Source of the DNA: Chloroflexota bacterium
GTDB taxonomy: Bacteria > Chloroflexota > Dehalococcoidia > SM23-28-2 > JACOUE01
Length of the DNA: 64,000 nucleotides
Assembly: GCA_016178045.1 (NCBI GenBank)
Contig: JACOUE010000005.1
Location: 18,855-82,854, forward strand
Reading direction: 5' to 3'
Part shown: piece after piece, positions 1 through 64,000 of the stretch
How the letters are laid out: every line of letters begins with the position of its first letter
Position numbering within the stretch: position 1 is the first letter of the stretch
Translations under genes and position numbers: made by a program
Notes under the pieces: model-generated
The model's database searches: none
Seen by the model: the letters and a program-made list of their open reading frames with translations, nothing else
What the model was told of the DNA's origin: nothing

Positions 1-844
1 AGCAGTCGTGTAGCTCCACCATGCTCAGGTCTTCCGGGCCGATGCCGGCCTTCTCGTAGGCCTCCTCGGCGGCGTTGCGGGTGAGGGTGTTGACGTCGAA
101 CATGATGGGGTTGCGCTGGGTCCAGGGGTCGGAGGTGAGGACGGAGGCGGCCACCCAGACCGGCTGCTTGGTGTACTGGCGCGCCTTCTCGGCGGACATG
201 AGGACGGCGGCGGCGGCGCCGTCGCCGGTGGGGCAGCACATGTACAGGGTGTTGGGCCAGGCGATGACGCGGGCGTTGATGACGTCCTCCAGGGGCGTCT
301 CCACCTGGTACTGGGCGTACGGGTTGTGCACCGAGTGTTTGTGGTTCTTGACGGCGATCTTGGCGAACTGCTCGGCGGTGGTGCCGTACTTCCGCATGTG
401 CTCGACGCCGGTCTGGCCGAAGACGCCGGGCATCAGGCCTGTGCCCATGACGCCCTCCGAGCTGTACGAGGGGTCGCGGTCGCCGAAGCCGGTGAGGAGC
501 CCCATCTTCCCCATCTGCTCGGAGCCGATGGCCAGGGCGATGTCGTAGGCGCCGGAGGCCACGGCGAGGTACGCCTCGCGGAAGGCGGTGGAGCCGGTGG
601 CGCAGGCGTTGGCCACGTTTACCACGGGCACGCCGGTGGCGCCGATCTCTTTCATGATCCGCTGGCCGACCATGGCGTTGGCCTGGTAGAGGTTGCCGCT
701 CACCACCATCTGAACTTCGTTCATGGTGATGCCGGCGTCCTTCAGGGCGCCGATGGCCGCTTCCGAGGCCAGCTGGACGAGGTCCTTGTCCGGGTAGCGC
801 CCGAACTTGATCATGTTGGCGCCGACTATCGCTACGTCTCGCAT
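1..844 (-). CDS. thiolase-like / SCP-x-type lipid-transfer protein (C-terminus cut by window edge)
   Basis: Reverse translation from ATG at 844 (SD GGAGGAG upstream) gives MRDVAIVGANMIKFGRYPDK...NVANACATGSTAFREAYLAVASGAYD..., a thiolase fold with an active-site Cys. Open to the window start, so absent from the ORF track. Confidence 0.8.
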   Translation of the reverse strand, partial: MRDVAIVGANMIKFGRYPDKDLVQLASEAAIGALKDAGITMNEVQMVVSGNLYQANAMVGQRIMKEIGATGVPVVNVANACATGSTAFREAYLAVASGAYDIALAIGSEQMGKMGLLTGFGDRDPSYSSEGVMGTGLMPGVFGQTGVEHMRKYGTTAEQFAKIAVKNHKHSVHNPYAQYQVETPLEDVINARVIAWPNTLYMCCPTGDGAAAAVLMSAEKARQYTKQPVWVAASVLTSDPWTQRNPIMFDVNTLTRNAAEEAYEKAGIGPEDLSMVELHDC

Positions 845-880
845 TTCTCCTCCTTGTCTACTTAAAGTCCCACAACGGTT

Positions 881-944
881 GTCATTGCGAGCGAAGTGAA
901 GCAATCTCCCGAGATCGCTTCGGGGCTACGCCCGTCGCAATGAC
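881..944. repeat. REP-like palindromic element (gtcattgcgagcgaag...cgtcgcaatgac), intergenic between the DUF35 and thiolase genes
   Basis: Inverted arms gtcattgcgagcg / cgtcgcaatgac. The core gtcattSYgagcgaagYgaagMaatctccc recurs at 43789-43818. Confidence 0.7.
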
Positions 945-947
945 GGA

Positions 948-1397
948 CTACTTGCCGTCTACCACCTTGAACTTGGCGGCGATGACGTCGTTCCCCTCCC
1001 GGTCAACCCGGATCTTCTCCGTGTACATCTTTACCTTCTTGCCGAACCACTGCGGGCTGGGGTTCAGGGGGTCGAGCCCGTACACGTTGGCGCGGACGGC
1101 AACCCCCTCCGCGAGGTCGATGATGGCGGCGACGTAAGGGGCCTCCAGGCCGGGGACAGTCTGGTGGACGACGGAGAAGACGTATATCTCGCCTTCGTCG
1201 CTCAGGCGGACCTCTTCGAAGGGGCCGGTGGACGCGCACTTGGCGCAGGCGATGCGGGAACCCAGGTAAACGGTGCCGCAGCTCTTGCACTTGGAGCCCC
1301 AGAGGTAGGCGGGCTCGTCTGGGTACTTGTCGGGGATCTTGAGGAACGGGACGAGGGGCTTGATCTTCTTCTCGGTGGCGACTTGCTCTTGGGTCAA
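948..1397 (-). CDS. DUF35 OB-fold/zinc-ribbon protein (acyl-CoA-associated partner of SCP-x thiolases)
   Basis: ORF track 149 aa with a CKSCG...CAKC zinc ribbon followed by an OB-fold. Adjacent to the thiolase-like gene on the same strand. Confidence 0.8.
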   Translation of the reverse strand: MTQEQVATEKKIKPLVPFLKIPDKYPDEPAYLWGSKCKSCGTVYLGSRIACAKCASTGPFEEVRLSDEGEIYVFSVVHQTVPGLEAPYVAAIIDLAEGVAVRANVYGLDPLNPSPQWFGKKVKMYTEKIRVDREGNDVIAAKFKVVDGK

Positions 1398-1511
1398 GGG
1401 CGGACCTCCTTCGACGGGCCTGCCTGCCGGCAGGCGGGCGAGGCACAGGTTCGTTTACGTTGACGGAAGTGTTGTATCACGGGACGGTTTTCCCCGTCAA
1501 GACGAGGCCAA

Positions 1512-1823
1512 TCACTCGACGACGTGGTGGTCCTCCCGGTCCAGGGGCGGGATCGAGAGGCTGAGGACGAGGGCAGACTCCGTCACGGCCCGGACGCTGT
1601 GGACGACTCCCTTCTCGATGCGCACCGTCTCATAGGGGAGGAGGTGGAAGGTGCGCTCGCCCACCTTGGCCTCCACCTCGTGCTCCAGCACGGTGTAGAT
1701 CTGGGTCGACTCGTTGTGGAAGTGGGGGGCCACGGATTCCGTCTGCCTCATCCCGATGATGCGGATGCTGCACTCGGGCATCTCCACGTGGGAGAGGACT
1801 TCGTAGTCGCCCATGGATCGCAT
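1512..1823 (-). CDS. cupin domain protein
   Basis: The C-terminal 104 aa of ORF 1512-2153 (MRSMGDYEVLSHVEMPECSIRIIGM...HFHNESTQIYTVLEHE) has a cupin motif. Start set at ATG 1823 with an upstream GGAG; the longer ORF prefix is low-complexity. Confidence 0.7.
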   Translation of the reverse strand: MRSMGDYEVLSHVEMPECSIRIIGMRQTESVAPHFHNESTQIYTVLEHEVEAKVGERTFHLLPYETVRIEKGVVHSVRAVTESALVLSLSIPPLDREDHHVVE

Positions 1824-1833
1824 AGGCCTGCTC

Positions 1834-2451
1834 CTATCGGAAGTAGTACGAGAGCGCCTTCTCGTAGTCGGCCGGCCGGTTGATGTCGAGGAGGACGACC
1901 GGAGTGTCGAAGTCCACCGTGCGGACGTCATCTTCGTGGCGGCGGAGGATTTCGCGCAGCCCCAGCGTTTCCTCGCGGGCCTCCCGCAGCTCCGAGAGTA
2001 GGGAGCCGGCGAGGACCGGCGGGTGTCCCCGCTTGCCCTGGTGGACAGGGATGGTGACGACTTGCCCGGCCTCCAGGTGGGAGCGGACGAGGCGGGCCAG
2101 CACCTGGTGGGGCCGGGGCTGGTCGACGTTGATGACGACGATGGCCTCGACATCGTCGTCCAGGGCGGCGGCGCCGACGCGGAGGGAGCTGGCGCGCCCC
2201 GACCGGTACAGCTCGTTGATCACGGCCTGGGCGCCGGCCTGGTGGACGTAGGGCCGGACCTCGTCCGCCTGGGCGCCGAGGACGACGACGACCTTATCGA
2301 TACCGGCGCGCTTGAGCTGGCCGATCTGGTACTCGATGAGGGTCGCGGCGCCTGCCCTGAGCCGTGTTGAAGGGCCCCATTCGAGCAGCGGCTTCGGTGT
2401 CCCCATGCGCGAGGACTCTCCGCCCGCCAGGAGCAGCGCCGCGACGGTCAT
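1834..2451 (-). CDS. mocA: molybdenum cofactor cytidylyl/guanylyl-transferase (MobA/MocA family)
   Basis: MTVAALLLAGGESSRMG...LEWGPST... is the NTP-transferase signature. Lies in an operon with xanthine-dehydrogenase-family subunits. Confidence 0.8.
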   Translation of the reverse strand: MTVAALLLAGGESSRMGTPKPLLEWGPSTRLRAGAATLIEYQIGQLKRAGIDKVVVVLGAQADEVRPYVHQAGAQAVINELYRSGRASSLRVGAAALDDDVEAIVVINVDQPRPHQVLARLVRSHLEAGQVVTIPVHQGKRGHPPVLAGSLLSELREAREETLGLREILRRHEDDVRTVDFDTPVVLLDINRPADYEKALSYYFR

Positions 2452-3296
2452 GTGACGCGAAAGAGCGACTCCAGCTTCATGGCGAGGGAGGCGTTGCCGA
2501 TGAGATGGACCTTACGGCTGACCACGGCCCAGGCGGGATTGACGTCGTGGGTGGAGAGGTCCATCCAGAGGGCCGGCCGCATGCGCATCTCCAGGTCGGC
2601 GGACTCCGTCGCCCCCGGCCGCGCTTCCGTCTTGCCATCGGCTATCTCGAGCGTCCACTGGCCGCCGCCGTCGCCGTCGAGGGTGAAGAGGTAGGAGGCG
2701 TGGAGGTCACCGCCGCGGTCGGGCCAGTAGATGAGGGGCATGAAGTGGAAAAGGCGGTCCATCTGGAAGTGAACCTCGTCGGGGGCGCTGGCGTCGATCC
2801 AGTGGGGGAGCCGCTTCACCGCCCGGCGGATGTCCTGGTAGTGGCCCGGGAGGTGCAGGTAGCACATGAAGAACAGGTCACGTACCGTGCCCGCCCGGTC
2901 CCAGCCGGGGTTGGAGGCGGGCTTGCCGAGGTCGGCTTCGGTCAGGCCGGCCAGGAGGGCGAGGTGCTCCTCGTGGGCGCGGCGGAACCGCTCGAGGAGG
3001 TCCGGCGCCGGCAGGTCACGCACGGCCGCTAGTATGCGGTCGTTGTAGTCGTCGATGGCCTCGCGTCCCCGGAAGCCGTCGAGGTGGCCCGACTCGCCGG
3101 CGAGGGCCTGGCGGGTGAGGGGTATGCCTTCCGCCTCCAGGGACGACGTGAGGTGGCCGAGGTAGTCCCTGGCCGTCCACACCTTGGTGGACTTCTTCCC
3201 CCAGTCCTTGTCGCTGATGCCGCTGAAGGCGTCCAGGCAGCGGCCGAGGGCGTGGCGGCAGTGCTTCTGGATGTCGTCTTTAGTGGGAACGGTCAC
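2448..3296 (-). CDS. DinB/mycothiol maleylpyruvate isomerase N-terminal domain family protein
   Basis: 282 aa. The N-terminal W...D..GHL helix-bundle pattern (WTARDYLGHLTSS) matches this family; exact function unclear. Confidence 0.5.
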   Translation of the reverse strand: MTVPTKDDIQKHCRHALGRCLDAFSGISDKDWGKKSTKVWTARDYLGHLTSSLEAEGIPLTRQALAGESGHLDGFRGREAIDDYNDRILAAVRDLPAPDLLERFRRAHEEHLALLAGLTEADLGKPASNPGWDRAGTVRDLFFMCYLHLPGHYQDIRRAVKRLPHWIDASAPDEVHFQMDRLFHFMPLIYWPDRGGDLHASYLFTLDGDGGGQWTLEIADGKTEARPGATESADLEMRMRPALWMDLSTHDVNPAWAVVSRKVHLIGNASLAMKLESLFRVT

Positions 3297-3321
3297 GTAT
3301 GCCTCCTATCGTAATGCCGGC

Positions 3322-5643
3322 CTATTCCTTTATCTTCCCCATCGCCCGGAGCACGCGCTCCGGGGTGATGGGGGCGTCGTAAACGCGGACGCCGGCGGCG
3401 TCCGCCACGGCGTTGGCGATGACGGCGGCGCCGGCGACGATGGACGGCTCGCCTACGATGCGGGCGCCGTACGGCCCGTCCTCCGACGGCACCTCGACGA
3501 TGATCGCCTCGATCGGCGGGAGGTCACGGGTCGTCGGCAAGCGGTAGTCGAGGAAGTTCGGGTTCAGCAGGCGGCCCTTGTCGTCGTAGACCATCTCCTC
3601 GGAGAGGGCGATGCCCAGGCCCTGGCTGGCCCCGCCCTGCATCTGTCCCTCCACCGACAGCGGGTTGATGGCGAAGCCGGCGTCCTGGGCGATGGCGTAG
3701 CGCAGGAGCGTGACCTCGCCCGTGTCCGGGTCGACCTCTACCTCCGCGATCTGGACGGTGAAGCCGGGCGCCTGCCGGCGGGCGGTGATGGTACCGGTGC
3801 CGACGACGGGGGCGTAGCGGGCGGCGAAGCCGGTGCTCATGTGGCCGATGCGCCCGAAGGTCAGGGTCTTGTCGGTCGAGCCCTTGATTCGGACGACGCC
3901 GTCCTTCATCTCGAGGTCGTCGGGGGCGGTCTCCAGCCGGTGCCCGGCGATCTCGAGGATCTGACGCCGCGCCTCGTCGGCGGCCAGCTTCACGGCCCGC
4001 CCGACGGTGAAGGTAGTCTTGGAGCCGGCGCTCATGCCGGCGTAGGGGGCGGTCTTGGTGTCGCCGGTGGTGACGTTGACCATGGACATGGGCACATTCA
4101 GCTCCTCCGCGGCGATCTGGGCGAAGGAGGTGTTGGTGCCGGTGATGTCGGCGGCGCCGACGATGACGTTGATGGTGCCGTCGCCGTTGAGGCCGACGGT
4201 GGCGCTGGCGGGCTGGAGGCCGCCCAGCCAGCCGCCCACGGCCAGGCCGACGCCGCGGGCGGGCGGGTGCCCGTCTGGGCGGTTGGGGTGCTTCCTGGAG
4301 TCGCGGCGCTCGTTCCAGACCGCCGTCTCGCTTATGGCCTGGAGGCACTCCTTCAGGCCGATGGCCGGGTAGGGCTGGCCGCTGGGCAGGGGGTCGCCCT
4401 TCTCCACGGCGTTCTTCAGCCGCACCTCCAGCGGGTCGAGGCCCAGCTTGCGGGCCATCATGTCCACGGCGCTCTCGATGGCGAAGGTGGCGTTGTGGGC
4501 GCCGGGGGCGCGCAGGGCGCCGACGCTTACCTTATTAGTAAGCACCTCGTAACCCTGGATGCCCAGGTTGGCGCACTTGTAGTAGCCGCCGATGATGAGG
4601 CAGCCGGGGAGCATGGGGGCGCCGGGGAAGGCGCCGGAGTCGTAGATGAGGCGGGCCTGGAGGGCGGTGAGGGTGCCGTCCGCCTTCATCCCCGTCTTCA
4701 GCTCGACGACGGCCTGGGGGGCGGGTGTGGCGGCGAGGATGTCTTCCTTGCGGCTCATGGTCAGCTTCACCGGCCGCCGCACCACCATGGCCAGGGCGGC
4801 GACCAGCGTCTCGTAGAGGAAGATCTTGCCGCCGAAGCCGCCGCCGACCTCGGTGGCGGTGACGCGGACCTTGGTCTCGGGGATCTCCAGTATCTCCGAC
4901 ACCTCGTCGCGGATGTAGAAGGGGGCCTGGGTGCTGGTCCAGATGGACAGCTCGCCGGTGGCGTCGTAGTCGGCGATGGTGACGTGGGGCTCGATGTACG
5001 ACTGGTGCACCATGCCCGACCACCACGTCCCCTCGACGACGGCGTCGGCCCCGGCGAAGCCCTCCTCGAGGTCGCCCCGCTTGAACGACATCTCGGAGGC
5101 GATGTTGGAAGGCTTGCCCTGCTCCTCCCTTTGCTCCACGCCCGTCGCGATGTGGCCCTTCTCCTCGGTGCGGTCCACCTCGCTCACCGGCGAACGGGCC
5201 AGCGGCGAGTCCTCGGCCATCGCGGCCACCGGGTCGACCACGGGAGGCAGTTCCTCGTACTCCACGCGGACGAGATCGCGCGCCTCCTCCGCCACGTGGG
5301 GGTCGGAGGCGAGGACGGCGGCGACGGGCTGGCCGTAGAAGAGGACCTCGTCCTCGGCCAGGAGGACTTCGCGACGGTTCGAGGGGTTCTTGCGGTGTGG
5401 CGGCAGGTCCGCGGCGGTGACCACGGCTTCCACGCCGGGGAGCCGGCGGGCCTTGGCGCTGTCGATGGACTTGATGCGGGCGTGGGCGTAGGGGGCCATG
5501 ACGAGCTTGGCGTGGAGGAGACGGGGGAGGTGCATGTCGTCGGCGTAGACGGTCTTGCCGGTGACCTTGCCCGCGGCGTCGATGCGGGTGACCGCCTTGC
5601 CGACGACCCGGTACTCCTGTCGCGTGATCGTCTCTTTGGCCAT
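3322..5643 (-). CDS. xanthine dehydrogenase family molybdopterin-binding large subunit (CoxL/aldehyde oxidoreductase-like)
   Basis: 773 aa; MAKETITRQEYRVVGKAVTRIDAAGKVTGK... is the typical N-terminus, with molybdopterin-binding domains throughout. Confidence 0.9.
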   Translation of the reverse strand: MAKETITRQEYRVVGKAVTRIDAAGKVTGKTVYADDMHLPRLLHAKLVMAPYAHARIKSIDSAKARRLPGVEAVVTAADLPPHRKNPSNRREVLLAEDEVLFYGQPVAAVLASDPHVAEEARDLVRVEYEELPPVVDPVAAMAEDSPLARSPVSEVDRTEEKGHIATGVEQREEQGKPSNIASEMSFKRGDLEEGFAGADAVVEGTWWSGMVHQSYIEPHVTIADYDATGELSIWTSTQAPFYIRDEVSEILEIPETKVRVTATEVGGGFGGKIFLYETLVAALAMVVRRPVKLTMSRKEDILAATPAPQAVVELKTGMKADGTLTALQARLIYDSGAFPGAPMLPGCLIIGGYYKCANLGIQGYEVLTNKVSVGALRAPGAHNATFAIESAVDMMARKLGLDPLEVRLKNAVEKGDPLPSGQPYPAIGLKECLQAISETAVWNERRDSRKHPNRPDGHPPARGVGLAVGGWLGGLQPASATVGLNGDGTINVIVGAADITGTNTSFAQIAAEELNVPMSMVNVTTGDTKTAPYAGMSAGSKTTFTVGRAVKLAADEARRQILEIAGHRLETAPDDLEMKDGVVRIKGSTDKTLTFGRIGHMSTGFAARYAPVVGTGTITARRQAPGFTVQIAEVEVDPDTGEVTLLRYAIAQDAGFAINPLSVEGQMQGGASQGLGIALSEEMVYDDKGRLLNPNFLDYRLPTTRDLPPIEAIIVEVPSEDGPYGARIVGEPSIVAGAAVIANAVADAAGVRVYDAPITPERVLRAMGKIKE

Positions 5644-5688
5644 ACGTCGCGACTCTTCTAGCGTCTCATGGCCGAGGCAGGCCGTCGT

Positions 5689-6177
5689 TCAACGCATCCT
5701 GTCCGCGGCGGACAGCACCGCCTCGTATATCTTGGTGTAGCCGGTGCAGCGGCAGAGGTTTCCGGCCAGGCCCAGGCGGACGTCGTCCAGAGTCGGGTTT
5801 GGGTTGGCGTCCAGGAGGGTCTTGGCCGCCATGATCATGCCCGGGATGCAGAAGCCGCACTGCACGGCGCCGGTGTCGATGAACGCCTGCTGAACGGGGT
5901 GGAGCCGGCCGTCGGCGCCCGCGACTGGCGATGGGGCCAGCCCCTCAATGGTGGTGACCTCGGTGCCGTCGGCCTGCGCGGCCAGCATGAGGCATGAGGT
6001 GACGAGCCTGCCGTCCACGATCATGGAGCAGGCGCCGCAGTCGCCGGTGCCGCAGCCCTCCTTGCTGCCGGTGAGGCGCAGCGCCTCTCGCACGGTGTAG
6101 AGAAGGGTCCAACGGGGCTCGACGGCGATCTCCTGGCGCTCGCCGTTAACGTTGAGGGTGATGATCTGCTTCGACAT
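5689..6177 (-). CDS. (2Fe-2S)-binding small subunit of molybdopterin hydroxylase (CoxS-like)
   Basis: 162 aa with CGTGDCGAC and C.FC...C.C motifs for the two [2Fe-2S] clusters. Confidence 0.9.
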   Translation of the reverse strand: MSKQIITLNVNGERQEIAVEPRWTLLYTVREALRLTGSKEGCGTGDCGACSMIVDGRLVTSCLMLAAQADGTEVTTIEGLAPSPVAGADGRLHPVQQAFIDTGAVQCGFCIPGMIMAAKTLLDANPNPTLDDVRLGLAGNLCRCTGYTKIYEAVLSAADRMR

Positions 6178-6179
6178 CG

Positions 6180-6407
6180 TTACTCAGAGCCCATGTAGTG
6201 CCTCATGATGAGCCAGTTCTCTTTGGGACGGGCCACCTCCACGAAACCGGCCCTGCGGAAGGTGGAGACGACGCCGGTGTAGCCCGAGTAGCCATACAGG
6301 GGCTTGGTGGCCTCGAACGGGTATCCGTCAAGCATGGTCGCCGCGTGCCCCCGCGCGTATTCTACAGCGGCCCGCAGGAGCTTGACCATAAGGCCCTGGC
6401 CTCGCAA
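6180..6407 (-). pseudogene. GNAT acetyltransferase C-terminal fragment (N-terminal half missing)
   Basis: 75 aa ORF carrying only the GNAT motif A/B region (RGQGLMVKLLRAAVEYARGHAA...GYTGVVSTFRRAGF). Only 15 nt separate it from the upstream MOSC stop, so there is no room for the N-terminal half. Confidence 0.5.
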
Positions 6408-6422
6408 CTCTTTGCAAGAGGA

Positions 6423-7187
6423 TCACTGCAACTTCACCCGGTCGCCGCGGCGGATCACGCCCTGCTGTAACACCATGGCGTACACGCCTACGTTGGCCTT
6501 GTTGTGCTGCGCGGATGCCCGCAGGATGCCGTAGTCCTGGGGCAGGTCGTCCTGGGGCAGGGTGGTCATCACACAGCGGGGGCAGGGGCTGAAGACGCGC
6601 AGGCGCACCTCTTCGCCGACAGCGAGCGTCTGGTTCAGCCACGCATTCTCGACGAAGTCCATCTGCCCGGGGGTCTCCACCACGATGTTCGGCCGGAACC
6701 GCCGCGCCTCGAACCGCCCCTGCGGGTAGGCCTCCCGCAGGCGGTCGATGGTGCCCGTGGTCAGGAGGTGGATTATACCCAGGTCGAAGAAGGTGCCCTG
6801 CGGCATGCGCTCGTCGGTGACCGTCTCCCGGTGGATCAGGCCCTCGACGTCCGGCCAGTACTCCTCGAGCTGGGGCGCTTCCGGCGGCGTGGCGGCGAGG
6901 GCCACCGGCCGGCCCAGCACGCCGGCGAGCGTCTTCTCGATGCCGGCCTCGTCGGTGGTGAGGGTTGAGCCGTCGGGGAGGGTGATGCGCACCGGCGGGA
7001 GCCGATCGGGCACCGGCGGCTGGACGAAGGCGGCTCGGAACTCGAACATCTTTGCCCACTTGCGGGGGTTCTTGGCGCTTACCACCTTGCCGTCGCCGCT
7101 ATCGACGAGGGCGTAGACGCGGTCGCCCAGCAGCCCTCTCTGGGTGACGTAGGACGAGTTCAGCTCCTCCCCCATCATCGACTTCAC
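6423..7187 (-). CDS. MOSC domain protein (MOSC N-terminal beta-barrel + MOSC)
   Basis: 254 aa with a conserved C-terminal Cys (VFSPCPRCVMTT), embedded between coxM-like and coxS-like genes. Confidence 0.8.
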   Translation of the reverse strand: MKSMMGEELNSSYVTQRGLLGDRVYALVDSGDGKVVSAKNPRKWAKMFEFRAAFVQPPVPDRLPPVRITLPDGSTLTTDEAGIEKTLAGVLGRPVALAATPPEAPQLEEYWPDVEGLIHRETVTDERMPQGTFFDLGIIHLLTTGTIDRLREAYPQGRFEARRFRPNIVVETPGQMDFVENAWLNQTLAVGEEVRLRVFSPCPRCVMTTLPQDDLPQDYGILRASAQHNKANVGVYAMVLQQGVIRRGDRVKLQ

Positions 7188-7270
7188 CGGATAACGCCAG
7201 AGCGAAGCGACGGAGCCTACGACTGGAGCCTCTGACGACAGGGCGTTCTCCTCTCCTGGTTCCCTAGTCC

Positions 7271-8173
7271 CTACCTGCGCGCCCTCGCCACCGCCTCCTT
7301 GAGGAGGCGCTCGGTCATCACCCCCACCAGGTGGCGGCGGAAGGCAGCGGAGCCGCGGACGTCGGAGATGGGTTTGGCTTCGTCGTGGGCGATCGCGGCG
7401 GCCCCGGCGATGGCTTCGTCGGAGGCGGGCCGGCCTTCCAGGCGGGCCTCCGCGTTCCGGGCGCGCACAGGCGTCGGGGCGACGGCGCCCAGGGCGAGGC
7501 GCACGCGCTGGAAGGCACCGCCGTCAGCCTGCCCTGAGCTTGTCGAAGGGCCCAGGGTCACCAGCGCCGCCACCCCCACGACGGCGATGTCCATCTGCTT
7601 GCGGGGGGTGTGGCGCCGGTAGGCGCCGCCGGTGCGCGGCGGCGGTGGGGGGACTAGAACTTCGACGAGGAGCTCGCCGGGGCGGAGAACGGTCTCCCCG
7701 GGCCCCACGAAGAACTCGTCCAGGGGGACGGTGCGCTGTCCGGAAGGCCCGGCGATGCGCGCCGTCGCCTCGCAGGCCAGCAGCGGCGGGGCGATATCGG
7801 CGGAAGGGGCGGCGTTGCACAGGTTGCCGCCGACGGTGGCCATGTTCATAGTCTGGACGGAGCCGACGATGGACGCCCCCTCGGCGATGATGGGGTAGCG
7901 CTCGCGCACCACGGGGGACTCCGCTACTTCGGCGAAGGTGGCGCCGGCGCCGAGGCGCAGGCCGGTCGCTTCGCTGAAGTCCATTCCCTTAAGCTCGGGT
8001 AGGCGGCGGAGGCTGACGACGTACTCCGGGTAGGGAAACCGCAGGACGCCCTCCTTCATCTGCACGACGAGGTCGGTGCCGCCGGCTAGGGGCCGGCCGC
8101 CGTCGCCGCGCTGACGCAGGACGTCGATGGCTTCCTGGAGGCTGGTAGGGGCGAAGTATTCGAAGGGACGCAT
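7271..8173 (-). CDS. FAD-binding molybdopterin dehydrogenase medium subunit (CoxM-like)
   Basis: 300 aa; the GGTDL FAD-binding motif (LAGGTDLVVQMKEG) and the CO dehydrogenase flavoprotein C-terminal domain. Confidence 0.9.
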   Translation of the reverse strand: MRPFEYFAPTSLQEAIDVLRQRGDGGRPLAGGTDLVVQMKEGVLRFPYPEYVVSLRRLPELKGMDFSEATGLRLGAGATFAEVAESPVVRERYPIIAEGASIVGSVQTMNMATVGGNLCNAAPSADIAPPLLACEATARIAGPSGQRTVPLDEFFVGPGETVLRPGELLVEVLVPPPPPRTGGAYRRHTPRKQMDIAVVGVAALVTLGPSTSSGQADGGAFQRVRLALGAVAPTPVRARNAEARLEGRPASDEAIAGAAAIAHDEAKPISDVRGSAAFRRHLVGVMTERLLKEAVARARR

Positions 8174-8257
8174 GGAGAGGCGGCCTGCCGCTAGTGCGCA
8201 ACCATTCTACCGTCCGTGGCGCGAGCCGACAATACAGTGGGCGCCACAGCAGGACGG

Positions 8258-8263
8258 GGGAGG
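8258..8263 (+). promoter_or_regulatory. TATAAT -10 element upstream of the muconolactone isomerase-like gene
   Basis: gggaggTATAATgttggc lies about 36 nt upstream of the ATG at 8299; an RBS GGAAGGAGG follows. Confidence 0.4.
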
Positions 8264-8298
8264 TATAATGTTGGCGTTTCCGGAAGGAGGACGGGCCG

Positions 8299-8628
8299 AT
8301 GTTGTTTTTCGTGAAAGCGGAGCTGCCAGAACAGCCTCCCATGCCGCGGGAGCAGTGGCTGGGGCAGGTAGCTTCCACCTGGGAGGTCATCAAGAACCTG
8401 GAGCAGAACGGGAAAGTGCTGGCGGGCGGCGCCTTCGTCGGCAAGCGGGCAGGCTGCGTCATCGCCGACGTGGCTTCGAACGAAGAGCTGGCGGAGATGC
8501 TGAACCGGGTGCCGCTCTTCGCCTACCTGGAGTGGGAAGTGCTGCCGCTAATACCGGCGGACAAGGCGCTGGAGTCCGCCAAGTGGGCGCTCCAGCAGCT
8601 AAGCCTGGCCCAGACCCGCGCGGGTTAG
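8299..8628 (+). CDS. muconolactone delta-isomerase family protein
   Basis: 109 aa; MLFFVKAEL...VPLFAYLEWEVLPLIP resembles the MLI family (MLFHV...LPLFPYMDIEV). Confidence 0.55.
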   Translation: MLFFVKAELPEQPPMPREQWLGQVASTWEVIKNLEQNGKVLAGGAFVGKRAGCVIADVASNEELAEMLNRVPLFAYLEWEVLPLIPADKALESAKWALQQLSLAQTRAG

Positions 8629-8656
8629 GCGCCGGCGCTGTGGCCATAGCCGAGGG

Positions 8657-9115
8657 TCATACGTCGAACCCCATGGCCTGGAAGATCTCCTCGTACTGCG
8701 AGGGGTTTCCCGGCTGGAACCAGGGGACCGCGTGGAGGAGCTTGCCACCCTTGTCGATGACGAAGACGGCGCGTCGGGAGCGTTTGCCGCTGTCGTCGAT
8801 CACGTCGTAGGCCCGCGCCGCCTCGAGCTTCTCATCGCTGGCCAGGGGGAAGGGTACGCCCCCCAGGCGCTCGGCGAACTCCTGGTGCGATTCCAGGCTG
8901 TCGGCGCTAACGCCGACCACCTCGACGCCGAGCTGCTGGATGATCTCGTAGTCTTCCTTCAGGACGGACAGCTCGCTGGCGCACATCGGGGTACTATCCT
9001 CAAAGTAGAAGGCCAGCATCACCTTCTTCTGGGCCGTGAGATCGCTGAGCTTGAGGGTTCCCTTGGTGCTCGGGAGCGTGAAGTTAGGCGCCTTGTTCCC
9101 TATCTCTACCGTCAT
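8657..9115 (-). CDS. bcp: peroxiredoxin (Bcp/AhpC-TSA family)
   Basis: 152 aa; GNKAPNFTLPSTKG...FYFEDSTPMCASE is the peroxidatic Cys motif. Confidence 0.85.
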   Translation of the reverse strand: MTVEIGNKAPNFTLPSTKGTLKLSDLTAQKKVMLAFYFEDSTPMCASELSVLKEDYEIIQQLGVEVVGVSADSLESHQEFAERLGGVPFPLASDEKLEAARAYDVIDDSGKRSRRAVFVIDKGGKLLHAVPWFQPGNPSQYEEIFQAMGFDV

Positions 9116-10266
9116 AAGGTTTCCCCCCTAGGCCGGCCAGCCGGCAATCACCAACACTCTTCGTCTGAACAAGGACGCGGATGCGCCCCAGCCCGGCCGG
9201 GTCGATGAGATCTGTGACCGCCCGCCGCCGGGCGTAGTACTCCTCCAGGCTGGGCCCGCCCTCCACCGGAGGGCGGAGCGCGTCGCTAATGCCGAGGTTC
9301 GAGAGGAACTCCGACTGCGTCACGAGGCCCGCCACCTCCAGCCCGGCCTCGCGGCCGGCGGCGATCAGGCTGGTGAAGTCCACGTGGCTGGTCAGGTCCT
9401 GCCGGCCGACGCGGGCGTAGGGGTCGCTGCCGGGGCTGTGGCGGTAGAAGGCCATGAGGGTGCCGTCGTGGCGCCAGGGAGCGTACAGCTCCACCGCCTC
9501 GTAGCCGTAGTCGAAAGTCACGACGAAGCCGCGGCGGAGGGCGCGTCCGGCGCGTCGCATCCAGTCGGGAGCCTGGAGGTTCACCTCGGCGGAGCAGCCC
9601 TCCCCGGGCCGGAGGCCGAGCCGCCGGAAGTACTCGTCAATCGCCGGGGTCGAGGGCTCGTCCGGCTCCTCGACGAAGCGGCCGCCGTCCCAGGAGACGT
9701 ATACCTCGAGCAGCCGCCCGCCCCGCGCCAGCACGCGGTGGACGGGGAAGCTATCGAAGAACTCGTTGCTGAGGAGGCAGCCGTCAACCGAGCCGGGGTC
9801 GAGCTCCCGCTGCCAGGCGACCTTATCGAGCGCGCCCTGGACGGCCCGCAGGGCCCGCCGCTGCTGCTCTACCATCTCCTCGCTGACCTCGACGATGCGG
9901 TAGGCGAGGGTGTCGAAGAAGGGCGGGGCGCTCCGCTGCGCCCAGGCGAGGATGTCGCGGCAGAGGGCGCCTGTCCCCGCCCCCAGCTCCACCAGGTCGA
10001 AGGCCGCCGGGCGACCCATCGCGCCCCACACCTCGTGGAGCTGCCGCCCGAAGAGGGCCCCGAAGATGGGGCTGACCTCGGGGCTGGTGAGGTAGTCGCC
10101 CTCCCGGCCGATCTTGTCGCGGCGGGAGGAGTAGTAGCCGTGGAGGGGGTGGTAGAGGGCCAGCTCCATGAAGTCGCGGAAGGTGATGCGGCCCCCGGTC
10201 TGGATGCGGGCGGCGACGAGGTCTTTAAGGGCCTGGTCCTCGGTGACGGCGGCGAACTCGCTCACA
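9084..10266 (-). CDS. SAM-dependent methyltransferase, MidA/NDUFAF7 (DUF185) family
   Basis: ORF 9084-10412. The conserved part begins around GTG 10266 (VSEFAAVTEDQALKDLVAARIQTGGRITFRDFMELALYHPLHGYY...), so the start is uncertain. Its end overlaps the bcp start by 32 nt. Confidence 0.7.
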
Positions 10267-10334
10267 ACATGCCATGTTAGCCTACGTATCAAATTTGCGC
10301 CAATGCCGTTGTTGCTCCCTCCCCCGGGGTCGGG

Positions 10335-10356
10335 TAAAATGTTCGCATCAAGCGAA
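10335..10356 (+). promoter_or_regulatory. -10 (TAAAAT) plus inverted repeat ttcgcATCAAgcgaa, candidate MarR operator/promoter
   Basis: TAAAAT at 10335-10340 and the palindrome at 10342-10356 sit immediately upstream of the marR ATG at 10365, giving a short or absent leader. Confidence 0.4.
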
Positions 10357-10364
10357 ATATTTCC

Positions 10365-10844
10365 ATGGCGACAAGTAACCGCAACAACGGACTGGTGGAA
10401 GAGGCGTTCCACCTCCTGGTGCGCACCATCACCAGGACGGACCCCAGCCGTTTGGAAGAGTGGGTGGGCCTGGGCCTGACCATGACCCAGATCCGCCTGC
10501 TGTTCGTCCTCCGCCTTCAGGAGGGGGCGAACGCTCGCCTCCTGGCCGACCTGCTAAACGTGGCGCCGCCCACTTTCACCCGCATCGTGGACCGATTGGT
10601 GCGGAACGACTTGGTGCGGCGGGAAGTCGACCCAAGGGACCGCCGGCACGTGCTGCACTTCCTGACGGAGAACGGCCGGGAGACGGTCGCGGAGATGGAG
10701 CGCGTGGGCCGGGCTAGGATCGAGCGCGTCCTCTCCCACCTGTCCGAGGAGCAGCTGGAGCGGCTGGTGCTGGCGCTGAACGATCTTTTCACCGCCACAG
10801 AGGCGGTTGAGGTCGAGGAGCGCCCGGCCGGGGTGAGGGTCTAG
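10365..10844 (+). CDS. MarR family transcriptional regulator
   Basis: 159 aa with a winged-helix MarR pattern ([12 protein letters not shown]...[25 protein letters not shown]). Confidence 0.85.
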
Positions 10845-10845
10845 C

Positions 10846-12660
10846 ATGGCGGCTCCCGTCCCTGCCAACGTCGAGAGCTTCTCCCAGATGAGCGACCGCA
10901 CCCGCTTCGTGGTGGTGGCGGGGACTCTGCTGGGCCTGTTCACGGCGGCGATGGACCAGACGGTGGTGAGCACGTCGCTGCCGCGGATCGTCGCCAGCCT
11001 CGGTGGCCTGGGGCTCTTCCCCTGGATATTCACCGCGTTCATGGTCACATCGACGACGACGGTGCCGGTAGTGGGCAAGCTGACCGACATCTACGGGCGC
11101 AAGCCCTTCTACATGGCTGGCATCGCCATCCTGCTGCTGGGCTCCGCCCTGGCTGGCTCCTCCACAACGATGGAGCAGCTGATCGCCTACCGGGCAGTGC
11201 AGGGGCTGGGGGCGGGGATGATCATGGGGATCGCCTTCGCCATCGTGGGGGATGTCTTCCCCCCGGCCGAGCGGGGAAAGTACAGCGGTCTGTTCGGGGC
11301 CACTTTCGCCTCGGCCAGCGTCCTCGGCCCTCTGATCGGCGGCGGGTTGACGGACCACGTCCACTGGCGCTGGATCTTCTACGTCAACCTACCGCTGGGC
11401 GGGCTGGCGTTGGCGGTGCTGGCCCTGGGGATGCCGAGCATCCGGCCGCCCCGGGCGAACAAGCCGCTGGACGGAGTAGGCATCGCCCTGCTGGCGGCAG
11501 CCGTTGTGCCGCTGTTGCTGGCTCTGGCCTGGGCCGACAGCAAGTTCGACTGGGGCTCGCCGCAGATAGTAGGGCTGTTCACGTTCGCGGCGGCGGTCAC
11601 CGTCATCTTCGTGTACGTGGAGCAGCGGGCCGTTGAGCCGGTGCTGCCGCCCTCGCTCTTCCGTTCGACGATATTCAACGTCTCGACCGGGGTGACGTTC
11701 CTGACGGGCATGGGAATGTTCGGGGCCATAGCGTTCATTCCGCTCTTCGTGCAGGGTGTTACCGGTGCCTCGGCCACGAACTCCGGGATCATAACCATGC
11801 CCATGATGATCGCCATGGCGATCGCGAGCGCCATCTCCGGGCAGATCATGTCTCGCCTGGGCCGGTACAGATTCCTCGGCATCATAGGGCTGTCCGTGAT
11901 GGTGGCGGGCATGTTCCTGCTCTCGCAGATGGACGTGGAGACGACCCGCTTCATGGTCACCCGCAACATGGTTATCCTCGGAATCGGCCTGGGGACGAGC
12001 ATCCCCCTGTTCATGCTGGCGGTGCAAAACTCCGTTCCCCATCAACAGATGGGGATCGCGACGTCCACCATCCAGTTCTTCCGCTCGGTGGGAGGCACGA
12101 TGGGCGTGGCCATAATCGGGTCCCGGATGAACGCTGGCTTCCACGAGCAGTTGGCGTCGAACACGCCGGCGCAGGTAAGGGACAGCGTCCCGCCGGCCCT
12201 GCTGAAGCAGCTTGAGGACCCGCAGTTCCTCCTGAGCGGGGATGCCTTCGTCAGGCTGCGAGAAGCCTTCGCGGGACTGGGGAGCCAGGGGCCGGAGCTG
12301 TTTGACCTGGTCACCGTGGCCGTGAAGACATCCCTGGCCACAGCGATCTCGGACGCTTTCCTTATCGCCTTCTTCATCACGATCGCTGCTCTGGTGGTCG
12401 GCGTGTTCCTGAAGGACATACCGCTGCGCCGCCTGCACGTGCCGGAAGCCCCGCCGCCGACCCCCTCGCCGGCGGCGGCGCCATCGTTGCCGGGCTCCAT
12501 CTCCGACGGCCCGGTATCGGCTTCCCCGAAAGCACCGCCCTCGCCCGCGCCCTGGTGGCGGACGCTGGCGAGGCCGGCGCTGGCCACGGGAGCGCTCGCG
12601 CTGGCGGTATCGGCCGTCGCTTTCTGGCTACGGCGCAATCACCGCCTGCCGCTCGACTAG
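10846..12660 (+). CDS. MFS transporter, DHA2/EmrB-QacA family (14 TMS) with Pro/Ala-rich C-terminal tail
   Basis: 604 aa; [13 protein letters not shown] and [10 protein letters not shown] are MFS signatures. Translationally coupled to marR. Confidence 0.85.
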
Positions 12661-12686
12661 CCAATAGCTTGCCGCTGCCGTAACAC

Positions 12687-13538
12687 GTGACTTATCATCC
12701 CCTTGTGATCGCTCGGGCCGGATTCGGGGCGTTCTGGTGTCTGGTCTTGCTGGCGGCGTCCGGTTGCGGCGGCGGCGCGAGCGAGGTAGTGCTGGCCACC
12801 ACGACCAGCACCCAGGACAGCGGCCTACTAGACGTGCTAACGCCTCTCTTCGAGGAGGCGAGCGGGTACGACCTCAAGCCGGTGGCCGTAGGGTCCGGGC
12901 AGGCGATGCTACTGGGGGAGGAGGGGGAGGCGGACGTGTTGCTGGTGCACTCGCCGGCGGAGGAGGCGGAGTTCATGGCGGCGGGCCATGGGATCGACCG
13001 CCGGGCCGTCATGCACAACGACTTCGTCATCGTCGGCCCAGCCGGCGATCCGGCCGGGCTGGCGGGCGCTGGCTCGGCCGCGGACGCCTTCCGCCGCATC
13101 GCCCGGGCCGGCGCGACGTTTTTCAGCCGCGGGGATGAGTCGGGTACGCATGTGCGGGAGAAGGAGTTGTGGGAGGAAGCGGGGCTCGCCCCGTTCGACC
13201 AGGGCTGGTACGAGGAGACGGGGCAGGGGATGGGCCAGACGCTGTTCATCGCCAACGACAGGCAGGCGTACACGCTGACCGATAGGGGGACGTACCTGGC
13301 CCTGGCGGAGAGTCTCGACCTGGAAGTGCTCTTGTAAGGGGACCCTAAACTGCTGAACGTCTACCACGTTATCGTCGTCAACCCCAACAAGGGCAACATC
13401 AACCTCGAGGGGGCGCGCGCCTTCGCCGAATTCATCACCTCAGTGGAGACCCAGGAGGTGATCCGAACGTTCGGCGTGGAGGCCTACGGGCAGCCGCTAT
13501 TCGTCCCGGACGCGCTGACGCAGGAAACCGAGCCTTAG
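12687..13538 (+). pseudogene. tupA: tungstate/molybdate ABC substrate-binding protein (TupA/WtpA-like) with in-frame TAA at 13335-13337
   Basis: The ORF stops at TAA 13335 (...LDLEVLL*), but the same frame continues GDPKLLNVYHVIVVNPNKGNINLEGARAFAEFITSVETQEVIRTFGVEAYGQPLFVPDALTQETEP* to TAG 13536, which is the canonical TupA C-terminus. The likely cause is GAA to TAA. There is a lipoprotein signal LLAASGC. An alternative start is GTG 12705, 7 nt after a TATCAT -10. Confidence 0.7.
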
Positions 13539-13549
13539 GAGGATGCGCG

Positions 13550-14248
13550 ATGGAGCTCATAGGCGAGGGGATACGCGAGGCTTTTCGCCTTATCTTCACC
13601 GGCGATGGCCAGGTGTATGCCATCGCGGCGCGGTCGCTGGCTGTCTCCGGGGTGGCGACGGCCATCGGCCTGACGATAGGGTCGCTGCTGGGCCTGGTGC
13701 TGGGGACGCGCAGCTTCGTCGGGCGCAACCTGGTGCTGAGCCTAGTAAACACGGGGATGGCCCTGCCGCCGGTGGTAGTGGGCCTCTTCGTGTTCATGGT
13801 GCTGGTGCGCGACGGCCCGCTGGGCCGGCTGCACCTGCTGTTCACCCCCGCGGCGATGGTGCTCGCTCAGGCGATAATTGTGACGCCGATCGTGACCGCC
13901 CTGACGGCCGCGGCCATCCAGGGGCTCCACCCCAGGCTGCGGCTTCAGATCCTGGCGCTGGGAGCGTCCCGCTGGCAGTGGGCGTGGCTCATGTTCAAGG
14001 AGGCGCGGCTGCCCCTGCTGGCGGCGGTGATGCTGGGGTTCGGCGCCGCCATCCACGAGGTGGGCGCATCTCTTATGGTGGGCGGCAATATCAAGGACGA
14101 GACCAGGGTCCTCACCACGGCCACGGTGCTCGAGACGCAGAAGGGCAATTTCGAGACGGCGATCGCGCTCTCGGTGATCCTCCTGCTGGTCATGTATGCC
14201 GTGAACCTGGCCCTGACCCTGATCCAGCAGCGGAGGCGGCCCCTTTGA
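13550..14248 (+). CDS. tupB: ABC transporter permease (TupB-like)
   Basis: 232 aa polytopic protein following tupA; RBS GGAGGA precedes it. Confidence 0.85.
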   Translation: MELIGEGIREAFRLIFTGDGQVYAIAARSLAVSGVATAIGLTIGSLLGLVLGTRSFVGRNLVLSLVNTGMALPPVVVGLFVFMVLVRDGPLGRLHLLFTPAAMVLAQAIIVTPIVTALTAAAIQGLHPRLRLQILALGASRWQWAWLMFKEARLPLLAAVMLGFGAAIHEVGASLMVGGNIKDETRVLTTATVLETQKGNFETAIALSVILLLVMYAVNLALTLIQQRRRPL

Positions 14249-15339
14249 GCGAAGTCAAGCTGGCGGCCGTGGACGTCCGGCTGGTGCGGGGAAGCCGCAG
14301 CGTGCTGGACGTGCCGCGGCTCGACGTCCACCGCGGCGAGGTACTGGCCGTCGTCGGGCCGAACGGCGCCGGCAAGAGCTCGCTCCTGAACGTGCTGGCC
14401 CTGCTGGAGAAGCCGAGCCAGGGTCGGGTGGTCTTCGACGGCGAGCCCGTAGCCGGCGACCCGCTGTCGTACCGGAGGCGGATGGCCGTGGTGTTCCAGG
14501 AGCCGCTGCTCCTGGACACGACGGTCGAGGCCAACGTTCGCTCCGGCCTCGCCCTGCGGGGCGTGCCCCGCGACGAGCAGGAGCGGCGGATGGAGCACTG
14601 GCTCCGGCGCTTCGGCATCCAGCACCTGAGGCGGCGGTCGGCCTATTTGATCTCGGGCGGCGAGGCCCAGCGGACGAGCCTGGCGCGGGCGCTGGTGCTG
14701 GAGCCGGAGGTGCTGCTTCTCGACGAGCCGTTCGGGGGCCTGGACGCCCCGGCGCGCCAATCGCTCCTGGACGACCTGGAGGCGGCGCTGCGGGAGACGG
14801 GGACGACGACGGTCTTCGTCACCCACGACCGGGGCGAGGCGCTGCGGCTGGGCCGGCGGGTGGCGGTGATGATGGACGGCCGCATCCGCCAGGTGTGTCC
14901 GACGGAGGAGGTGTTCGCCTCGCCGGTGGACGAGGAGGTGGCGGCGTTCGTGGGCGTGGAGACGATAGTGCCCGGCCTGATGCGTACACAGGAGGGAGGG
15001 CTGGCCGTCATCGAGGTGACCGGCCGGTCGATCGAGGCCGTCGCCGACTCTTCGGTGCGGGGCGAGGTGTTGGTCTGCCTGCGGCCGGAGGACGTGGTCC
15101 TCGCGCCCGGCTCCGACAGTGCCTCACCGACGAGCGCGCGCAACCGGTTACGGGCGAAGGTACGCCGCATCGTTCCGGTGGGGCCGCAGGTGCGGGTGGA
15201 GCTGGACTGCGGCTTTCACTTGGTCGCCCTGATCACGAAACAGTCGCTGGAGGACCTATCCCTGCGCCCCGGCGATGAGGTCGTGGCCTCGTTCAAGGCC
15301 ACGGCGGTGCACGTTATCCCGCGCCGCGGCGGCTCCTGA
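14245..15339 (+). CDS. tupC: ABC transporter ATP-binding protein with C-terminal TOBE domain (TupC/ModC-like)
   Basis: TTG start overlaps the tupB stop. Walker A GPNGAGKSS, the LSGGEAQR signature, and a TOBE tail are present. Confidence 0.85.
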   Translation: MSEVKLAAVDVRLVRGSRSVLDVPRLDVHRGEVLAVVGPNGAGKSSLLNVLALLEKPSQGRVVFDGEPVAGDPLSYRRRMAVVFQEPLLLDTTVEANVRSGLALRGVPRDEQERRMEHWLRRFGIQHLRRRSAYLISGGEAQRTSLARALVLEPEVLLLDEPFGGLDAPARQSLLDDLEAALRETGTTTVFVTHDRGEALRLGRRVAVMMDGRIRQVCPTEEVFASPVDEEVAAFVGVETIVPGLMRTQEGGLAVIEVTGRSIEAVADSSVRGEVLVCLRPEDVVLAPGSDSASPTSARNRLRAKVRRIVPVGPQVRVELDCGFHLVALITKQSLEDLSLRPGDEVVASFKATAVHVIPRRGGS

Positions 15340-16069
15340 CAGCCCTCTCCGGCCTCAGGGAAGCGAGCAGCGAAAGGCTGTTGCTGGTGATCCCGTCGGC
15401 CCCCAGGGAGAGGACGCGCGCCGCCTCTTCGGGGTCGTCCACGGTCCAGCAGTGGTAATCGATGCCGTGCTCCGTCAGCAGTCGGGCGCGCTCTTTGTCC
15501 AGAAGGCGGTGGTAGAGGCAGATGGCGCCGGTGGCGCGGCCCCGCTCCAGGCAGCGGAGGAAGGCGTCCCACTGGTAAGCTTGCTCCACCGTGTACTCGA
15601 CGCGCAGGTGGGGGGCGATATCGCGTATGGTATCCAGCAGAGACCAGTTCTGGCCGCAGATACGGGCGTCCGCCTCGAACTCGTACTCCGGCAAGAGCCG
15701 CGCCAACAGGTTGGCGAAAGCGGCATGGTCACGGGTCCGGTAACGGCCCTTGGTGTCGAGCATGAGGCCGCGCCTGCCCTTGGCTTTGGCCAGGAGCTCC
15801 TCCAGGCGGACGGGCCAAAGGTCGAGGCGGGTGTACCAGCGGGAGCCCAGGGGGAAGGCCCAGGGGCCGTGGTAGCTCCCGTCCCGGGCGCGGCTGTCCA
15901 GAAGGATGGGGAGGAAGCCGGCGCGGCGCTCGTGGCGGAGCTCGATGGCACCGGAGCGGTACCAGATATCCGCCTCGACCAGGTCCACCGGGCCCACCAG
16001 CGCCTCTTCCAGCCGCTCGCGGTGGTTGCCGTAGGCGTGGGCAATGCGGAGGACCGGCCGCTGCGTCAT
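15314..16069 (-). CDS. glycerophosphodiester phosphodiesterase family protein
   Basis: Conserved part of ORF 15314-16210 starts at ATG 16069 (MTQRPVLRIAHAYGNHRERLEEA...), carrying the GDPD HR..E motifs. Confidence 0.7.
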   Translation of the reverse strand: MTQRPVLRIAHAYGNHRERLEEALVGPVDLVEADIWYRSGAIELRHERRAGFLPILLDSRARDGSYHGPWAFPLGSRWYTRLDLWPVRLEELLAKAKGRRGLMLDTKGRYRTRDHAAFANLLARLLPEYEFEADARICGQNWSLLDTIRDIAPHLRVEYTVEQAYQWDAFLRCLERGRATGAICLYHRLLDKERARLLTEHGIDYHCWTVDDPEEAARVLSLGADGITSNSLSLLASLRPERAVRSRRGAG

Positions 16070-16938
16070 CGCTTGATGTAGTCGATGCCGTCGGCGAGCC
16101 GTTTCGGACGGAAGCCGAACTGGCTCTCGACAGAGTCGATGGCGGTGACGTTGTCGATCCGCAGCATCTTCAGCTGCTCGCTGGTCACCATGGGCCGGGG
16201 TAGGACCCACTCCATCAGCTGGACGACAGGCCGCATCGCGAAGAGGGGCACGTGCACCCGGAGACGGTGGACGCCGAGGACGTCCTGCACGACTTCGATC
16301 ATCTGGTCGTAGGAGAGGTGCTCGGGCCCGCCGATCTCGAGCACTTCGCCGTCGTGGGCGCTCTCCAGGCAGGCGAGGAGGCAGGTGACCATGTCCTCGA
16401 TCCAGATGGGCTGGAACATGGCGCGGCCGTTCCCGGCGATGGGGACGACGGGGTTACGCACGAGCCCGGCGAGGGTGGTGATGAACTCGTCGCCCTCGCC
16501 GAAGACGACGGAGGGGCGCAGGACAGTGTAGCTCGGGCCGTTGTTGATGACCGCCTGCTCCGCCCGCCACTTGGCATAGAGGTAGGAAAAACGGGGGTCG
16601 TCGCGGGCGCCGAGGGCGCTCTGGTAGACGAACTTCTTGACCCCTGCGGCCTTGGCCGCGCTCACTGTGTTCTCGGTGCCTTGTTGGATCACCCTGTCGA
16701 AGGTCTGGTCGCCGGCCTCGCGGATGATCGCCACCAGGTGGACGACCCTGTCGACGCCGTACATGGCCTGGGCCAGACCCTCGCCGCCGGCGACGTCACC
16801 CGTGGTTACCTCTACCTCATCCGGGAGCTGGGCGGCGCGAACGCCTCTGGCGAGGACGCGCACCTTCTCCCCCTTCTCCAGCAGCCGGTGGACGACGCGC
16901 CTGCCGATGTACCCGGTGCCGCCGGTGACCAGGATCAT
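16066..16938 (-). CDS. NAD(P)-binding SDR (NmrA/NDUFA9-like epimerase/dehydratase family)
   Basis: 290 aa with N-terminal MILVTGGTGYIGRRVV. ATGA overlap with the GDPD gene. Confidence 0.8.
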   Translation of the reverse strand: MILVTGGTGYIGRRVVHRLLEKGEKVRVLARGVRAAQLPDEVEVTTGDVAGGEGLAQAMYGVDRVVHLVAIIREAGDQTFDRVIQQGTENTVSAAKAAGVKKFVYQSALGARDDPRFSYLYAKWRAEQAVINNGPSYTVLRPSVVFGEGDEFITTLAGLVRNPVVPIAGNGRAMFQPIWIEDMVTCLLACLESAHDGEVLEIGGPEHLSYDQMIEVVQDVLGVHRLRVHVPLFAMRPVVQLMEWVLPRPMVTSEQLKMLRIDNVTAIDSVESQFGFRPKRLADGIDYIKR

Positions 16939-17795
16939 GCCTCGGCGACGCCTCCGTCTGACAGCGTTTCCATCGTCTTCAGCCGCTCCACCGCCTGCCC
17001 GACGCGGTCTGCGTCACGGGCGTCGGCGTTGAAGCGCAGGTACGTCTCCAGGTCGGCGAGGGCATCGTCGTAGGCGCCGAGCTTGTAGTGCAGCAGGCCG
17101 CGGTCGCGCACTTCGTCCAGGTCCCAGGGGGCGATGGCCAGCAGGGTCTCGACGGCGGCCAGGGCGCGGGGGTGGTCCTTCTGCCGCAGATAGGCCCCTT
17201 TCACGTTGTTGACCAGCCGCAGGAGCAGCTGGCGCTTGGTGACCGGCGAGAGGTGGAAGGGGCGGAAGGCGGAGGGATTGCCGGTGGCCCCCGCCACCCG
17301 CGCCCGGCAGTCCTCGACGCTGAGGATGACCCCCTGGTGGAAGGGGTCGATGAGGATGTCGCCCTCGGCGGGGTCGCGGTGCTTGACGATGAAGTGGCCG
17401 GGGAGGCCCACGCCGGCGACGGGGAACTCGAGGCGGCGGGCGACCTCGATGTACACGAGGGAGAGCGTGATGGGGACGCCGAGCCGCCGGTCCAGGACTT
17501 CGTTCAGGTAGCTGTTGCGGGGGTCGTAGTAGTGCTTGCGGTTGCCGCGGAACTTCAGCTCTGCGAAGAGGCACTGGTTGATGATGCCGATGGTCTGGTA
17601 GGGACCGGCATTGGGCGGCAGCTCTTGGCGGGCCTGCTCCGAGATGACGTCCAGCTTCCGCACGTAGGCGTCGATGTCCAGGCCCGGGTACTCCTGGCAG
17701 GCCACCAGCAGGGCCGCCCTGGCCAGGTCGATGGCCTCTTCGGGGCGGCGGACCTCGTCCGTCAGGGCCTCGTGATGCCAGCGGAACGTCGTCAT
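16935..17795 (-). CDS. transglutaminase-like/TPR protein (SirB1/YchA family)
   Basis: 286 aa; an N-terminal transglutaminase-like fold plus a C-terminal TPR, with the UPF0162 pattern. Confidence 0.6.
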   Translation of the reverse strand: MTTFRWHHEALTDEVRRPEEAIDLARAALLVACQEYPGLDIDAYVRKLDVISEQARQELPPNAGPYQTIGIINQCLFAELKFRGNRKHYYDPRNSYLNEVLDRRLGVPITLSLVYIEVARRLEFPVAGVGLPGHFIVKHRDPAEGDILIDPFHQGVILSVEDCRARVAGATGNPSAFRPFHLSPVTKRQLLLRLVNNVKGAYLRQKDHPRALAAVETLLAIAPWDLDEVRDRGLLHYKLGAYDDALADLETYLRFNADARDADRVGQAVERLKTMETLSDGGVAEA

Positions 17796-18253
17796 CCCTT
17801 GGCCGTCGCCTCTCTTCCCGTCGAATGGAGGGCTTCGACGCGTTCGGCCGTTTCGGTTAGGCGGCCTGCGGCCATCTGGAGGACCTGCCGGAGCGTGAAG
17901 GCGCCCCGCTCCTCGTGGGCGGCCGTGCGCTCCAGGTCTGCGTTGGTGAGGTCGTGCAGGAGGTTGGTCAGGCGGCGGTAGACGACCTGGAGGGCCATGG
18001 ACGCCTCACGGACGGAGAAGAACTGGGCGTCCGTGATGCAGGACGGCGGCGGAAGGCCGCGGGCCCGCGCCAGGAGACGGTTGAAGAAGAAGCTGATTTC
18101 GTCGGAGGCGTGTTCCAGGAGGCGGCGGATCGAGTCGCCGCGAGGCGGCTGCCGCTCGAACTCCTCGTCGCTGACCCGGGCGATGGCTTCGATCAAGCGC
18201 TGCTTCCCTTCCTCGATCCTGCGGAGGAGCCCTTCCAGCTCGTCTTCGCTCAC
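17792..18253 (-). CDS. DinB_2-like four-helix-bundle hypothetical protein
   Basis: 153 aa, non-repetitive, in an operon context; weak family call. Confidence 0.4.
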   Translation of the reverse strand: MSEDELEGLLRRIEEGKQRLIEAIARVSDEEFERQPPRGDSIRRLLEHASDEISFFFNRLLARARGLPPPSCITDAQFFSVREASMALQVVYRRLTNLLHDLTNADLERTAAHEERGAFTLRQVLQMAAGRLTETAERVEALHSTGREATAKG

Positions 18254-18660
18254 TGCTCATCCTCGCCCAGGGGCTCGCGCCCGGCGAAGCCCGCCTCGAG
18301 GTCGTGCCACCAGCGGATGCGGTCCTCGCCCAGCTTCCAGCAGAGGTAGACCCGGCGCCCCTGCCTGACGGTCGGGAAGTCCACCAGCCCCTGGTCGACG
18401 TCCTTGAGCTCGCAGCCGAGCTCGTTGACCTTGCGGGCGAGGTCCGTCACCTCGTTGGCCGCCTGCTCGGCCTCGTGACGGGTCGTGTTGTACTGCTCTT
18501 CGTAGATGTTGCCGTTCCCGGACATCTTGGCGGCGAACTCCGCTAGCCTCTGCTGGAGGGTGTCGAGGGCGCGTTTCTTGTCCTGGAGCTGGGGCAGCAG
18601 CTCGCTGAGCCGGGTCAGGAGGACGTTGGCTTCTTCAAGGGTGAATTGCCGGGACGCCAT
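18250..18660 (-). CDS. DUF2203 family protein
   Basis: 136 aa; MASRQFTLEEANVLL... is the DUF2203 N-terminus. Confidence 0.7.
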   Translation of the reverse strand: MASRQFTLEEANVLLTRLSELLPQLQDKKRALDTLQQRLAEFAAKMSGNGNIYEEQYNTTRHEAEQAANEVTDLARKVNELGCELKDVDQGLVDFPTVRQGRRVYLCWKLGEDRIRWWHDLEAGFAGREPLGEDEQ

Positions 18661-18716
18661 AGCGCCTCCGATTAAGTGTATCAGAAAAAGGCCAGACTCT
18701 CACGAGCGCGTTTGCC

Positions 18717-18727
18717 GGTGCTATACT
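18717..18727 (+). promoter_or_regulatory. extended -10 element gGTGcTATACT, leaderless promoter of the kinase gene
   Basis: TATACT at 18722-18727 is 10 nt before the ATG at 18737, with no SD. Confidence 0.5.
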
Positions 18728-18736
18728 GCCTTCGGC

Positions 18737-20320
18737 ATGGCCCGGGCCCAGCTCCCCTATCTGGTACGCCGCCTCCTCGACCCCGCCGCTTACCCTCATC
18801 CTGTCGATGGCGTGGAGCTAATCCAGACGCACATCTCCTACGTCTTCCTGGCCGGCGACTACGTCTACAAGGTGAAGAAGCCGGTCGACTTCCGCTTCCT
18901 GGACTACTCCACGCTTCGCAAGCGCCTCTATTACTGCCACCAGGAGGTGCGCCTCAACAGCCGCCTCTGCCCTGACACGTATTTGGGCGTCGTCGCTATT
19001 CGAGAGCAGGGCGGCGCGGTGCGCGTGGAGGGGCCGGGCCGGGTGCTGGAGTACGCGATGAAGATGCGGCGGCTGCCCCAGGAGCGGATGCTGGACCGCC
19101 TGCTGGCCACGGGCGAGGCGGACCGGACGATGGTCGAGCGGCTGGCCGAACGGCTGGCGCGGTTCCACGCCGGCTCCGAGTCCAGCCCGCGCATCGCCCG
19201 CTACGGTGACTGGGCGATCCGCTTCGCCTGGCGGGAGAACTTCCAGCAGTGGGCTGACTTCGTCGGGGAGACGCTGACGGCGGAGCAGGACCGGCTGCTC
19301 CGCTCCTACGTACGCCATTTCCTCCGCCGTAACCGCGACCTCATGCGAAGGCGGCGGGATACGCTCCGTATTCGCGACTGCCACGGCGACCTGCGGTCCG
19401 ACAGCGTGTGCCTGGTGGACGGCGTCTGCATCTACGACCGCATCGAGTTCAGCCGCCGCCTGCGCTACACGGACGTGGCCGGGGACGTGGGTTTCCTGGC
19501 CATGGACCTGGAGTACCGCGGCCGCCCCGACCTGGCCGGGGCGTTGGTAGCGCGGTACGGGGACGCTTCGGGAGACCGGGAGTTGCTGCGCGTGCTCGAC
19601 TTCTACCGCTGCTACCGTGCCTGCGTACGGGGCAAGGTGGAGGGGTTTCGCTTGCGCCAGCCTGAGGCCGGCGCCCGCGAGAAGCGGCAGGCGCTGCAGG
19701 CGGCGCGGCGCTACTTCGCCCTGGCCTGCCGCTACGGGGAGCGCGACCGGCCCCTGTTGATCATCATGTGCGGTCTGACGGCAACAGGGAAGTCGACGCT
19801 GGCGCAGGCCCTGTCGGATGAGCTGGGCGTGGAAGTCGTGTCGTCAGACCTGGTGCGGAAGGAGCTGGCCGGGGTGGGGCCGTCGGAGCGGCGGTTCGAG
19901 CCATTCGGGCGCGGGATATATGCCAGCCGCTTCAGCGACCGCACCTACCGGGCGCTGCTGAGGCGGGCGGAGGGCGTCCTCGCGGGCGGCGGCGATGCGA
20001 TCGTCGACGCCTCCTTCGCCCGGCGCCGGCACCGGGCGTGGGCGAAGAGGACGGCGGAGAGGCAGGGGGCGCGTTTCCTGTGCGTCGAGTGCCGGGCGGG
20101 CGACGCCACTGTGCGCCAGCGGCTCGAGGAGCGGCTGCGGCAGGGCGGCGACCCGTCGGACGCGCGCTGGGAGATTTACGTAGGGCAGAAGGCGATTTTC
20201 GAGGCCGTGGACGAGCTTTCGCCGGAAGAGCACGTGATAATCGATTCGCAGTGGCGGTTAGGGCAGCAGGTTGACGCCATACAGCGGAAGACCGGCGTAA
20301 CCCGTCAATCCCTCGCCTAA
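18737..20320 (+). CDS. bifunctional aminoglycoside-phosphotransferase-like kinase / P-loop ATP-binding protein
   Basis: Start at ATG 18737 (MARAQLPYLVRR...) within ORF 18506-20320. APH-like fold with HGDL, and a C-terminal Walker A GLTATGKSTLA. Confidence 0.75.
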   Translation: MARAQLPYLVRRLLDPAAYPHPVDGVELIQTHISYVFLAGDYVYKVKKPVDFRFLDYSTLRKRLYYCHQEVRLNSRLCPDTYLGVVAIREQGGAVRVEGPGRVLEYAMKMRRLPQERMLDRLLATGEADRTMVERLAERLARFHAGSESSPRIARYGDWAIRFAWRENFQQWADFVGETLTAEQDRLLRSYVRHFLRRNRDLMRRRRDTLRIRDCHGDLRSDSVCLVDGVCIYDRIEFSRRLRYTDVAGDVGFLAMDLEYRGRPDLAGALVARYGDASGDRELLRVLDFYRCYRACVRGKVEGFRLRQPEAGAREKRQALQAARRYFALACRYGERDRPLLIIMCGLTATGKSTLAQALSDELGVEVVSSDLVRKELAGVGPSERRFEPFGRGIYASRFSDRTYRALLRRAEGVLAGGGDAIVDASFARRRHRAWAKRTAERQGARFLCVECRAGDATVRQRLEERLRQGGDPSDARWEIYVGQKAIFEAVDELSPEEHVIIDSQWRLGQQVDAIQRKTGVTRQSLA

Positions 20321-20342
20321 GCTCTGGTTCCCTCTCAAAGGC

Positions 20343-20413
20343 TTGACAAAGGGCCCATAGAACGTTTAACGTATAGATGCTGCTACTAGCAGCCATCGAA
20401 ATAATCGATTATT
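20343..20413 (+). promoter_or_regulatory. AT-rich promoter/operator region upstream of aquaporin: TTGACA, 7-1-7 palindrome GCTGCTAcTAGCAGC, and 14-bp palindrome AATAATCGATTATT
   Basis: TTGACA at 20343-20348, palindrome at 20379-20393, perfect palindrome at 20400-20413. This low-GC island sits in a 70% GC genome. Confidence 0.45.
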
Positions 20414-20486
20414 GTCGACAAGGAGGGGGAAGAGCCGGAGCCGTTCTTCGCGGAACACAACCGCGGGGGAAAGGGGGTGAGAACTT

Positions 20487-21260
20487 ATGGCAGCGATTTT
20501 TCCGCCAATCAAATGGGGAACCCGTGAAGTGAACTGGACGTGGGTACCCGAGACGGCTGACGAGCTGGCGAGCACCTATCGACCGCTGTTTGCGGAGATG
20601 CTGGGCACGCTGGCGTTCGTGTTCGTGGCTGGATCAATCATGATCGTCGAGAGCGAGGGTGCCGGCTTGGGCCTGCTGGGAATGGCGTTGGCCACCGCTA
20701 TCACCTATGCAATTATCGTATCAGCGCTGTACCCGGTTTCAGGTGGCCACATTAACCCGGCGGTGACCGTCGCCCATGTAGCGGCGCGGCGGATGCCACC
20801 GTCCATCGCGATCCTTTACGTGGTGGCCCAGTTCGCCGGCGCTATCCTGGGCGCCCTGTTGCTCGGGCTTATCTTCCGGGACGTGGTCGCGGACGCCGCT
20901 CGGACGGCTACACTGTCCTTCGGCGACGCGTACCACGGTACCTGGTCGGCGATCTTTACCGGCGGCTTCCTGGAGGCCATCCTGACCTTCGTGTTGGTGC
21001 TGGCCTACTTCGGGACGCTGGTAGACCGCCGGGGCAACCGGAGCCTGGGCGGCTTCGGCGTGGGCCTCGTGCTCATGGTGTCGATGCTGTTCGCCTTCCC
21101 GCTGACGGGCGCCGCCCTCAACGTGGCGCGAGTCTTCGGTACGGCGACAGTGGCGAACCACTGGAGCGACTTCGGGATGTACTGGCTGGGCCTGGTCGGC
21201 GCTGTAGTCGCCGGTCTGGTCTACGAGCACATCCTCGCCTCGCGCGAAGACGAAGCTTAA
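20487..21260 (+). CDS. MIP/aquaporin family channel (first NPA canonical, second motif NVA)
   Basis: 257 aa; SGGHINPAVT and GAALNVARVFG; six TM helices. Confidence 0.85.
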   Translation: MAAIFPPIKWGTREVNWTWVPETADELASTYRPLFAEMLGTLAFVFVAGSIMIVESEGAGLGLLGMALATAITYAIIVSALYPVSGGHINPAVTVAHVAARRMPPSIAILYVVAQFAGAILGALLLGLIFRDVVADAARTATLSFGDAYHGTWSAIFTGGFLEAILTFVLVLAYFGTLVDRRGNRSLGGFGVGLVLMVSMLFAFPLTGAALNVARVFGTATVANHWSDFGMYWLGLVGAVVAGLVYEHILASREDEA

Positions 21261-21295
21261 CGGTTGACGGCTCAGACGGCTCTTCCGAATTGACG

Positions 21296-21329
21296 GAGGC
21301 CCCGACCACGGTCGGGGCCTCCTCGTTTT
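21296..21329 (+). terminator. rho-independent terminator after aquaporin 1
   Basis: Hairpin gaggccccgacc-acgg-tcggggcctc followed by ctcgtttt. Confidence 0.65.
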
Positions 21330-21437
21330 GACATTTCGGCTCTTCGTCATTAGCATCAAGGCAAATAACAACCGGCCCGCCTGGCTCTCGAGCCGCTAGT
21401 GGAGCCCGTTGATCCGGGCTGGAGCAGGGAGGTCAGA

Positions 21438-22226
21438 TTGGCAGGACTGCAGCTGTCGGCCAGCACTCTCGGCCTGACGTCGGGAGACTTCGGGCTGAGG
21501 ACGTGGCGCGCGGTGGCGGCGGAACTGGTAGCCACCGCGCTGTTCGTTTTCGTCGGGGCGGGGGCGGTGGTAACGGTAACCGGGGTCCTGGGGAAGAGCC
21601 CCAGCGATGACGCCGCCGCCCTGGTCGTCATCGCCCTGGCGCACGGGTTCGCGATAGCGGTGCTGGTGGCCGCTCTGGCTACTATCTCCGGCGGGCACAT
21701 CAACCCCGCCGTGACCTTCGCGGCGACGATCACGGGCCGCATAAAGCTGACGACTGGTGTCCTCTACGTGACGGCCCAACTGGCGGGCGCGGTCCTGGGC
21801 GCGAGCCTCCTCAAGGCCGTCTTCGCGAACGACGTGGAGGGGAACCTGGGTGCACACAGCCTGAACCTGGACGCACTGGCCAGCACGGAGATGGGGTGCC
21901 TGCTGGAGATCATCCTGACGTTCGTGCTGGTCTTCGTCGTGTTCGCCACGGCCATCGACGCCCGCGGCTACGGCGGGATCGCTCCGCTGGCCATCGGCCT
22001 TACGGTGATGATCGACCACTTCATCGGAGTTCCTCTGACAGGCGCGTCGATGAACCCGGCCCGCTCCTTCGGCCCCGCGGCCATCGCCAACGTCTGGGAT
22101 GACCACTGGGTTTACTGGGCGGGCCCCCTCGTTGGTGGGGGGCTGGCCGGCCTGGTGTATTACTTCTTCTACATCTACCGCAGGGGCGAGGAGCGAGGCG
22201 TCCCTCCCGCCGTCGCCGAAGAGTAG
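21438..22226 (+). CDS. MIP/aquaporin family channel (both NPA canonical)
   Basis: ORF 21399-22226. TTG 21438 is preferred because GGGAGG lies 6 nt upstream; the alternative ATG 21399 has no SD. SGGHINPAVT and SMNPARSFG are present. Confidence 0.85.
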   Translation: MAGLQLSASTLGLTSGDFGLRTWRAVAAELVATALFVFVGAGAVVTVTGVLGKSPSDDAAALVVIALAHGFAIAVLVAALATISGGHINPAVTFAATITGRIKLTTGVLYVTAQLAGAVLGASLLKAVFANDVEGNLGAHSLNLDALASTEMGCLLEIILTFVLVFVVFATAIDARGYGGIAPLAIGLTVMIDHFIGVPLTGASMNPARSFGPAAIANVWDDHWVYWAGPLVGGGLAGLVYYFFYIYRRGEERGVPPAVAEE

Positions 22227-22241
22227 CCTATTTCTCCCGGC

Positions 22242-22466
22242 CTAAGCCGGCGAGATCTCGGCGACGTAGTGGTAGTGGCAGGAGACGCGCGTCCCCGGCC
22301 GCTCGTCGGGCTCCAGGAAGAGCACCAGCCCGTCCGCCGCGTCGATCGTCCCCACCAGGCGTCCGGTCAGCGCTGGGCCTGCCGGGGCATCCGGCCGCAG
22401 ACGCAAGGTGACGCGCTTCCCCACGTACTGCTGAACCTCAGCGGGCGTTACGCGTTCCTGCGGCAT
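22242..22466 (-). CDS. small hypothetical protein (74 aa)
   Basis: Non-repetitive composition, positioned directly downstream of dut on the same strand. Confidence 0.35.
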   Translation of the reverse strand: MPQERVTPAEVQQYVGKRVTLRLRPDAPAGPALTGRLVGTIDAADGLVLFLEPDERPGTRVSCHYHYVAEISPA

Positions 22467-22480
22467 CCTTCGCCCTCCTC

Positions 22481-22924
22481 CTAGCGGCCGGTAGAGCCGT
22501 GGCCGCCGCCGCCGCGCTGCGTCTCCGAGAGCGCGTGTACCTCCGCAACGTCTAACCTGGCCAGAGCGGTCACCACCAGCTGGGCGATGCGGTCGCCGTG
22601 GCGGACGATGTGGGCCGAGCGGGTGCCGACGACGTACATCGTGACGAGGACCTCGCCGCGGTAGTCGCTGTCGATTGTGCCGAGGGGGACGGCGACGCCC
22701 TGCGAGGATAGGCCGGAGCTGGGCCGGATCTGGGCGTCGTAGCCGCGGGGCACCTCCACGGCGATCCCTGTAGGGATAAGGATAGGGTCACGTCCCACCT
22801 CCACCGGATCTGGGCCCTGGATGCAGGCGTAGAGGTCGAAGGCGGTGGCCCCGGGGGTGGCGCGGCAGGGGAGGATGGCGCCCGGCCTTATGCGCTTGAC
22901 CTTGAGGACGGGTCGGGCGCTCAT
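22481..22924 (-). CDS. dut: dUTP diphosphatase
   Basis: 147 aa carrying dUTPase motifs (ATPGATAFDLY, GLSSQGV, IDSDYRGEV, RHGDRIAQL). Confidence 0.9.
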   Translation of the reverse strand: MSARPVLKVKRIRPGAILPCRATPGATAFDLYACIQGPDPVEVGRDPILIPTGIAVEVPRGYDAQIRPSSGLSSQGVAVPLGTIDSDYRGEVLVTMYVVGTRSAHIVRHGDRIAQLVVTALARLDVAEVHALSETQRGGGGHGSTGR

Positions 22925-23475
22925 CAGTCGACCTGGGCGAGCACCTCGAAGAGCAGCTCGTTGGGCGGGTTGTCCGCCGCGTCGCGGTTATAGTGGGCGA
23001 AGCGGACCGTGCCCTGCCGGTCGATGACGAAGGTGCCGGGCATCTGCATGACGTCGCCGACCGACCGGGAGGTGTGGAAGCCCCTGAGGGCGGCGCTGAT
23101 GCCCCGCAGGACGACCGCGGGGCCGAGCACTTGGTTGAAGGTGCCCCGTTCGAGGGTGAAGGCGTGGTAGGCCTCGCGCTCAGGGTCGGCGAAGCAGGGG
23201 AAGGGAGAGTGGCGGTCGCGGCAGAACTGGTCGGCCTGCTCCGGCGTCCCCTGGGTGACGAGCAGCACCTGCGCCCCCGTCTCTTCGAACTTCTCGTCGT
23301 CCTGACGCAACTGCGCCAGGTGCTCTTTGCAGAACGGTCAGCCGAAGTGGCGCAGGAAGACCAGTACGCTCTTCTGCTTGGACCACAACTCGGAGAGGCG
23401 GAGCTCGGCGCCTTCGGTATTGCGCACAACGAAGTCCGGGGCCTTGTCGCCCACCTTGACCGGTCCCGCTGTCAT
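22924..23475 (-). CDS. Prx-like/AhpC-TSA thioredoxin-fold protein with in-frame TGA (candidate selenoprotein, UxxC motif)
   Basis: ATG 23475 (ATGA overlap with the hydrolase stop) gives MTAGPVKVGDKAPDFVVRNTEGAELRLSELWSKQKSVLVFLRHFG-[TGA 23338-23340]-PFCKEHLAQLRQDDEKFEETGAQVLLVTQG... The ORF track only calls the part after the TGA (22924-23310, TTG start). TGA sits at the first position of the redox CxxC, giving U-P-F-C. The downstream mRNA hairpin cuggcgcAGUUgcgucag (forward 23302-23319) begins about 19 nt after the UGA. Confidence 0.55.
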
Positions 23476-24356
23476 GCCGAACCTCCTTCGTCAAGGAACC
23501 TGGTGATCGCTTCCAGGACGGCCTCCGGCTTCTCCATGGGCGAGAAGTGGCTCCCGCCCTCGATGGTGCCGAGGCGGCCGTCCGCCACCCGCTGGGAGAC
23601 CCCTTCCGCCCCCCACGACAAGTACTGATCCGTCTCCTCGCCGCGCAGGACGAGGACGGGACAGCGCACCCGGGGAAGGACGGACCAGGCGTCCATGGCG
23701 ATACGGCCCTCGTAGATGCGGGCCTCGGTCTCCCCCGGACATTTTAGCTCGATCTGGCCGTCCTCGCGCACGAAGGTGCCCTCCTCCACATAGATGCGCA
23801 GGATATCGCCGCGCCAGCGGGCGAAGGTAGGGCGGCCGCGGTAGGCCTCGGTCATCTCGTCGTAGCCGGGCCAGACGGCACGGCGCTTGCGGGCGCCCTC
23901 GGCGAGCTGGTCGCGGCGGCGGAAGGAGGCTTCGGTCGCCTCGGGCGGGAAGATTATGGGCTCGATGGCAACCAGGCGGGAGAAGAGGTCGGGCCGGGAG
24001 GCGGCGGAGTAGAGGGCGGCGGCGCCGCCGCTGGAGTGGCCGATGGCGACGATGTCGCGAAGGGAGAGGGCGTCCACGAAGCCCGCCAGGTCCTCGGCGA
24101 AGCGGGTCCACTCGTAGCCGGAGGGCGGGCCTTCGGTAGGCCTCGGGACAGGCTTGTCGCTGTCGCCGTGGCCGCGGGCGTCGTAGGCGTAGACGTCGAA
24201 GCGGCGGCTGAGGGGTTCGGCGTAAGGCTTCCATAGGGCGGCGATGAAGCCGGTGGCGTGGAGCAGGACCAGGGGCGGCGCTCCGGCGGGGCCGGCCCAG
24301 CGCAGGTAGTGCAGGCTGAGCCCTTTGACGGAGACAGCCCCATCCTCAGGAGGCAA
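23472..24356 (-). CDS. alpha/beta hydrolase
   Basis: 294 aa with the GHSSGG nucleophile elbow. Confidence 0.85.
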   Translation of the reverse strand: MPPEDGAVSVKGLSLHYLRWAGPAGAPPLVLLHATGFIAALWKPYAEPLSRRFDVYAYDARGHGDSDKPVPRPTEGPPSGYEWTRFAEDLAGFVDALSLRDIVAIGHSSGGAAALYSAASRPDLFSRLVAIEPIIFPPEATEASFRRRDQLAEGARKRRAVWPGYDEMTEAYRGRPTFARWRGDILRIYVEEGTFVREDGQIELKCPGETEARIYEGRIAMDAWSVLPRVRCPVLVLRGEETDQYLSWGAEGVSQRVADGRLGTIEGGSHFSPMEKPEAVLEAITRFLDEGGSA

Positions 24357-24768
24357 CGGGTTCCTCCTCGCGGAAGGCGATGGCGGGTATGAGCGAGCGG
24401 TCGAACTGCCGCAGGCGGCGGGGGCCGAGTGAGCGGACGGACTCGAGGCAGCGGCTTGTCTCCGTGAGGAGGCGCTCTACGTCGACGCCGAGGCAGGACG
24501 GGCGGAACGGCTCCAGCAGGCGGATGCCGCCTTCGAGAAGGTTGATCGTGCCGCGGTGGTTATTACGGAGGAGGTGGTGGAAGCCAGCGGCGACCTTGAT
24601 GAGGCCCTGGTAGAAGTCGGCCAGGTGGGTCTCCTCCCGGTGCCAGATGTCCTCGAACGTCTCGTGGCAGTCGTAGAAGCGCCAGGCGTTGAACTGGCGG
24701 ACGCCCCTGACAAGGCCTTCGGGGTCGACGGCGACGGGGGCGGCAATGTGTGGCTTGGGGGCCTTCAT
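24346..24768 (-). CDS. DUF309 domain protein
   Basis: 140 aa; FNAWRFYDCHETFEDIWH pattern. Confidence 0.65.
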   Translation of the reverse strand: MKAPKPHIAAPVAVDPEGLVRGVRQFNAWRFYDCHETFEDIWHREETHLADFYQGLIKVAAGFHHLLRNNHRGTINLLEGGIRLLEPFRPSCLGVDVERLLTETSRCLESVRSLGPRRLRQFDRSLIPAIAFREEEPVAS

Positions 24769-24812
24769 GGTCGCTTCGAATTGTACGAAGGGCGGCGGCG
24801 AGGGTCAAAGGG

Positions 24813-24838
24813 CCCTTCGACAGGCTCAGGGCGAGCGG
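24813..24838. repeat. REP-like repeat, family B core (cccttcgacaggctcagggcgagcgg)
   Basis: One of at least seven copies of cttcgacNNNgctcagggcRRgc in the window. Confidence 0.7.
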
Positions 24839-24959
24839 GGGAATCACCGCAGAGGGCCGCAGATAAGCTCTGACTGGGTGTTTGAGGCAGCGTATAGCAG
24901 TCTTGAGGGCGCCGGTGAAGTGGTGTAGCGACGTCAAATGAGGCTCGTGGCATGCCATC

Positions 24960-25094
24960 TCATGTGTGGTCGGCGCCCCAGCCTCCGCCGCCCGGCGTCT
25001 CCAGCGTGAGGCGTCGCCGGGCTCCACGCACGGAGTACGCGCAGTATCCCAAGAACAGCAGGGCGATGATGACCACGGCGAGCGGCCAGTTCAT
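24960..25094 (-). CDS. small membrane peptide (44 aa), paralog of the adjacent lipoprotein
   Basis: MNWPLAVVIIALLFLGYCAYSVRGARRRLTLETPGGGGWGADHT. Shares the N-terminus MNW..A.VV..LL..G.CA with gene 25133-25390. Not in the ORF track (under 60 aa) and has no clear SD. Confidence 0.35.
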   Translation of the reverse strand: MNWPLAVVIIALLFLGYCAYSVRGARRRLTLETPGGGGWGADHT

Positions 25095-25132
25095 GCTCAT
25101 GGGAGAACGGTGCGCGCCCTGGTTATGGGCCC

Positions 25133-25390
25133 CTACTCCTCAGGGGGTTCGTACCGATCGGCCTCGGCGTCCGCGAAGCCGTCAGAGTACAGAGAGGCGC
25201 ACTCTGATTGATCGAAGGGCGCCCCCTGCTCGGTGCCCGCACGACCGTCCTGCCAGCCGGTGTCGTAGCAGACGCTGCGTTTGGCGAAGTCGATGGCCTC
25301 ACTGGCGCTGTCGCTGGCGCTTCGCAGGACGACGGCACAACCGGCGACGAGAAGGACGAGAACAACGGCTAGGGCGATAACCCAGTTCAT
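25133..25390 (-). CDS. small lipoprotein (85 aa), signal peptide with LVAGC lipobox and an acidic Cys-containing C-terminal domain
   Basis: MNWVIALAVVLVLLVAGCAVV... with SD AGGAAG 8 nt upstream. Confidence 0.55.
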   Translation of the reverse strand: MNWVIALAVVLVLLVAGCAVVLRSASDSASEAIDFAKRSVCYDTGWQDGRAGTEQGAPFDQSECASLYSDGFADAEADRYEPPEE

Positions 25391-25623
25391 GTAACTTCTT
25401 CCTGGCTAGACCCCAGACGAATGACTCCGGCAGGGATCTGCCGATCCCGGTACGGGGGTCCGGCCGGCGGACGGGACAGCATCCCCCTGTGATAAAGAAC
25501 GGCAGGGAGGCACGTTTGTTACAAGGAAGCGGTGGGAGGACCGGACGCGCTCGGGGTTTCCCCTAACGCAAACGTCATGGTATCCTGCTAGGGACGTATC
25601 GGCCGAGCGAGAGGTCTTGTTTC

Positions 25624-26316
25624 ATGGGTAGCATCATCGACATGCACGTCCACACTATCGTCGGGTCGATGGACAGCGATATCTCGCCGCGCCGCCTGGC
25701 GGAGATGGCCCAGCACACGGGGCTGAGCGGCGTGGTCTTGACCGAGCACCTGAACCACTGGCGACCCGAAGACGTGGAGCGCCTTCGCCAGGAGAGCGGA
25801 CTATTCGCCTTCAACGCCCGCGAGTGGTCGACCGAGATGGGCCACATCATCGCCCTGGGGCTCGACCACGGCGTGCGCAACATCCTCCGGGCGGCGGACC
25901 TGCGCCGCGCCGCCGACGAGCACGGCGCGCTCTTGATCCTGGCCCACCCCTTCCGCTACTTCCCGGGGCCCTCCAGCCTGCTCTTCCGGAGCACGCCGAA
26001 CGCCGAGAAGATGGGGGTGGAGGAGCTGGCGGGGCACCCGGCGTTCAAGATCGCCGACGCAATCGAGGTGCTGAACGGGGGCTGCATCGAGCGGGAGAAC
26101 CAGCTGGCGCTGGAGGTGGCGCGCTACCTGGGCAAGCCAGCCGTGGCCGGCAGCGATGCCCACATCCCCATGGAGCTGGGGCGGTACGTGACGCTCTTCG
26201 AGAAGGAGCTTACCTCAGAGGAGGAGATGCTCGCCGAGCTGCGGTCGGGCCGCTTTCAAGCCGCCCAGCGCCTGGGCGACGCCTTCGTCCCGCTGGGTGA
26301 ATCCGTGCCCAGCTAG
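25624..26316 (+). CDS. PHP domain metal-dependent phosphoesterase
   Basis: 230 aa; the MHVHT start and HxH motifs (TEHLNH, LAHPFRY, GSDAH). Confidence 0.8.
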   Translation: MGSIIDMHVHTIVGSMDSDISPRRLAEMAQHTGLSGVVLTEHLNHWRPEDVERLRQESGLFAFNAREWSTEMGHIIALGLDHGVRNILRAADLRRAADEHGALLILAHPFRYFPGPSSLLFRSTPNAEKMGVEELAGHPAFKIADAIEVLNGGCIERENQLALEVARYLGKPAVAGSDAHIPMELGRYVTLFEKELTSEEEMLAELRSGRFQAAQRLGDAFVPLGESVPS

Positions 26317-26320
26317 GGCA

Positions 26321-26773
26321 TCAACGGCGGAAGACGTTACGGATGCGGTCCCACACGGAGGGGCCACGGCGGCCTCCTCGTAGCCCCTGGACGAACTGGC
26401 CCCACGCCTCCTCCGCCCCGGCGGCGCGCTTCAGCCCCCGCAGCCGCTCTTCGATGATGTCGCGGACGCGCCCCTCCTCGGCGGCGTCCAGCCAGAAGCC
26501 GTGCTCGTCCGGGCAGGTGTCCAGCTCCAGGTTGTAGGCGCGGTAGTTGAAGGCGATCATGCGCTTGTCGCAGACCGGGCAGCGGAGCTCGCTGGCGTGC
26601 CTGGCGTACTGGACGGTGGCGCGGCGCTCCTCCGCCGTGGAGGGGACGGTGGCCTCCATCTGGTCGAGCTCGTCTTGGTCGAGCCAGCGGCCGTTGCAGG
26701 CCGGGCAGTGGTCGACCTCGATGCCGTATTGGTGTTCGACGGCCAGTTCGACGTTGCAGCGGGGGCAGTTCAC
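26321..26773 (-). CDS. tandem zinc-ribbon (zf-TFIIB-like) domain protein
   Basis: 150 aa with two CP.C...CP.C zinc ribbons (MNCPRCN...CPACNG ; CPVCD...CPDEHG). Confidence 0.6.
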   Translation of the reverse strand: MNCPRCNVELAVEHQYGIEVDHCPACNGRWLDQDELDQMEATVPSTAEERRATVQYARHASELRCPVCDKRMIAFNYRAYNLELDTCPDEHGFWLDAAEEGRVRDIIEERLRGLKRAAGAEEAWGQFVQGLRGGRRGPSVWDRIRNVFRR

Positions 26774-26775
26774 GA

Positions 26776-27156
26776 TCAGGCGCCCTCCTTCTCGAACCAG
26801 ACCTCGATGAGGTAGCCGTCGGGGTCCCTGAAGAAGACGTACGGCTCGCCGGGGACGAACTCGCCGCCCTCCTCGACCGTCCCGCCGGCCCGCTCGACCT
26901 CAGCGACGGCGGCGGCGATGTCGTCCGGGCTCACGAGCCGGAAGCCGAAGTGAGCGATGCCGCCCGTCTGGCCGGGGTCCGGCGAATCACCCTCGACGAA
27001 GGTGATGATGTCGTTGGCGCCGGGGGTGTTCACCTCGGCGCGGCCCTCCTCGCGGTGGAGGACGCGGGTGCCGAACGCCTGCTGGTAGAAGCGCAGGGTG
27101 CGGTCGAGGTCGCGCACGGCGAGGGCGAGGTGGGTAAGGCCGAGGGTGCGGATCAT
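26776..27156 (-). CDS. VOC family (glyoxalase/bleomycin resistance) protein
   Basis: 126 aa; GLTHLALAVRDLDRTLRFY and HFGFRL motifs. Confidence 0.8.
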   Translation of the reverse strand: MIRTLGLTHLALAVRDLDRTLRFYQQAFGTRVLHREEGRAEVNTPGANDIITFVEGDSPDPGQTGGIAHFGFRLVSPDDIAAAVAEVERAGGTVEEGGEFVPGEPYVFFRDPDGYLIEVWFEKEGA

Positions 27157-27168
27157 TTGACCCTCACA

Positions 27169-28023
27169 CTAGCCCTCTCCCCCTTCGACTCCGCTCAGGG
27201 CAGGCTTCGAGGGAGAGGGGACCGGTTGTCGCTTCAGCGCCTCGTTGAGGGAGCCCTGGCGGTAGCCGGCCAGGTCGAGGGTGACATAAAGGTACCCCAG
27301 CTCCTTGAGCCGCCCGACGATGGCGCTTCGGTTCGCCAGAAGCGCCGCCATCCCCGCTTCGTCCGTCTCGATGCGGGCGACGGAGTCGTGGTGGCGGACG
27401 CGGAGCTGGCGCAGGCCCAGGGAGCGGAGGAACTCCTCCGCCCGGCCGATGCGGTCCAGCGCCTCGACGGTGACGGGCGTGCCGTAGGGGATGCGGGAGG
27501 CGAGGCAGGCCATGGCCGGCTTGTCCCAGGTGGGGAGGCCGCGCCGGCGGGAGAGGGCCCGGACGTCGTCCTTGGTGAGGCCGGCCTCCACAAGCGGGCT
27601 TCGCACGCTATGCTCGGCGGCGGCGCGGCGGCCGGGGCGGAAGTCGCCGGTGTCGTCCAGGTTGCAGCCATCCACGACGAAAGCGAAGCCGCGCTCGCGG
27701 GCGATGGCGCTGAGCCGGCCGTACAGCTCGTCCTTGCAGTGGTAACAGCGGGCGGGGTTGTTGGCCACGTACTCGGGGTTGTCCATCTCGTGCGTGTCAA
27801 TCAGCTCGTGGCGGACGCCGATCTGCCGGGCCAGGGCTTTCGCCTCCTCTACCTCGGATGGCGGCACGGAGGGGGACACGCCGGTGACGGCAAGGGCTTT
27901 GTCGTCGACGACGTCGCGGGCGACGGCGGCCACGAAGGTGCTGTCGACGCCGCCGGAGTAGGCGACGATGACCGAGCCCATCTCGGCGAGGAACGTCTTC
28001 AAGCGGGCGAGCTTCTCCTCCAT
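27169..28023 (-). CDS. larE: ATP-dependent sacrificial sulfur transferase LarE (PP-loop ATP pyrophosphatase)
   Basis: 284 aa with the PP-loop SGGVDS and conserved Cys. The C-terminal 12 aa (PALSGVEGGEG) are encoded by a REP-like element. Confidence 0.8.
   Translation of the reverse strand: MEEKLARLKTFLAEMGSVIVAYSGGVDSTFVAAVARDVVDDKALAVTGVSPSVPPSEVEEAKALARQIGVRHELIDTHEMDNPEYVANNPARCYHCKDELYGRLSAIARERGFAFVVDGCNLDDTGDFRPGRRAAAEHSVRSPLVEAGLTKDDVRALSRRRGLPTWDKPAMACLASRIPYGTPVTVEALDRIGRAEEFLRSLGLRQLRVRHHDSVARIETDEAGMAALLANRSAIVGRLKELGYLYVTLDLAGYRQGSLNEALKRQPVPSPSKPALSGVEGGEG
27173..27220. repeat. REP-like palindromic element (ccctctccc-cttcgactccgctcagggcaggcttcga-gggagaggg), inside the larE 3' end
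   Basis: A family B core nested between inverted arms ccctctccc/gggagaggg. Similar arm palindromes occur at 52769-52796 and 54981-55000. Confidence 0.7.
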
Positions 28024-28052
28024 GGCCGACCTCCCACAAGAAAGTCGTTCCC

Positions 28053-28063
28053 CATGATAGCAC
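28053..28063 (-). promoter_or_regulatory. extended -10 TGcTATCAT (minus strand) upstream of larE
   Basis: Forward catgatagcac, about 30 nt upstream of the larE ATG at 28023, with an intervening GGGAGG SD. Confidence 0.4.
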
Positions 28064-28145
28064 TTCGCATCGGCCGATGATGCCGTTTGCGATTGACCCC
28101 GGCGTCCGCTATCCTGTGTCTTGAACGTCTAGAGGAAACGCATAG

Positions 28146-28820
28146 ATGGTGCAAACGCTGGCGAAGGCTGAACTGGAAGTAACCCGCCGCGAAGTCCTGG
28201 GCAAGAAGGTGAAGACCCTGCGGCGGCAAGGGATCACCCCCGCCAACATCTTCGGCCGTAATGTGGATTCCCTGGCGGTGCAGTTGCCCACCGACCGGCT
28301 GGTGTACGTGCTCCGCCACTTCGGCCGCAACGAGATCGTGCACATCAGGCTGGACGGGGACGAGCCCCGGCCCACGTTCATCCGCCACATCCAGCGCAAC
28401 CCGATAACCGACGAGATCCTGCACGTCGACTTTCACCAGATATCGCTGACGGAGAAGGTGCGCATGGAGGTGGCGCTGCACCTGGTGGGCACGGCGCCGG
28501 CCGTATCGATGTACAACGGCACCCTCCTCCACAGCTTGGACTACCTGACGGTGGAGGGAATGCCGGGGGAGATCCCGTCGCACCTGGAGGTGGACGTCTC
28601 CGGCCTGGAGGAGATCGACTCCGCCGTCCACGTGCGGGACATCGCGGTGCCCTCGAACCTGACGGTGCTGACCGACCTCGACCTGGTGGTGGCGAAGGTG
28701 GCGCCGCCGGCCAAGGAGCGCGTCGAGGAGGTGGAGGAGGAGGTGCCGGAGGAAGAGGCCGCCGCCGAAGAGGAGGGCGCGGCCCCGGAGGCGGAAGCCG
28801 GCGGCGAAGAGCAGGAGTAG
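28146..28820 (+). CDS. rplY: 50S ribosomal protein L25 / general stress protein Ctc
   Basis: 224 aa; the L25 beta-barrel N-domain plus an acidic tail. Confidence 0.85.
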   Translation: MVQTLAKAELEVTRREVLGKKVKTLRRQGITPANIFGRNVDSLAVQLPTDRLVYVLRHFGRNEIVHIRLDGDEPRPTFIRHIQRNPITDEILHVDFHQISLTEKVRMEVALHLVGTAPAVSMYNGTLLHSLDYLTVEGMPGEIPSHLEVDVSGLEEIDSAVHVRDIAVPSNLTVLTDLDLVVAKVAPPAKERVEEVEEEVPEEEAAAEEEGAAPEAEAGGEEQE

Positions 28821-28830
28821 GGCGCTCGCC

Positions 28831-29802
28831 TTACCCCGTCACCAGGCGTTTTCCCGTAAAGTCACGCATACCGCGCAGGAAATCGCCCGCCGGCAATGCG
28901 CGGCGACCCGCCCGCTGCACGGTAATCACCGCGAGCACGCCTTTCCCCGTCTGCACGCCGAAAGCGGCGCCTTTTGCCTCCGGCGGGAGGGCCTCGGTCT
29001 GCGCCGGGCTCAGGGGGACGACCGTTCCCGGCTCGCTGCCGGTGTCTCCGCTGAGGGGCCACGCTTCCCAGATATGGAGCAGCTCGCCCTGGAAGGCCGT
29101 ATAGGCGCCGGGCCAGGGGTTGTAGGCGCGGACCTGCCGCCAGATGTGGACCGCCGGCTGACGCCAGTCGATGGCGCCGTGCTCCTTCTTCAGCAGGGGC
29201 GCGACGGTGGCTTGAGAGTCGTGCTGGGGCTGCGGCTCGATCTCGCCCTTGAGCCAGCGGGGCAGCGTCTCGACGGTGAGGGCGGCGGCCAGCGGCGCTA
29301 GCTTTTCGGCCAGGGTGCCCGCCGTATCGAAGGGGGAGATGGGGACGGCCCTCTGGCCGAGGACTGGCCCGGTGTCCATGCCGGCGTCCATGAGCATGAC
29401 GGTGACGCCGGTGGCGTCGTCGCCGGCGAGGATGGCGGCGGGAATGGGTGAGGCGCCCCGGTGTCGCGGCAGGAGGGCGGGGTGGACGTTGAGGACGCCA
29501 CGAGGGGCAATGTCGAGGACGTCCTGGCGGAGGATCTGGCCGAAGGCGCAGGCGACCATCGCCTCCGGCTTCAGGGCCGCGAGCTCGGATACGGTTTCGG
29601 GGTCGCGGAGGCCGGCCGGCTGGCCCACGGTCAGGCCGTGGGCGAGCGCGGCCTCCTTCACGGGAGGCGCCCGCGGCCTGCGGCCTCGCCCGGCGGGACG
29701 GTCGGGCTGGGTGTAGACGGCGGTGATATCGAAACCAGCTTCGACCAGGGCGCGCAGACAGGGGACGGCGAAGTCAGGGGTGCCGAGGAAGACGATGGCC
29801 AT
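28831..29802 (-). CDS. fmt: methionyl-tRNA formyltransferase
   Basis: 323 aa; MAIVFLGTPDFAVP and HPSLLP-like (HPALLP) motifs. Confidence 0.9.
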   Translation of the reverse strand: MAIVFLGTPDFAVPCLRALVEAGFDITAVYTQPDRPAGRGRRPRAPPVKEAALAHGLTVGQPAGLRDPETVSELAALKPEAMVACAFGQILRQDVLDIAPRGVLNVHPALLPRHRGASPIPAAILAGDDATGVTVMLMDAGMDTGPVLGQRAVPISPFDTAGTLAEKLAPLAAALTVETLPRWLKGEIEPQPQHDSQATVAPLLKKEHGAIDWRQPAVHIWRQVRAYNPWPGAYTAFQGELLHIWEAWPLSGDTGSEPGTVVPLSPAQTEALPPEAKGAAFGVQTGKGVLAVITVQRAGRRALPAGDFLRGMRDFTGKRLVTG

Positions 29803-29904
29803 AATCGGGAAGGGGCCGGCGAGGGCGTCGTCGCGAGGATTCTAGCACAGGGGCCGTTCGTAACGCGACGCTGAGGGGCGCGTTATTACAATCGGCCGGT
29901 AGAC

Positions 29905-30507
29905 ATGCAAACCAGTGGGCGAGAGCGCTATCCAGAGCTGGGCGTGGCAGCCGTCATTGTCCTCGCCTTCGCCGCTTTTGGCTGTTCGAACGCCGTCGGC
30001 GATAACCTCACGGGCCCGGCCCGCGATACTGTCGTCATCCAAGTGAATACGCCGACGCCCACCGCTGCCGCCACACCCTCGCCTACACCCACCACGACGC
30101 CGCTGGCAAAGGTCTGCTCCACCAACCCGGATCCGGCAAAGCCTAGCGAGATCCAGGTGCAGGAGCCGGAGCCGGAGGACCGGGTCGGCCCTATCTTCCA
30201 CGTCCGCGGCTGGGGTTCACGCATCGAGCGGGACAGCGTGGGGGTGGAAGTGGCTCTGGTGGACTCGAGGTTGAAGGTGGTGAACCAGGGTGGCGTGCCC
30301 ACTCACGCCCCGCCCCAGCCGCGGGCCGGGCGAATCCCGCCGCGGGGCCTAGAGATAACGCGCTTCACCGCCCCCTTCGCCGTCGACCTGTACCTGGGCG
30401 TCACGCAGCCGATGCCCATCTGCATCTGGGTGTTCCAGCAGGAGCCGGGCACCGGCGACCCGATCAACGTGGTCCAGGTGCCGGTCCTGGTGGCGCCGCC
30501 GGAATGA
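29905..30507 (+). CDS. secreted lipoprotein with Pro/Thr-rich linker and Gmad2-type Ig-like domain
   Basis: 200 aa with a signal peptide plus Cys (AAFGCS), a PTPT linker, and a C-terminal beta-rich domain. Confidence 0.5.
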   Translation: MQTSGRERYPELGVAAVIVLAFAAFGCSNAVGDNLTGPARDTVVIQVNTPTPTAAATPSPTPTTTPLAKVCSTNPDPAKPSEIQVQEPEPEDRVGPIFHVRGWGSRIERDSVGVEVALVDSRLKVVNQGGVPTHAPPQPRAGRIPPRGLEITRFTAPFAVDLYLGVTQPMPICIWVFQQEPGTGDPINVVQVPVLVAPPE

Positions 30508-31318
30508 CGCCGACCGCCGCGCCTATGTCCACGTTGAGGGCGGATGCGGCGTTCCCGTTGGGTAGCGACAGCTCCAGGTAGCCGGCGCTCCCGATCAGCG
30601 CGACCAGACCCTTAGCGTCGCCGTAAGTGCGGGCCAGGCCTGCGACCGTCCGCCCGGCGATCTCAACTTCCACGTTCGCGGCGGGCAAGTCTTCCTGCCG
30701 AATGTCCGTGACCACGTTCCCAAAGCGGTCGATGTGCACGACACGTCCCACGAGGCTGCCGTCCGGCTGTGACGCGGCCCGGAAGGGCGGCAGGGCCACG
30801 ACGCTCTCCACCGGCTCGCCGAGCTCCTCCAGGGGCACTCCCAGGGAGATGTGTGCCGCCACGGGCGCGAAAACGTCGCGGCCGTGGAAGGTGACGCTGA
30901 CGGGATGCCGGAAGTAGCGCTCGTTGGTGAGGGCGACGGCGCGGACGTCCTCGGGCAGGGCAGCTGTCCCTGACGGCAGCGAGACCGCGGCCCGTGCATC
31001 GTCGGGCAGGGCGGCGGAGAGAACGCCGTTGTCGGGGCCGACGAAGAAGCCGGCCGCCGTCTGGAGGGCCAGCGCCCTGCGAGCTGTCCCCACCCCCGGG
31101 TCGACGACGGCGACGTGGATGGAGCCGGCGGGAAAGTGGGGCCAGGAGCAGGCGAGGAGGAAGGCGCCCTGCTCGATGCTATGGGGCCGCACTTCGTGGC
31201 TCACGTCGATGGTGACGGCGTCCGGGTTGAGGGAGAGGACGACGCCCTTCATCGCCGCCACGCAGGGATCGGCGAGGCCGAAGTCAGTCGTGAGGGTGAT
31301 GACGGGCCGCGCGCCCAT
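30464..31318 (-). CDS. SAM hydroxide adenosyltransferase family protein (DUF62)
   Basis: 284 aa; N-terminal ITLTTDFG and the DVF/D.FGN pattern. Confidence 0.75.
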   Translation of the reverse strand: MGARPVITLTTDFGLADPCVAAMKGVVLSLNPDAVTIDVSHEVRPHSIEQGAFLLACSWPHFPAGSIHVAVVDPGVGTARRALALQTAAGFFVGPDNGVLSAALPDDARAAVSLPSGTAALPEDVRAVALTNERYFRHPVSVTFHGRDVFAPVAAHISLGVPLEELGEPVESVVALPPFRAASQPDGSLVGRVVHIDRFGNVVTDIRQEDLPAANVEVEIAGRTVAGLARTYGDAKGLVALIGSAGYLELSLPNGNAASALNVDIGAAVGVIPAAPPGPAPGPR

Positions 31319-31326
31319 GGCCCGCT

Positions 31327-32976
31327 CTATTCGAGGACCTTTTCGGGCACCTTCACCGTCCAGGCGCTGACGGTAGCGAACCGGATGCTGGGGTCGAAGA
31401 CGGGTCCGAGGCGCACGTTCTCGATGGAGGCGTCGACGAAGTAGTTGTACACAGGGTAGTAGAGGAGGAGGCTCGGCAGGTCTTCGTTGAATACCTCCTG
31501 GAACTCGTAATAGAGGGCCTGCCGGCGGCTGATGTCGATGGTCTTGCGGGCGTTCTCCAGGAGCTTGTCCGCCTCCTCGCTGACATAGCCGGACAGGTTG
31601 CGGCCGCCTTCGGAGATCTGGGAGCTGTGCCAGGCGGGGTAGGGGTCGGGGTCGTAGCCGGGGTCAAAGCCGAAGATGGCGGCCTGGTAGCGGTGCGGCA
31701 GCAGGTAGTTGCGTACCAGCTCCGTGGCGCCGAGGGAGACGACCGTAACCTGAATGCCGACGTGGCGGAGCTGGCGCCCTACGTCCTCGGCGAGGGCGCG
31801 GCGGAGGACGTCGGCGTCGGTGAGGAGCGAGATGCGGAGCTCCACGCCCTTGCGGACGCGGACGTTGTCGTCGTTCAGCTTCCAGCCCGCCTTCTCCAGC
31901 AGGGAGTGGGCCTTCTCGAGGTCGGGCTGGTACGGCTCGATGTCGGGGCTGCTGGCCCAGGTGCCGGGGGCGATGGGGGAGTCGGCGCGGACGGCGCGTC
32001 CGCTCAAGAGGCCCGAGATAAGGTCATCGCGGCGTACCGTGTAGGCGATGGCCTGGCGGACGTTCTTGTTGACCAGGGCTGGCGCTTCGTTGTTGAGGTA
32101 GAGGGCGGTGTAGGCGGTGCTGTTGGCGGAGTAGAGCCGCAGGTTGTCCACAGCGGCCAGGGAATCGAGGTCCTCCTGGCTAACGTTGGGCCCCAGGATT
32201 AGGCCGTTGACCTCCCCGCGGAAGAGGGCGGTCATCGCCGCCTGGTGGTCGGGGTAGAAGAAGAGCTCGATATCGAGGAGCTGCGGCAGCGCGCCGTAGT
32301 AGCTGTCGAAGCGGCGGAGGACGGCCCTCGTCTCGTCGATCTCGACGAGACGGAAGGGGCCGGTACCGACGGGGCTGAGGTTGAAGGTGCTGGAGGCAAG
32401 CTCTTCCGCCGTCGTGCCCTTGAGGACGTGCTGGGGCAGGATGCCGATGGTGGTGAAGGAGAGGAACGGCGCGAACGGTTGGGGCAGGCGGCACTCGACG
32501 GTGAGCTTGTTGGGGGCGACGCACTCCACCTGCTGCCAGAGCTGGGAGAGGGCGGGGTCGCCCGGGAAGTCCGGGTCGGCCAGGAGGGAGTAGGTGAAGA
32601 TGACATCGTCGGCGGTGAAGGGGGAGCCCGTGTGCCAGGAGACGCCGGAGCGGAGGTGGAACGTGTAGACGCGGCCGTTCTTGCTGGTCTCCCAGCTTTC
32701 CGCCAGGTCCGGGAGGATCTCGCCGCTGAGGCCCAAGCGGGTGAGGCCGGAAAAGACCAGGGAGGAGACGTCGCGGTCGACCTGGTTGAGGGAGGCGAAG
32801 GCGGGGTTGATGCGGGCGGGGACGCCGATCACCGCTTCTACGTAGCGGCCGCCCTTCTCCTCCTTGCCGGAGTCCAAGGGGCGGGTGATGACGAACCAGA
32901 GGCCGGTGATGACGAGGATGCCGGCCAGCAGGACCACCAGGAGCGGCCACCCCGGCCGGGCACGCTGAGCGCGCAT
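31327..32976 (-). CDS. ABC transporter substrate-binding protein, family 5 (peptide/nickel-type), N-terminal membrane anchor
   Basis: 549 aa with an SBP_bac_5 fold. Confidence 0.8.
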   Translation of the reverse strand: MRAQRARPGWPLLVVLLAGILVITGLWFVITRPLDSGKEEKGGRYVEAVIGVPARINPAFASLNQVDRDVSSLVFSGLTRLGLSGEILPDLAESWETSKNGRVYTFHLRSGVSWHTGSPFTADDVIFTYSLLADPDFPGDPALSQLWQQVECVAPNKLTVECRLPQPFAPFLSFTTIGILPQHVLKGTTAEELASSTFNLSPVGTGPFRLVEIDETRAVLRRFDSYYGALPQLLDIELFFYPDHQAAMTALFRGEVNGLILGPNVSQEDLDSLAAVDNLRLYSANSTAYTALYLNNEAPALVNKNVRQAIAYTVRRDDLISGLLSGRAVRADSPIAPGTWASSPDIEPYQPDLEKAHSLLEKAGWKLNDDNVRVRKGVELRISLLTDADVLRRALAEDVGRQLRHVGIQVTVVSLGATELVRNYLLPHRYQAAIFGFDPGYDPDPYPAWHSSQISEGGRNLSGYVSEEADKLLENARKTIDISRRQALYYEFQEVFNEDLPSLLLYYPVYNYFVDASIENVRLGPVFDPSIRFATVSAWTVKVPEKVLE

Positions 32977-33034
32977 CAGCCTCTTCGCTGGTCGTTCATC
33001 ATCAGAAGTTCAGCGTTTGGGGGGCCGGCGGGCC

Positions 33035-33226
33035 TCAGCGGGCGGCCGTCACGCTGAGGGCAGCGACGACGAGGAAGAGGACGGACAGGGCGATGGTCAG
33101 CTGGAAGAGCGTCTTCTCCAGGCCCCGACGGGTGCGGACGAAGGAGCCGCCGCGGAGGCCGCCCAGTCCTTCGCCCCGGATCTGAAGCAGGATCACCCCG
33201 ATCAGGGCTACGGAGACGAATATCAT
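33035..33226 (-). CDS. secG: preprotein translocase subunit SecG
   Basis: C-terminal 63 aa of ORF 33035-33628: MIFVSVALIGVILLQIRGEGLGGLRGGSFV...LTIALSVLFLVVA. ATG at 33226; a GTG about 9 codons upstream is an alternative start. Confidence 0.75.
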   Translation of the reverse strand: MIFVSVALIGVILLQIRGEGLGGLRGGSFVRTRRGLEKTLFQLTIALSVLFLVVAALSVTAAR

Positions 33227-33282
33227 CGCTACGTTGAGCAGGTTTGACAGGTCCACGAAGTTTACCCTTGTCTGTAGCCGTG

Positions 33283-34626
33283 CTAGTCGAGCGTGCCGAC
33301 CAGCTTCGCCTCTTCCTCCACCGACAGCTGCTGTAGCTGGCGGCGGTCGTCGTAGATCTGGATGATGGTGCTGGCCAGCTTTGTGGAGTCGTGGTGGTAG
33401 CGGTTCTCCTCGCTGACGACGTCTGCAGCCACCAATCGTATCCCATTGGGGAGGCGGGCGTCCAGCTTCACCGGCTCCCCCCGGGCCGATTCGGGGAGGC
33501 TGCCGCCGATGTTGTTGTTGGCGACAACGCAGTCGATCGCGTGGCGTTCCATGTGCGCCTCGATGGCGGCCGCGTGCTCCCGGACGCCGTAGCCGTCGGT
33601 CTCGCCGGGCTGGGTGGCGACGTTGCACACGTACACCTTGACCGCCGGCGAAGCGAAGACGGCGCGCCGGATGCCTTCCACCAGCAGGTTGGGGAGGACG
33701 CTGGTGTACAGGCTGCCCGGCCCGAGGACGATCAGGTCCGCGTCCAGGATGGCGCGGACGGCCTCGGGGAAGGCGGGTGGGTTTGACGGCTGGAGGAACA
33801 CTTCCTTGATTGAGCCCTTGGACTTGCTCTCGGTGATGCTGGACTCGCCCTCGATGGTCTCGGCGTCGCTGGTGCGGGCGCAGAGGGTGACGTTGGCGAG
33901 CGTGGAGGGGATGATCTGGCCCCGTACGGCGAGGACGCGACTGGTCTGGCGGATGGCGTCTTCGAAGTTGCCGACGACGCCGGACATGGCGACGATGAAC
34001 AGGTTGCCGAAGGAGTGGCCGGCCAGGCCGGACCCGTCCGAGAAGCGGTACTGGAACAGCTTGGTCATCAACGGCTCAGCGTCGGCGAGGGCGGCGATGC
34101 AGTTGCGGACGTCGCCGGGGGGCAGGATGCCCAGCTCGCGGCGGAGGCGGCCGGAGCTGCCGCCATCGTCGGCTACGGTGACGATGGCGGTAAGGTTCGT
34201 CGTGTACTCTTTGAGGCCGCGGAGGACGATGGAGAGGCCGGTGCCGCCGCCGATGGCCACGATCTTCGGGCCGCGGCGCAGAAGGCGCTGGTTGTAGATG
34301 GTGCTGACGAGGCTACCGTTGCCGTTGCGGTGAGGCAGGACGGCGGAGAGCAGGGAGTGGCTGAGCTGCCAGATGGCGAACAGGGTGAGCGCCACGGCGA
34401 TGCCCATGAACATGCCGCCGCGGGCCACCTGGGGGATGAACTGCAGGGTCAGGTAGTAGAAGATGCGGGGGAAGGTGTAGGAGACGTAGACCTCGCGGAG
34501 GATGTAGGCGATGCCGATGCCCATCACCGCCACCCCGAACATCAAGAGGAGAAGCCACCTCTTGATGTGCATCCCGGGGTAGAACCACTTGGCGAAGTCC
34601 GAATTGCGGAAGCGGTGCATTTCCAT
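33283..34626 (-). CDS. yvcK: gluconeogenesis factor YvcK/CofD-like (UPF0052) with N-terminal membrane segment
   Basis: 447 aa; the IVAIGGGTGLS...VADDGGSSG motif. Confidence 0.8.
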   Translation of the reverse strand: MEMHRFRNSDFAKWFYPGMHIKRWLLLLMFGVAVMGIGIAYILREVYVSYTFPRIFYYLTLQFIPQVARGGMFMGIAVALTLFAIWQLSHSLLSAVLPHRNGNGSLVSTIYNQRLLRRGPKIVAIGGGTGLSIVLRGLKEYTTNLTAIVTVADDGGSSGRLRRELGILPPGDVRNCIAALADAEPLMTKLFQYRFSDGSGLAGHSFGNLFIVAMSGVVGNFEDAIRQTSRVLAVRGQIIPSTLANVTLCARTSDAETIEGESSITESKSKGSIKEVFLQPSNPPAFPEAVRAILDADLIVLGPGSLYTSVLPNLLVEGIRRAVFASPAVKVYVCNVATQPGETDGYGVREHAAAIEAHMERHAIDCVVANNNIGGSLPESARGEPVKLDARLPNGIRLVAADVVSEENRYHHDSTKLASTIIQIYDDRRQLQQLSVEEEAKLVGTLD

Positions 34627-34653
34627 AATTAGAACGCTCGTATCCTTAAAACG

Positions 34654-36165
34654 TTATGATGCCGCGCCGCCCAATTTCCGCTCCAGCAACTCGCGGGCGG
34701 TGTTGGGGTCCGACCGGCCCCGCGTCTCGCGCATGACCTGGCCCACCAGGAACTTGATCGCTTCCTGCTTGCCGCCGCGGTAGTCCTCCACCGCCTTGGG
34801 GTTCGCCGCGACCACGCGGTCCACCGCCGAGGCGATCTCGTCGCCGGCGATGATCTGGGCCAGGCCGCGCTCCTCCACGACCTCGCGGGGGGCGCGGCCG
34901 CCGGCGAACGTCTCCAGGAAGACGGCCTTGGCGGCGGCGCCGGTGATTGTGCCCGCCTCGATGAGGTCGATGAGCTCGGACAGGTGCTGCGGCGTGACCT
35001 TGGCGTCTTCGATCTCCACGTTCTGGGCGTTGAGGAGAGCGGCGAAGTCGCCGTTGACCCAGTTGGCCACGGCCTTCGCCCGCTGCCGCTCCTCCGCCAC
35101 AAGGGCCACCGCCGCCTCGAAGAAGTCGGCCCTGGCGCGGGACTCGGTGAGGAGGTTGACGTCGTAGGGCGAGAGGCCGTACCGGGCCTGGAAGCGCTCC
35201 CGCTTGGCCGCCGGCAGCTCCGGCATTCGCGAACGGATCTCTTCCACCCAGTCGCGGCTGATGGCCAGAGGGGGCAGGTCGGGCTCGGGGAAGTAGCGGT
35301 AGTCGTTGGCGTACTCCTTGCTGCGCTGGGGGACGGCCTCGCCCGTGCCCGGCCGCCAGCCCCTGGTCTCCTGGACGATTCGGCCGCCGGAGCGCAGGAC
35401 GCCGACCTGGCGCTCGACCTCGAACTTGATGGCGTCGTAGACGTGGCGGAAGCTGTTGATGTTCTTCAGCTCCACCTTGGTGCCCAGCTCGCTGCTGCCG
35501 CGGGGGCGGACGCTGACGTTGGGCTCGCAGCGCATGTTCCCCTCTTCCATGTTCGCGCGGCTGGCCCCGATGTAGCGGAGGATGCGGCGCAGCTCGACGA
35601 GGTAGGCGCGGGCCTCCTCCGGCGTGCGTATGTCGGGCTCAGAGACGATCTCCATGAGGGGGACGCCGGAGCGGTTCACGTCGACGAGGCTGTAGCTCTC
35701 GCCGGCGGGGTTGGTGACGTGGTAGAGCTTGGCGACGTCCTCCTCCAGGTGGACGCGGGTGACGCCGATGCCCCGCTTGCCGCCGTCCACCTCCACCTCC
35801 AGCCGGCCGTTCCGGCAGAGGGGCTCGTCGTACTCCGATATCTGGTAGCCCTTCATGAGGTCCGGGTAGTGGTAGTTCTTGCGGTCGAAGCGGGCGTGCT
35901 CGGCGATCTGGCAGTCGAGGGCGAGGCCGGTCATGATGGTGAGCTCCACGGCCCGCTTGTTGATGACGGGGAGGACGCCGGGCATGCCCAGGCAGATGGG
36001 GCAGACATCGGTGTTGGGAGGCGAGTCGAGGGACGGCAGTGGGCAGGGGCAGAACATCTTGCTGCGGGTGAGGAGGTGAGCGTGCACCTCCATGCCGATG
36101 ACGGTCTCGAACTCGAGGGCGGAGGCGGTGGTCATGGGGTCTGCGTCAGTATACCACGAGGCCAA
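34654..36165 (-). CDS. gatB: Asp-tRNA(Asn)/Glu-tRNA(Gln) amidotransferase subunit B
   Basis: 503 aa; [13 protein letters not shown]...CPCP motifs. The true start may be the internal M (MTTASALEF) at about 36135. Confidence 0.9.
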
Positions 36166-36202
36166 GGGCCTTACGTGTCCAGCTTGGGGCGCCGCCGGCG
36201 GT

Positions 36203-36607
36203 TCACACGTAGCACCCTTCCGGGTAGCCCAGGGCCATGACCCGCTTGTGCACGCGGAACCCGAGGCTGCGGTAGAAGGACACGTTCTCGTCTTCGAGAC
36301 AGGTGAGGAGGATGGCGGTGCGCCTCAGGTCCTCGATCAGCGCCCGCATCATCGCCGTGCCGATGCCGCGGCGCTGGAAGGCGGGAAGGACGACGACGCC
36401 GACGATGAGGGCCTCGCGCTCGCCGTCGGAGATGGCGCGGGCGGCGCCGACGAGGCGGCCGTCCAGGTAAGCGAGGACGGTGGCGAAGCTGGTCGCCCAG
36501 GTGCGGGCGAGCTGGGCGGGGTCTTCGGGGCCCAGGGTCTCGGCGTACACGTTGGCGACGGCCTGCCAGTCCACCCCTTCGAGGTCGCGCTTGAGTGTGA
36601 CGTTCAT
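36203..36607 (-). CDS. GNAT family N-acetyltransferase
   Basis: 134 aa with the Q/RxxGxG/A motif ([11 protein letters not shown]). Confidence 0.8.
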
Positions 36608-37272
36608 GGTCTCACCTGCCCGGATGAGGTCAGCGACAGCAGTACGTAACGGCGCGTGTATGATAGCACCTCACCGCGCCGGGCTAGTCGAGGTTGAGGT
36701 GGAACACGAGCTCGGGTTCGCCGTGTTCGTCGAGACGGGAGCCGGCCCTCGCGGAAGCCCATCCTGGCGGCGAGGGCGAGCGACGGGGCGTTGTCGGGGG
36801 CGATGGAGAGGCGGAAGCGGCGGACGCCGTGCTCGCGGGCGGCCCACTCCATCAGGGCGAGGGCGGACTCGTAGGCGTAGCCGCGGCGGCGCTGCTCCGG
36901 CATGACGGTGTAGCCCAGATCCAGGCGGCCGTCGTCGGGCGGGCCGTGGAAGCCGCCGTGGCCGACCATGCGGCGGCTGCGGGGGAGGACCATGGCCCGG
37001 AGGAGCCAGGGCTGGACGGCGGGGTCGGCGCGCATCTGGTCGAGCCAGCGGCGGAGCCAGCGGTCGTCGCCGGCGAAGGGCCAGTGCGGGGGAAGGGAGA
37101 AGCCGCCGATGGCCTCGGCGTCGTCGCGGCGGCCGTCGAGGAGGGCCCCGATGAACGGCGGCGGGACGGAGGCGAGGTGGAGGCGGCGAGTGACAATGGG
37201 CGGGACGGGGGACGAGCCCCGATGATGCAGGCTCATCGGGGTCACTTCGTGAGGGCGGGGGTCGCGGGTCAT
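36604..37272 (-). pseudogene. GNAT (RimJ/RimL-like) acetyltransferase with apparent +1 frameshift near 36745
   Basis: Frame 0 reads ...APDNAPSLALAARMGFREGRLPSRRTRR... (junk). A shifted frame reads ...GSRLDEHGEPELVFHLNLD*, ending at TAG 36685-36687, which is a plausible GNAT C-terminus. One extra C in ggccggctcc would cause this. Confidence 0.5.
36657..36668 (-). promoter_or_regulatory. extended -10 gTGcTATCATac (minus strand) about 50 nt upstream of the GNAT at 36607
   Basis: Forward gtatgatagcac. The same 10-mer, tgctatcata, recurs upstream of hicB and larE. Confidence 0.45.
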
Positions 37273-37497
37273 TCGCGCAGGAGGCCCTGAAACTCGTCGA
37301 CGGTGAGGCCGGCCTTACGGATCAGGGCGTGCAGCGTGCCGGGCTTGAGCCGGCGGTGATCGGGAACGGAGAGGCTGGCTGGGAAGTTCGGCCTGGTCAT
37401 GATGATGTGACTGCCCCGCTGGCGTCTGACCCGGGAAACCTGCTCGTTCGAATGCGGCGACGGCCTGCCGGCCTGAGACGGCGGGGAGCCGCGGCAT
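37269..37497 (-). pseudogene. hicA: HicA-family toxin, frameshifted
   Basis: ORF 37315-37497 reads MPRLPAVSGRQAVAAFERAGF and then junk. The +1 frame continues RVRRQRGSHIIMTRPNFPASLSVPDHRRLKPGTLHALIRKAGLTVDEFQGLLRE* to TGA 37269, which is a perfect HicA. The cause is an extra C in the ttcccggg run. Confidence 0.7.
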
Positions 37498-37793
37498 CAG
37501 ACGGCGACCTCGGCCTCCACTTCCACCTCACGGGTCTCAATGGTCAGCGGCAACCCCTCTTCCGCGCGGTCTTGCAGGCAGGCCCTGACCTCCTCAGCGA
37601 TGAGCTCAGGCGTTTCTTCAGGGAGGGGGATGGCTTCTTCTTTTCCGACGTGCAGACAGCCAAGGATGGCCTCGCGGATGTTGGCGAGGGCTTCGTCCAG
37701 GGAATCGCCCTGGCTGACGCAGCCGGGGATGGCGGGGCAGACCACTGAGTAGCCGCCGTCGGCCTCCGGCTCCAGGATGACGGTGAACTTCAC
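37497..37793 (-). CDS. hicB: HicB-family antitoxin
   Basis: 98 aa; MKFTVILEPEADGGYSVVCPAIPGC... GTG start. The -10 TATCAT (forward 37801-37812, ctatgatagcac) is 8-13 nt upstream, so the transcript is leaderless. Confidence 0.8.
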   Translation of the reverse strand: MKFTVILEPEADGGYSVVCPAIPGCVSQGDSLDEALANIREAILGCLHVGKEEAIPLPEETPELIAEEVRACLQDRAEEGLPLTIETREVEVEAEVAV

Positions 37794-37930
37794 AGCGCGT
37801 CTATGATAGCACGCTGCGGCCGTCGAGGAGGGCCTCGATGAGCGCCGGCGGCACGGAGACGAGCCGGAGGCGGCGGGTGGTGATGGGCGGGACGGGGGGC
37901 GACGGGTGGGGGTCAGGGGTCATGGGCGGC

Positions 37931-37958
37931 GAGAACCTAGAACCGAGAACCCAGAACC
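37931..37958. repeat. heptad tandem repeat (gagaacc tagaacc gagaacc cagaacc)
   Basis: Four heptads of NAGAACC. A second array is at 43727-43768. Confidence 0.8.
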
Positions 37959-37963
37959 TGTCG

Positions 37964-38055
37964 GGTCTCGATGGTAAGGGGCAAGCCCTCCTCGGCGCGG
38001 TCCTTCAGGCAGGCGCCGAGCTCTTCACCGATAAGCTCCGGCGTCTTAGCCTTCA
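37964..38055 (-). repeat. partial duplicate of the hicB 3' end (about 80% identical to 37505-37600)
   Basis: Encodes ...KTPELIGEELGACLKDRAEEGLPLTIETRQV versus hicB ...ETPELIAEEVRACLQDRAEEGLPLTIETREV. The heptad repeat replaces its terminal codons. Confidence 0.65.
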
Positions 38056-39089
38056 GCGGGCGGGTCCCACGGAGTTGAGTGAGTATCAGATATTCGCCTG
38101 CCAATGTCTGGGCGGAAGGTTTGAACATGGCCACAATAATTGCAGACGAGGACCCGCCAATCTCCAGGCTGACCTGTACGGATGAAATACTCATTCTCGG
38201 TGGTTTCACGATCACGTCCAATGAGCAGATAACTGCCCATGCCGCAATAGTAACAACGCGCCCAAACGGAAGGGCCGACAGGATTGTACTCGCCTACGAT
38301 GAGACGCTTGCTAATGGCCACTTGGTTGCGAACGACTTCGAGGTGCCAGCGCTTCCCCGCGTCTAGAACAACCATCTGATCCAGCAATCGATTCACGTGT
38401 TCCAAGTACAGATTATTCGTCAACCGGACCAGATCAAACTCTGGATCTCGATGCTTTTCCCGGCTGAATGTCCTGCCGGCGGACACCAGCCAGTATAGAA
38501 TCTTGCCCAGGCTATAGACGTCGCTTTGGGCGGACACCTGTTCAGCACGGCCGTCCTCCAGTTCGGGAGCAGTATAGTTTCTGGCCCCCACAGCCTCCTC
38601 TGTCAGGGTAATGCGCTCCCCTTCCTCGAGGAAGCAGAGGCCAAAATCACCTACGACCGCATCGCCGTGTCGATCTGCCCATAGGAAGATGTTGTCGGGC
38701 TTCAAGTCTCGGTGGATGACACGTTGGGAGTGGGCGTGCAGTACCCCGTCACAGATCTGGCCAAACAAGTCCAGTAGCCTCCCGTGGTCGCTGTAGTCAA
38801 AGGGTCTAGCTCTGTTTAGGCTCCCCCCTTTGCAGTAGACCGTGACGATGTAGGGCTGCCGACCATCAAGATCCCAGTCAATCACCTCAACGATATTGTT
38901 GTGCTTTAATTTCAACCCCGCTTCTACTTCGTTCCGGAAGCGGCCTATTCTGGCAGGGTCTTTCAGTCGTTTCAGCACATAGGTTTCATCGCCGTCTTCC
39001 TGGACTTTTCGCACAATGAAGGTGTGTGCCTGACCGCCTTCGGATAACGACTCGACTATCTTCCACTTCCCTCCGTATACGTCAGGCAT
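38046..39089 (-). CDS. serine/threonine protein kinase with C-terminal Cys-rich (zinc-ribbon-like) domain
   Basis: Start ATG 39089 (MPDVYGGKWKIVESL) within ORF 38046-39341. Kinase motifs HRDLKPDN, DFG and APE; C-terminal CYYCG...CNYCGH. Confidence 0.8.
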   Translation of the reverse strand: MPDVYGGKWKIVESLSEGGQAHTFIVRKVQEDGDETYVLKRLKDPARIGRFRNEVEAGLKLKHNNIVEVIDWDLDGRQPYIVTVYCKGGSLNRARPFDYSDHGRLLDLFGQICDGVLHAHSQRVIHRDLKPDNIFLWADRHGDAVVGDFGLCFLEEGERITLTEEAVGARNYTAPELEDGRAEQVSAQSDVYSLGKILYWLVSAGRTFSREKHRDPEFDLVRLTNNLYLEHVNRLLDQMVVLDAGKRWHLEVVRNQVAISKRLIVGEYNPVGPSVWARCYYCGMGSYLLIGRDRETTENEYFIRTGQPGDWRVLVCNYCGHVQTFRPDIGRRISDTHSTPWDPPAEG

Positions 39090-39094
39090 CGGGC

Positions 39095-40561
39095 CTACTC
39101 CCACTCGATGGTCCCCGGCGGTTTGCTGGTTATATCGTACACGACGCGGTTGACGGCGGGGACTTCGTTCACGATGCGGCCGGCGATGCGGGCCAGGACA
39201 TCGTAGGGCAGGCGGGCCCAGTCGGCGGTCATGGCGTCCTCGGCGGTAACGGCGCGCAGGGCCACCACGTGGCCGTAGGTGCGGAAGTCGCCCATCACCC
39301 CCACGGAGCGGCTGTCGGTGAGGATGGCGAACGCCTGCCACAGGTCGCGGTACAGCCCGGCCTGCTTTATCTCGTCCATCACGATCCAGTCGCAGGAGCG
39401 CAGCACCTCCAGCTTCTCGCGGGTCACCTCGCCGATGATGCGGATGGCGAGGCCGGGCCCGGGGAAGGGTTGGCGGAAGACCATCTCCTCAGGCAGGCCC
39501 AGGGCCAGGCCGACGCGGCGGACTTCGTCCTTGAACAGGTAGCGCAGCGGCTCCACCAGCTGGAAGGTCATCTCCCGGGGCAGGCCGCCCACGTTGTGGT
39601 GGGTCTTGATCTTGGCGGCGGCGCCGGAGCCTGCGGCCGACTCGATCACGTCCGGGTACGTGGTCCCCTGGGCGATGAAGTCGAACCGGCCCAGCTTGTC
39701 GGCCTCCTCCTCGAAGACGCGGATGAAGGTCTCGCCGACGATGGTGCGCTTCTCCTCGGGGTCGGTGACGCCGGCGAGGCGCTCCAAGAAGCGGTCGGAG
39801 GCGTCGACGAAGACGAGGGGGATGCGCAGGTGGCGGTGGAAGGTGTCCTGGACGCGCTGGCCGGCATCAGCGACCCCGAGGAGAAGCGCAAGCGCGTCGG
39901 CGAGACGTTCATCCACGTCTTCGAGGACGAGGCGCGCCGGCTCGGCCGCTTCGAGGTCATCTGCGAGGTCGATCACCCGGTCGCCGTGGGACATCCAGAC
40001 GGGGAAGGACATCGGCAGGCCGGCGAAGAGCGGCGAGTCGGTGTCGCCGGTGCGGATTAGGGCGTGGCCGTACTCGCGCTGCTGGCTGGGGGCGACTCGC
40101 CCGCCGAGCTGGTGAGCCAGCAGCTGCATGCCGTAGCAGATGCCGAGTACGGGCAGGCCGGTCTCGAAGACGTAGGCCGGGGCCAGGGGGGCGTCGCGGT
40201 CGTAGACGGAGGCGGGGCCGCCGGAGAGGATGAAGTCGCGGGGGTTGAGGGCGCGGACGCGCTCCCAGGGCGCGTCCCAGGGCACGAGCTCGCAGTAGAC
40301 GTTGCACTCGCGGACGCGTCTGGCGATGAGCATGCTATACTGGGAGCCGAAATCGAGAATGACGATAGTCTCCGGGCGCGGCGGGGCTTCGGGCGGCTTC
40401 TCGAGCGGCTGCTCGCCCTCACGCTCGCGGGCGATCTCGAGGTAAGTGGAGACCTCGAGGTCGTCGGAGGTGGGGACGCGCCGGCCGGAGGGTGGGGAGC
40501 GGGTCTCCTGCGAGGTGTCGGTCTCGTTCATGGGATGCGGGGTCGGCGGCTGCCTTGCCAT
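39095..40561 (-). pseudogene. guaA: GMP synthase (glutamine-hydrolysing) with internal rearrangement (PP-loop region replaced by inverted duplicate) and N-terminal extension
   Basis: The GATase domain (ILDFGSQY...VWMSHGD) and C-terminal domain ([23 protein letters not shown]...[12 protein letters not shown]...PGTIEWE) are intact. The SGGVDS PP-loop segment, about 107 aa, is absent. Its place is taken by 58 aa that are the antisense of an inverted copy (plus strand 39856-39960, encoding [32 protein letters not shown]) of the adjacent segment (minus 39686-39790). Confidence 0.6.
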
Positions 40562-40612
40562 AAGGCTAGCAGGCGCGGGCCCGTGGGGTCAAGTGCAAAA
40601 GCGCCTTAGCAG

Positions 40613-41308
40613 ATGGACGCGGAGCACGAGACACGAGACAGGACTGTAGCCCGTGCCTCGGTTTTCGCCGCTATGGTTAGGGTAACCTCCGCTACTGACT
40701 CCGACTGTATCGGTCAGGCCGTGGCCGCGCTGAAGGCCGGCGGGCTGGTGTGCTATCCGACGGACACCGTGTACGGCATCGGCGCCCCGGCTACCGACGA
40801 GCCCGCCGTGCGGAGGCTGTTCGCCGTAAAGGGCAGGCCGGCGGAACAGCCGCTGCCCTTGCTCCTGGCGGACGAGGAAGAGGTGGGACGCGTCGCAGCG
40901 GAGGTGCCGCCGCTGGCGCGGGCGCTGATGCGCCGCTTCTGGCCGGGCGGCCTCACTATCGTCCTGCGGAAGGCGGACGGCTTCGAGAGCGTGGCGCTGG
41001 CCGGTGGCGATACTGTTGCGGTACGCGTGCCCGACCAGCCGCTCGTCCGCGAGATCATCCGTCGCTGCGGCGCGCCCGTCACCGGCACCAGCGCCAACCG
41101 CTCGGGGGAGAAGAGCCTGCTGACCGCCGGCGAGGTGCGTTCGCAACTCGGCGAAGGCGTCGACCTGATAATCGACGGCGGCCGCTGCCCGGGCGGGGTA
41201 GAGTCGACGGTGGTCGACATAAGCGGCCCGGACGTGAAAATATTGAGGGACGGAGCCGTACGGCGCGAGGAGCTTGAGGCGGCGTTGAGGGAGACGGCGA
41301 AGGCTTAG
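40613..41308 (+). CDS. tsaC: L-threonylcarbamoyladenylate synthase (TsaC/YrdC family)
   Basis: 231 aa; YPTDTVYGIG and SANRSG motifs. Confidence 0.85.
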   Translation: MDAEHETRDRTVARASVFAAMVRVTSATDSDCIGQAVAALKAGGLVCYPTDTVYGIGAPATDEPAVRRLFAVKGRPAEQPLPLLLADEEEVGRVAAEVPPLARALMRRFWPGGLTIVLRKADGFESVALAGGDTVAVRVPDQPLVREIIRRCGAPVTGTSANRSGEKSLLTAGEVRSQLGEGVDLIIDGGRCPGGVESTVVDISGPDVKILRDGAVRREELEAALRETAKA

Positions 41309-41336
41309 CGCAGAGCAGCCGGGAAGGAGGTCGCGA

Positions 41337-43736
41337 ATGGCCCTGGGCAGGTCGATCCGCACGGTTGGACTGGGACTGGTGGTGGCGGGGGGAGTGGCTT
41401 CGGCGGCGGCGTACTACTTCCTGCGTCGGCCGGTGCCGAAGGGCCGGGGCCGGCTGCACCTCCAGGGGCTCACGGCCCCCGTTGAGGTGATCCGTGACCG
41501 CTGGGGGGTGCCCCACCTCTACGCTCAGAACCTGAGGGACCTCCTGTTCGCGTCCGGCTACGTGCAGGCGCAGGACCGGCTGTGGCAGATGGAGCTGCAC
41601 CGGCGTCGCGCCTGCGGGACGCTGGCCGAGTTATTCGGTCCGAGGGTACTGGAGATCGACCGCATGATCCGCCGCGTCGGCCTGCGCCGGGCGGCCGAAC
41701 GCGAGTGGGACGAGACGCGCGCCGAGAACCGGGCGTCGCTGGAGGCGTACTGCGAGGGCGTGAACGCCTACATCGAGGGCGGCCGCCTGCCGGTGGAGTT
41801 CACCGTCCTGCGCTACCGGCCCCAGCCCTGGCGGCCCGTCGACACTCTCGCTTTCGGGCGGCTGATGAGCTGGAGCCTGGCCGGCAACTGGGACGACGAG
41901 ATCCTGCGGTCGTGGACGGTCGAGCGGTTCGGCGCCGAGACGATGGCAGAGCTGGAGCCGAAGTACCAGCCGGGTAAGCCGCTGGTCATCCCTCCGGGGA
42001 CGGAAGCGCGCGGCTCCGGGCCCGACTTCCACGAGGACTACGAGTGGGCGGCCGAGCTGGTGATGGCGGCCCGCGCCATGAGCAACAACTGGGTGGTGGC
42101 CGGCGAGAAGTCGACCACGGGGAAGCCCCTGCTGGCCAACGACCCTCACCTGCCGCTGACGATGCCCTCCCTCTGGTACGAGATGCACGTGGAGTCGCCG
42201 GAAGTGAAGGCGGCCGGGGTTACGCTGCCGGGGACCCCGGGCGTGATCATCGGCCACAACGAGCGCATCGCCTGGGGCGTGACGGCGGCGATGGTGGACT
42301 GGGACGACCTCTACGTGGAGCGGGTGAACCCGGAGGAGCCCTCGCAGTACGAGCACAACGACGAGTGGGAGCACGGTGAGGTCATCCGCGAGGAGATAAA
42401 GGTGCGCGGGCGGCAGCAGCCGGTGGTGGAGGAGGTGCTGATCACCCGCCACGGGCCCGTGGTGAGCCCCTGCGTCAAGGGGGAGCACCGCACGCTGTCG
42501 CTGCGCTCGGCGACGCTGGAGCGGTCGCACAACGTCACGGGGATCCTGGAGCTGATGCAGGCGCGCAACTGGGATGAGTTCCGGGAGGCTCTGCGGCTGT
42601 GGCCGGCCTCGCCCCAGAACTTCGTGTACGCCGACGTGGACGGCAACATCGGCTACCAGCTGGCGGGGATGATCCCCGTGCGCGGGAAGGGCCACGGCGT
42701 GGTCCCCCTGCCCGGCTGGACCGACGAGTACGAGTGGTCGGGCTTCGTGCCCTTCGAGGAGATGCCGTCGGCGTACAACCCGCCGACGCAGTGGGCGGCG
42801 AGCGCCAACAACAAGATTGCCGACGACGACTACCCGTACGTGCTGGCGGCCAACTACGCCGACAGCCCCCGCATCGAGCGGATAACGCAGCTGCTGACGG
42901 AGAAGGAGAAGCTGTCGCCGGACGACTTCAAGCGAATGCAGGGCGACGTCTACTCGATACCCGGGCGCGAGCTGGCCCAGGCGCTGCTCCGGCTCAAGCC
43001 GCGAGACGAGTGGTCGCGGCGGGCGCAGACGTTCGTCAAGGCGTGGGACTACAACCTGGCGCCGGACAGCGTGGCGGCGAGCATCGTCCAGGCGTTCTTC
43101 GTCCACCTGACGCGGAAAGCCCTGGAGGAGAAGCTGGGCTCCTGGGCCGACTTCTACATGGGGCGGGGCATCCATCCTCTCCGCCCCAATGGCCACTTCT
43201 TCTACGAGGCCGCCTCCTGGCTGCTCGAGAAGATCCGGGAGCGCCCGGACTGGTTCGAAGGCAAAACCTGGGACGCGGCGGAGGAGGAGGCGCTGGCCTC
43301 GGCGGTGGCGGAACTGCGGGGGCTCCTGGGCGATGACATGTCGCGCTGGCAGTGGGGCCGCCTCCACACGCAGGCCTTCAACCACGCCCTGGGCGACATT
43401 CGCGGGCTCAACCGCGTGCTCAGCCGCGGGCCGGTGCCCGTGGGCGGCGACACGAACACGGTGTGGCAGACGGCGTTCACGCCGTACTACGGGTACGCCG
43501 TCAACAACTGGACCGCCTCCTGGCGCCAGATCATCGATCTGTCCGACTTCAACCAGAGCCTGGCCGTCATACCGGGAGGGCAGTCGGGCCACCCGGGGAG
43601 CCGTCACTACGCGGACATGATCGAGATGTGGCGGACGGTGGAGTACCACCCGATGCCCTGGGACCGGGCCGAAGTGGAGCGCCAGGCGGAAGGGCTGCTG
43701 GTGCTGGAGCCGGACGGCGACGGGGCGAGAACCTAG
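41337..43736 (+). CDS. penicillin acylase family protein (Ntn hydrolase; penicillin amidase/AHL acylase-like)
   Basis: 799 aa with a signal/TM segment and the SNNW nucleophile region (AMSNNWVVAG). The stop TAG lies inside the heptad repeat. Confidence 0.85.
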   Translation: MALGRSIRTVGLGLVVAGGVASAAAYYFLRRPVPKGRGRLHLQGLTAPVEVIRDRWGVPHLYAQNLRDLLFASGYVQAQDRLWQMELHRRRACGTLAELFGPRVLEIDRMIRRVGLRRAAEREWDETRAENRASLEAYCEGVNAYIEGGRLPVEFTVLRYRPQPWRPVDTLAFGRLMSWSLAGNWDDEILRSWTVERFGAETMAELEPKYQPGKPLVIPPGTEARGSGPDFHEDYEWAAELVMAARAMSNNWVVAGEKSTTGKPLLANDPHLPLTMPSLWYEMHVESPEVKAAGVTLPGTPGVIIGHNERIAWGVTAAMVDWDDLYVERVNPEEPSQYEHNDEWEHGEVIREEIKVRGRQQPVVEEVLITRHGPVVSPCVKGEHRTLSLRSATLERSHNVTGILELMQARNWDEFREALRLWPASPQNFVYADVDGNIGYQLAGMIPVRGKGHGVVPLPGWTDEYEWSGFVPFEEMPSAYNPPTQWAASANNKIADDDYPYVLAANYADSPRIERITQLLTEKEKLSPDDFKRMQGDVYSIPGRELAQALLRLKPRDEWSRRAQTFVKAWDYNLAPDSVAASIVQAFFVHLTRKALEEKLGSWADFYMGRGIHPLRPNGHFFYEAASWLLEKIRERPDWFEGKTWDAAEEEALASAVAELRGLLGDDMSRWQWGRLHTQAFNHALGDIRGLNRVLSRGPVPVGGDTNTVWQTAFTPYYGYAVNNWTASWRQIIDLSDFNQSLAVIPGGQSGHPGSRHYADMIEMWRTVEYHPMPWDRAEVERQAEGLLVLEPDGDGART

Positions 43737-43768
43737 AACCCAGAACCGAGAACCTGGGGCGGAGAACC
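43727..43768. repeat. heptad tandem repeat (gagaacc tagaacc cagaacc gagaacc ... gagaacc)
   Basis: Near-identical to 37931-37958, same strand, 5.8 kb apart. Followed at 43789-43818 by REP family A (gtcattctgagcgaagcgaagaatctcccc). Confidence 0.8.
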
Positions 43769-43818
43769 TACGGCCGGGCTCGGCTGCTGTCATTCTGAGC
43801 GAAGCGAAGAATCTCCCC

Positions 43819-44385
43819 TTGGGCGACAGGCGTGAGGTCATGGCGAAAGGGCCGGTCGGGCCGGACGAGGAGCCGGTCGTAGTCGTTCCCTACGACCCAC
43901 GCTGGCCGCGGCGGTACGAGGAAGAGCGGGCGCGCATCCTGGGGGTGCTGGCCCACGTTCGCATCGACGTCGAGCATGTGGGCAGCACGGCCGTGCCCGG
44001 CCTCGGCGCGAAACCCGTCGTCGACATCCTGATCGGCCTGCGTGAGCTCGCCGACGGCGAGAGGTGGGTCAAGCCGCTGGAAGGGCTGGGCTACGAGTAC
44101 AAGGGCGAGCTCGGCATCCCGGGTCGCCTCTATTTTCGGCGGCTGGTCAGGCGCAGGCGCGCGTACCAGGTCCACATGGTGGAGAAGGGCAGCGCCTTCT
44201 GGGAGCGCCACCTGCTGTTCCGCAACTACCTGCGAGATCACCCCGCTAGGGCCCGCAAGTACTACGAGCTGAAGGTGCGGCTGGCGGAGCAGTACGGGAC
44301 GGACCGGGAAGGGTACACGGAGGCGAAGACCGACTTCATCCGTTCGGTGGAGGCCGAGGCCCGGGCTTGCCTCCAGCAGGCATGA
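43819..44385 (+). CDS. GrpB family protein (UPF0157)
   Basis: 188 aa; VVPYDPRWP...HVGSTAVPGL pattern. The alternative ATG 43840 is also plausible. Confidence 0.7.
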   Translation: MGDRREVMAKGPVGPDEEPVVVVPYDPRWPRRYEEERARILGVLAHVRIDVEHVGSTAVPGLGAKPVVDILIGLRELADGERWVKPLEGLGYEYKGELGIPGRLYFRRLVRRRRAYQVHMVEKGSAFWERHLLFRNYLRDHPARARKYYELKVRLAEQYGTDREGYTEAKTDFIRSVEAEARACLQQA

Positions 44386-45587
44386 GGAAGAAGACCGTCC
44401 GCGACATCGACGTGGGGGGGAAGCGCGTCCTTCTCCGCGCCGACTTCAACGTCCCCCTGGAGCCCGGCACCGGCCACGTTCTGGACGACACCCGCATCCG
44501 GGCCACGCTGCCCACCATCGAGTACCTGCGGGAGCAGGGGGCGAAGGTCATCGCCTCCTCCCACCTGGGTCGGCCCAGGGGCAGAGACGATTCGCTGAGC
44601 CTGCGGTCGGTGGCCCAGCGCCTTTCGGAGATACTCGGGGCGCCGGTGGAGACGGCGGGCTGCTGCGTGGGGCCGGAGGTGCAAGAGATGGCGTACTCTC
44701 TGGAGCCGGGGGGGCTGATGCTGCTCGAGAACCTGCGCTTCCATCCGGAGGAGGAGAAGAACGACCCGGAGTACGCCAAGGCGCTGGCCTCGCTGGCGGA
44801 GGTGTTCGTGAACGACGCATTCGGGGCGGCGCACCGGGCCCACGCCTCCACGGCCGGGGTCGCTGCCTACCTCCCGGCCGTGGCCGGGCTACTGATGGAG
44901 AAGGAGATCGACTACCTGGGCCGGGCGCTCAAGCCGGAGCGGCCCTACGCGGCGGTTATCGGGGGGGCGAAGATCAGCACCAAGATGGCGGTGCTGGAGA
45001 GCCTGCTGGAGCGGGCGGACAAGCTGCTGCTGGGCGGTGGCATGGCGAACACCTTCCTGAAGGCCGAAGGCTTCGGCGTGGGTGAGTCGCTGGTGGAGGA
45101 CGACTACCTGGAGCAGGCGCGGCGGGCGATGGAGCGGGCCCAGGAGAAGAAGCTGACGCTACTTCTCCCCAGCGACGTCATCGTCGCCGACCGCTTTGCG
45201 GAGGACGCCTCGGCGAAGCGGGTATCCGTCAAGGACGTGCCGGAGGGCTGGCGGATCATGGACATCGGCGAGACAACGGTGGACGTGTTCGCGCGGGCGC
45301 TGGAGGGGTGCCGGACGGTGGTGTGGAACGGGCCGATGGGGGTGATCGAGTTCGGGCCGTTCGCCCACGGCTCGCACCGGCTGGCGGGGGTCATCGCCAA
45401 CCTGAAGGGGGCGACCACGATCGTGGGCGGTGGCGCGACAGCGGCGGTCGTGGAGCAGCTGGGGATAGCGAGCAAGTTCTCGCACGTGTCCACGGGCGGG
45501 GGGGCGTCGCTGGAGTTCCTGGAGGGGCGGGAGCTGCCCGGCGTGGCGGCGCTGGCGGACGCCGACAACGGATACCCAATCCCATAA
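44382..45587 (+). CDS. pgk: phosphoglycerate kinase
   Basis: Start ATG 44382 (ATGA overlap with grpB); MRKKTVRDIDVGGKRVLLRADFNVP... is the PGK signature. Confidence 0.9.
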   Translation: MRKKTVRDIDVGGKRVLLRADFNVPLEPGTGHVLDDTRIRATLPTIEYLREQGAKVIASSHLGRPRGRDDSLSLRSVAQRLSEILGAPVETAGCCVGPEVQEMAYSLEPGGLMLLENLRFHPEEEKNDPEYAKALASLAEVFVNDAFGAAHRAHASTAGVAAYLPAVAGLLMEKEIDYLGRALKPERPYAAVIGGAKISTKMAVLESLLERADKLLLGGGMANTFLKAEGFGVGESLVEDDYLEQARRAMERAQEKKLTLLLPSDVIVADRFAEDASAKRVSVKDVPEGWRIMDIGETTVDVFARALEGCRTVVWNGPMGVIEFGPFAHGSHRLAGVIANLKGATTIVGGGATAAVVEQLGIASKFSHVSTGGGASLEFLEGRELPGVAALADADNGYPIP

Positions 45588-45695
45588 ACCGATGAGCCGG
45601 GGACAGGGCCTGGCGTAGCTATCCTCAACGGCGTGAGGGCCTTGACGATCACTGCTAGCACGGCGGACCCCAAATGCCGCATAATCGTTCCCGCA

Positions 45696-46898
45696 ATGGA
45701 TTTCGACCTGGCCCGCCAGCTGGCCGTTGAGAACGATACGAAGATCGTGCTGCTGGTGGCGGACGGCATCGGGGGCCTGCCCCACCCCGAGACGGGCCGC
45801 ACGGAGCTGGAGGCGGCCTACACACCAAACCTGGACCGACTCGCCGCGGACAGCCTCTGTGGCTTCACGGTCCCCGTGGCGCCGGGGGTGACGCCGGGCA
45901 GCGGCCCGGGCCACCTGGCCCTCTTCGGCTATGATCCGCTGAAGTACACGGTCGGGCGGGGGGCGCTGGAGGCGGCCGGGATCGACTTCGACCTGCGGCC
46001 CGGGGACGTGGCCGCCCGCGGCAACTTCTGCACGGTCGACGGCAGCGGCGTGGTCACGGACCGCCGCGCCGGCCGCATCAGCAGCGAGCGCTGTGGCGAG
46101 CTGTGCGAAGAGCTGCGCGCGGTGCGGCTCGATGGGGCCGAGGTGTTCGTGGAGCCGCTGCGCGAGCACCGCTTCCTGCTGGTGCTCAGGGGCAACGGAC
46201 TCTCGGAGGCGGTGGCGGACACGGACCCCCAGCGGGAGGATCGGGCACCCCTCGCGGTGCGGGCCACGGCCCGCCAGGGCCAGGCGACGGCCAAGCTGGT
46301 CGGCAAGTTCGTGACGGAGGCGGAAAAGCGGCTGGCGGACAAGACGCCGGCCAATATGCTGCTCCTGCGTGGCTTCGCCCGGCGGCCCAACTGGCCGTCG
46401 ATGCAGTCGGTCTTCAGGCTGAGGGCGGCGGCGGTCGCCCACTACCCGATGTACCGCGGCCTGGCCAGGCTCGTGGGGATGACGGCGCTGCCCGCGGGGC
46501 CCGCCATCGAGGACTCGCTGGCGGCGCTGCGGGAGGACTGGGGTGGCTTCGACTACTTCTTCGTCCACTACAAGGCCACGGACACGGCGGGCGAGGACGG
46601 CGACTTCGAGCGTAAGATGGAGGCGATCGAGCAGCTTGACCGGGCGGTACCGTCGCTGCTGGCGCTGGAGCCGGACGTGCTGATGGTGGCCGGCGACCAC
46701 TCGACGCCGGCGGTGATGGCGGCGCACTCCTGGCACCCTGTGCCCTTCCTGATGCGGGCGAAGTGGTCGCGGGCGGACGAGTGCGGCGCCTTCAACGAGC
46801 GCGAGCTGCTGAAGGGCACGTTGGGGACGTTCCCGGCGGTGGAGGCGCTGCCCCTGGCGCTGGCCCACGCAGGGCGATTGCGGAAGTACGGGGCATAG
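45696..46898 (+). CDS. apgM: 2,3-bisphosphoglycerate-independent phosphoglycerate mutase, archaeal type
   Basis: Start ATG 45696 (MDFDLARQLAVENDTKIVLLVADGIGG) within ORF 45633-46898. Confidence 0.85.
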   Translation: MDFDLARQLAVENDTKIVLLVADGIGGLPHPETGRTELEAAYTPNLDRLAADSLCGFTVPVAPGVTPGSGPGHLALFGYDPLKYTVGRGALEAAGIDFDLRPGDVAARGNFCTVDGSGVVTDRRAGRISSERCGELCEELRAVRLDGAEVFVEPLREHRFLLVLRGNGLSEAVADTDPQREDRAPLAVRATARQGQATAKLVGKFVTEAEKRLADKTPANMLLLRGFARRPNWPSMQSVFRLRAAAVAHYPMYRGLARLVGMTALPAGPAIEDSLAALREDWGGFDYFFVHYKATDTAGEDGDFERKMEAIEQLDRAVPSLLALEPDVLMVAGDHSTPAVMAAHSWHPVPFLMRAKWSRADECGAFNERELLKGTLGTFPAVEALPLALAHAGRLRKYGA

Positions 46899-46943
46899 GG
46901 ATTGGGCGCAGATGAGCGCGGGTCATGTTGGCCATGCTCGTGG

Positions 46944-46976
46944 TTCGACCCTTCGACTTCGCTCAGGGCAGGCAGG
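46944..46976. repeat. REP-like repeat, family B (cccttcgacttcgctcagggcaggcaggc)
   Basis: Intergenic between apgM and tpiA. Confidence 0.7.
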
Positions 46977-47010
46977 CTCACCATGAGCGGGATAACCGGA
47001 GACACCTAGC

Positions 47011-47883
<873 letters not shown>

Positions 47884-48642
47884 TCGACGTGGTGGAGCCG
47901 GACGCGCCGTTCAGCCTGGGGCAGTGGCTGGACCTGGCGCAGGCGGCGCTGGCAGACGTCTGGTCGCGGGGAAAGCAGCCGCTGCTGGTAGGCGGGACGG
48001 GGCAGTACGTGTGGGCCCTGCTGGAGGGGTGGCGCGTGCCCCGGGTGCCGCCGCAGGCGGAGTTCCGGCGGCGGTTGGAGGAGCGGGCGACCCGTGAGGG
48101 CCCCGAGGCGCTGTACGAGAAACTGAAGGCCACTGACCCGGTCGCCGCGGCGAAGATCGACCGGCGGAACCTGCGGCGGGTCATACGAGCGCTGGAGGTG
48201 CTGGAGGCGACGGGTAAGCCGCTGTCCTACTGGCAAACGAAGGAGCCGCCGCCGTTCGAAACGCTGGTCATCGGGCTGCGGCTGCCGCGGGACGAGCTGT
48301 ACCGGCGGATCGACGGGCGGGTGGCCCGCATGGTGGAGGACGGGCTGGGCGACGAGGTGCGGCGCCTGCTGGCGGCCGGGTACAGCCGGGACCTGCCGTC
48401 GATGTCGGGGATCGGGTACAAGGAGATGTGCCAGCACGTGGCCGGCGAGCTGGACTTGGCGACGGCGGTGGCGCGGATCAAAACGGAAACGCGCCGGCTG
48501 TCGCGGCACCAGAACAGCTGGTCCAAGCGGGGCGACCCCCGTGTCCGCTGGATTGAGGCGACGAAGGCGGCGGCGGAAGAGGCGGCGCGGCTGCTCGAGT
48601 CGGAGCTAGGGCTGCGAACGAATTCTGCGGAGGCGGCGGCGC

Positions 48643-49122
48643 GTGGACGCTGAGATCGAAGGGTACAGCGGCAAGATACGGTCGCTGCTGGACCGCATCC
48701 GCGCCAGCGTAGACGGCCTGACCGAGGCGCAGCTGAACCGGCGGCCCCCCCTGGACGGCGCGAACAGTCCCTACGTCATCGCGGCGCACACGCTTGGGAA
48801 TGCGCGGGCCTGGGTGCTGGGCATCGCCTGCGGCCAGGCGGTGGAGCGGGACCGGCCGGCGGAGTTCGTGGCGTCCGGTCGGGCTGCGGATCTGTTGGCG
48901 GCGGCGCGGCAACTTTCGGGCGAGATTGAGGCGGCGTTGGCGGTGCTATCGCTCTCCGACTTGGAGCGACGGCTCGTGCCGGCGAAGTCGCTTTGGGGCG
49001 AAGGTGAGCCGCACGAGATATCGGTCCGCCAGGCGCTGCTTGAGGTGGTGGAGCACGCCTCCATCCACCTGGGCCAGCTCCACATAACGTGCGACCTGGC
49101 GCGGCGGGAGATCGCGGCATGA
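48643..49122 (+). CDS. DinB family protein
   Basis: 159 aa with DinB_2 helix-bundle His motifs (AAHTLGNARAW, EHASIHLGQL). Confidence 0.65.
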   Translation: MDAEIEGYSGKIRSLLDRIRASVDGLTEAQLNRRPPLDGANSPYVIAAHTLGNARAWVLGIACGQAVERDRPAEFVASGRAADLLAAARQLSGEIEAALAVLSLSDLERRLVPAKSLWGEGEPHEISVRQALLEVVEHASIHLGQLHITCDLARREIAA

Positions 49123-49885
49123 AGTTCGTCAAGATGCAGGGCACGGGGAACGACTTCGTGCTGGTGGAAGCGCGCGGCGACGAGCGCGACTGGTCGCGGC
49201 TGGCGGCGGCAGCGTGCGACCGCCACTTCGGCATCGGCGCGGACGGGCTGATCCTGGTGCTGCCGTCGCAGCAGGGGGACGTGCGGATGCGCATGTTCAA
49301 CAGCGGCGTGACGGCAGCCTCACGGTGGAGACGATACCGGGCGTACTCACGGCGCAGATCCTCGACGGCGGGCGGCGGGTGCGGGTATCGATGGGGTCGC
49401 CGCGGTTCGAGGCTTCGGAGATACCGCTGGCGGCGGAGGTCGGCACGCGGGTGAAGGACTTCCTGCTGGAGTTGGAGGGACGGCGGCTGGCCGTCACCTG
49501 CCTCTCGCTGGGGAACCCGCACGCGGTGCACTTCACGGAGAAGCCGGTGGACCAGTTCCCGCTGGCGGACCTGGGCCCAAAGTTGGAGCGGCATCCCGTG
49601 TTCCCGCAGCGGGTCAACTTCAGCGTGGCGCGGGTGCTGGGCCGCGGGCGGATGGAGGCGCGGGTGTGGGAGCGGGGGGCGGGGGCGACCCTGGCCTGCG
49701 GCTCGGGGGCGTGCGCCGTGGTGGTGGCCGCGCGGCTGCACGACCTGGTGGACGAGAGGGTCGAGGTGCGGCTGCCAGGCGGTACGCTGACAATCGAGTG
49801 GGACGCAGACGCGCGTAGCGGCCGGGGCGAGGTGTACCTGACGGGCCCGGCGGAGTTCGTGTTCGAGGGTGAGTGGCCGGAGTAG
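49119..49885 (+). pseudogene. dapF: diaminopimelate epimerase with internal about 130 bp deletion/frameshift removing the catalytic Cys (GNG) region
   Basis: Frame 1 reads MKFVKMQGTGNDFVLVEARGDE...GADGLILVLPSQQGDVRMRMFNS, then junk. Frame 3 resumes LTVETIPGVLTAQILDGG...LSLGNPHAVHF...GSGACAVVVAA. About 45 aa between FNS and LTVET, including the first active-site Cys, are missing. Confidence 0.65.
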
Positions 49886-49943
49886 CGCCAGGGCAGCCCC
49901 GTCCTCTAGCGGTTTCCCACGGATACGGTAGAATATTGCCGCT

Positions 49944-51293
49944 ATGGAGCCGCGCATCCAGTACGCGAAGACCAGCGACGGGGTCAGCATAGCCTTCTGC
50001 ATCATGGGGGAGGGGGCGCCGGTGGTGCTGATGGCAGGCTGGCCGTTCTGCCACCTTCAGGCCGAGTGGATGGTGCCCAGTTATCGCCTGTACCATGAGC
50101 GGCTCGCAGCGGGCGCGCGCGTTATCCGGTACGACCCGCGGGGCTGCGGGATGTCGCAGCGAGACGTCGCCGACCTGTCGGCGGAAGGGCGGGTGCGGGA
50201 CCTGGAAGCAGTGCTTGGACACGCCCGGGTCGATGCTTTCGACATTGTTTCGTGGGGAGTGGGATCACAGGCGGCGGTGCTCTTGGCCTCACGTCAGCCG
50301 GAGCAGTTGCGGCACCTGGTACTCTGGGACACCGCACCGCGGTCGCCGGACCATTACCGGGTCCCGCAGATGGACGGGTTCATAGCACTCGCGAGCACAG
50401 ACTGGGAGATGCTGACCGAGACTGCGGCGGCTGTGTACTTCGGATGGTCGCAGGGCGACGAGACGCGAAAGTTTGCCGCCTACTTGCGCGAGTGCGTCAC
50501 GCAGGCTGACGCCCTACGGGCGTTTGAAGCTTCGGCCAATCGGGACCTGACGCCACTTCTGCCAAAGATAGCAGTCCCGACCCTGGTCCTGCGGCACCAT
50601 GAGCAGTTTTTCCCCTCGATGGAGATGGCTGCCGAGCTTACATCGGCCATCCCGGGAGCGGCAATGGCGACGCTGGAGGGCCGCTGGATCACGACAGACC
50701 AGCGTGCCGAGGCCGCTGCCAGAGCGATGTCTGAGTTCATACACGAGGGCCATCACGAACAGCAAACAGGTGGCGTCGGAATGCAACTTCCTTCCGGCAC
50801 GGCAATTATCCTCTTCGCCGACATCGTCGACTCCATCGCCCTCACGGAGCGCCTCGGCGACGCCGCCTTCCGCCAGAAGGCGCGGGAGCTGGATGGTTCG
50901 CTCCGCTCCCTCATCAGCGAGAACGGCGGGACACCGGTGGAGGGAAAGCTGCTGGGCGACGGCGTGCTGGCCGTCTTCACGTCCGCCCGTCAGGCCATCG
51001 ACGTGGCGCTGCGCTGCGGGAAGGCGGGCAGCCACGGGGGGCTGCCCCTACACCTGGGCATTCACGCCGGCGACGTGATCCGCGAGGAGGGCAACGTCTA
51101 CGGCGGCGCCGTGAACATCGCCTCGCGCATCAGCGGCCTCTCCGCGCCGGGGGAGGTGCTGGTCTCCGACACCGTACGGGGGCTGGCGCGCACGTCTGCG
51201 GGCGTGTCGTTCGAGGACCGAGGCGAGCAGACGCTCAAGGGCGTGTCGGAGCCGGTGCGGCTGTTCGCTGTGCGAGAGCGGGAGGACGGGTGA
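49944..51293 (+). CDS. alpha/beta-hydrolase-fold domain fused to class III adenylate/guanylate cyclase domain (paralog 1 of 3)
   Basis: 449 aa with C-terminal cyclase domain motifs GTAIILFADIVDS, KLLGDGVLAVF and GGAVNIASR. Confidence 0.8.
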   Translation: MEPRIQYAKTSDGVSIAFCIMGEGAPVVLMAGWPFCHLQAEWMVPSYRLYHERLAAGARVIRYDPRGCGMSQRDVADLSAEGRVRDLEAVLGHARVDAFDIVSWGVGSQAAVLLASRQPEQLRHLVLWDTAPRSPDHYRVPQMDGFIALASTDWEMLTETAAAVYFGWSQGDETRKFAAYLRECVTQADALRAFEASANRDLTPLLPKIAVPTLVLRHHEQFFPSMEMAAELTSAIPGAAMATLEGRWITTDQRAEAAARAMSEFIHEGHHEQQTGGVGMQLPSGTAIILFADIVDSIALTERLGDAAFRQKARELDGSLRSLISENGGTPVEGKLLGDGVLAVFTSARQAIDVALRCGKAGSHGGLPLHLGIHAGDVIREEGNVYGGAVNIASRISGLSAPGEVLVSDTVRGLARTSAGVSFEDRGEQTLKGVSEPVRLFAVREREDG

Positions 51294-51302
51294 TGGCGGA
51301 TG

Positions 51303-51350
51303 CTCGCCCTTCGACGCTTCGACTTCGCTCAGGGCAGGCAAGCTCAGGAC
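51303..51350. repeat. REP-like repeat, family B, tandem core (cccttcgacgcttcgacttcgctcagggcaggc)
   Basis: Lies between cyclase paralogs 1 and 2. Confidence 0.7.
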
Positions 51351-51441
51351 TAGCGGATAGAAGAAGGGACGTGATGGTCGACAACGTTGTAGCGGCGACC
51401 TTCAGGTCGCCAGGTGGAGCCGCCGACTTCAGTCGGCGGGG

Positions 51442-52800
51442 GTGGTAACAACCATGGAGCCGCAGATCCAGTACCTCAAGACCACGGACGGCGTGAGCAT
51501 TGCGTACTACGCCATGGGCCAGGGAACGCCGCTCGTTTGCATGAACTTGCCCAACTCGCACCTTCAGATGGAATGGCAGATGAGCGACACGCGGCAGACC
51601 TACGAAGCGGCGGCGCGTTTAGGCACGCTCGTCCGCTACGACCATCGCGGGTTTGGGCTGTCTGATCGCGACGTGAGCGACTTCTCGATTGAGGCCCTGC
51701 TTCGCGACTTGCAGGCGGTAGTGGACAGGCTGGAGCTGAAGAGTTTCAACCTGTTGTCGTACCGCTTCTCGTCGCCGCTGGCGATCGCTTTCGCAGCAGG
51801 GCAGCCGGACCGCGTGTTGAAGCTCGTCCTCTGGCCCGGCTACGCCCGGCTGCCCGAGACTTACACGGAAGCGATCGGGAAGATGCTCGCGCTGGACGAA
51901 TCGCAATGGGAGTTCACAACGGAGTCGCTCGTAAGGTTCGGCCAGGGCTGGTCGGACGAGATGTCCGGGGCGGCGGCTGCCACGCTTCGAGAAGCGATCA
52001 CGCCACAGACGGCCAGCGAATGGTTCCGGCAGGCAAAGGAGTGGGAGGTCTCCGACATGGTGCGCGACCTGACTATGCCGACGCTTCTCATCTGTGAAAA
52101 GGGCGACAGATACCTTGGGACAGACGTTGCCCGCGAGCTTGCCAACACAATGGCTGACGCTCGCGTCACGATTCTGGACGGCGCCTCGCGCCCGGAGAGG
52201 ATGGTGCAGGCGGTGACGGCCACAGTACCATTCCTTCTCGGCCGACAAGCCGGCCCTCAGCCGGACGCGCCTGACCTCCCCTCCGGCACCGCCGTCATCC
52301 TCTTCGCCGACATCGTCGACTCCACCGCCCTCACCGAGCGCCTGGGCGACGCCGCCTTCCGCCAGAAGGCGCGGGAGCTGGACCGTTCGCTCCGCTCCAT
52401 CATCAGCGAGCGGTCCGGCACGCCGGTCGAGGGCAAGCTGCTGGGCGACGGCGTGCTGGCCGTCTTCACGTCCGCCCGTCAGGCCATCGAGGCGGCGCTG
52501 CGCTGCGCGGCGGCGGGCAGCCACGGGGGGCTGCCCCTACACCTGGGCCTCCACGCCGGCGACGTTATCCGCGAGGAGGGCAACGTCTACGGCGGCGCCG
52601 TGAACATCGCCTCGCGCATCAGCGGCCTCTCCGCGCCGGGGGAGGTGCTGGTCTCCGACACTGTACGGGGGCTGGCCCGCACGTCGGCGGGCGTGCGGTT
52701 CGAGGACCGCGGCGAGCAGCCGCTGAAGGGTGTCTCAGAGCCGGTGCGGGTGTGGGCGGTCTCCCCCTCTCCATCGCATGGAGAGGGGGCCGGGGGGTGA
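51442..52800 (+). CDS. alpha/beta-hydrolase-fold + class III cyclase (paralog 2); C-terminal tail encoded by a palindromic element
   Basis: 452 aa; MEPQIQYLKTTDGVSIAY..., and the cyclase domain is near-identical to paralog 1. The palindrome ccccctctccatcgcatggagaggggg (52769-52796) encodes SPSPSHGEGAGG. Confidence 0.8.
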   Translation: MVTTMEPQIQYLKTTDGVSIAYYAMGQGTPLVCMNLPNSHLQMEWQMSDTRQTYEAAARLGTLVRYDHRGFGLSDRDVSDFSIEALLRDLQAVVDRLELKSFNLLSYRFSSPLAIAFAAGQPDRVLKLVLWPGYARLPETYTEAIGKMLALDESQWEFTTESLVRFGQGWSDEMSGAAAATLREAITPQTASEWFRQAKEWEVSDMVRDLTMPTLLICEKGDRYLGTDVARELANTMADARVTILDGASRPERMVQAVTATVPFLLGRQAGPQPDAPDLPSGTAVILFADIVDSTALTERLGDAAFRQKARELDRSLRSIISERSGTPVEGKLLGDGVLAVFTSARQAIEAALRCAAAGSHGGLPLHLGLHAGDVIREEGNVYGGAVNIASRISGLSAPGEVLVSDTVRGLARTSAGVRFEDRGEQPLKGVSEPVRVWAVSPSPSHGEGAGG

Positions 52801-52805
52801 GGCCG

Positions 52806-54197
52806 ATGGAGCCGCGCATCCGGTACGCGAAGACGGCGGACGGCGTTCGCATAGCCTGCTATGCGGAGGGCGAAGGCCTCCCGCTCGTGTATCTTCTCCC
52901 CTTATCTGGGCACTTACAGCTCGACTGGGACCTCTTCCGTGGCAACTATGAATCGTTTCCCAGGCGCGGTTACCGGCTGATCCGCTACGACTTCCGCGGC
53001 TCGGGGCTGTCCGATCATGCGGGCAACTACTCTGTCGAAGAGTTCACACTGGATCTGGAGGCGGTGCTGGCCCGATTCGGCGTCGAGGCCTGTGCCATAT
53101 TCGCAAATGGGCCATCCAGTCCCTTTGCAATCGTGTTTTCGGCAACCCGACCGCAGCACGTGTCCCATCTCGTGCTCCACGAGCCTTTCGCTGCGTTCGA
53201 TCAGATAGCAGGAGGGTCCCAGGTCCGAGCGTTGATGGCGCTATTGGACAGCGACTATGTGGTTTTCACCGAGACGATTGCCAGCGTCTTCTTCGGGTGG
53301 GCGGCTGGCGACGTGCCCCGCCGGTATGCTGCCCTCCTCCGCGAGTCGCAGACGCATGGTGAAGCGCGCCGGGCAGCGCAATCGATGGCCTCGCTGGACT
53401 CTCGCCCGTTCCTGAGCGACGTGCGGGCGCCTACTCTGATCTGCCACCATCGTGGCGCATCACTTGTGCCTATCGAGGTGCTACGGGATTTGTCGTCAGG
53501 CATTCCAAACGCGAGCTTAGTGGTGATGGAAGGCGAGACCGTCGCCGGCGACATCAACTCGCCGCAGATGCGGGAGGCTGTCGACGAGTTCCTCCTCGGC
53601 GCCGCTAGTGTACCTAGTGTTGTCCCGCCGCTTGCGTCTGCCACCGTGGACGCCGCCGCTACTGCTGGTGGAACGTTCCGCACGATCCTGTTCACGGATG
53701 TGGAGGGCTCGACGGCCATCACTCAGCGGCTCGGGGACGAGGGGGCGCGGGAGGTGCTGCGGGAGCACGAGCGGATTGTGCGAGAAGCGCTGAAGGCGCA
53801 CGGGGGCGCCGAGGTGAAGACGATGGGGGACGGCTTCATGGCCTCGTTCGCCTCGGCGACGAAGGCGCTGGAGTGCGCCATCGCCATTCAGAAGGCGATC
53901 CAGGAGTGGAACCAGACCGCTCGTGGTGAGCCTGTCGAACCACGAGCGGAGGAGATACGGGTGCGCATCGGCCTGAACGCCGGGGAGCCGATCGCGGAAG
54001 CGGACGATTTATTCGGCACGGCGGTGAACATGGCCGCGCGGATTGCGGCGAAGGCGGAGGGCGGCGAGATACTGGTGTCGGACGTCGTGCGGCAGCTGCT
54101 GGCGGGCAAGGGGTTCGTCTTTGCGGACCGGGGGGAGATGCCGCTGAAGGGGTTCGAGGAGCCGGTGCGGCTGTTCGAGGTGAGATGGACGACCTGA
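52806..54197 (+). CDS. alpha/beta-hydrolase-fold + class III cyclase (paralog 3, more divergent)
   Basis: Start ATG 52806 with RBS GGGGGTGAGG; MEPRIRYAKTADGVRIAC...; cyclase domain FTDVEGSTAITQRLGD, KTMGDGFMASF and GTAVNMAARI. Confidence 0.8.
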   Translation: MEPRIRYAKTADGVRIACYAEGEGLPLVYLLPLSGHLQLDWDLFRGNYESFPRRGYRLIRYDFRGSGLSDHAGNYSVEEFTLDLEAVLARFGVEACAIFANGPSSPFAIVFSATRPQHVSHLVLHEPFAAFDQIAGGSQVRALMALLDSDYVVFTETIASVFFGWAAGDVPRRYAALLRESQTHGEARRAAQSMASLDSRPFLSDVRAPTLICHHRGASLVPIEVLRDLSSGIPNASLVVMEGETVAGDINSPQMREAVDEFLLGAASVPSVVPPLASATVDAAATAGGTFRTILFTDVEGSTAITQRLGDEGAREVLREHERIVREALKAHGGAEVKTMGDGFMASFASATKALECAIAIQKAIQEWNQTARGEPVEPRAEEIRVRIGLNAGEPIAEADDLFGTAVNMAARIAAKAEGGEILVSDVVRQLLAGKGFVFADRGEMPLKGFEEPVRLFEVRWTT

Positions 54198-55009
54198 TCC
54201 GGGGGGCGATAGCGGTAGGCCGAGCGTTTGAGGCGCTGGGTAACGAGTGCTTTGAAGCGGAGGGCGCGACCTTCATCCGTAACCGCTCGCGGCCTGACCT
54301 TCGCGGCTCCAACTGCGTCACCGGCGTGACCGCCGGCACACCAAAGGAGATCGAACGCCTGCTGGCCCGCGTCGAGGCGGAGTTCGCCGCCTTTCCCCAC
54401 CGGCAGTTCGAGGTGGACTGCCTCACGCCCCCTGCCCTTGAGCCGCGGCTGGTCGTGGAGGGGTACAAGCGCGAGGGGGGCGTCGTCCTGGTGCTGGAGG
54501 CCGAACTGAACACCGAGGCCAGACCCCACGATGTCCGGCTGGTGGAGAGCGACGCGGAGTGGGGGGCGTACGGCCGCCTGCTCCGGCTCGACTGGAAGGA
54601 AGTGATGGAGCGCCTCGGCCGCCGCTACCGGGACGAAGCCGTCGACCAGGCCATCGCGAGAACGCGGGACAGGGGGCTGCCGGCGCGGCACTGGCTCGCC
54701 TACTTGGACGGCGAGGCGCGCGCCTACTGCTCGTCGTTTGTGGGGCCGGGCGGCATGGGGATGGTGGAGGACCTGTTCACCCACCCGGACTGCCGGCACT
54801 GGGGGCTGGCGACGGCCCTGGTGCACCGCTGCGTCGCCGACTGCCGGGAGCGGGGCGCCGGGCCGGTGATCATCGGCGCCGACCCCGACGATACGCCGAA
54901 GCAGATGTACGCGGCGATGGGCTTCCGCCCGCTTATGGTGATACGCTCGTACTGGAAGGAAGTCGCACCCTCACCCTCGCCCTCTCCCTGGAGGGAGAGG
55001 GAGGCATGA
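54185..55009 (+). CDS. GNAT family N-acetyltransferase (C-terminal GNAT domain)
   Basis: 274 aa with GLATALVHRCVADCRERGAG. The 3' end contains the palindrome ccctctccctggagggagaggg. Confidence 0.65.
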   Translation: MDDLIRGAIAVGRAFEALGNECFEAEGATFIRNRSRPDLRGSNCVTGVTAGTPKEIERLLARVEAEFAAFPHRQFEVDCLTPPALEPRLVVEGYKREGGVVLVLEAELNTEARPHDVRLVESDAEWGAYGRLLRLDWKEVMERLGRRYRDEAVDQAIARTRDRGLPARHWLAYLDGEARAYCSSFVGPGGMGMVEDLFTHPDCRHWGLATALVHRCVADCRERGAGPVIIGADPDDTPKQMYAAMGFRPLMVIRSYWKEVAPSPSPSPWREREA

Positions 55010-55039
55010 CGGATATCGGTTGGTAAGCGGGATAGCGTT

Positions 55040-55411
55040 GTGGTCAAGCTGATCTACTGTCTGCGCCGCCTGCCGGAGCTTTCGCGGGAGGAGTTCCAGC
55101 GGTACTGGCGGGAGACCCACGGCCCGCTGGTGCGTCGGCACGCGAAGACTCTGCGCATCCGTCGCTACGTGCAGGTGCACACGCTGGACACGTCGGTGAA
55201 CGAGGCCCTTCGCCGGAGCCGCAACGGCGCCGAGCCTTACGACGGCGTGGCCGAGCTGTGGTGGGACAGCGAGGAGGAGTTCGCGGCGGCCACGGCGACG
55301 CCGGAGGGCCGCGAGGCGGTGCGGGAGCTGGTGGAGGACGAGCGCCGGTTCATCGACTTCGCGCGCTCTCCGCTCTGGGTGGCGCGGGAGTACCCGGTGA
55401 TCGAGGGTTAG
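55040..55411 (+). CDS. EthD domain protein
   Basis: 123 aa; [30 protein letters not shown] pattern. Confidence 0.7.
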
Positions 55412-55412
55412 G

Positions 55413-56585
55413 GTGAAGTTCGCCAGGCGGATCGAGAAGCTGCCGCCGTATCTCTTCGCCGAGATCAGCCGCAAGATCGCCGAGAAGGAGCGCCAGGGGG
55501 TGCGGGTCATCTCCTTCGGCATCGGCGACCCCGACCTGCCGACGCCCGAGCACGTGATCGAGGCTCTGCGGGAGGCGGCGTGCGATCCCGCCAACCACCG
55601 CTACCCGGAGACGGAGGGTCTGCCGGAGCTGCGCCGGGCCATCGCCGGCTGGTACGAGCGGCGGTTCGGCGTGACGCTGGACCCCGACCGGGAGGTGCTG
55701 CCGCTCATCGGCTCGAAGGAGGGGATCGGGCACGTAGCCCTGTGCTTCATCGACCCGGGGGACGTGGCGCTCGTGCCGGACCCGGGCTACCCGGTGTACG
55801 CCATCGGCACGATGTTCGCCGGGGGCGAGGCGTACTACTTGCCGCTGCGGGAGGAGAACGACTTCCTGCCCGACCTGGAATCGGTGCCGGAGCGGGTGGC
55901 GCGGAAGGTGAAACTCCTCTGGATCAACTACCCGAACAACCCGACGGGCGCCGTCGCCGATATCGAGTTCTTCGAGCGAGTGGTGGCGTTCGCCCGCAAG
56001 TACGACGTCGCCGTCTGCCACGATGGCCCCTATACCGAGGTGGCCTACGACGGGTACCGGCCGCCCAGCTTCCTCCAGGCGGTGGGCGCCAGGGACGTGG
56101 GCATCGAGTTCCACTCGCTCTCGAAGGCGTACAACATGACCGGGTGGCGCATCGGGATGGCGGTGGGGAACGCGGCGATGGTCGACGCTCTGATGCGCGT
56201 GAAGTCGAACCTGGACTCGGGGGTGCCCCAGGCGATCCAGCGCATGGCCATCGCGGCGCTGGAGGGCCCGCAGGATGTCGTCGAGGAGCACAACCGCGTG
56301 TACCAGCGCCGGCGGGACCGGCTGGCGGCGGCGCTGGCTGCGATGGGGCTGCGGGTGCCGCCCTGCCGCGCCTCGCTCTACCTATGGGCGCGGGTGCCGG
56401 AGGGGACGACGAGCGTGGGGTTCGCGGCGCGGCTGCTGGAGGAGGCGGCGGTGGTGGTGACGCCGGGGATCGGCTACGGGCCCAGCGGCGAGGGGTACGT
56501 ACGGCTGTCGTTGAGCCTTCCGGACGACGAGCTGGAGGAGGGGGTGCGGCGGTTGGAGGCGCTCGCCGGTGACTGGCGGAAGTAG
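55413..56585 (+). CDS. dapL: LL-diaminopimelate aminotransferase-like class I/II aminotransferase
   Basis: 390 aa; the [13 protein letters not shown]...[14 protein letters not shown]-terminus and the [13 protein letters not shown]-lysine motif. Confidence 0.75.
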
Positions 56586-56600
56586 CCGGCCTCGGAGTTC

Positions 56601-57419
56601 CTACGCCCTCGAGCTCACCGGTGCGATCTGGATGACCCGCGCGGGCACGGGCTCGCTTTTCCCCTTGAGCTGCAGGCTGACGGTTACAGCCTCAGGGTAG
56701 CGCTGGCCGACCGCTTCGTAGACGCGCTCCGACATCACTATCTGTCCACCCCTGGCCTCGGCCTGTAGGCGGGCAGCCGTGTTGACCACGTCGCCGAGGG
56801 CGGTGAAATCCTTCACTTCCCCCGAGCCGACGTTGCCGACCCACGCCAGACCGTGGTCGAGGCCGACGCCCAGCGGGAGCCAGGAGCCCTCGCGGGAAGG
56901 ATAGCCGACGCCGTGGAGGAGGGCCTCCGCGGCGGACACCATCTTGTCGACATACTGCCGGCCAGCGAAGCCGGGGATGAAAAGGCCCATCACCTGGTCG
57001 CCTACCAGCTTGTCGATGACGGCGTCGCGGCTGGTGAGGGCGTCGATGGCGAGGGCGTAGAAGCGGTTCATGACGCGGGCGACCTCCTCGGGCGACTCGG
57101 GCTCGGCAATGGCGGTATAGCCGCGCACGTCGGCGAAGAGGACCCCGATATCGACCTCGGCGCCGCCGAGGGGAGCCTTCTCGAATCAGGTGTTGCAGAA
57201 GAGCGGGTTCTTGCGAGAGGGGGCGAACCCGACGAGCCCGAGAATCCTCCCGCCCACGCCGGCGAAGGGGTTGAAGCACATCTTGCAGCGGGGGTCGCTG
57301 GGGAGGTGGCGCATGACGCGGCGCATCAGCCGCGTGGCGCCCATGGCCTCGCCGCAGGCGAGGGCCCTGCGCAGTTCCTCTTCCTCTTTCGAGACCGGTG
57401 GCTTTTCCTCGGCGGCCAT
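56601..57419 (-). CDS. zinc-ribbon domain fused to class III adenylate cyclase domain, interrupted by in-frame TGA at 57186-57188
   Basis: ATG 57419 with SD GAGGA, then MAAEEKPPV...RCKMCFNPFAGVGGRILGLVGFAPSRKNPLFCNT-[TGA]-FEKAPLGGAEVDIGVLFADVRGYTAIAEPE... and the cyclase domain to 56601. The ORF track splits this into 57186-57419 plus 56601-57128. The second would start at GTG after the metal-binding Asp of FAD, so the 56601 ORF alone cannot be functional. CKMC-x26-CNT[TGA] fits a CxxC...CxxC zinc ribbon. Confidence 0.5.
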
Positions 57420-57467
57420 CGCTGTCCTCGCTAGCCGGGCTCCAGCAGAAGCCCGAGTGCTAACAGT

Positions 57468-58229
57468 CTACGCCCGCGCCAGCAGCGCGGCAACACTTGC
57501 CGCTATCACCGATCCTGTGAGCAGCAGGAGCGCGCGCTCGTCGGGGGTGATGAGGTAGCGGCGGTCGATCTCTTCCGTACGGCCTTCGTCGTAGGTGATC
57601 GTCCCCTCGACGGTGAGGGCGCGACGGCGGACGGTGCGGACGCGGCGGCTGAGGGTGCGCTGGGCCAGGCTGAGGGCGAAGACGGCCAGCGCCCCGACGG
57701 CGGCCGACGCTTCGAATCGCTCGGCGCTGGCCCAGCAGGCGGTCAGGAAGGGGAAGGCGCCCCACGATAGGGCGAACCAGAAGTCGGAGTGGAAGCGCCC
57801 TCGGAACCACTCGAGGTTGTACGCGGGCAGGATGAAGGCGCCGAAGGCGACGAACGGGAGCAACCAGAGGGAGGCGAGGACGGCGCCGGCGAGACCCAGG
57901 GCGAGGGCGCCGGCAAGGCCGAAAGCCGCGAGCGCGATGAGGACGGACGATGGGATGCGGGTGCGCAGAGGCCGGCCGTTGAACTCGTCCAGGGCGTGGG
58001 CGGAAACGCCGACGGCGAGGAAGAAGGCGAGGAGGGTCGCGCCCAGGCGGTCGTAGCGGAGGGTGGGGGCGAGGGCGGCGCCGAGCACGACGTAGCTGAG
58101 GTGCCACAGGGTGTACGGCGGATGGAGGAGGGTGACGTAGTCGCTCCAGCGATCGAGGGGCAGGGCGTAGAAGGCGGGGCGCTCGGTGGAGGCCTCGCCG
58201 GGGGGGCCGCTCCTGGCTGCGGTCCTCAC
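57468..58229 (-). CDS. polytopic membrane protein (possible prenyltransferase-like, family uncertain)
   Basis: The conserved part of ORF 57468-58631 lies downstream of GTG 58229 (GTGA overlap with the upstream methyltransferase stop). It is multi-TM with the motif SAHALDEFNGRP. Confidence 0.45.
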   Translation of the reverse strand: MRTAARSGPPGEASTERPAFYALPLDRWSDYVTLLHPPYTLWHLSYVVLGAALAPTLRYDRLGATLLAFFLAVGVSAHALDEFNGRPLRTRIPSSVLIALAAFGLAGALALGLAGAVLASLWLLPFVAFGAFILPAYNLEWFRGRFHSDFWFALSWGAFPFLTACWASAERFEASAAVGALAVFALSLAQRTLSRRVRTVRRRALTVEGTITYDEGRTEEIDRRYLITPDERALLLLTGSVIAASVAALLARA

Positions 58230-58957
58230 GGCGACTTTCTCGCCCACATCACCAGCGCGCCGCCCAGGGAGAGCCGCTTCGCCTCTACGTCGGGAAAGCC
58301 GGTCTCGTGCCACAGCTCGAGGAGGCGGTCCTCGGGCCAGCGGCGGTAGAAGTGGCGGATGCTGGGGCCCAGGAAACCGCCGACGCGCCCCCAGGCGGGC
58401 GAGAGGAGGGCGCCCCCCAGCGGCAGGACGACGTCGGTATGGAGGCGCCATAAGGGGTAGGCGGGGCCGCGGGGGACGGCGAAGTCCAGCGAGGCCATCG
58501 TACCGCCCGGGCGGAGGACGCGGGCCAGCTCCCGCAGGATGGCGGGCACGTCCGACACGTAGCGCAGCAGGTAGGTGAAGACGACGGCGTCGAAGGAGGC
58601 GTCGGGGAAGGGGACGGCCTCGGCCGTGCACTCGACGAAGTCGGTGGGGTATTTGCCATTGCGGGAGGCTCCCAGCCGCGCCTGCGCCAGCATCGGCCGG
58701 GTGACGTCGGCGGCGACGACGCTCACGCCCGGCCGGCCGGCCAGCCGGAGGGCGACGGCGCCGGTGCCGGTGGCCATATCGAGGACGCGATATGCGTGTG
58801 CTCGCCCTTCGACTGGCTCAGGGCGAGCGGTGGGAAGGCGCTGTAGCAGGAAGCGGTGCCAGCGGCGGTACTGGAAGAAGCTGAAGAGCTGGGCGGGCGT
58901 ATCGTAGCTAGCGGCGATGCCGGAGAAGAGGCTGCGGGCCGTTTCGCTGGGGTTCAT
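58226..58957 (-). CDS. class I SAM-dependent methyltransferase (UbiE/MenG-like) carrying an in-frame REP-like insertion
   Basis: 243 aa; the LFSGIAASYD N-terminus of the UbiE/COQ5 family and LDMATGTG motif I. Element 58801-58830 (ctcgcccttcgactggctcagggcgagcgg) is translated in frame as PTARPEPVEGRAHA, just before motif I. Confidence 0.65.
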   Translation of the reverse strand: MNPSETARSLFSGIAASYDTPAQLFSFFQYRRWHRFLLQRLPTARPEPVEGRAHAYRVLDMATGTGAVALRLAGRPGVSVVAADVTRPMLAQARLGASRNGKYPTDFVECTAEAVPFPDASFDAVVFTYLLRYVSDVPAILRELARVLRPGGTMASLDFAVPRGPAYPLWRLHTDVVLPLGGALLSPAWGRVGGFLGPSIRHFYRRWPEDRLLELWHETGFPDVEAKRLSLGGALVMWARKSP

Positions 58958-59009
58958 GACGGGGCTCAGACCGGTTGTATTATAGGCGCTCTCGCCGGGC
59001 CCGTCCGCC

Positions 59010-59020
59010 GATGGTATATA
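59010..59020 (+). promoter_or_regulatory. TGgTATATAAT extended -10 promoter for hflX
   Basis: gatgGTATATAATtttactg, about 45 nt upstream of the SD GGGAGGA at 59059-59065. Confidence 0.5.
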
Positions 59021-59075
59021 ATTTTACTGAACCTTTTCGAAATCGACACCTGCTTGTAGGGAGGACGGGGAGACC

Positions 59076-60269
59076 ATCGCTCGACGGCTGCACAGCACCG
59101 GGGAGCCGCAGGAGAGGGCGTACCTCGTTGCCGCCGAGCTGAAGCGGCCCGGCGACGGCTGGAACACGCAGGGCTCGCTGGACGAGCTGGCCCTGCTGGC
59201 CGACACGGCGGGGGCGGTGGTGGTGGGGCGGACGGTACAAAGACTGGACCGCCCGAACCCGGCGTTGTACGTCGGCCGGGGGAAGGTGGAGGAGGTGGTC
59301 TCCCTGCGCCCGCAGGTGGGGTACGGCGTCGTCATCTTCGATGACGAGCTGTCGCCTTCGCAGCAGCGGAACCTGGAGAACGCCCTCAAGGTGAAGGTGC
59401 TGGACCGGACGGCGCTGATTCTGGACATCTTCGCCCAGCATGCCCACACCAAGGAGGGCCGTCTCCAGGTGGAACTGGCCCAGCACGAGTACCTCCTGCC
59501 GCGGCTGCGGGGACAGTGGTCGCACCTGGAGCGGCTGGAGGGCCGAATCGGGACGCGGGGGCCGGGCGAGACGCAGCTGGAGACCGACCGGCGGCTCATC
59601 GAGCGGAAGATCCAGCAGCTGAAGCGGGAGTTGGAGCACGTCCGCAAGCAGCGGGCTCTGTACCGGCGGCGGCGGGCGCGGCAGGGGATACCGGTCGTCT
59701 CCCTGGTGGGGTACACGAACGCCGGGAAGAGCACCCTCATGCGCGCCGTCTCGGGGGCGGAGGTGCTGGTCGAGGACAAGCTATTCGCCACCCTGGACCC
59801 GCTGACGCGGCGGGTGTCGCTGCCCGGCGGCGGTACGTTCCTGCTGACGGACACGGTCGGTTTCATCCAGAAGCTGCCCACCCAGCTGGTGGCCGCCTTC
59901 CGGGCGACGCTGGAGGAGCTATCGGAGGCGGATCTGCTGCTGCACGTGGTGGACCTGACCCACCCGCAGGCTGCGGAGCAGAGCCAGACGGTGGAGGACA
60001 CGCTGGCCGAGCTGGCCCTCGGCGGGAAGCCGCGGATAACGGTGCTGAACAAGATCGACGCGCTGAGCGGGAAGGACGGCCGGCCGATCGCGGGGCTGGA
60101 GAGCCTGCGCGACTTCGAGCCGTCGCTGCGGCACTGGCGCCCGGACGCCGTGCTGGTCTCAGCGCTGAAGGGGTGGGGGGTGGCGCAGCTGCTCGAGCGC
60201 GTCGGGGCGGTGCTGGGGCAGGTGAAGGCCGAGCCAGCGGCGGGCCGGCGGGAGGCGGTCGCGGGGTAA
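59076..60269 (+). CDS. hflX: GTPase HflX
   Basis: The open frame from 59031 has no ATG, GTG or TTG before the N-domain (…IARRLHSTGEPQERAYLVAAELKRPGDGWNTQGSLDELALLADTAGAVVVG…). A strong SD lies 10 nt before the ATC at 59076. The ORF track start GTG 59217 would delete the N-domain. GTPase motifs GYTNAGKST, DTVG and NKID are present. Confidence 0.7.
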   Translation: MARRLHSTGEPQERAYLVAAELKRPGDGWNTQGSLDELALLADTAGAVVVGRTVQRLDRPNPALYVGRGKVEEVVSLRPQVGYGVVIFDDELSPSQQRNLENALKVKVLDRTALILDIFAQHAHTKEGRLQVELAQHEYLLPRLRGQWSHLERLEGRIGTRGPGETQLETDRRLIERKIQQLKRELEHVRKQRALYRRRRARQGIPVVSLVGYTNAGKSTLMRAVSGAEVLVEDKLFATLDPLTRRVSLPGGGTFLLTDTVGFIQKLPTQLVAAFRATLEELSEADLLLHVVDLTHPQAAEQSQTVEDTLAELALGGKPRITVLNKIDALSGKDGRPIAGLESLRDFEPSLRHWRPDAVLVSALKGWGVAQLLERVGAVLGQVKAEPAAGRREAVAG

Positions 60270-60306
60270 GGGCGGCCATGTTCGGAACGGATGCCTGAGA
60301 ACGCGG

Positions 60307-60948
60307 ATGGCGACAGGAAGCGAGCCCGCTGATGGCGATGCGGTTCAGGCTTTCGTACACAGCGCTCATCTCGCGCTAGACCCTTTCGCCGACGTTTACC
60401 GCGCCTCTGCAGAGCATCGCGAGGGCCACAGGTGCGATGTGTACTGCACAGGCAGCGGGCGTCTTCTGGGCCTACTGGCTCAATCCTTGGGAGTCCGACG
60501 GGCTCTGGAGGTGGGGTGCGGGCTGGGTTACAGTGCCCTTTGGCTGGCGTGGGGCTCCGCCCCTGAAGGTCGGATCGAGACCGTGGAAGCGGACCCAGAG
60601 CACGCCCGGCTCGCCGAAGGCCATTTCCGCGCGCACCGTCTCGTCGAACGGATCCATATCCACGTCGGGCGGGCCCTGGACATCCTGCCCGACCTGGTCC
60701 CTCCCTTCGACCTGATCTTCCTTGACGCCGACTGGAGTGAATACTCCGCCTACCTCGATGAATGCTTGCGATTACTGCGGCCTGGAGGTCTGTTGGTCAG
60801 CTCTAACTTGTGGCCGGCCACCTATGCGCCAGGCTTGGGAGGGCTGGCGGAAGTGGCTGACTACCGTCGGCGGTTGCTGGAGCAGCCCCGTCTGCTCAGT
60901 GTCTTGATCCCACGTGGCCCGGGTTTGAGCTTGATGGTCGCCGATTGA
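60307..60948 (+). CDS. class I SAM-dependent O-methyltransferase (caffeoyl-CoA OMT / YrrM-like)
   Basis: 213 aa with LEVGCGLGYSALW and IFLDADW motifs. Confidence 0.75.
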   Translation: MATGSEPADGDAVQAFVHSAHLALDPFADVYRASAEHREGHRCDVYCTGSGRLLGLLAQSLGVRRALEVGCGLGYSALWLAWGSAPEGRIETVEADPEHARLAEGHFRAHRLVERIHIHVGRALDILPDLVPPFDLIFLDADWSEYSAYLDECLRLLRPGGLLVSSNLWPATYAPGLGGLAEVADYRRRLLEQPRLLSVLIPRGPGLSLMVAD

Positions 60949-60999
60949 CGCAATAGTCCCTGCCGAACGACCTACGACGAGGCCTCCGTTTAGGCGGGG

Positions 61000-61013
61000 C
61001 AGGCTTAAGCCTG
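61000..61013 (+). promoter_or_regulatory. perfect 14-bp palindrome caggcttaagcctg upstream of the arsR promoter (candidate operator)
   Basis: Lies 33 nt upstream of the -35 element. Confidence 0.3.
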
Positions 61014-61045
61014 TCCTACGGGGGTATTTTTCCCGGGGTTAGGTA

Positions 61046-61075
61046 TTGACACTCTTCAATTTAATACCGTACGAT
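61046..61075 (+). promoter_or_regulatory. sigma70-like promoter TTGACA-18-TACGAT for arsR
   Basis: TTGACA at 61046-61051 and TACGAT at 61070-61075. The ATG 61085 is 9 nt downstream, so the transcript is leaderless. The ORF track's TTG start at 61046 is the -35 hexamer itself. Confidence 0.5.
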
Positions 61076-61084
61076 GTGCCTGTC

Positions 61085-61426
61085 ATGAGGACTGCTACGC
61101 TGGGTTGCTGCGAGGTGACGCCGGAGGAGCGCGTCGCCGTCGCTGAGGCGAAAGACGAGGCGGGGCGCCTGGCCGACCTCTTCAAGGCGCTGTCGGACGG
61201 GACCCGGGTGCGCATCGTGCAGCGGCTGCTCCAGTCTCGGCAGCCGATCTGCGAGTGCCACCTGGTGGAGCTGTTCGACCTCTCCCAGCCGACGATCAAC
61301 TACCACCTGAAGGTGCTGCGGGAGGCCGGCATCGTGGAGTCGGACAAGCGGGGGGTGTGGAGCTATTACTGGGTCAGCCCCCGGGCGATGCTGGAGCTGG
61401 TGAGGTCGCTGACGGAGCTGGGCTAA
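61085..61426 (+). CDS. arsR: ArsR/SmtB family metalloregulator
   Basis: MRTATLGCCEV... and LQSRQPICECHLVELFDLSQPTINYHLKVL, the HTH with a Cys-rich metal site. Confidence 0.8.
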   Translation: MRTATLGCCEVTPEERVAVAEAKDEAGRLADLFKALSDGTRVRIVQRLLQSRQPICECHLVELFDLSQPTINYHLKVLREAGIVESDKRGVWSYYWVSPRAMLELVRSLTELG

Positions 61427-61461
61427 TTTTTTCGGCCGTAAGAAATCGAAAAGATTCTATG

Positions 61462-62236
61462 GAACCCCAAAGGAGGTCAGCCGTGGAGAACGAGCAGGCG
61501 ATCAAAGAGGCGGTGCGGCAGCGCTACGCGGAAAGGGCCCGCCGCGGCGCCGAGGACGTCCGCAGCTGCTGCGAGCAGCAGGACGACCTCGGCGCCATAA
61601 GCTGCAACCTGTACGAAGACGAGGGGCGGTATCGACGTTATCCTCTCGGCGCGGAAGGTGGGCCCGGCGGGGAAGGCGTACGGCCTGGACATGACGGACG
61701 AGATGCTGGACCTGGCCCGTCGCAACGCCCGTGAGGCGGGCGTCGCCAACGCCGAGTTCCTCAAGGGCGAGATGGAGGCGATGCCCCTGCCGGACGGTTC
61801 CGCGGACGTGATGATCAGCAACTGCGTCGTGAACCTGTCGCCGGACAAGGACGCCGTGTTCCGCGAGGCGTACCGCGTGCTGAGGCCGGGCGGCCGCATC
61901 GCCATCGCCGACATCGTGGTGCGGGGGCAGATGCCGCGGCTGCTACAGCGGAGCCTGGAGCTTTGGGCCGGTTGCCTGGCGGGCGCGCTCCAGGAGGACG
62001 AATACCGGTCGAAGCTGGCGGCAGCGGGCTTCGGCGAGATCGATATCGAGGTCACGCGGGAGTATACCGCGTCCGACGCGGAGGGAGCGGGGCTCGGCGG
62101 CCTGCTCCAGCGCTACGGAAAGAGGGGCGAGGAGACACTGGGCTTCGTCAGCGCCATGGTGAGGGCGAGGAAGCCTGTCCTGAGCCGAAGCCCTGAGCGA
62201 AGCGAAGGGGCAGTCGAAGGGCCGGTCAACGGATAG
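61462..62236 (+). pseudogene. arsM: arsenite S-adenosylmethyltransferase with internal about 100-bp deletion/frameshift and REP-like insertion at the 3' end
   Basis: Frame A reads MEPQRRSAVENEQAIKEAVRQRYAERA...SCCEQQDDLGAISCNLYEDEG, the ArsM N-terminal Cys pair. Frame C resumes GGIDVILSARKVGPAGKAYGLDMTDEMLDLARRNA...VMISNCVVNLSPDK... About 35-40 aa including LDLGSGG are missing. The C-terminal KPVLSRSPERSEGAVEGPV is encoded by REP element 62178-62222, in reverse orientation. Confidence 0.65.
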
Positions 62237-62270
62237 GGAAGGACGGTCTGAGGCGAGAGGAGGTGCAGCC

Positions 62271-62309
62271 ATGTGCTGCCACGTGAATAAGAAGCGCCGC
62301 GGCCGGTAG
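62271..62309 (+). CDS. 12-codon sORF MCCHVNKKRRGR with strong SD
   Basis: GAGAGGAGGTG lies 6 nt before the ATG 62271, and the TAG is at 62307. Located between arsM and its terminator. Possibly the displaced Cys-rich C-terminus of arsM. Confidence 0.25.
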   Translation: MCCHVNKKRRGR

Positions 62310-62324
62310 CGGCGGCGCGCGGGA

Positions 62325-62359
62325 GGCCCCCGCACCCAGCGCGGGGGCCTTCGCTTTTT
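62325..62359 (+). terminator. rho-independent terminator
   Basis: Stems ggcccccgc / gcgggggcc with loop acccagc, followed by ttcgcttttt. Confidence 0.7.
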
Positions 62360-62726
62360 AGCTCCGGCCGGGCGTTGCGGCCGCCTCCCCGGCGGCCGCC
62401 CACCGGTCGGCCCAGCGCTGGATAGCTTCGACCACGCCCTGAAGCTCAAGACCCTTGGCGCTGAGGACATACTCGATGCGGACCGGCGTCTCGGGAAAGA
62501 CGCGCTTCTCCACGACGCCTGCCCGTTCAAGCTCCTTCAGCCGCTCCGAGAGCAGGCGGTCGCTGATGGCGCCGATGTAATCGCTGATCTCGGTAAAGCG
62601 GCGGGAGCCGCCCAGGAGGGCGCGGATGATGAGAGGGGTCCAGCGCTTGCCCAGGGTCTGGACGGCGTTCTCGTATTTCGGGCAGAAGTGCGCGAGGTCG
62701 ATGGTGGATGGCTTCTTCGCTGCCAT
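62358..62726 (-). CDS. HxlR family transcriptional regulator
   Basis: 122 aa; CPKYENAVQTLGKRWTPLIIRAL...FTEI pattern. Confidence 0.8.
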   Translation of the reverse strand: MAAKKPSTIDLAHFCPKYENAVQTLGKRWTPLIIRALLGGSRRFTEISDYIGAISDRLLSERLKELERAGVVEKRVFPETPVRIEYVLSAKGLELQGVVEAIQRWADRWAAAGEAAATPGRS

Positions 62727-62823
62727 GGCGTCATTATTCTAACTTATCGTAAGGGGCTTGACAAGTGGGAGCGGCTATACTAACATAAGGCTAGCCACTA
62801 ATCTTTTGTAAGGAGGTCGCAAA

Positions 62824-63390
62824 ATGGTCAGCAGTACCAAGACGACGACGAGCATCTGGAGCGTCGACCCCGCTCACTCCATCGCGGAGTTCGCCGTCAA
62901 GCACATGATGGTCTCGACGGTGAAGGGCCGTTTCCGCTCCCTGGGCGGGACGCTCGAGCTCGACGAGGTGAAGCCGGAGAATTCCTCCGTGACCGCCACC
63001 ATGGACGTGGCCAGCGTAGACACGGGTGAGGAGCAGCGGGACGCCCACCTGCGCTCGGACGACTTCTTCAACACCGAGCGGTTCCCGGAGATGACGTTCC
63101 GCAGCAAGCGCGTCGAGCGGGTCGACGACAGGCGCTGGAAGGTGATCGGAGACCTCACTATCCGGGACGTCACCAAAGAGGTGGCGCTCGACACCGAATA
63201 CGAAGGGCAGATCGTTGACCCGTGGGGCAACCAGCGGGCCGGGTTCAGCGCAGAGACAGTGCTGAGCCGCAAAGAGTTCGGGGTCAAGTGGAACGGTCTC
63301 ATCGAGACCGGCGGTGTCGTGGTAGGCGACAGCGTGCGCGTCACCCTGCACATCGAGGCGATCCGCCAGGACTCACGGCAAGTCCGTTAG
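62824..63390 (+). CDS. YceI family protein
   Basis: 188 aa with the YceI-like beta-barrel pattern (WSVDPAHSIAEFAVKHMMVSTVKGRF). Divergent from hxlR. Confidence 0.8.
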   Translation: MVSSTKTTTSIWSVDPAHSIAEFAVKHMMVSTVKGRFRSLGGTLELDEVKPENSSVTATMDVASVDTGEEQRDAHLRSDDFFNTERFPEMTFRSKRVERVDDRRWKVIGDLTIRDVTKEVALDTEYEGQIVDPWGNQRAGFSAETVLSRKEFGVKWNGLIETGGVVVGDSVRVTLHIEAIRQDSRQVR

Positions 63391-63406
63391 AATAGAACAG
63401 GACGCT

Positions 63407-64000
63407 ATGGAAGACCCTGCGCCCGCCGGAGTGAAAGCTGCGCCCATCGTGCTGCGGCGGGACCGCGACATCTACGCCACCGACGGCGGCTGGTTCCAGG
63501 CCCGCTGGCACTTCAGCTTCGACCACTACCACGATCCCGACAACATGGGCGTCGGCACCCTGCGCGTCTTCAACCACGACACCCTTGTCGCTGGGGCCGT
63601 CTGGCCGATGCACCCGCACCGGGACGTCGAAGGGATCACCTACGTGGTCGCCGGCCACTTCGAGCATGCCGACAGCCTGGACAACGACGGCGTCCTGGAG
63701 CGCGGGGGCGTCCAGCGGATGACCCTGGGGTCCGGCGCCTGGCACTCCGAGCGGAACCACTCGAAGACGGAGCCGGTCCAGTTCATCCAGATGTGGATCC
63801 TCCCCGACCGCCGCGGGCTCCCGCCCGGCGTCGAGCAGAAACAGTTCACGCTTGAGGACCGGCAAGACCGCCTGCTCCAGATCCTGAAGCCGGAGGGCGC
63901 CGACGGGCCGGGCGTAACGGTTCACGAGGAGGTCTGGATGTACGCCTCGCGGCTGGAGGCGGCGGCGGCCGTGGAGCACGAGTTTGGGGAGGGGCGCGGC
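63407..64000 (+). CDS. pirin family protein (3' truncated by window edge)
   Basis: The ATG 63407 frame is open to the window end; HPHRDVEGITYVVAGHFEH and WHSERN match pirin cupin motifs. Confidence 0.75.
   Translation, partial: MEDPAPAGVKAAPIVLRRDRDIYATDGGWFQARWHFSFDHYHDPDNMGVGTLRVFNHDTLVAGAVWPMHPHRDVEGITYVVAGHFEHADSLDNDGVLERGGVQRMTLGSGAWHSERNHSKTEPVQFIQMWILPDRRGLPPGVEQKQFTLEDRQDRLLQILKPEGADGPGVTVHEEVWMYASRLEAAAAVEHEFGEGRG

Follow-up and report, generated by a model that had tools for sequence, protein, structure and literature searches.

A hairpin repeat with a conserved loop, found within and between genes of a Chloroflexi MAG, as a candidate REP/MITE/RPE-like mobile module

Short palindromic repeats are described in several bacterial systems. 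Repetitive extragenic palindromes (REP) and REPINs are mobilised by RAYT Y1 transposases. Rickettsia palindromic elements (RPE), about 100-150 bp long and confined to Rickettsia, lie in frame at permissive sites of genes that stay open, as well as in non-coding DNA. MITEs show target-site duplications and can be traced to a parent IS, and the origin or nick-site hairpins of HUH endonucleases (rolling-circle Rep, relaxases, IS200/IS605 TnpA) combine a variable stem with a conserved loop. Occasional intragenic REP copies have been reported, and many REP families do not extend beyond one species or genus, some being common to distant taxa (Di Nocera et al. 2013, PMC3733652). MITEs measure 70-300 bp and have terminal inverted repeats of 15-30 bp, and RPE repeats occur in Rickettsia genes as well as in non-coding DNA, properties taken from the same source (PMC3733652), for RPEs in part.

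This article describes a repeat unit made of a variable stem and a conserved loop of 13-14 nt, TTCGAC-N3-4-CTCA (complement TGAG-N3-4-GTCGAA). In the 64,000-nt stretch of a Chloroflexi MAG that was analysed (the window), at least nine family-B units, two family-A loci and three CCCTCTCC/GGAGAGGG hairpins occur, where shuffles predict fewer than one. Against 100 shuffles that keep dinucleotides, the loose B core TTC[GA]AC-N2-5-CTCA was observed 8 times (0.61 expected), the A core TTC[GA]CTTCGCTC 3 times (0.02 expected; one match is the inner module 62189-62212) and the CCCTCTCC...GGAGAGGG hairpins, called C-type, 3 times (0 expected), while the strict B pattern used in the first-pass annotation gave 4 matches against 0.11 expected. 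That annotation had reported the family and understated it: all of its copies were found at, or a few bases from, the positions given, and three had been missed, all intragenic and on the minus strand (those starting at 2350, 7527 and 53919). Family A is the loop of family B with an A/T-rich stem; the core proposed to be common to both is seen in module 62189-62212, where an A-type loop, TTCGCTTCGCTCA, sits within a B-type G/C stem. ORFs hold more than half of the window copies, as exact 8-codon (24-nt) inserts within four genes (CoxM-like, MobA-like, UbiE-like methyltransferase and cyclase 3) or as repeats into which four ORF ends run (LarE, cyclase 2, GNAT and a disrupted ArsM-like ORF). The unit matched no Rfam family, and no matching description was present in the literature among the sources searched.

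Table 1. Repeat copies in the window. A caret marks the point at which a 24-nt module splits an outer unit; CM E, covariance-model E value; z, folding relative to shuffles.
Position	Strand	Feature	Sequence	Context and encoded peptide	Scores
881-944	-	Family A compound palindrome	outer arms GTCATTGCGA/TCGCAATGAC; unit stem ATTGC/GCAAT, loop TTCACTTCGCTC at 889-900	Intergenic, between OB-fold gene (948-1397, -) and next gene (start near 845)	dG -35 kcal/mol; z -3.2
2350-2373	-	24-nt module	CCTTCAACACGGCTCAGGGCAGGC	In frame in MobA-like NTP transferase gene (1834-2451, -); roughly PSTRLRAG	
7527-7550	-	24-nt module	CCCTTCGACAAGCTCAGGGCAGGC	In frame in CoxM-like FAD subunit gene (7271-8173, -); PSTSSGQA	CM E 7.6e-8
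24813-24836	+	B unit	CCCTTCGACAGGCTCAGGGCGAGC	Intergenic, upstream of DUF309 gene (24346-24768, -)	CM E 2.6e-8
27173-27219	+	C-type hairpin with nested B module (27182-27205, 24 nt)	CCCTCTCCC/GGGAGAGGG; module CCTTCGACTCCGCTCAGGGCAGGC	Last ~15 codons of LarE ORF (27169-28023, -); tail ending PSPSKPALSGVEGGEG, then stop	z -2.1/-2.6
43789-43816	-	Single family A unit	GGAGATTC-TTCGCTTCGCTCA-GAATGAC; stem ATTC/GAAT	Intergenic, past gene ending 43736	
46936-46988	+	Nested composite, 53 nt (module 46950-46973)	outer unit GCTCGTGG-TTCGAC^AGGCTCA-CCATGAGC	Intergenic	
51302-51354	+	Nested composite, 53 nt (module 51316-51339)	outer unit GCTCGCCC-TTCGAC^AAGCTCA-GGACTAGC	Between cyclase 1 and cyclase 2	
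52763-52789	+	C-type hairpin	CCCCCTCTCCAT-CGC-ATGGAGAGGGGG	C-terminal tail of cyclase 2; SPSPSHGEGAGG, stop at 52798-52800	z -3.6/-4.2
53919-53947	-	B unit, 8-bp stem	GCTCGTGG-TTCGACAGGCTCA-CCACGAGC	53919-53942 (24 nt) in frame in cyclase 3 catalytic domain; ARGEPVEP	best CM match, E 7e-9; z about -3
54980-55001	+	C-type hairpin	CCCTCTCCCT-GG-AGGGAGAGGG	Tail of GNAT ORF (54185-55009), ending SPSPSPWREREA, then stop	
58800-58828	+	B unit, 8-bp stem	GCTCGCCC-TTCGACTGGCTCA-GGGCGAGC	58805-58828 (24 nt) in frame in UbiE-like methyltransferase gene (58226-58957, -); ARPEPVEG just before motif I	CM E 1e-8
62173-62221	-	Nested composite (module 62189-62212, 24 nt, A-type loop)	outer unit CCC-TTCGAC^TCGGCTCA-GGACAGGC; module TGCCCCTTCGCTTCGCTCAGGGCT	Last codons of ArsM-like ORF (61658-62236, +)	

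In 128 aligned units from many phyla the loop is invariant while the stem pairs covary (pair 10-28: CG 46, UA 38, GC 19; pair 11-27: CG 96, GC 28). For covariation the score is 0.391 (shuffles 0.163, none of 500 reaching the observed value); sliding the stem partners gives at most 0.176. The description of the repeats as palindromic, once each copy is folded, holds for the units at 53919-53947 and 58800-58828, the A palindrome and the three C-type hairpins, the only ones with more stable folds than shuffles (z -2 to -4); elsewhere the conserved feature is the loop, the remaining window copies having stems of 3-5 bp and z near 0, which was counted against their being a mobile module. Stem mismatches are asymmetric on the TTCGAC strand (A.C-type 14 vs G.T-type 5; CCC/GGA 17 vs TCC/GGG 3), and wobble pairs are therefore possible on the opposite strand.

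The in-frame insertion of REP-like repeats, as in RPEs, which the first-pass annotation had suggested, is supported by the CoxM-like, MobA-like, methyltransferase and LarE genes. In CoxM the insert corresponds to a 9-residue gap in three PDB CoxM/CutM chains and is missing from 107 of the 120 closest homologues, the other 13 having (G/D/S)PS(T/A)(G/S)SGQ at the identical site; it occupies a predicted loop or turn between two strands, probably a tolerated position. The nucleotide signature of the repeat was present in all six insert-bearing orthologous genes compared at the DNA level. Between the window and loci L001, L002 and L003 the insert is 92-100% identical (whole genes, 70-82%), and, in a genome with a GC3 of about 0.9, it retains codons that end in A or T (CCT, ACA, TCA). 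The signature is at the DNA level rather than the peptide level; the annotation had named as contrary evidence homologues sharing the peptide segments with no repeat-like nucleotide signature, and what is found is that most orthologues lack the segment and its carriers keep that signature. Insert-bearing alleles occupy at least six separate places on an NJ tree, an apparent polyphyly that recombination could also produce on the 290 residues used. Two strains that are 98.2% identical (L125 and L126) differ by a 24-nt indel in CoxM, although this best filled/empty pair is not clean, as extra substitutions cluster at both junctions and would suit either transposition or recombinational replacement of the allele. 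A composite of about 203 nt, accompanied by a second, diverged copy of the 3' end of CoxM, is present in L125 and L126 and missing from L127 and L128.

The MobA-like insert matches an 8-residue gap in the alignment with PDB 2waw; the exact 8-codon insert is shared by the window and L002, and the site is empty (TGG^GGC) in L001 and L003, the flanking GGC being ambiguous as a target-site duplication. Around 100 methyltransferase homologues have a short loop, LSPPARVLD, at the insert site, and several unrelated lineages have different repeat-derived inserts in this loop, including an inverted dimer. Cyclase 3 has 7 extra residues relative to PDB Ma1120, and both of the latter inserts are consistent with the 24-nt module seen elsewhere. 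C-terminal repeat tails had also been proposed for four ORFs, and three of them do read into repeats: LarE homologues stop about 15 residues short of the end of the window protein, the hairpin tail of cyclase 2 is missing from its paralogues, cyclase 1 and cyclase 3, and in the 274-residue GNAT protein the domain stops around residue 250, before the tail. The ArsM-like ORF is N-terminally truncated relative to the Pfam profile, apparently through a frameshift or deletion upstream, so that its translated tail is doubtful. With RPEs these copies share in-frame palindromic repeats, peptide segments added at permissive sites and further copies in non-coding DNA; RPEs are 4-6 times longer, and a 24-nt module found in many phyla is set apart from them by description.

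Among the intergenic copies, the palindrome at 881-944 is lacking in the syntenic loci L001 and L002, where the spacers are 30-37 nt. The family-A copy reported near 43789 is present, but as a single unit with no full palindrome of this kind. What had been read as tandem cores at 46944 and 51303 is nested instead, a 24-nt module lying in the loop of another unit, and the compound copy at 62178 is built likewise. In six independent composites, L059, L118, L125/126 and three from the window, the module stands directly 3' of TTCGAC, and one further module is nested in the loop of the C-type hairpin in LarE. Starting at a fixed loop point is what a loop-nicking enzyme would yield, and a variable stem closing a conserved loop likewise recalls HUH hairpins; this resemblance may serve as a lead only, as the data examined link no HUH gene to the units and the insertions in genes have no preceding TTCGAC.

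The unit was found in many phyla and on viral contigs. For the 15-nt pattern about 2,000 chance matches are expected in 596 Gb, and about 15-20% of single cross-phylum matches may be chance. Among the matches listed, the fetched genome loci contained 59 extra units against 0.84 expected, independent of the search pattern and with stems of at least 3 bp in 42 of them; viral contigs contained 39 against 1.1 expected. An M13 peptidase of an Agromyces isolate has two in-frame inserts relative to PDB 3zuk. The likeness to REPs and REPINs lies in short (20-40 nt) G/C-rich stem-loops with many dispersed copies that often stand alone or form inverted pairs and that favour positions immediately downstream of genes, whereas the units have no GTAG or CGTC end tag, conserve a loop rather than a stem, have that loop identical across phyla, gave no RAYT or other transposase among the listed families of neighbouring ORFs and, in the window, are not mostly extragenic. 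MITEs (Correia/NEMIS, ERIC, RUP, Nezha) are comparable in being non-autonomous, multi-copy and hairpin-forming, in occurring in operons and sometimes reading frames, and in presence/absence polymorphism between strains; the length, terminal inverted repeats, target-site duplications and parent IS of MITEs were not found, and neither target-site duplications nor terminal inverted repeats could be defined for the units. A search for a mobilising enzyme in 124 ORFs adjoining units at 120 genome loci matched 175 Pfam families, each in at most 3 members; among the 25 of these that were listed the Y1/RAYT family is absent, and the sole mobility-type match is Phage_integrase (2 members).

The reading that we consider probable is a very small, non-autonomous mobile hairpin module of REP/MITE/RPE type, tolerated in frame. 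It draws on the enrichment, the conserved loop with its covarying stem, the 24-nt filled and empty sites, strain polymorphism, nesting and breadth. Rather unlikely, by comparison, is a host-functional motif that a conserved cellular factor binds or processes and that selection keeps, for example as a stabiliser of mRNA 3' ends, as a point of entry for an RNase or helicase, or as a nucleoid or topoisomerase site, with intragenic copies as by-products. The first-pass annotation had likewise raised mRNA-stabilising hairpins, or else recombination hot spots, as possible roles. Roles of that kind have been proposed for E. coli REPs, and the 13-nt loop, which stays identical while the stems covary in phyla that differ widely in GC content, the stem mismatches that leave the opposite strand able to wobble-pair and the lack of transposases among the listed families of neighbouring ORFs would suit such a site, as would the solitary units, three times commoner just downstream of genes than upstream (74 vs 25), as for REPs. 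However, these units show no orientation preference relative to flanking genes (3' flanks 37:37; 5' flanks 13:12), no window copy has a T-run terminator tail, no Rfam family corresponds and many copies barely fold; a regulatory role is implausible within enzyme cores and within each other's loops, and presence differs between 98%-identical strains. The missing orientation bias, seen also relative to the GC-skew strand among window units, counts against a mobile module too, since a strand-specific ssDNA transposon might show one.

Still less likely is spread with no dedicated transposase. Alleles and copies would recombine homologously or undergo gene conversion with one another, and polymerases would switch templates at hairpins; the shared inserts in CoxM and in MobA would each go back to one old event and have passed between lineages by allele exchange. 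The clustered substitutions around the L125/L126 indel, the 203-nt composite with its diverged CoxM duplicate (a signature of illegitimate or allelic recombination), the tree and the lack of a transposase association among the families listed agree with this, but it leaves unexplained the constant module after TTCGAC in unrelated composites from at least three phyla, the different inserts at one methyltransferase loop and the colonisation of new loci. A Pro/Ser/Gly-rich linker recurring by convergence in a GC-rich genome, with no inserted DNA, is highly improbable: the peptides are of low complexity and lie in loops, but the nucleotide string is also intergenic and occurs in both orientations, giving unrelated peptides (PSTSSGQA vs ARPEPVEG), its codons are unusual for the genome and conserved at synonymous sites, most orthologues lack the segment and none was seen with the peptide from unrelated codons.

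As a mobile module, the piece that moves in this lineage would be a discrete 24-nt unit (a 5' stem of 2-3 nt, the loop, a 3' stem of 3 nt and a short tail, CAGGC or CGAGC), spreading within genomes into intergenic DNA, exposed loops of other hairpin repeats and coding DNA. Movement may proceed via a single-stranded hairpin intermediate, handled by an enzyme that recognises hairpins and is encoded at another place, an HUH/Y1-type transposase of the RAYT sort for instance. Because 24 nt make 8 codons and a stop occurs in just one of the unit's six reading frames, insertion at a surface loop or gene end would keep the protein intact and add either eight residues (PSTSSGQA or ARPEPVEG type) or a new tail, presumably translated, and insert-bearing alleles would therefore survive. 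Most copies would be neutral passengers. A selfish element alone does not readily account for one loop being kept in phyla as far apart in GC content as Bacteroidota (33%) and Actinomycetota (72%), and this conservation across phyla could point to a conserved host factor.

The palindromic repeats of this window are best read as copies of a non-autonomous mobile hairpin module that resembles REPs and RPEs and can survive within genes, an interpretation that we consider probable. The strict family-B pattern defined in the first-pass annotation matches the window four times where 0.11 matches are expected, and its family-A pattern matches at 881-910. A search with looser cores extended the set to at least 11 A and B units in 64 kb (fewer than one expected), in the form of 24-nt modules and 29-nt hairpins. 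Relative to 100 dinucleotide shuffles of the window, the B core was observed 8 times (0.61 expected), the A core 3 times (0.02 expected) and the third repeat class, the arm palindrome CCCTCTCC...GGAGAGGG (C-type hairpin), 3 times (0 expected). A covariance model scored four window copies with a 13-nt loop strongly and penalised those with a 14-nt loop; searching with it for further copies gave no convincing new ones. The G+C content is 65-71% across most of the window and 61% in one 2-kb bin, and the coding frames are easily recognised because third-position G+C (GC3) in the genes is about 0.85-0.95. The closest relatives are Dehalococcoidia/Chloroflexota metagenome-assembled genomes.

The conserved part of the unit is a loop of 13-14 nt, TTCGAC-N3-4-CTCA, which takes the form TTCRCTTCGCTC in the A variant, and the stem sequence flanking it varies freely between copies (see table). 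Since the loop is common to both and the stems change freely, families A and B are one superfamily. The shared core that had been proposed for them is borne out by the inner module of the composite at 62173-62221, in which a B stem encloses an A loop.

Coordinates of repeat units, composite elements and other features of the window and of comparison loci (L numbers) from other genomes; A and B units are those of the looser core search
Location	Strand	Feature	Detail
2357	-	Family-B unit	Intragenic; absent from the first-pass annotation
7534	-	Family-B unit	Intragenic; absent from the first-pass annotation
53926	-	Family-B unit	Intragenic; absent from the first-pass annotation
62195	-	Family-B unit	
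24816	+	Family-B unit	
27184	+	Family-B unit	
46952	+	Family-B unit	
51318	+	Family-B unit	
58808	+	Family-B unit	
889	-	Family-A unit	Stem ATTGC/GCAAT
43797	-	Family-A unit	Stem ATTC/GAAT
53919		Hairpin copy	Stem GCTCGTGG/CCACGAGC
58800		Hairpin copy	Stem GCTCGCCC/GGGCGAGC
881-944		Family-A palindrome	64 nt
27173-27219		Module in C-type hairpin loop	Adjoins TTCGA
46936-46988		Nested element	
51302-51354		Nested element	
62173-62221		Composite, nested form	
62189-62212		Inner module of composite	B stem, A loop
		Predicted insert junction peptides	LVTLGPSTSSGQADGG, LPTARPEPVEGRAHAYR
37125-37215 / 37812-37902	-	91-nt direct repeat	In two adjacent ORFs
37930-37959		Tandem array	7-nt unit AGAACCT/GAGAACC
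43728-43755		Tandem array	7-nt unit AGAACCT/GAGAACC
39095-40561	-	guaA (GMP synthase) ORF	
39667-39789 / 39846-39968		Inverted duplicate in guaA	123-nt arms
49944-54197		Three cyclase fusion paralogues	
61255-62236		ArsM-like methyltransferase	Split over two frames
L015, 4337-4677		Unit array	Microbacterium mangrovi MUSC 115
L015, 6453-6608		Unit array	Microbacterium mangrovi MUSC 115
L059, 4418-6517		M13 peptidase	Agromyces sp. NPDC058484
L125, 2598-2812		~203-nt block	Between CoxM and CoxS

The description of the copies as palindromic stood up to folding for those at 53919 and 58800, the 64-nt A palindrome and the three C-type hairpins (z -2 to -4), but not for the remaining copies, whose stems of 3-5 bp give z near 0 against shuffles. 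Only about half of the window copies fold better than shuffles, and stem covariation is strong over an alignment of 128 units from the wider set. The loop is invariant in this alignment and the stem pairs covary, with a score of 0.391; shuffles score 0.163, none of 500 attaining the observed value, and sliding the partners yields at most 0.176.

These units occur far outside Chloroflexota. Scanning one genome per GTDB species with the pattern CCTTCGAC-N2-3-GCTCAGG matched at least 120 loci, and the matches listed include Bacteroidota (33-45% GC), CPR groups, Cyanobacteria, Chloroflexota, Proteobacteria, Acidobacteriota, Planctomycetota, Nitrospirota and others, together with isolates of Actinomycetota (Microbacterium, Agromyces and Streptomyces). 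Lone matches prove nothing by themselves, because about 2,000 chance matches to the 15-nt pattern are expected in the 596 Gb. However, 110 of 138 pattern-matching units have a Watson-Crick pair at the third stem position (25% by chance), and the fetched loci hold 59 further units free of the search-pattern constraint where 0.84 are expected, 42 of them with perfect stems of at least 3 bp. These flanking data settle the reality of the cross-phylum element, although an estimated 15-20% of the single cross-phylum matches may be due to chance. Carriers include the Dehalococcoidia chromosomes OZ242018.1 and OZ242024.1, the Chitinophagaceae chromosome OY970254.1 and, among culturable bacteria, Agromyces, Microbacterium mangrovi and Sphingomonas gilva. 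Viral contigs of IMG/VR carry 39 unconstrained units (1.1 expected). Inverted pairs of units are frequent, 35-60 nt apart, and the stem triplets differ between their arms, so that a separate local hairpin is retained in each. In M. mangrovi, unit arrays (at most five units) with a 54-nt period, and a second cluster spaced at about 72 nt, lie on either side of a 541-aa ORF that by eye resembles actinobacterial HNH/DUF222 ('13E12-like') proteins.

The neighbours of the units are ordinary housekeeping genes. Solitary units lie downstream of genes three times as often as upstream (74 vs 25), with no orientation preference relative to the genes (37:37 downstream and 13:12 upstream). Stem mismatches are mostly of the A.C type on the TTCGAC strand, and the complementary strand can wobble-pair at these positions. 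The bias hints at a preferred strand, although propagated subfamilies may be its sole cause; a strand-specific RNA function may underlie the wobble asymmetry, but orientation relative to the genes is unbiased. The strongest alternative to a mobile module, namely that the repeat is a functional motif of the host recognised by some conserved factor, is unlikely. Several known motifs were rejected: a tRNA or tmRNA origin, none of these genes being found in the window; an intrinsic terminator, as no repeat copy overlaps any of the 10 terminator-like sites in 43000-62900 and the tails are G/C-rich with no T-run; and, by inspection, a hammerhead-like core, T-arm mimicry, a LexA box and parS/dif, which the conserved positions do not fit.

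Four copies lie inside ORFs that stay open (CoxM-like, MobA-like, methyltransferase and cyclase 3), as Rickettsia palindromic elements (RPEs) do, and each corresponds to one 24-nt module. PSTSSGQA in the CoxM-like FAD subunit is an insertion in alignment to three PDB CoxM/CutM structures. It is missing from 107 of the 120 closest homologues, 13 have (G/D/S)PS(T/A)(G/S)SGQ at the identical site, and in an AlphaFold2 prediction (mean pLDDT 88) the insert sits in the turn that joins strands 199-207 and 220-229. The MobA-like transferase has a clean 8-codon insert after TGG in the window and in L002, and the site is empty in L001 and L003. About 100 homologues of the UbiE-like methyltransferase read LSRLQLSPPARVLD where the window reads LQRLPTARPEPVEGRAHAYRVLD; in other lineages this loop holds ARPEPIQG, an inverted dimer HPEPVEGRA...PSASSGRS, a multi-unit insert or two more repeat-like peptides. 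Cyclase 3 contains ARGEPVEP, about seven extra residues relative to Ma1120 (PDB) and the two adjoining paralogues. In-frame copies recur in conserved enzymes of Chloroflexota and Actinomycetota. Of the 228 solitary units in the wider set, 92 fall within crude ORF calls, and the orientation that is stop-free in all frames is favoured 62:30 among these, close to the 3:2 predicted by stop content.

Other short inserts, of the 'TSNLQSPSS' and 'ARPDGRPSG' types, occupy the methyltransferase loop before motif I in homologues from other lineages (P0126, P0187, P0222 and P0231; P0142, P0205, P0213 and P0219). These inserts seem to derive from additional repeat families and make the loop a recurrent insertion site. 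The three tandem cyclase paralogues are alpha/beta-hydrolase and class III nucleotide cyclase fusion genes, of which cyclases 1 and 2 have a 300-nt stretch in common at 90% identity; repeats lie at or between the gene ends and inside the third copy. Compared with Zmp1 of M. tuberculosis (PDB 3zuk), the M13 peptidase (Zmp1/PepO family) of Agromyces has two additional in-frame segments that derive from the repeat, one of about 22 residues and one of about 17, and thus intragenic colonisation by this element extends beyond Chloroflexota.

Repeats also form gene ends. Homologues of LarE end 0-10 residues past query position ~265, and the window ORF continues 18 further through a nested C/B element; the cyclase 2 and GNAT ORFs both terminate within C-type hairpins, all three as the first-pass annotation had claimed. 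The tail that it assigned to arsM is less secure: the ArsM-like ORF does end in a repeat, but it begins at Pfam profile position 25 and looks frameshifted or deleted upstream, so this tail is no evidence of translation. The N-terminal part of this split gene stops near '...LYEDEGRYRR' and its C-terminal ORF starts at Methyltransf_31 position 25 ('GGIDVILSA...'), so that motif I is missing; a deletion or frameshift is likely, that is, a pseudogene or a sequence error.

Further irregularities were seen in the window. The arms of the guaA inverted duplicate are 78% complementary and copy the gene's own 'DPEEKR...FIRVFEEEA' region, read from the opposite strand, with local G+C down to 0.61; the glutaminase-domain end and the SGGVDS P-loop appear to be missing, and this is a pseudogene produced by rearrangement or else a fold-back artefact of the assembly. 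The two 7-nt tandem arrays, of about four copies each, look like a separate small repeat family; one is at the stop codon of the gene that terminates at 43736 and adjoins a family-A unit. The 91-nt direct repeat (86% identical) may represent paralogous gene starts.

Comparison of related loci gave evidence of turnover. The 64-nt A palindrome fills an operon spacer that measures only 30-37 nt in L001 and L002, which do not have the element. A neighbour-joining tree of 120 CoxM homologues, computed after deletion of the insert columns, scatters the insert-bearing sequences over at least six places. One tight cluster contains both a filled (L125) and an empty (L126) CoxM gene, which are 98.2% identical over the gene and differ by a 24-nt indel. 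This indel is not clean: added substitutions cluster at both junctions, so allele replacement by recombination may account for it. Spread of the units by recombination or template switching, with no dedicated enzyme, is unlikely too, slightly more so than a host-functional motif. The ~203-nt block of L125, present in the same region of L126 and absent from L127 and L128, consists of several hairpin units and a copy, diverged in sequence, of the final ~20 CoxM codons; the CoxM C-terminus is therefore intact though different, and the old one is a remnant.

The 'tandem core' copies described earlier are real, but they are nested and not tandem: a 24-nt module interrupts an outer 29-nt hairpin immediately behind its TTCGAC. 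The composite at 62173-62221 has the same nested form, a further module lies within a C-type hairpin loop, and the arrangement of TTCGAC followed by 24 nt is also found in Agromyces (L059), L118 and L125/L126. This fixed entry point in an exposed loop, together with the fixed length, is the strongest mechanistic clue.

The first-pass annotation, which took the repeats for a REP-like family lying in frame within genes as RPEs do, had named as decisive whether homologues carry the same peptides without the repeat signature in their DNA. All six insert-bearing CoxM orthologues compared (L001-L004, L125 and L128) have cccTTCGACAGGCTCAggg or a near variant, and its central reading is thereby supported. 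The 24 nt are 92-100% identical among the window, L001, L002 and L003 (whole genes, 70-82%), the inserts retain the A/T-ending codons CCT, ACA and TCA despite a genome GC3 of ~0.9, and opposite unit orientations encode unrelated peptides; the common feature is therefore nucleotide and not protein, and a purely protein-level motif is effectively excluded.

As a putative mobile hairpin module, the family only partly resembles known systems. Like REP/REPIN elements it is a short (~20-40 nt), multi-copy repeat, but whereas these are predominantly extragenic, four window units are internal to genes, four are at ORF ends and six are intergenic. The GTAG or CGTC tetranucleotide that tags one end of REPs (PMC3733652) is absent from the 128-unit consensus and the window copies. 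REPs flank a cognate RAYT (Y1 transposase); here, the 124 ORFs next to units matched 175 Pfam families, none of them in more than three members and none enriched. In-frame insertion with the ORF kept open is common to RPEs, but these measure ~100-150 bp, and the length of 24 nt sets the module apart from RPE-1 to RPE-8. Unlike MITEs, single modules have neither terminal inverted repeats nor a clear target-site duplication (the sole candidate, a GGC beside the MobA insert, is ambiguous and has no counterpart at the other sites). Loop-targeted nesting and the design of variable stem and conserved loop recall the substrates of HUH/Y1 enzymes.

In-frame palindromic inserts of the RPE type and occasional intragenic REPs are already known (PMC3733652). 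The combination of a 24-nt module, a loop conserved in phage contigs and almost all bacterial phyla, nesting that is specific to the loop and recurrent in-frame copies in conserved enzymes had no match in the open-access literature or Rfam, and general REP papers (PMC3733652, PMC12306157) do not describe the family. At the gathering threshold, neither the window nor any of 18 loci belonging to other phyla matched an Rfam family, and lax searches of a 20-kb part of the window (E up to 5) and one canonical dimer (E up to 10) gave chance-level matches only.

Being eight codons long and nearly stop-free, the module could persist in genes; it would land in surface loops and gene ends, or selection would filter it to those sites. 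By resemblance of substrates, its movement might depend on a hairpin-recognising enzyme of the HUH/Y1 type.

More tentatively, the units may represent an undescribed, pan-bacterial, ultra-small mobile element: a 24-nt hairpin module whose loop, common to Bacteroidota, CPR, Actinomycetota, Chloroflexota and phage contigs, would be recognised by one widely distributed enzyme or host factor, and which would enter genes and, at a fixed position, single-stranded hairpin loops. Because it has exactly eight codons and almost stop-free frames, it would be a widespread maker of 8-residue protein insertions. This raises the question of what enzyme or host factor could recognise a 13-nt loop shared by almost all bacterial phyla; the constant length of 24 nt and the loop-targeted nesting are clues to mechanism that are open to test. 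The element would also be a ready marker for insertion polymorphism at the strain level. Peptides like VRPELVEG, PFDKLRA and LRQAQD are common in hypothetical proteins from metagenomes, and the cross-phylum DNA units among the matches listed encode strings of this kind. If the wider reading is true, it would explain recurrent peptides of the PSTSSGQA and ARPEPVEG types, and palindromic in-frame gene colonisation would be no Rickettsia oddity but a general source of bacterial protein indels, borne by a single family of elements to which annotation pipelines are blind.

Follow-up and report, generated by a model that had tools for sequence, protein, structure and literature searches.

The open reading frame between positions 22924 and 23475 on the complementary strand of the window (the whole stretch of 64,000 nucleotides of Chloroflexota DNA analyzed here) is very probably a functional selenoprotein gene, in which an in-frame TGA would be decoded as selenocysteine (Sec). 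The original prediction had proposed a candidate selenoprotein of the thioredoxin fold, and this interpretation is supported by the alignment of the TGA with a redox cysteine of Cys-containing homologs, by the conservation of the codon among relatives, by covariation in a hairpin downstream of it and by the enrichment of such hairpins in Sec over Cys forms. The comparative evidence for the recoding step is strong. For the redox chemistry of U46 and C49 we argue by analogy to CxxC enzymes of the thioredoxin fold and to PRXL2B, and our confidence in any specific substrate of the redoxin is well below that in Sec decoding.

Reading frame and conservation of the internal TGA

Translation of the complementary strand from 23475 to 22924 yielded 183 sense codons followed by a stop codon, and the sole internal stop was a TGA in the context FLRHFG-TGA-PFCKEH. 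When Cys was put in place of the TGA, we obtained Pfam matches to AhpC-TSA (7.7e-26, residues 8-159), AhpC-TSA_2 (4.3e-20) and Redoxin (6.1e-18). From the extent of the first match it can be seen that the domain covers both sides of the TGA. Thus, a single AhpC/TSA-like frame of about 183 residues with this TGA as its only interruption, as had been read from the sequence before, was recovered. The coordinates of all features are given in Table 1.

Table 1. Sequence features of the redoxin gene and its surroundings in the window
Feature	Position	Strand	Remarks
Promoter-like TTGACC-17-TACAAT	24780-24808	(-)	5' of the DUF309 gene; consensus match only
DUF309 gene	24346-24768	(-)	First gene of the apparent operon
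Alpha/beta hydrolase gene	23472-24356	(-)	5' neighbor; TGA stop overlaps the redoxin ATG (ATGA)
Shine-Dalgarno sequence GAAGGAGG	23482-23489	(-)	6 nt 5' of ATG 23473-23475; direct sequence reading
Putative selenoprotein ORF	22924-23475	(-)	183 residues, M1-D183, with U46; stop TGA 22924-22926
TGA, putative Sec codon U46	23338-23340	(-)	First position of UxxC; aligns with the first Cys of CxxC
TGC, Cys49	23329-23331	(-)	Second (putative resolving) residue of UxxC; peroxidatic-Cys position of peroxiredoxins
SECIS-like hairpin	23301-23320	(-)	8 bp with one G-U pair; folding, covariation
Hairpin 5' arm CCUGGCGC	23313-23320	(-)	
Hairpin loop AGUU	23309-23312	(-)	
Hairpin 3' arm GCGUCAGG	23301-23308	(-)	
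Codon for Pro146 in QMPGTFVID	23038-23040	(-)	Thioredoxin-type Pro, opposite the catalytic Arg of peroxiredoxins (HMMER alignment, 2ywn)
Publicly annotated fragment	22924-23310	(-)	128-aa CDS from a TTG start; GenBank MBI1884827.1, 'redoxin domain-containing protein', 130-kb contig
dut (dUTPase) gene	22481-22924	(-)	3' neighbor; ATG shares 1 nt with the redoxin stop (TGATG)
74-aa ORF	22242-22466	(-)	Last gene of the apparent operon

The spacing of the reading frames and a match to the promoter consensus suggest a probable operon with the order DUF309, hydrolase, redoxin, dut and 74-aa ORF, which would start at the promoter-like site 5' of DUF309. The ATGA by which the redoxin gene overlaps the alpha/beta hydrolase gene, as described before, is present in the sequence, and the proposed coupling to dut takes the form of a 1-nt overlap. 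On the other hand, the start codon had been called SD-less, and this description had to be abandoned since the Shine-Dalgarno sequence listed in Table 1 precedes the ATG at a distance of 6 nt. In the homologs, the neighboring genes differ from each other and are unrelated to those in the window. We therefore rejected the hydrolase and dut as functional clues (guilt by association), and because the gene context varies in this way, it carries no information on the substrate of the redoxin.

Alignment of the window protein with the full-length Cys homologs P0008, P0009, P0011, P0012 and P0037 placed the TGA opposite the first (N-terminal) Cys of their RHFG-C-xx-C motif. In an alignment of 68 sequences, C46 was invariant and the second Cys (C49) nearly so, and the assignment of the TGA to the first Cys of CxxC could be confirmed in this way. 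We also scanned metagenomes with a narrower alignment (A2) as query and obtained 76 loci, in 57 of which the motif was readable. The codon at the Sec site was TGA in 49 of these 57 loci and TGC or TGT in the other 8, and the TGA alternated solely with these two Cys codons. The same position carries TGA in L082-L088 and L165, and likewise in L081.

A protein search returned many close matches of about 128-135 residues, which covered the C-terminal 63-72% of the query, and such short C-terminal matches are the signature of gene callers halting at a conserved TGA. Among the best 42 database matches, we counted 27 Sec forms and 26 cut-off fragments, and no annotated U was present in any of the 120 retrieved homologs. 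When we read the DNA of seven homologs (P0001, P0002, P0005, P0007, P0026, P0033, P0036), the frame ran through the TGA in all seven. These loci share the motif RH[FY]G-TGA-[PT][FT]C, range in identity from 72% to about 40% and lie in unrelated neighborhoods. For P0005, the database protein shows Trp at the Sec site but the DNA reads TGA, and thus the Trp was introduced by the gene caller.

The sequence around the TGA behaves as coding sequence. Over the nine codons from the TGA to the annotated TTG, comparison with L082 (72% identical) gave three synonymous and no non-synonymous changes, which argues that this stretch is translated in frame, and the 45 N-terminal codons encode a protein sequence that is conserved in relatives. 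A sequence identical to that of the window, including the TGA, was found in a separate Logan assembly, which may go back to the same underlying reads. This assembly, the 49 metagenomic relatives, L082-L088 and L165 all carry TGA, and these data indicate that the codon is genuine and does not result from a read or assembly error. When genome contigs were searched with the single protein, only distant Cys or Sec relatives with at most 37% identity were detected.

The hairpin downstream of the UGA

A 7-bp hairpin with an AGUU loop had been predicted about 19 nt downstream of the UGA. Folding reproduced the loop, but the stem comprises 8 bp and begins 17 nt after the UGA, so that the loop begins 25 nt after it. 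For the 36 nt that contain the hairpin, we calculated a folding z of -3.3 against dinucleotide shuffles, whereas folding of a longer stretch of 76 nt was unremarkable (z = -0.48), and the folding signal is thus local. A hairpin of at least equal quality (at least 8 bp, not more than one G-U pair, a loop of 3-8 nt, G among the first two loop bases, same distance) followed 16 of the 1309 TGA trinucleotides of the window, which corresponds to 1.2%.

For covariation analysis, we used a set of about 18 sequences, which consisted of all 17 Sec-form relatives with at least 45% identity, L088 and the window sequence; presence of the hairpin was no selection criterion. In the window helix (columns 21-28 with 33-40), 80% of the cells pair, as compared with 32-55% when the 3' partners were slid by 1-3 columns. 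Double-sided changes occur in seven of the eight pairs, and for pair 22/39 a change from G-C to C-G was seen in 7 sequences. The covariation score (0.449) compares with 0.06-0.15 in the slid controls and was reached by none of 500 column shuffles. Some of the compensating changes alter a residue on one side (HL-AQL vs. HV-VQL), and selection therefore appears to act on the hairpin RNA as well as on the protein.

The hairpin is not built in the same way throughout the family. Among 51 unique Sec-form sequences, we distinguished at least four to five designs, all of them located 17-34 nt after the UGA. Class A carries the AGUU loop over the codons for Gln-Leu, class B has the sequence UGGCCA-GGY-UGGCCA, class C GCACGU-GGUCG-ACGUGC and class D GCGCUC-CGUGA-GAGCGC, whereas class E is weaker. 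As proxy for the published model of bacterial SECIS elements, we asked for at least 6 bp in the stem and 3-8 nt in the loop, with a G in the first two loop positions and a loop start 16-37 nt after the UGA, a distance range that reportedly stems from the bSECISearch paper. Such a hairpin was present in 39 of the 51 Sec forms and absent from the remaining 12, and it was found in 4 of 14 Cys forms (odds ratio 8.1, one-sided Fisher p = 0.0015, with kinship ignored). Similarly, the local folding z was lower in Sec than in Cys forms (Mann-Whitney p = 0.004, with related sequences counted as independent). Since related sequences were treated as independent, we regard these Sec-versus-Cys statistics as supportive but not decisive. 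L095, a Cys form close to the Sec form L102, has kept the AGUU loop and shows two mismatches in the stem, a pattern expected if constraint was relaxed once Sec had been replaced by Cys. The bacterial SECIS geometry that had been ascribed to the window hairpin is well in line with its agreement with the proxy, with the covariation and with the Sec-over-Cys enrichment.

Searching the window against Rfam, we obtained no match at the gathering thresholds, and a permissive scan of positions 23150-23500 yielded nothing beyond a microRNA match attributable to chance (E = 0.5). To our knowledge, Rfam contains no general bacterial SECIS model, and thus this null result is uninformative either way.

According to Zhang and Gladyshev, selenoproteins are called on the basis of Cys homologs, a conserved TGA and a SECIS-like stem-loop with a G in a small apical loop (PMC1088965). 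For the window gene, the in-frame TGA aligns with Cys in five protein homologs and in the eight TGC/TGT loci, where at least two homologs are asked for. TGA recurs at the same position not only in the required two different sequences but in the 49 metagenomic loci, L082-L088 and L165, and a SECIS-like stem-loop with a small G-containing apical loop follows just 3' of the UGA.

Protein family and active site

When U was scored as C, the window protein matched the NCBIfam family NF040769 ('SelL-related redox protein') with 174 bits at a cut-off of 120 (E = 2.1e-51), and the match extended over profile positions 2-169 of 173. Two further Sec forms, L085 (134 bits) and L088 (146 bits), and the Cys forms P0008 and P0011 also scored above the cut-off. 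NF040769 belongs to the Pfam PF13911 AhpC-TSA_2 / PRX-like-2 group and has the RHFG-[C/U]-xx-C motif, the length and the fold in common with the window protein. However, its named database members that we retrieved are Cys forms, whereas the window gene is a Sec form that was deposited as a fragment. A second Sec-containing Prx-like group, characterized by the motif YRGxW-U-PYC, remained below the NF040769 cut-off, which indicates that several distinct UxxC Prx-like subfamilies exist.

The selenoprotein SelL (SELENOL) was reportedly described by Shchedrina et al. in 2007 as a eukaryotic and marine-bacterial protein with a UxxU motif that forms a diselenide, and the same authors are said to have noted distant SelL-like proteins, in which one or both Sec are replaced by Cys. 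Both SelL and the window protein have a thioredoxin fold of the Prx-like type, in which the redox motif takes the place of CxxC. In contrast to the UxxU of SelL proper, the UxxC of the window protein could form at most a selenenylsulfide. With its motif U46-P-F-C49 and a single TGA in the ORF, the window protein does not conform to this definition of SelL proper, and this assignment was rejected.

In the literature, SelL is referred to as 'a Prx-like protein' that occurs in both domains (PMC2398784). Prx-like thiol:disulfide oxidoreductase selenoproteins (PF00578; UxxC or UxxU) have been listed repeatedly (PMC1088965, PMC2398784, PMC9312934, PMC13188914). This selenoprotein family was catalogued by Kryukov and Gladyshev in 2004 (listed in PMC1088965), and 'Prx-like 1' (pfam00578, UxxC) comprised 225 sequences and was abundant in ocean metagenomes (PMC2398784). 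As in our case, the catalogued Prx-like UxxC family combines a SECIS hairpin just 3' of the UGA with abundant Cys homologs; its reference member is WP_010940744.1, to which the window gene is likened here by description. Taken together, the window gene is a further member of the curated SelL-related family, and genes of this type have been known since 2004-2005. None of the motifs RHFGU, HFGUP, RHFGC and HYGU was found in the supplementary GOS sequences, which are of marine origin, and in the literature searched we found no use of 'SelL-related' or 'NF040769'. It is conceivable, but rather doubtful, that the RHFG-U-xFC subfamily within NF040769 has not yet been explicitly described as predominantly Sec-containing.

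By sequence, the closest solved structures were BCP-type peroxiredoxins, ResA and AhpE and, over the full length, human PRXL2B. In the alignment with the peroxiredoxin 2ywn, R42, U46 and C49 occupy the positions of the Pro, the Thr and the peroxidatic Cys of the PxxxTxxC motif, and P146 takes that of the Arg. In the alignment with ResA, U46 and C49 lie opposite both Cys of its CPHC motif. The UxxC motif and the P146 at the Arg position indicate that the predicted active site is thioredoxin-like and not peroxiredoxin-like. The 2ywn alignment also led us to reject a typical peroxiredoxin, since the PxxxTxxC motif and the catalytic Arg are missing.

As structural proxy for the window protein, we modeled its Cys homolog P0008 (47% identical) with AF2 and obtained a model with a pLDDT of 90.3 and a pTM of 0.88. 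Here, a strand (residues 33-38) precedes a helix (residues 45-56), for which C44 forms the N-cap and which carries C47 in its first turn, and a further strand (residues 148-152) follows the MSG/MPG loop. We defined thioredoxin-fold CxxC oxidoreductases as a working class, which is not a curated family, by a CxxC at the N-terminus of helix alpha-1 after beta-1 and a Pro before beta-3, and these elements were found in the P0008 proxy and in the alignment with the CPHC of ResA. The top structural matches of the model were Bcp1/Bcp4, human PGFS (entry of the C44S/C47S mutant), AhpE and ResA. Thus, judged from the P0008 model, BCP/PrxQ, AhpE and TlpA/ResA have the fold in common with the family of the window protein. 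In contrast to ResA and TlpA, which have an N-terminal signal or membrane anchor, the window protein has neither a signal peptide nor an anchor at its N-terminus, and this suggests that it is probably cytoplasmic. Human PRXL2B (prostamide/prostaglandin F synthase; PDB 9us9, 9usa) matched by sequence over residues 21-179 with E = 1e-4 and superimposed on the P0008 model with a TM of about 0.70-0.83, and the residue numbers of its CxxC (44/47) are the same as in P0008. However, it is a eukaryotic Cys protein with about 17% identity, and we do not carry its endoperoxide substrate over to the bacterial protein.

Probable Sec decoding, competing readings and implications

As had been stated before, selA, selB, selD and tRNA-Sec are missing from the 64-kb window, and none of them was found by a tRNA search, by Rfam or by comparison of 30 ORFs with Pfam. 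The window contains no tRNAs of any kind. ARAGORN detected no tRNA-Sec at 60 homolog loci, and selA, selB and selD were not found beside any homolog. A GC3-based scan for TGA-interrupted ORFs in the window gave antisense or adjacent same-frame genes and no second selenoprotein candidate. Sec decoding has been documented in Chloroflexi (PMC1794560), and because the hairpin is conserved and covaries, it is unlikely that the Sec machinery is absent from the source genome. TGA serves as ordinary stop codon in 24 of the 59 heuristically called genes of the window, which rules out a global reassignment and makes the recoding a local one. On the basis of this stop codon usage, genetic codes 4 and 25 were rejected.

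If the gene is decoded in this way, the ribosome would initiate at the ATG (23475), which has a canonical Shine-Dalgarno sequence, and would meet UGA46 at a time when the hairpin located 17-36 nt further downstream is still folded. SelB loaded with GTP and Sec-tRNA(Sec) would bind this hairpin, and Sec would be inserted instead of termination. The predicted product is a cytoplasmic thioredoxin-fold protein of 183 residues, in which U46-P-F-C49 caps helix alpha-1 at its N-terminus. Its exposed U46 selenolate may attack an oxidized substrate, which could be a disulfide or, as in the PRXL2B relatives, a peroxide or endoperoxide. Cys49 would then resolve the adduct to an intramolecular selenenylsulfide, which a thioredoxin-type reductant may recycle.

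The UGA might also be read through without any Sec machinery, for instance by a near-cognate Trp or Cys tRNA or by a suppressor. Position 46 of the full-length product would in that case be occupied by Cys or Trp, and the hairpin would do no more than slow the ribosome. The lack of Sec genes in the window and the W that one gene caller placed at the equivalent TGA of P0005 are compatible with this scenario. However, this W was set by the gene caller over a TGA in the DNA, and TGA acts as a normal stop in the window genes. Moreover, the TGA swaps only with TGC/TGT, which is the classic Sec/Cys pattern, and the covarying hairpin has the position and the small G-containing loop of a bacterial SECIS element. 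We consider such read-through very improbable.

Even less probable is a split or truncated gene, in which translation stops at UGA46 and only the C-terminal part of 128 residues, or nothing functional, is made. The gene callers of GenBank, ENA, JGI and Logan annotated the locus in this manner, but the C-terminal part alone would be devoid of the entire redox motif and of the first beta-alpha unit. Between the TGA and the TTG, the encoded residues, Cys49 among them, are conserved and the codons show only synonymous differences from L082, the 45 codons upstream are conserved as protein, and the same 'split' recurs at the exact Cys position in dozens of lineages. Finally, one base change suffices to convert a TGC or TGT Cys codon to TGA, and this could reflect either an error in sequencing or assembly or a nonsense mutation of recent origin (pseudogene); the agreeing Logan assembly may share its reads with the window. 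This explanation is the least probable of all, since TGA was read at this site in 49 of 57 loci, which come from many separate samples, since the hairpin 3' of it is conserved and covaries, and since coding constraint persists on both sides of the TGA.

With Sec decoding as the preferred reading, the public record would require correction in that MBI1884827.1 corresponds to the C-terminal 128 residues of a selenoprotein of 183 residues, and the Chloroflexota MAG from which it derives would be a probable Sec user. A subfamily of SelL-related redoxins is affected as a whole, with members that were deposited as fragments of about 128-135 residues or with a spurious Trp. Such annotation suggests that selenoprotein use is probably under-counted in bacteria of terrestrial habitats and hot springs. 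The window gene leaves the knowledge of Sec decoding and of Prx-like UxxC proteins unchanged. If our reading is true, Sec use would be under-counted in non-marine, possibly aerobic Chloroflexota and Actinomycetota. In metagenomes from soil, groundwater and hot springs, the close relatives are mostly Sec forms, with Cys forms in the minority (TGA in 49 of 57 loci). All SECIS designs of the RHFG-U-xFC subfamily are written into the codons of one alpha-1 helix, and the subfamily would thus constitute a natural series for the co-evolution of a SECIS element with a protein helix.

Codon and SECIS variation among redoxin homologs

When we compared homolog loci carrying Cys (TGC/TGT) or Sec (TGA) at the motif position, we found that one Cys form (locus L095, positions 2319-2378, motif HYG-C-TFCQEHALQLRGD) has kept the class-A AGUU loop but carries two mid-stem mismatches, whereas the 8-bp stem is perfect in a closely related Sec form (locus L102, positions 88-147). 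This pair looks like a case of SECIS decay following Sec-to-Cys replacement. A JGI protein record (P0005, encoded at L165:332-871) reads Trp at the Sec position (RHFG-W-PFC), and the underlying DNA is TGA. Evidently, the gene caller applied a genetic code that assigns an amino acid to TGA, and records of this kind mask Sec forms as seeming Trp variants.

A second Prx-like UxxC group

The motif YRGxW-[U/C]-P[YF]C marks a second Prx-like group, which is more distant and also includes many TGA forms. The GTDB genomes that carry these forms belong to Planctomycetota, Acidobacteriota, Binatia, Entotheonella, Desulfobacterales and others. Since its members score only 47-59 bits with the NCBIfam model NF040769 (SelL-related redox protein), which is below the cut-off of 120 bits, sequence comparison assigns the group to a separate UxxC Prx-like subfamily. 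It possibly corresponds to the classical 'Prx-like thiol:disulfide oxidoreductase'.

Gene neighbourhood of the redoxin

GMP synthase, PGK, phosphoglycerate mutase, TIM and a GNAT + aminotransferase pair are common to the window and to L082, the locus of a 72%-identical homolog. In L082 the redoxin gene lies between the DAP epimerase and GNAT genes, about 30 kb from its window position, and this gene order indicates that the predicted selenoprotein gene was relocated inside an otherwise syntenic region. Sec forms of the 'REMV[KS]D[FL]RTL' clade are directly followed by a tRNA-Asp(GTC) gene at six of six loci.

Just downstream of the apparent redoxin operon, on the opposite strand, the window carries two tandem paralogous major-intrinsic-protein genes (aquaporin/GlpF-like), the first of which matched Pfam MIP at 6.8e-42.

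Other genes in the window

The stretch 3322-8173 (-) holds a gene cluster for a molybdopterin hydroxylase similar in type to CO dehydrogenase and xanthine dehydrogenase. Some enzymes of this type carry a labile selenium cofactor, for which SelD would be needed too. In each of three tandem paralogs, an alpha/beta-hydrolase domain at the N-terminus is fused to an adenylate/guanylate cyclase catalytic domain at the C-terminus. Two sizeable window ORFs gave no Pfam match at E <= 1e-5, and the call of the longer one is uncertain because several alternative ORFs overlap there.

Coordinates of window genes, and loci of homologs and matching regions
Feature	Location	Strand	Remark
Molybdopterin hydroxylase large subunit	3322-5643	(-)	
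162-aa ORF, same cluster	5689-6177	(-)	
MOSC-domain protein, same cluster	6423-7187	(-)	
FAD-binding subunit, same cluster	7271-8173	(-)	
ORF without Pfam match	13945-14826	(-)	293 aa
Major-intrinsic-protein paralogs	20487-21260; 21399-22226	(+)	GGHINPAVT motif in each
Alpha/beta-hydrolase-cyclase fusion paralogs	49944-51293; 51442-52800; 52752-54197	(+)	
ORF without Pfam match	57468-58631	(-)	387 aa
Window regions matching L082	39095-47883; 54185-56585		L082:1-7563; L082:10446-12526
tRNA-Asp(GTC)	L144, L145, L149, L150, L152, L153		~110-120 nt downstream of redoxin gene
YRGxW-[U/C]-P[YF]C group	L008, L010, L013, L017, L023, L027, L028, L032, L033, L034, L040		match at ~10001 in most
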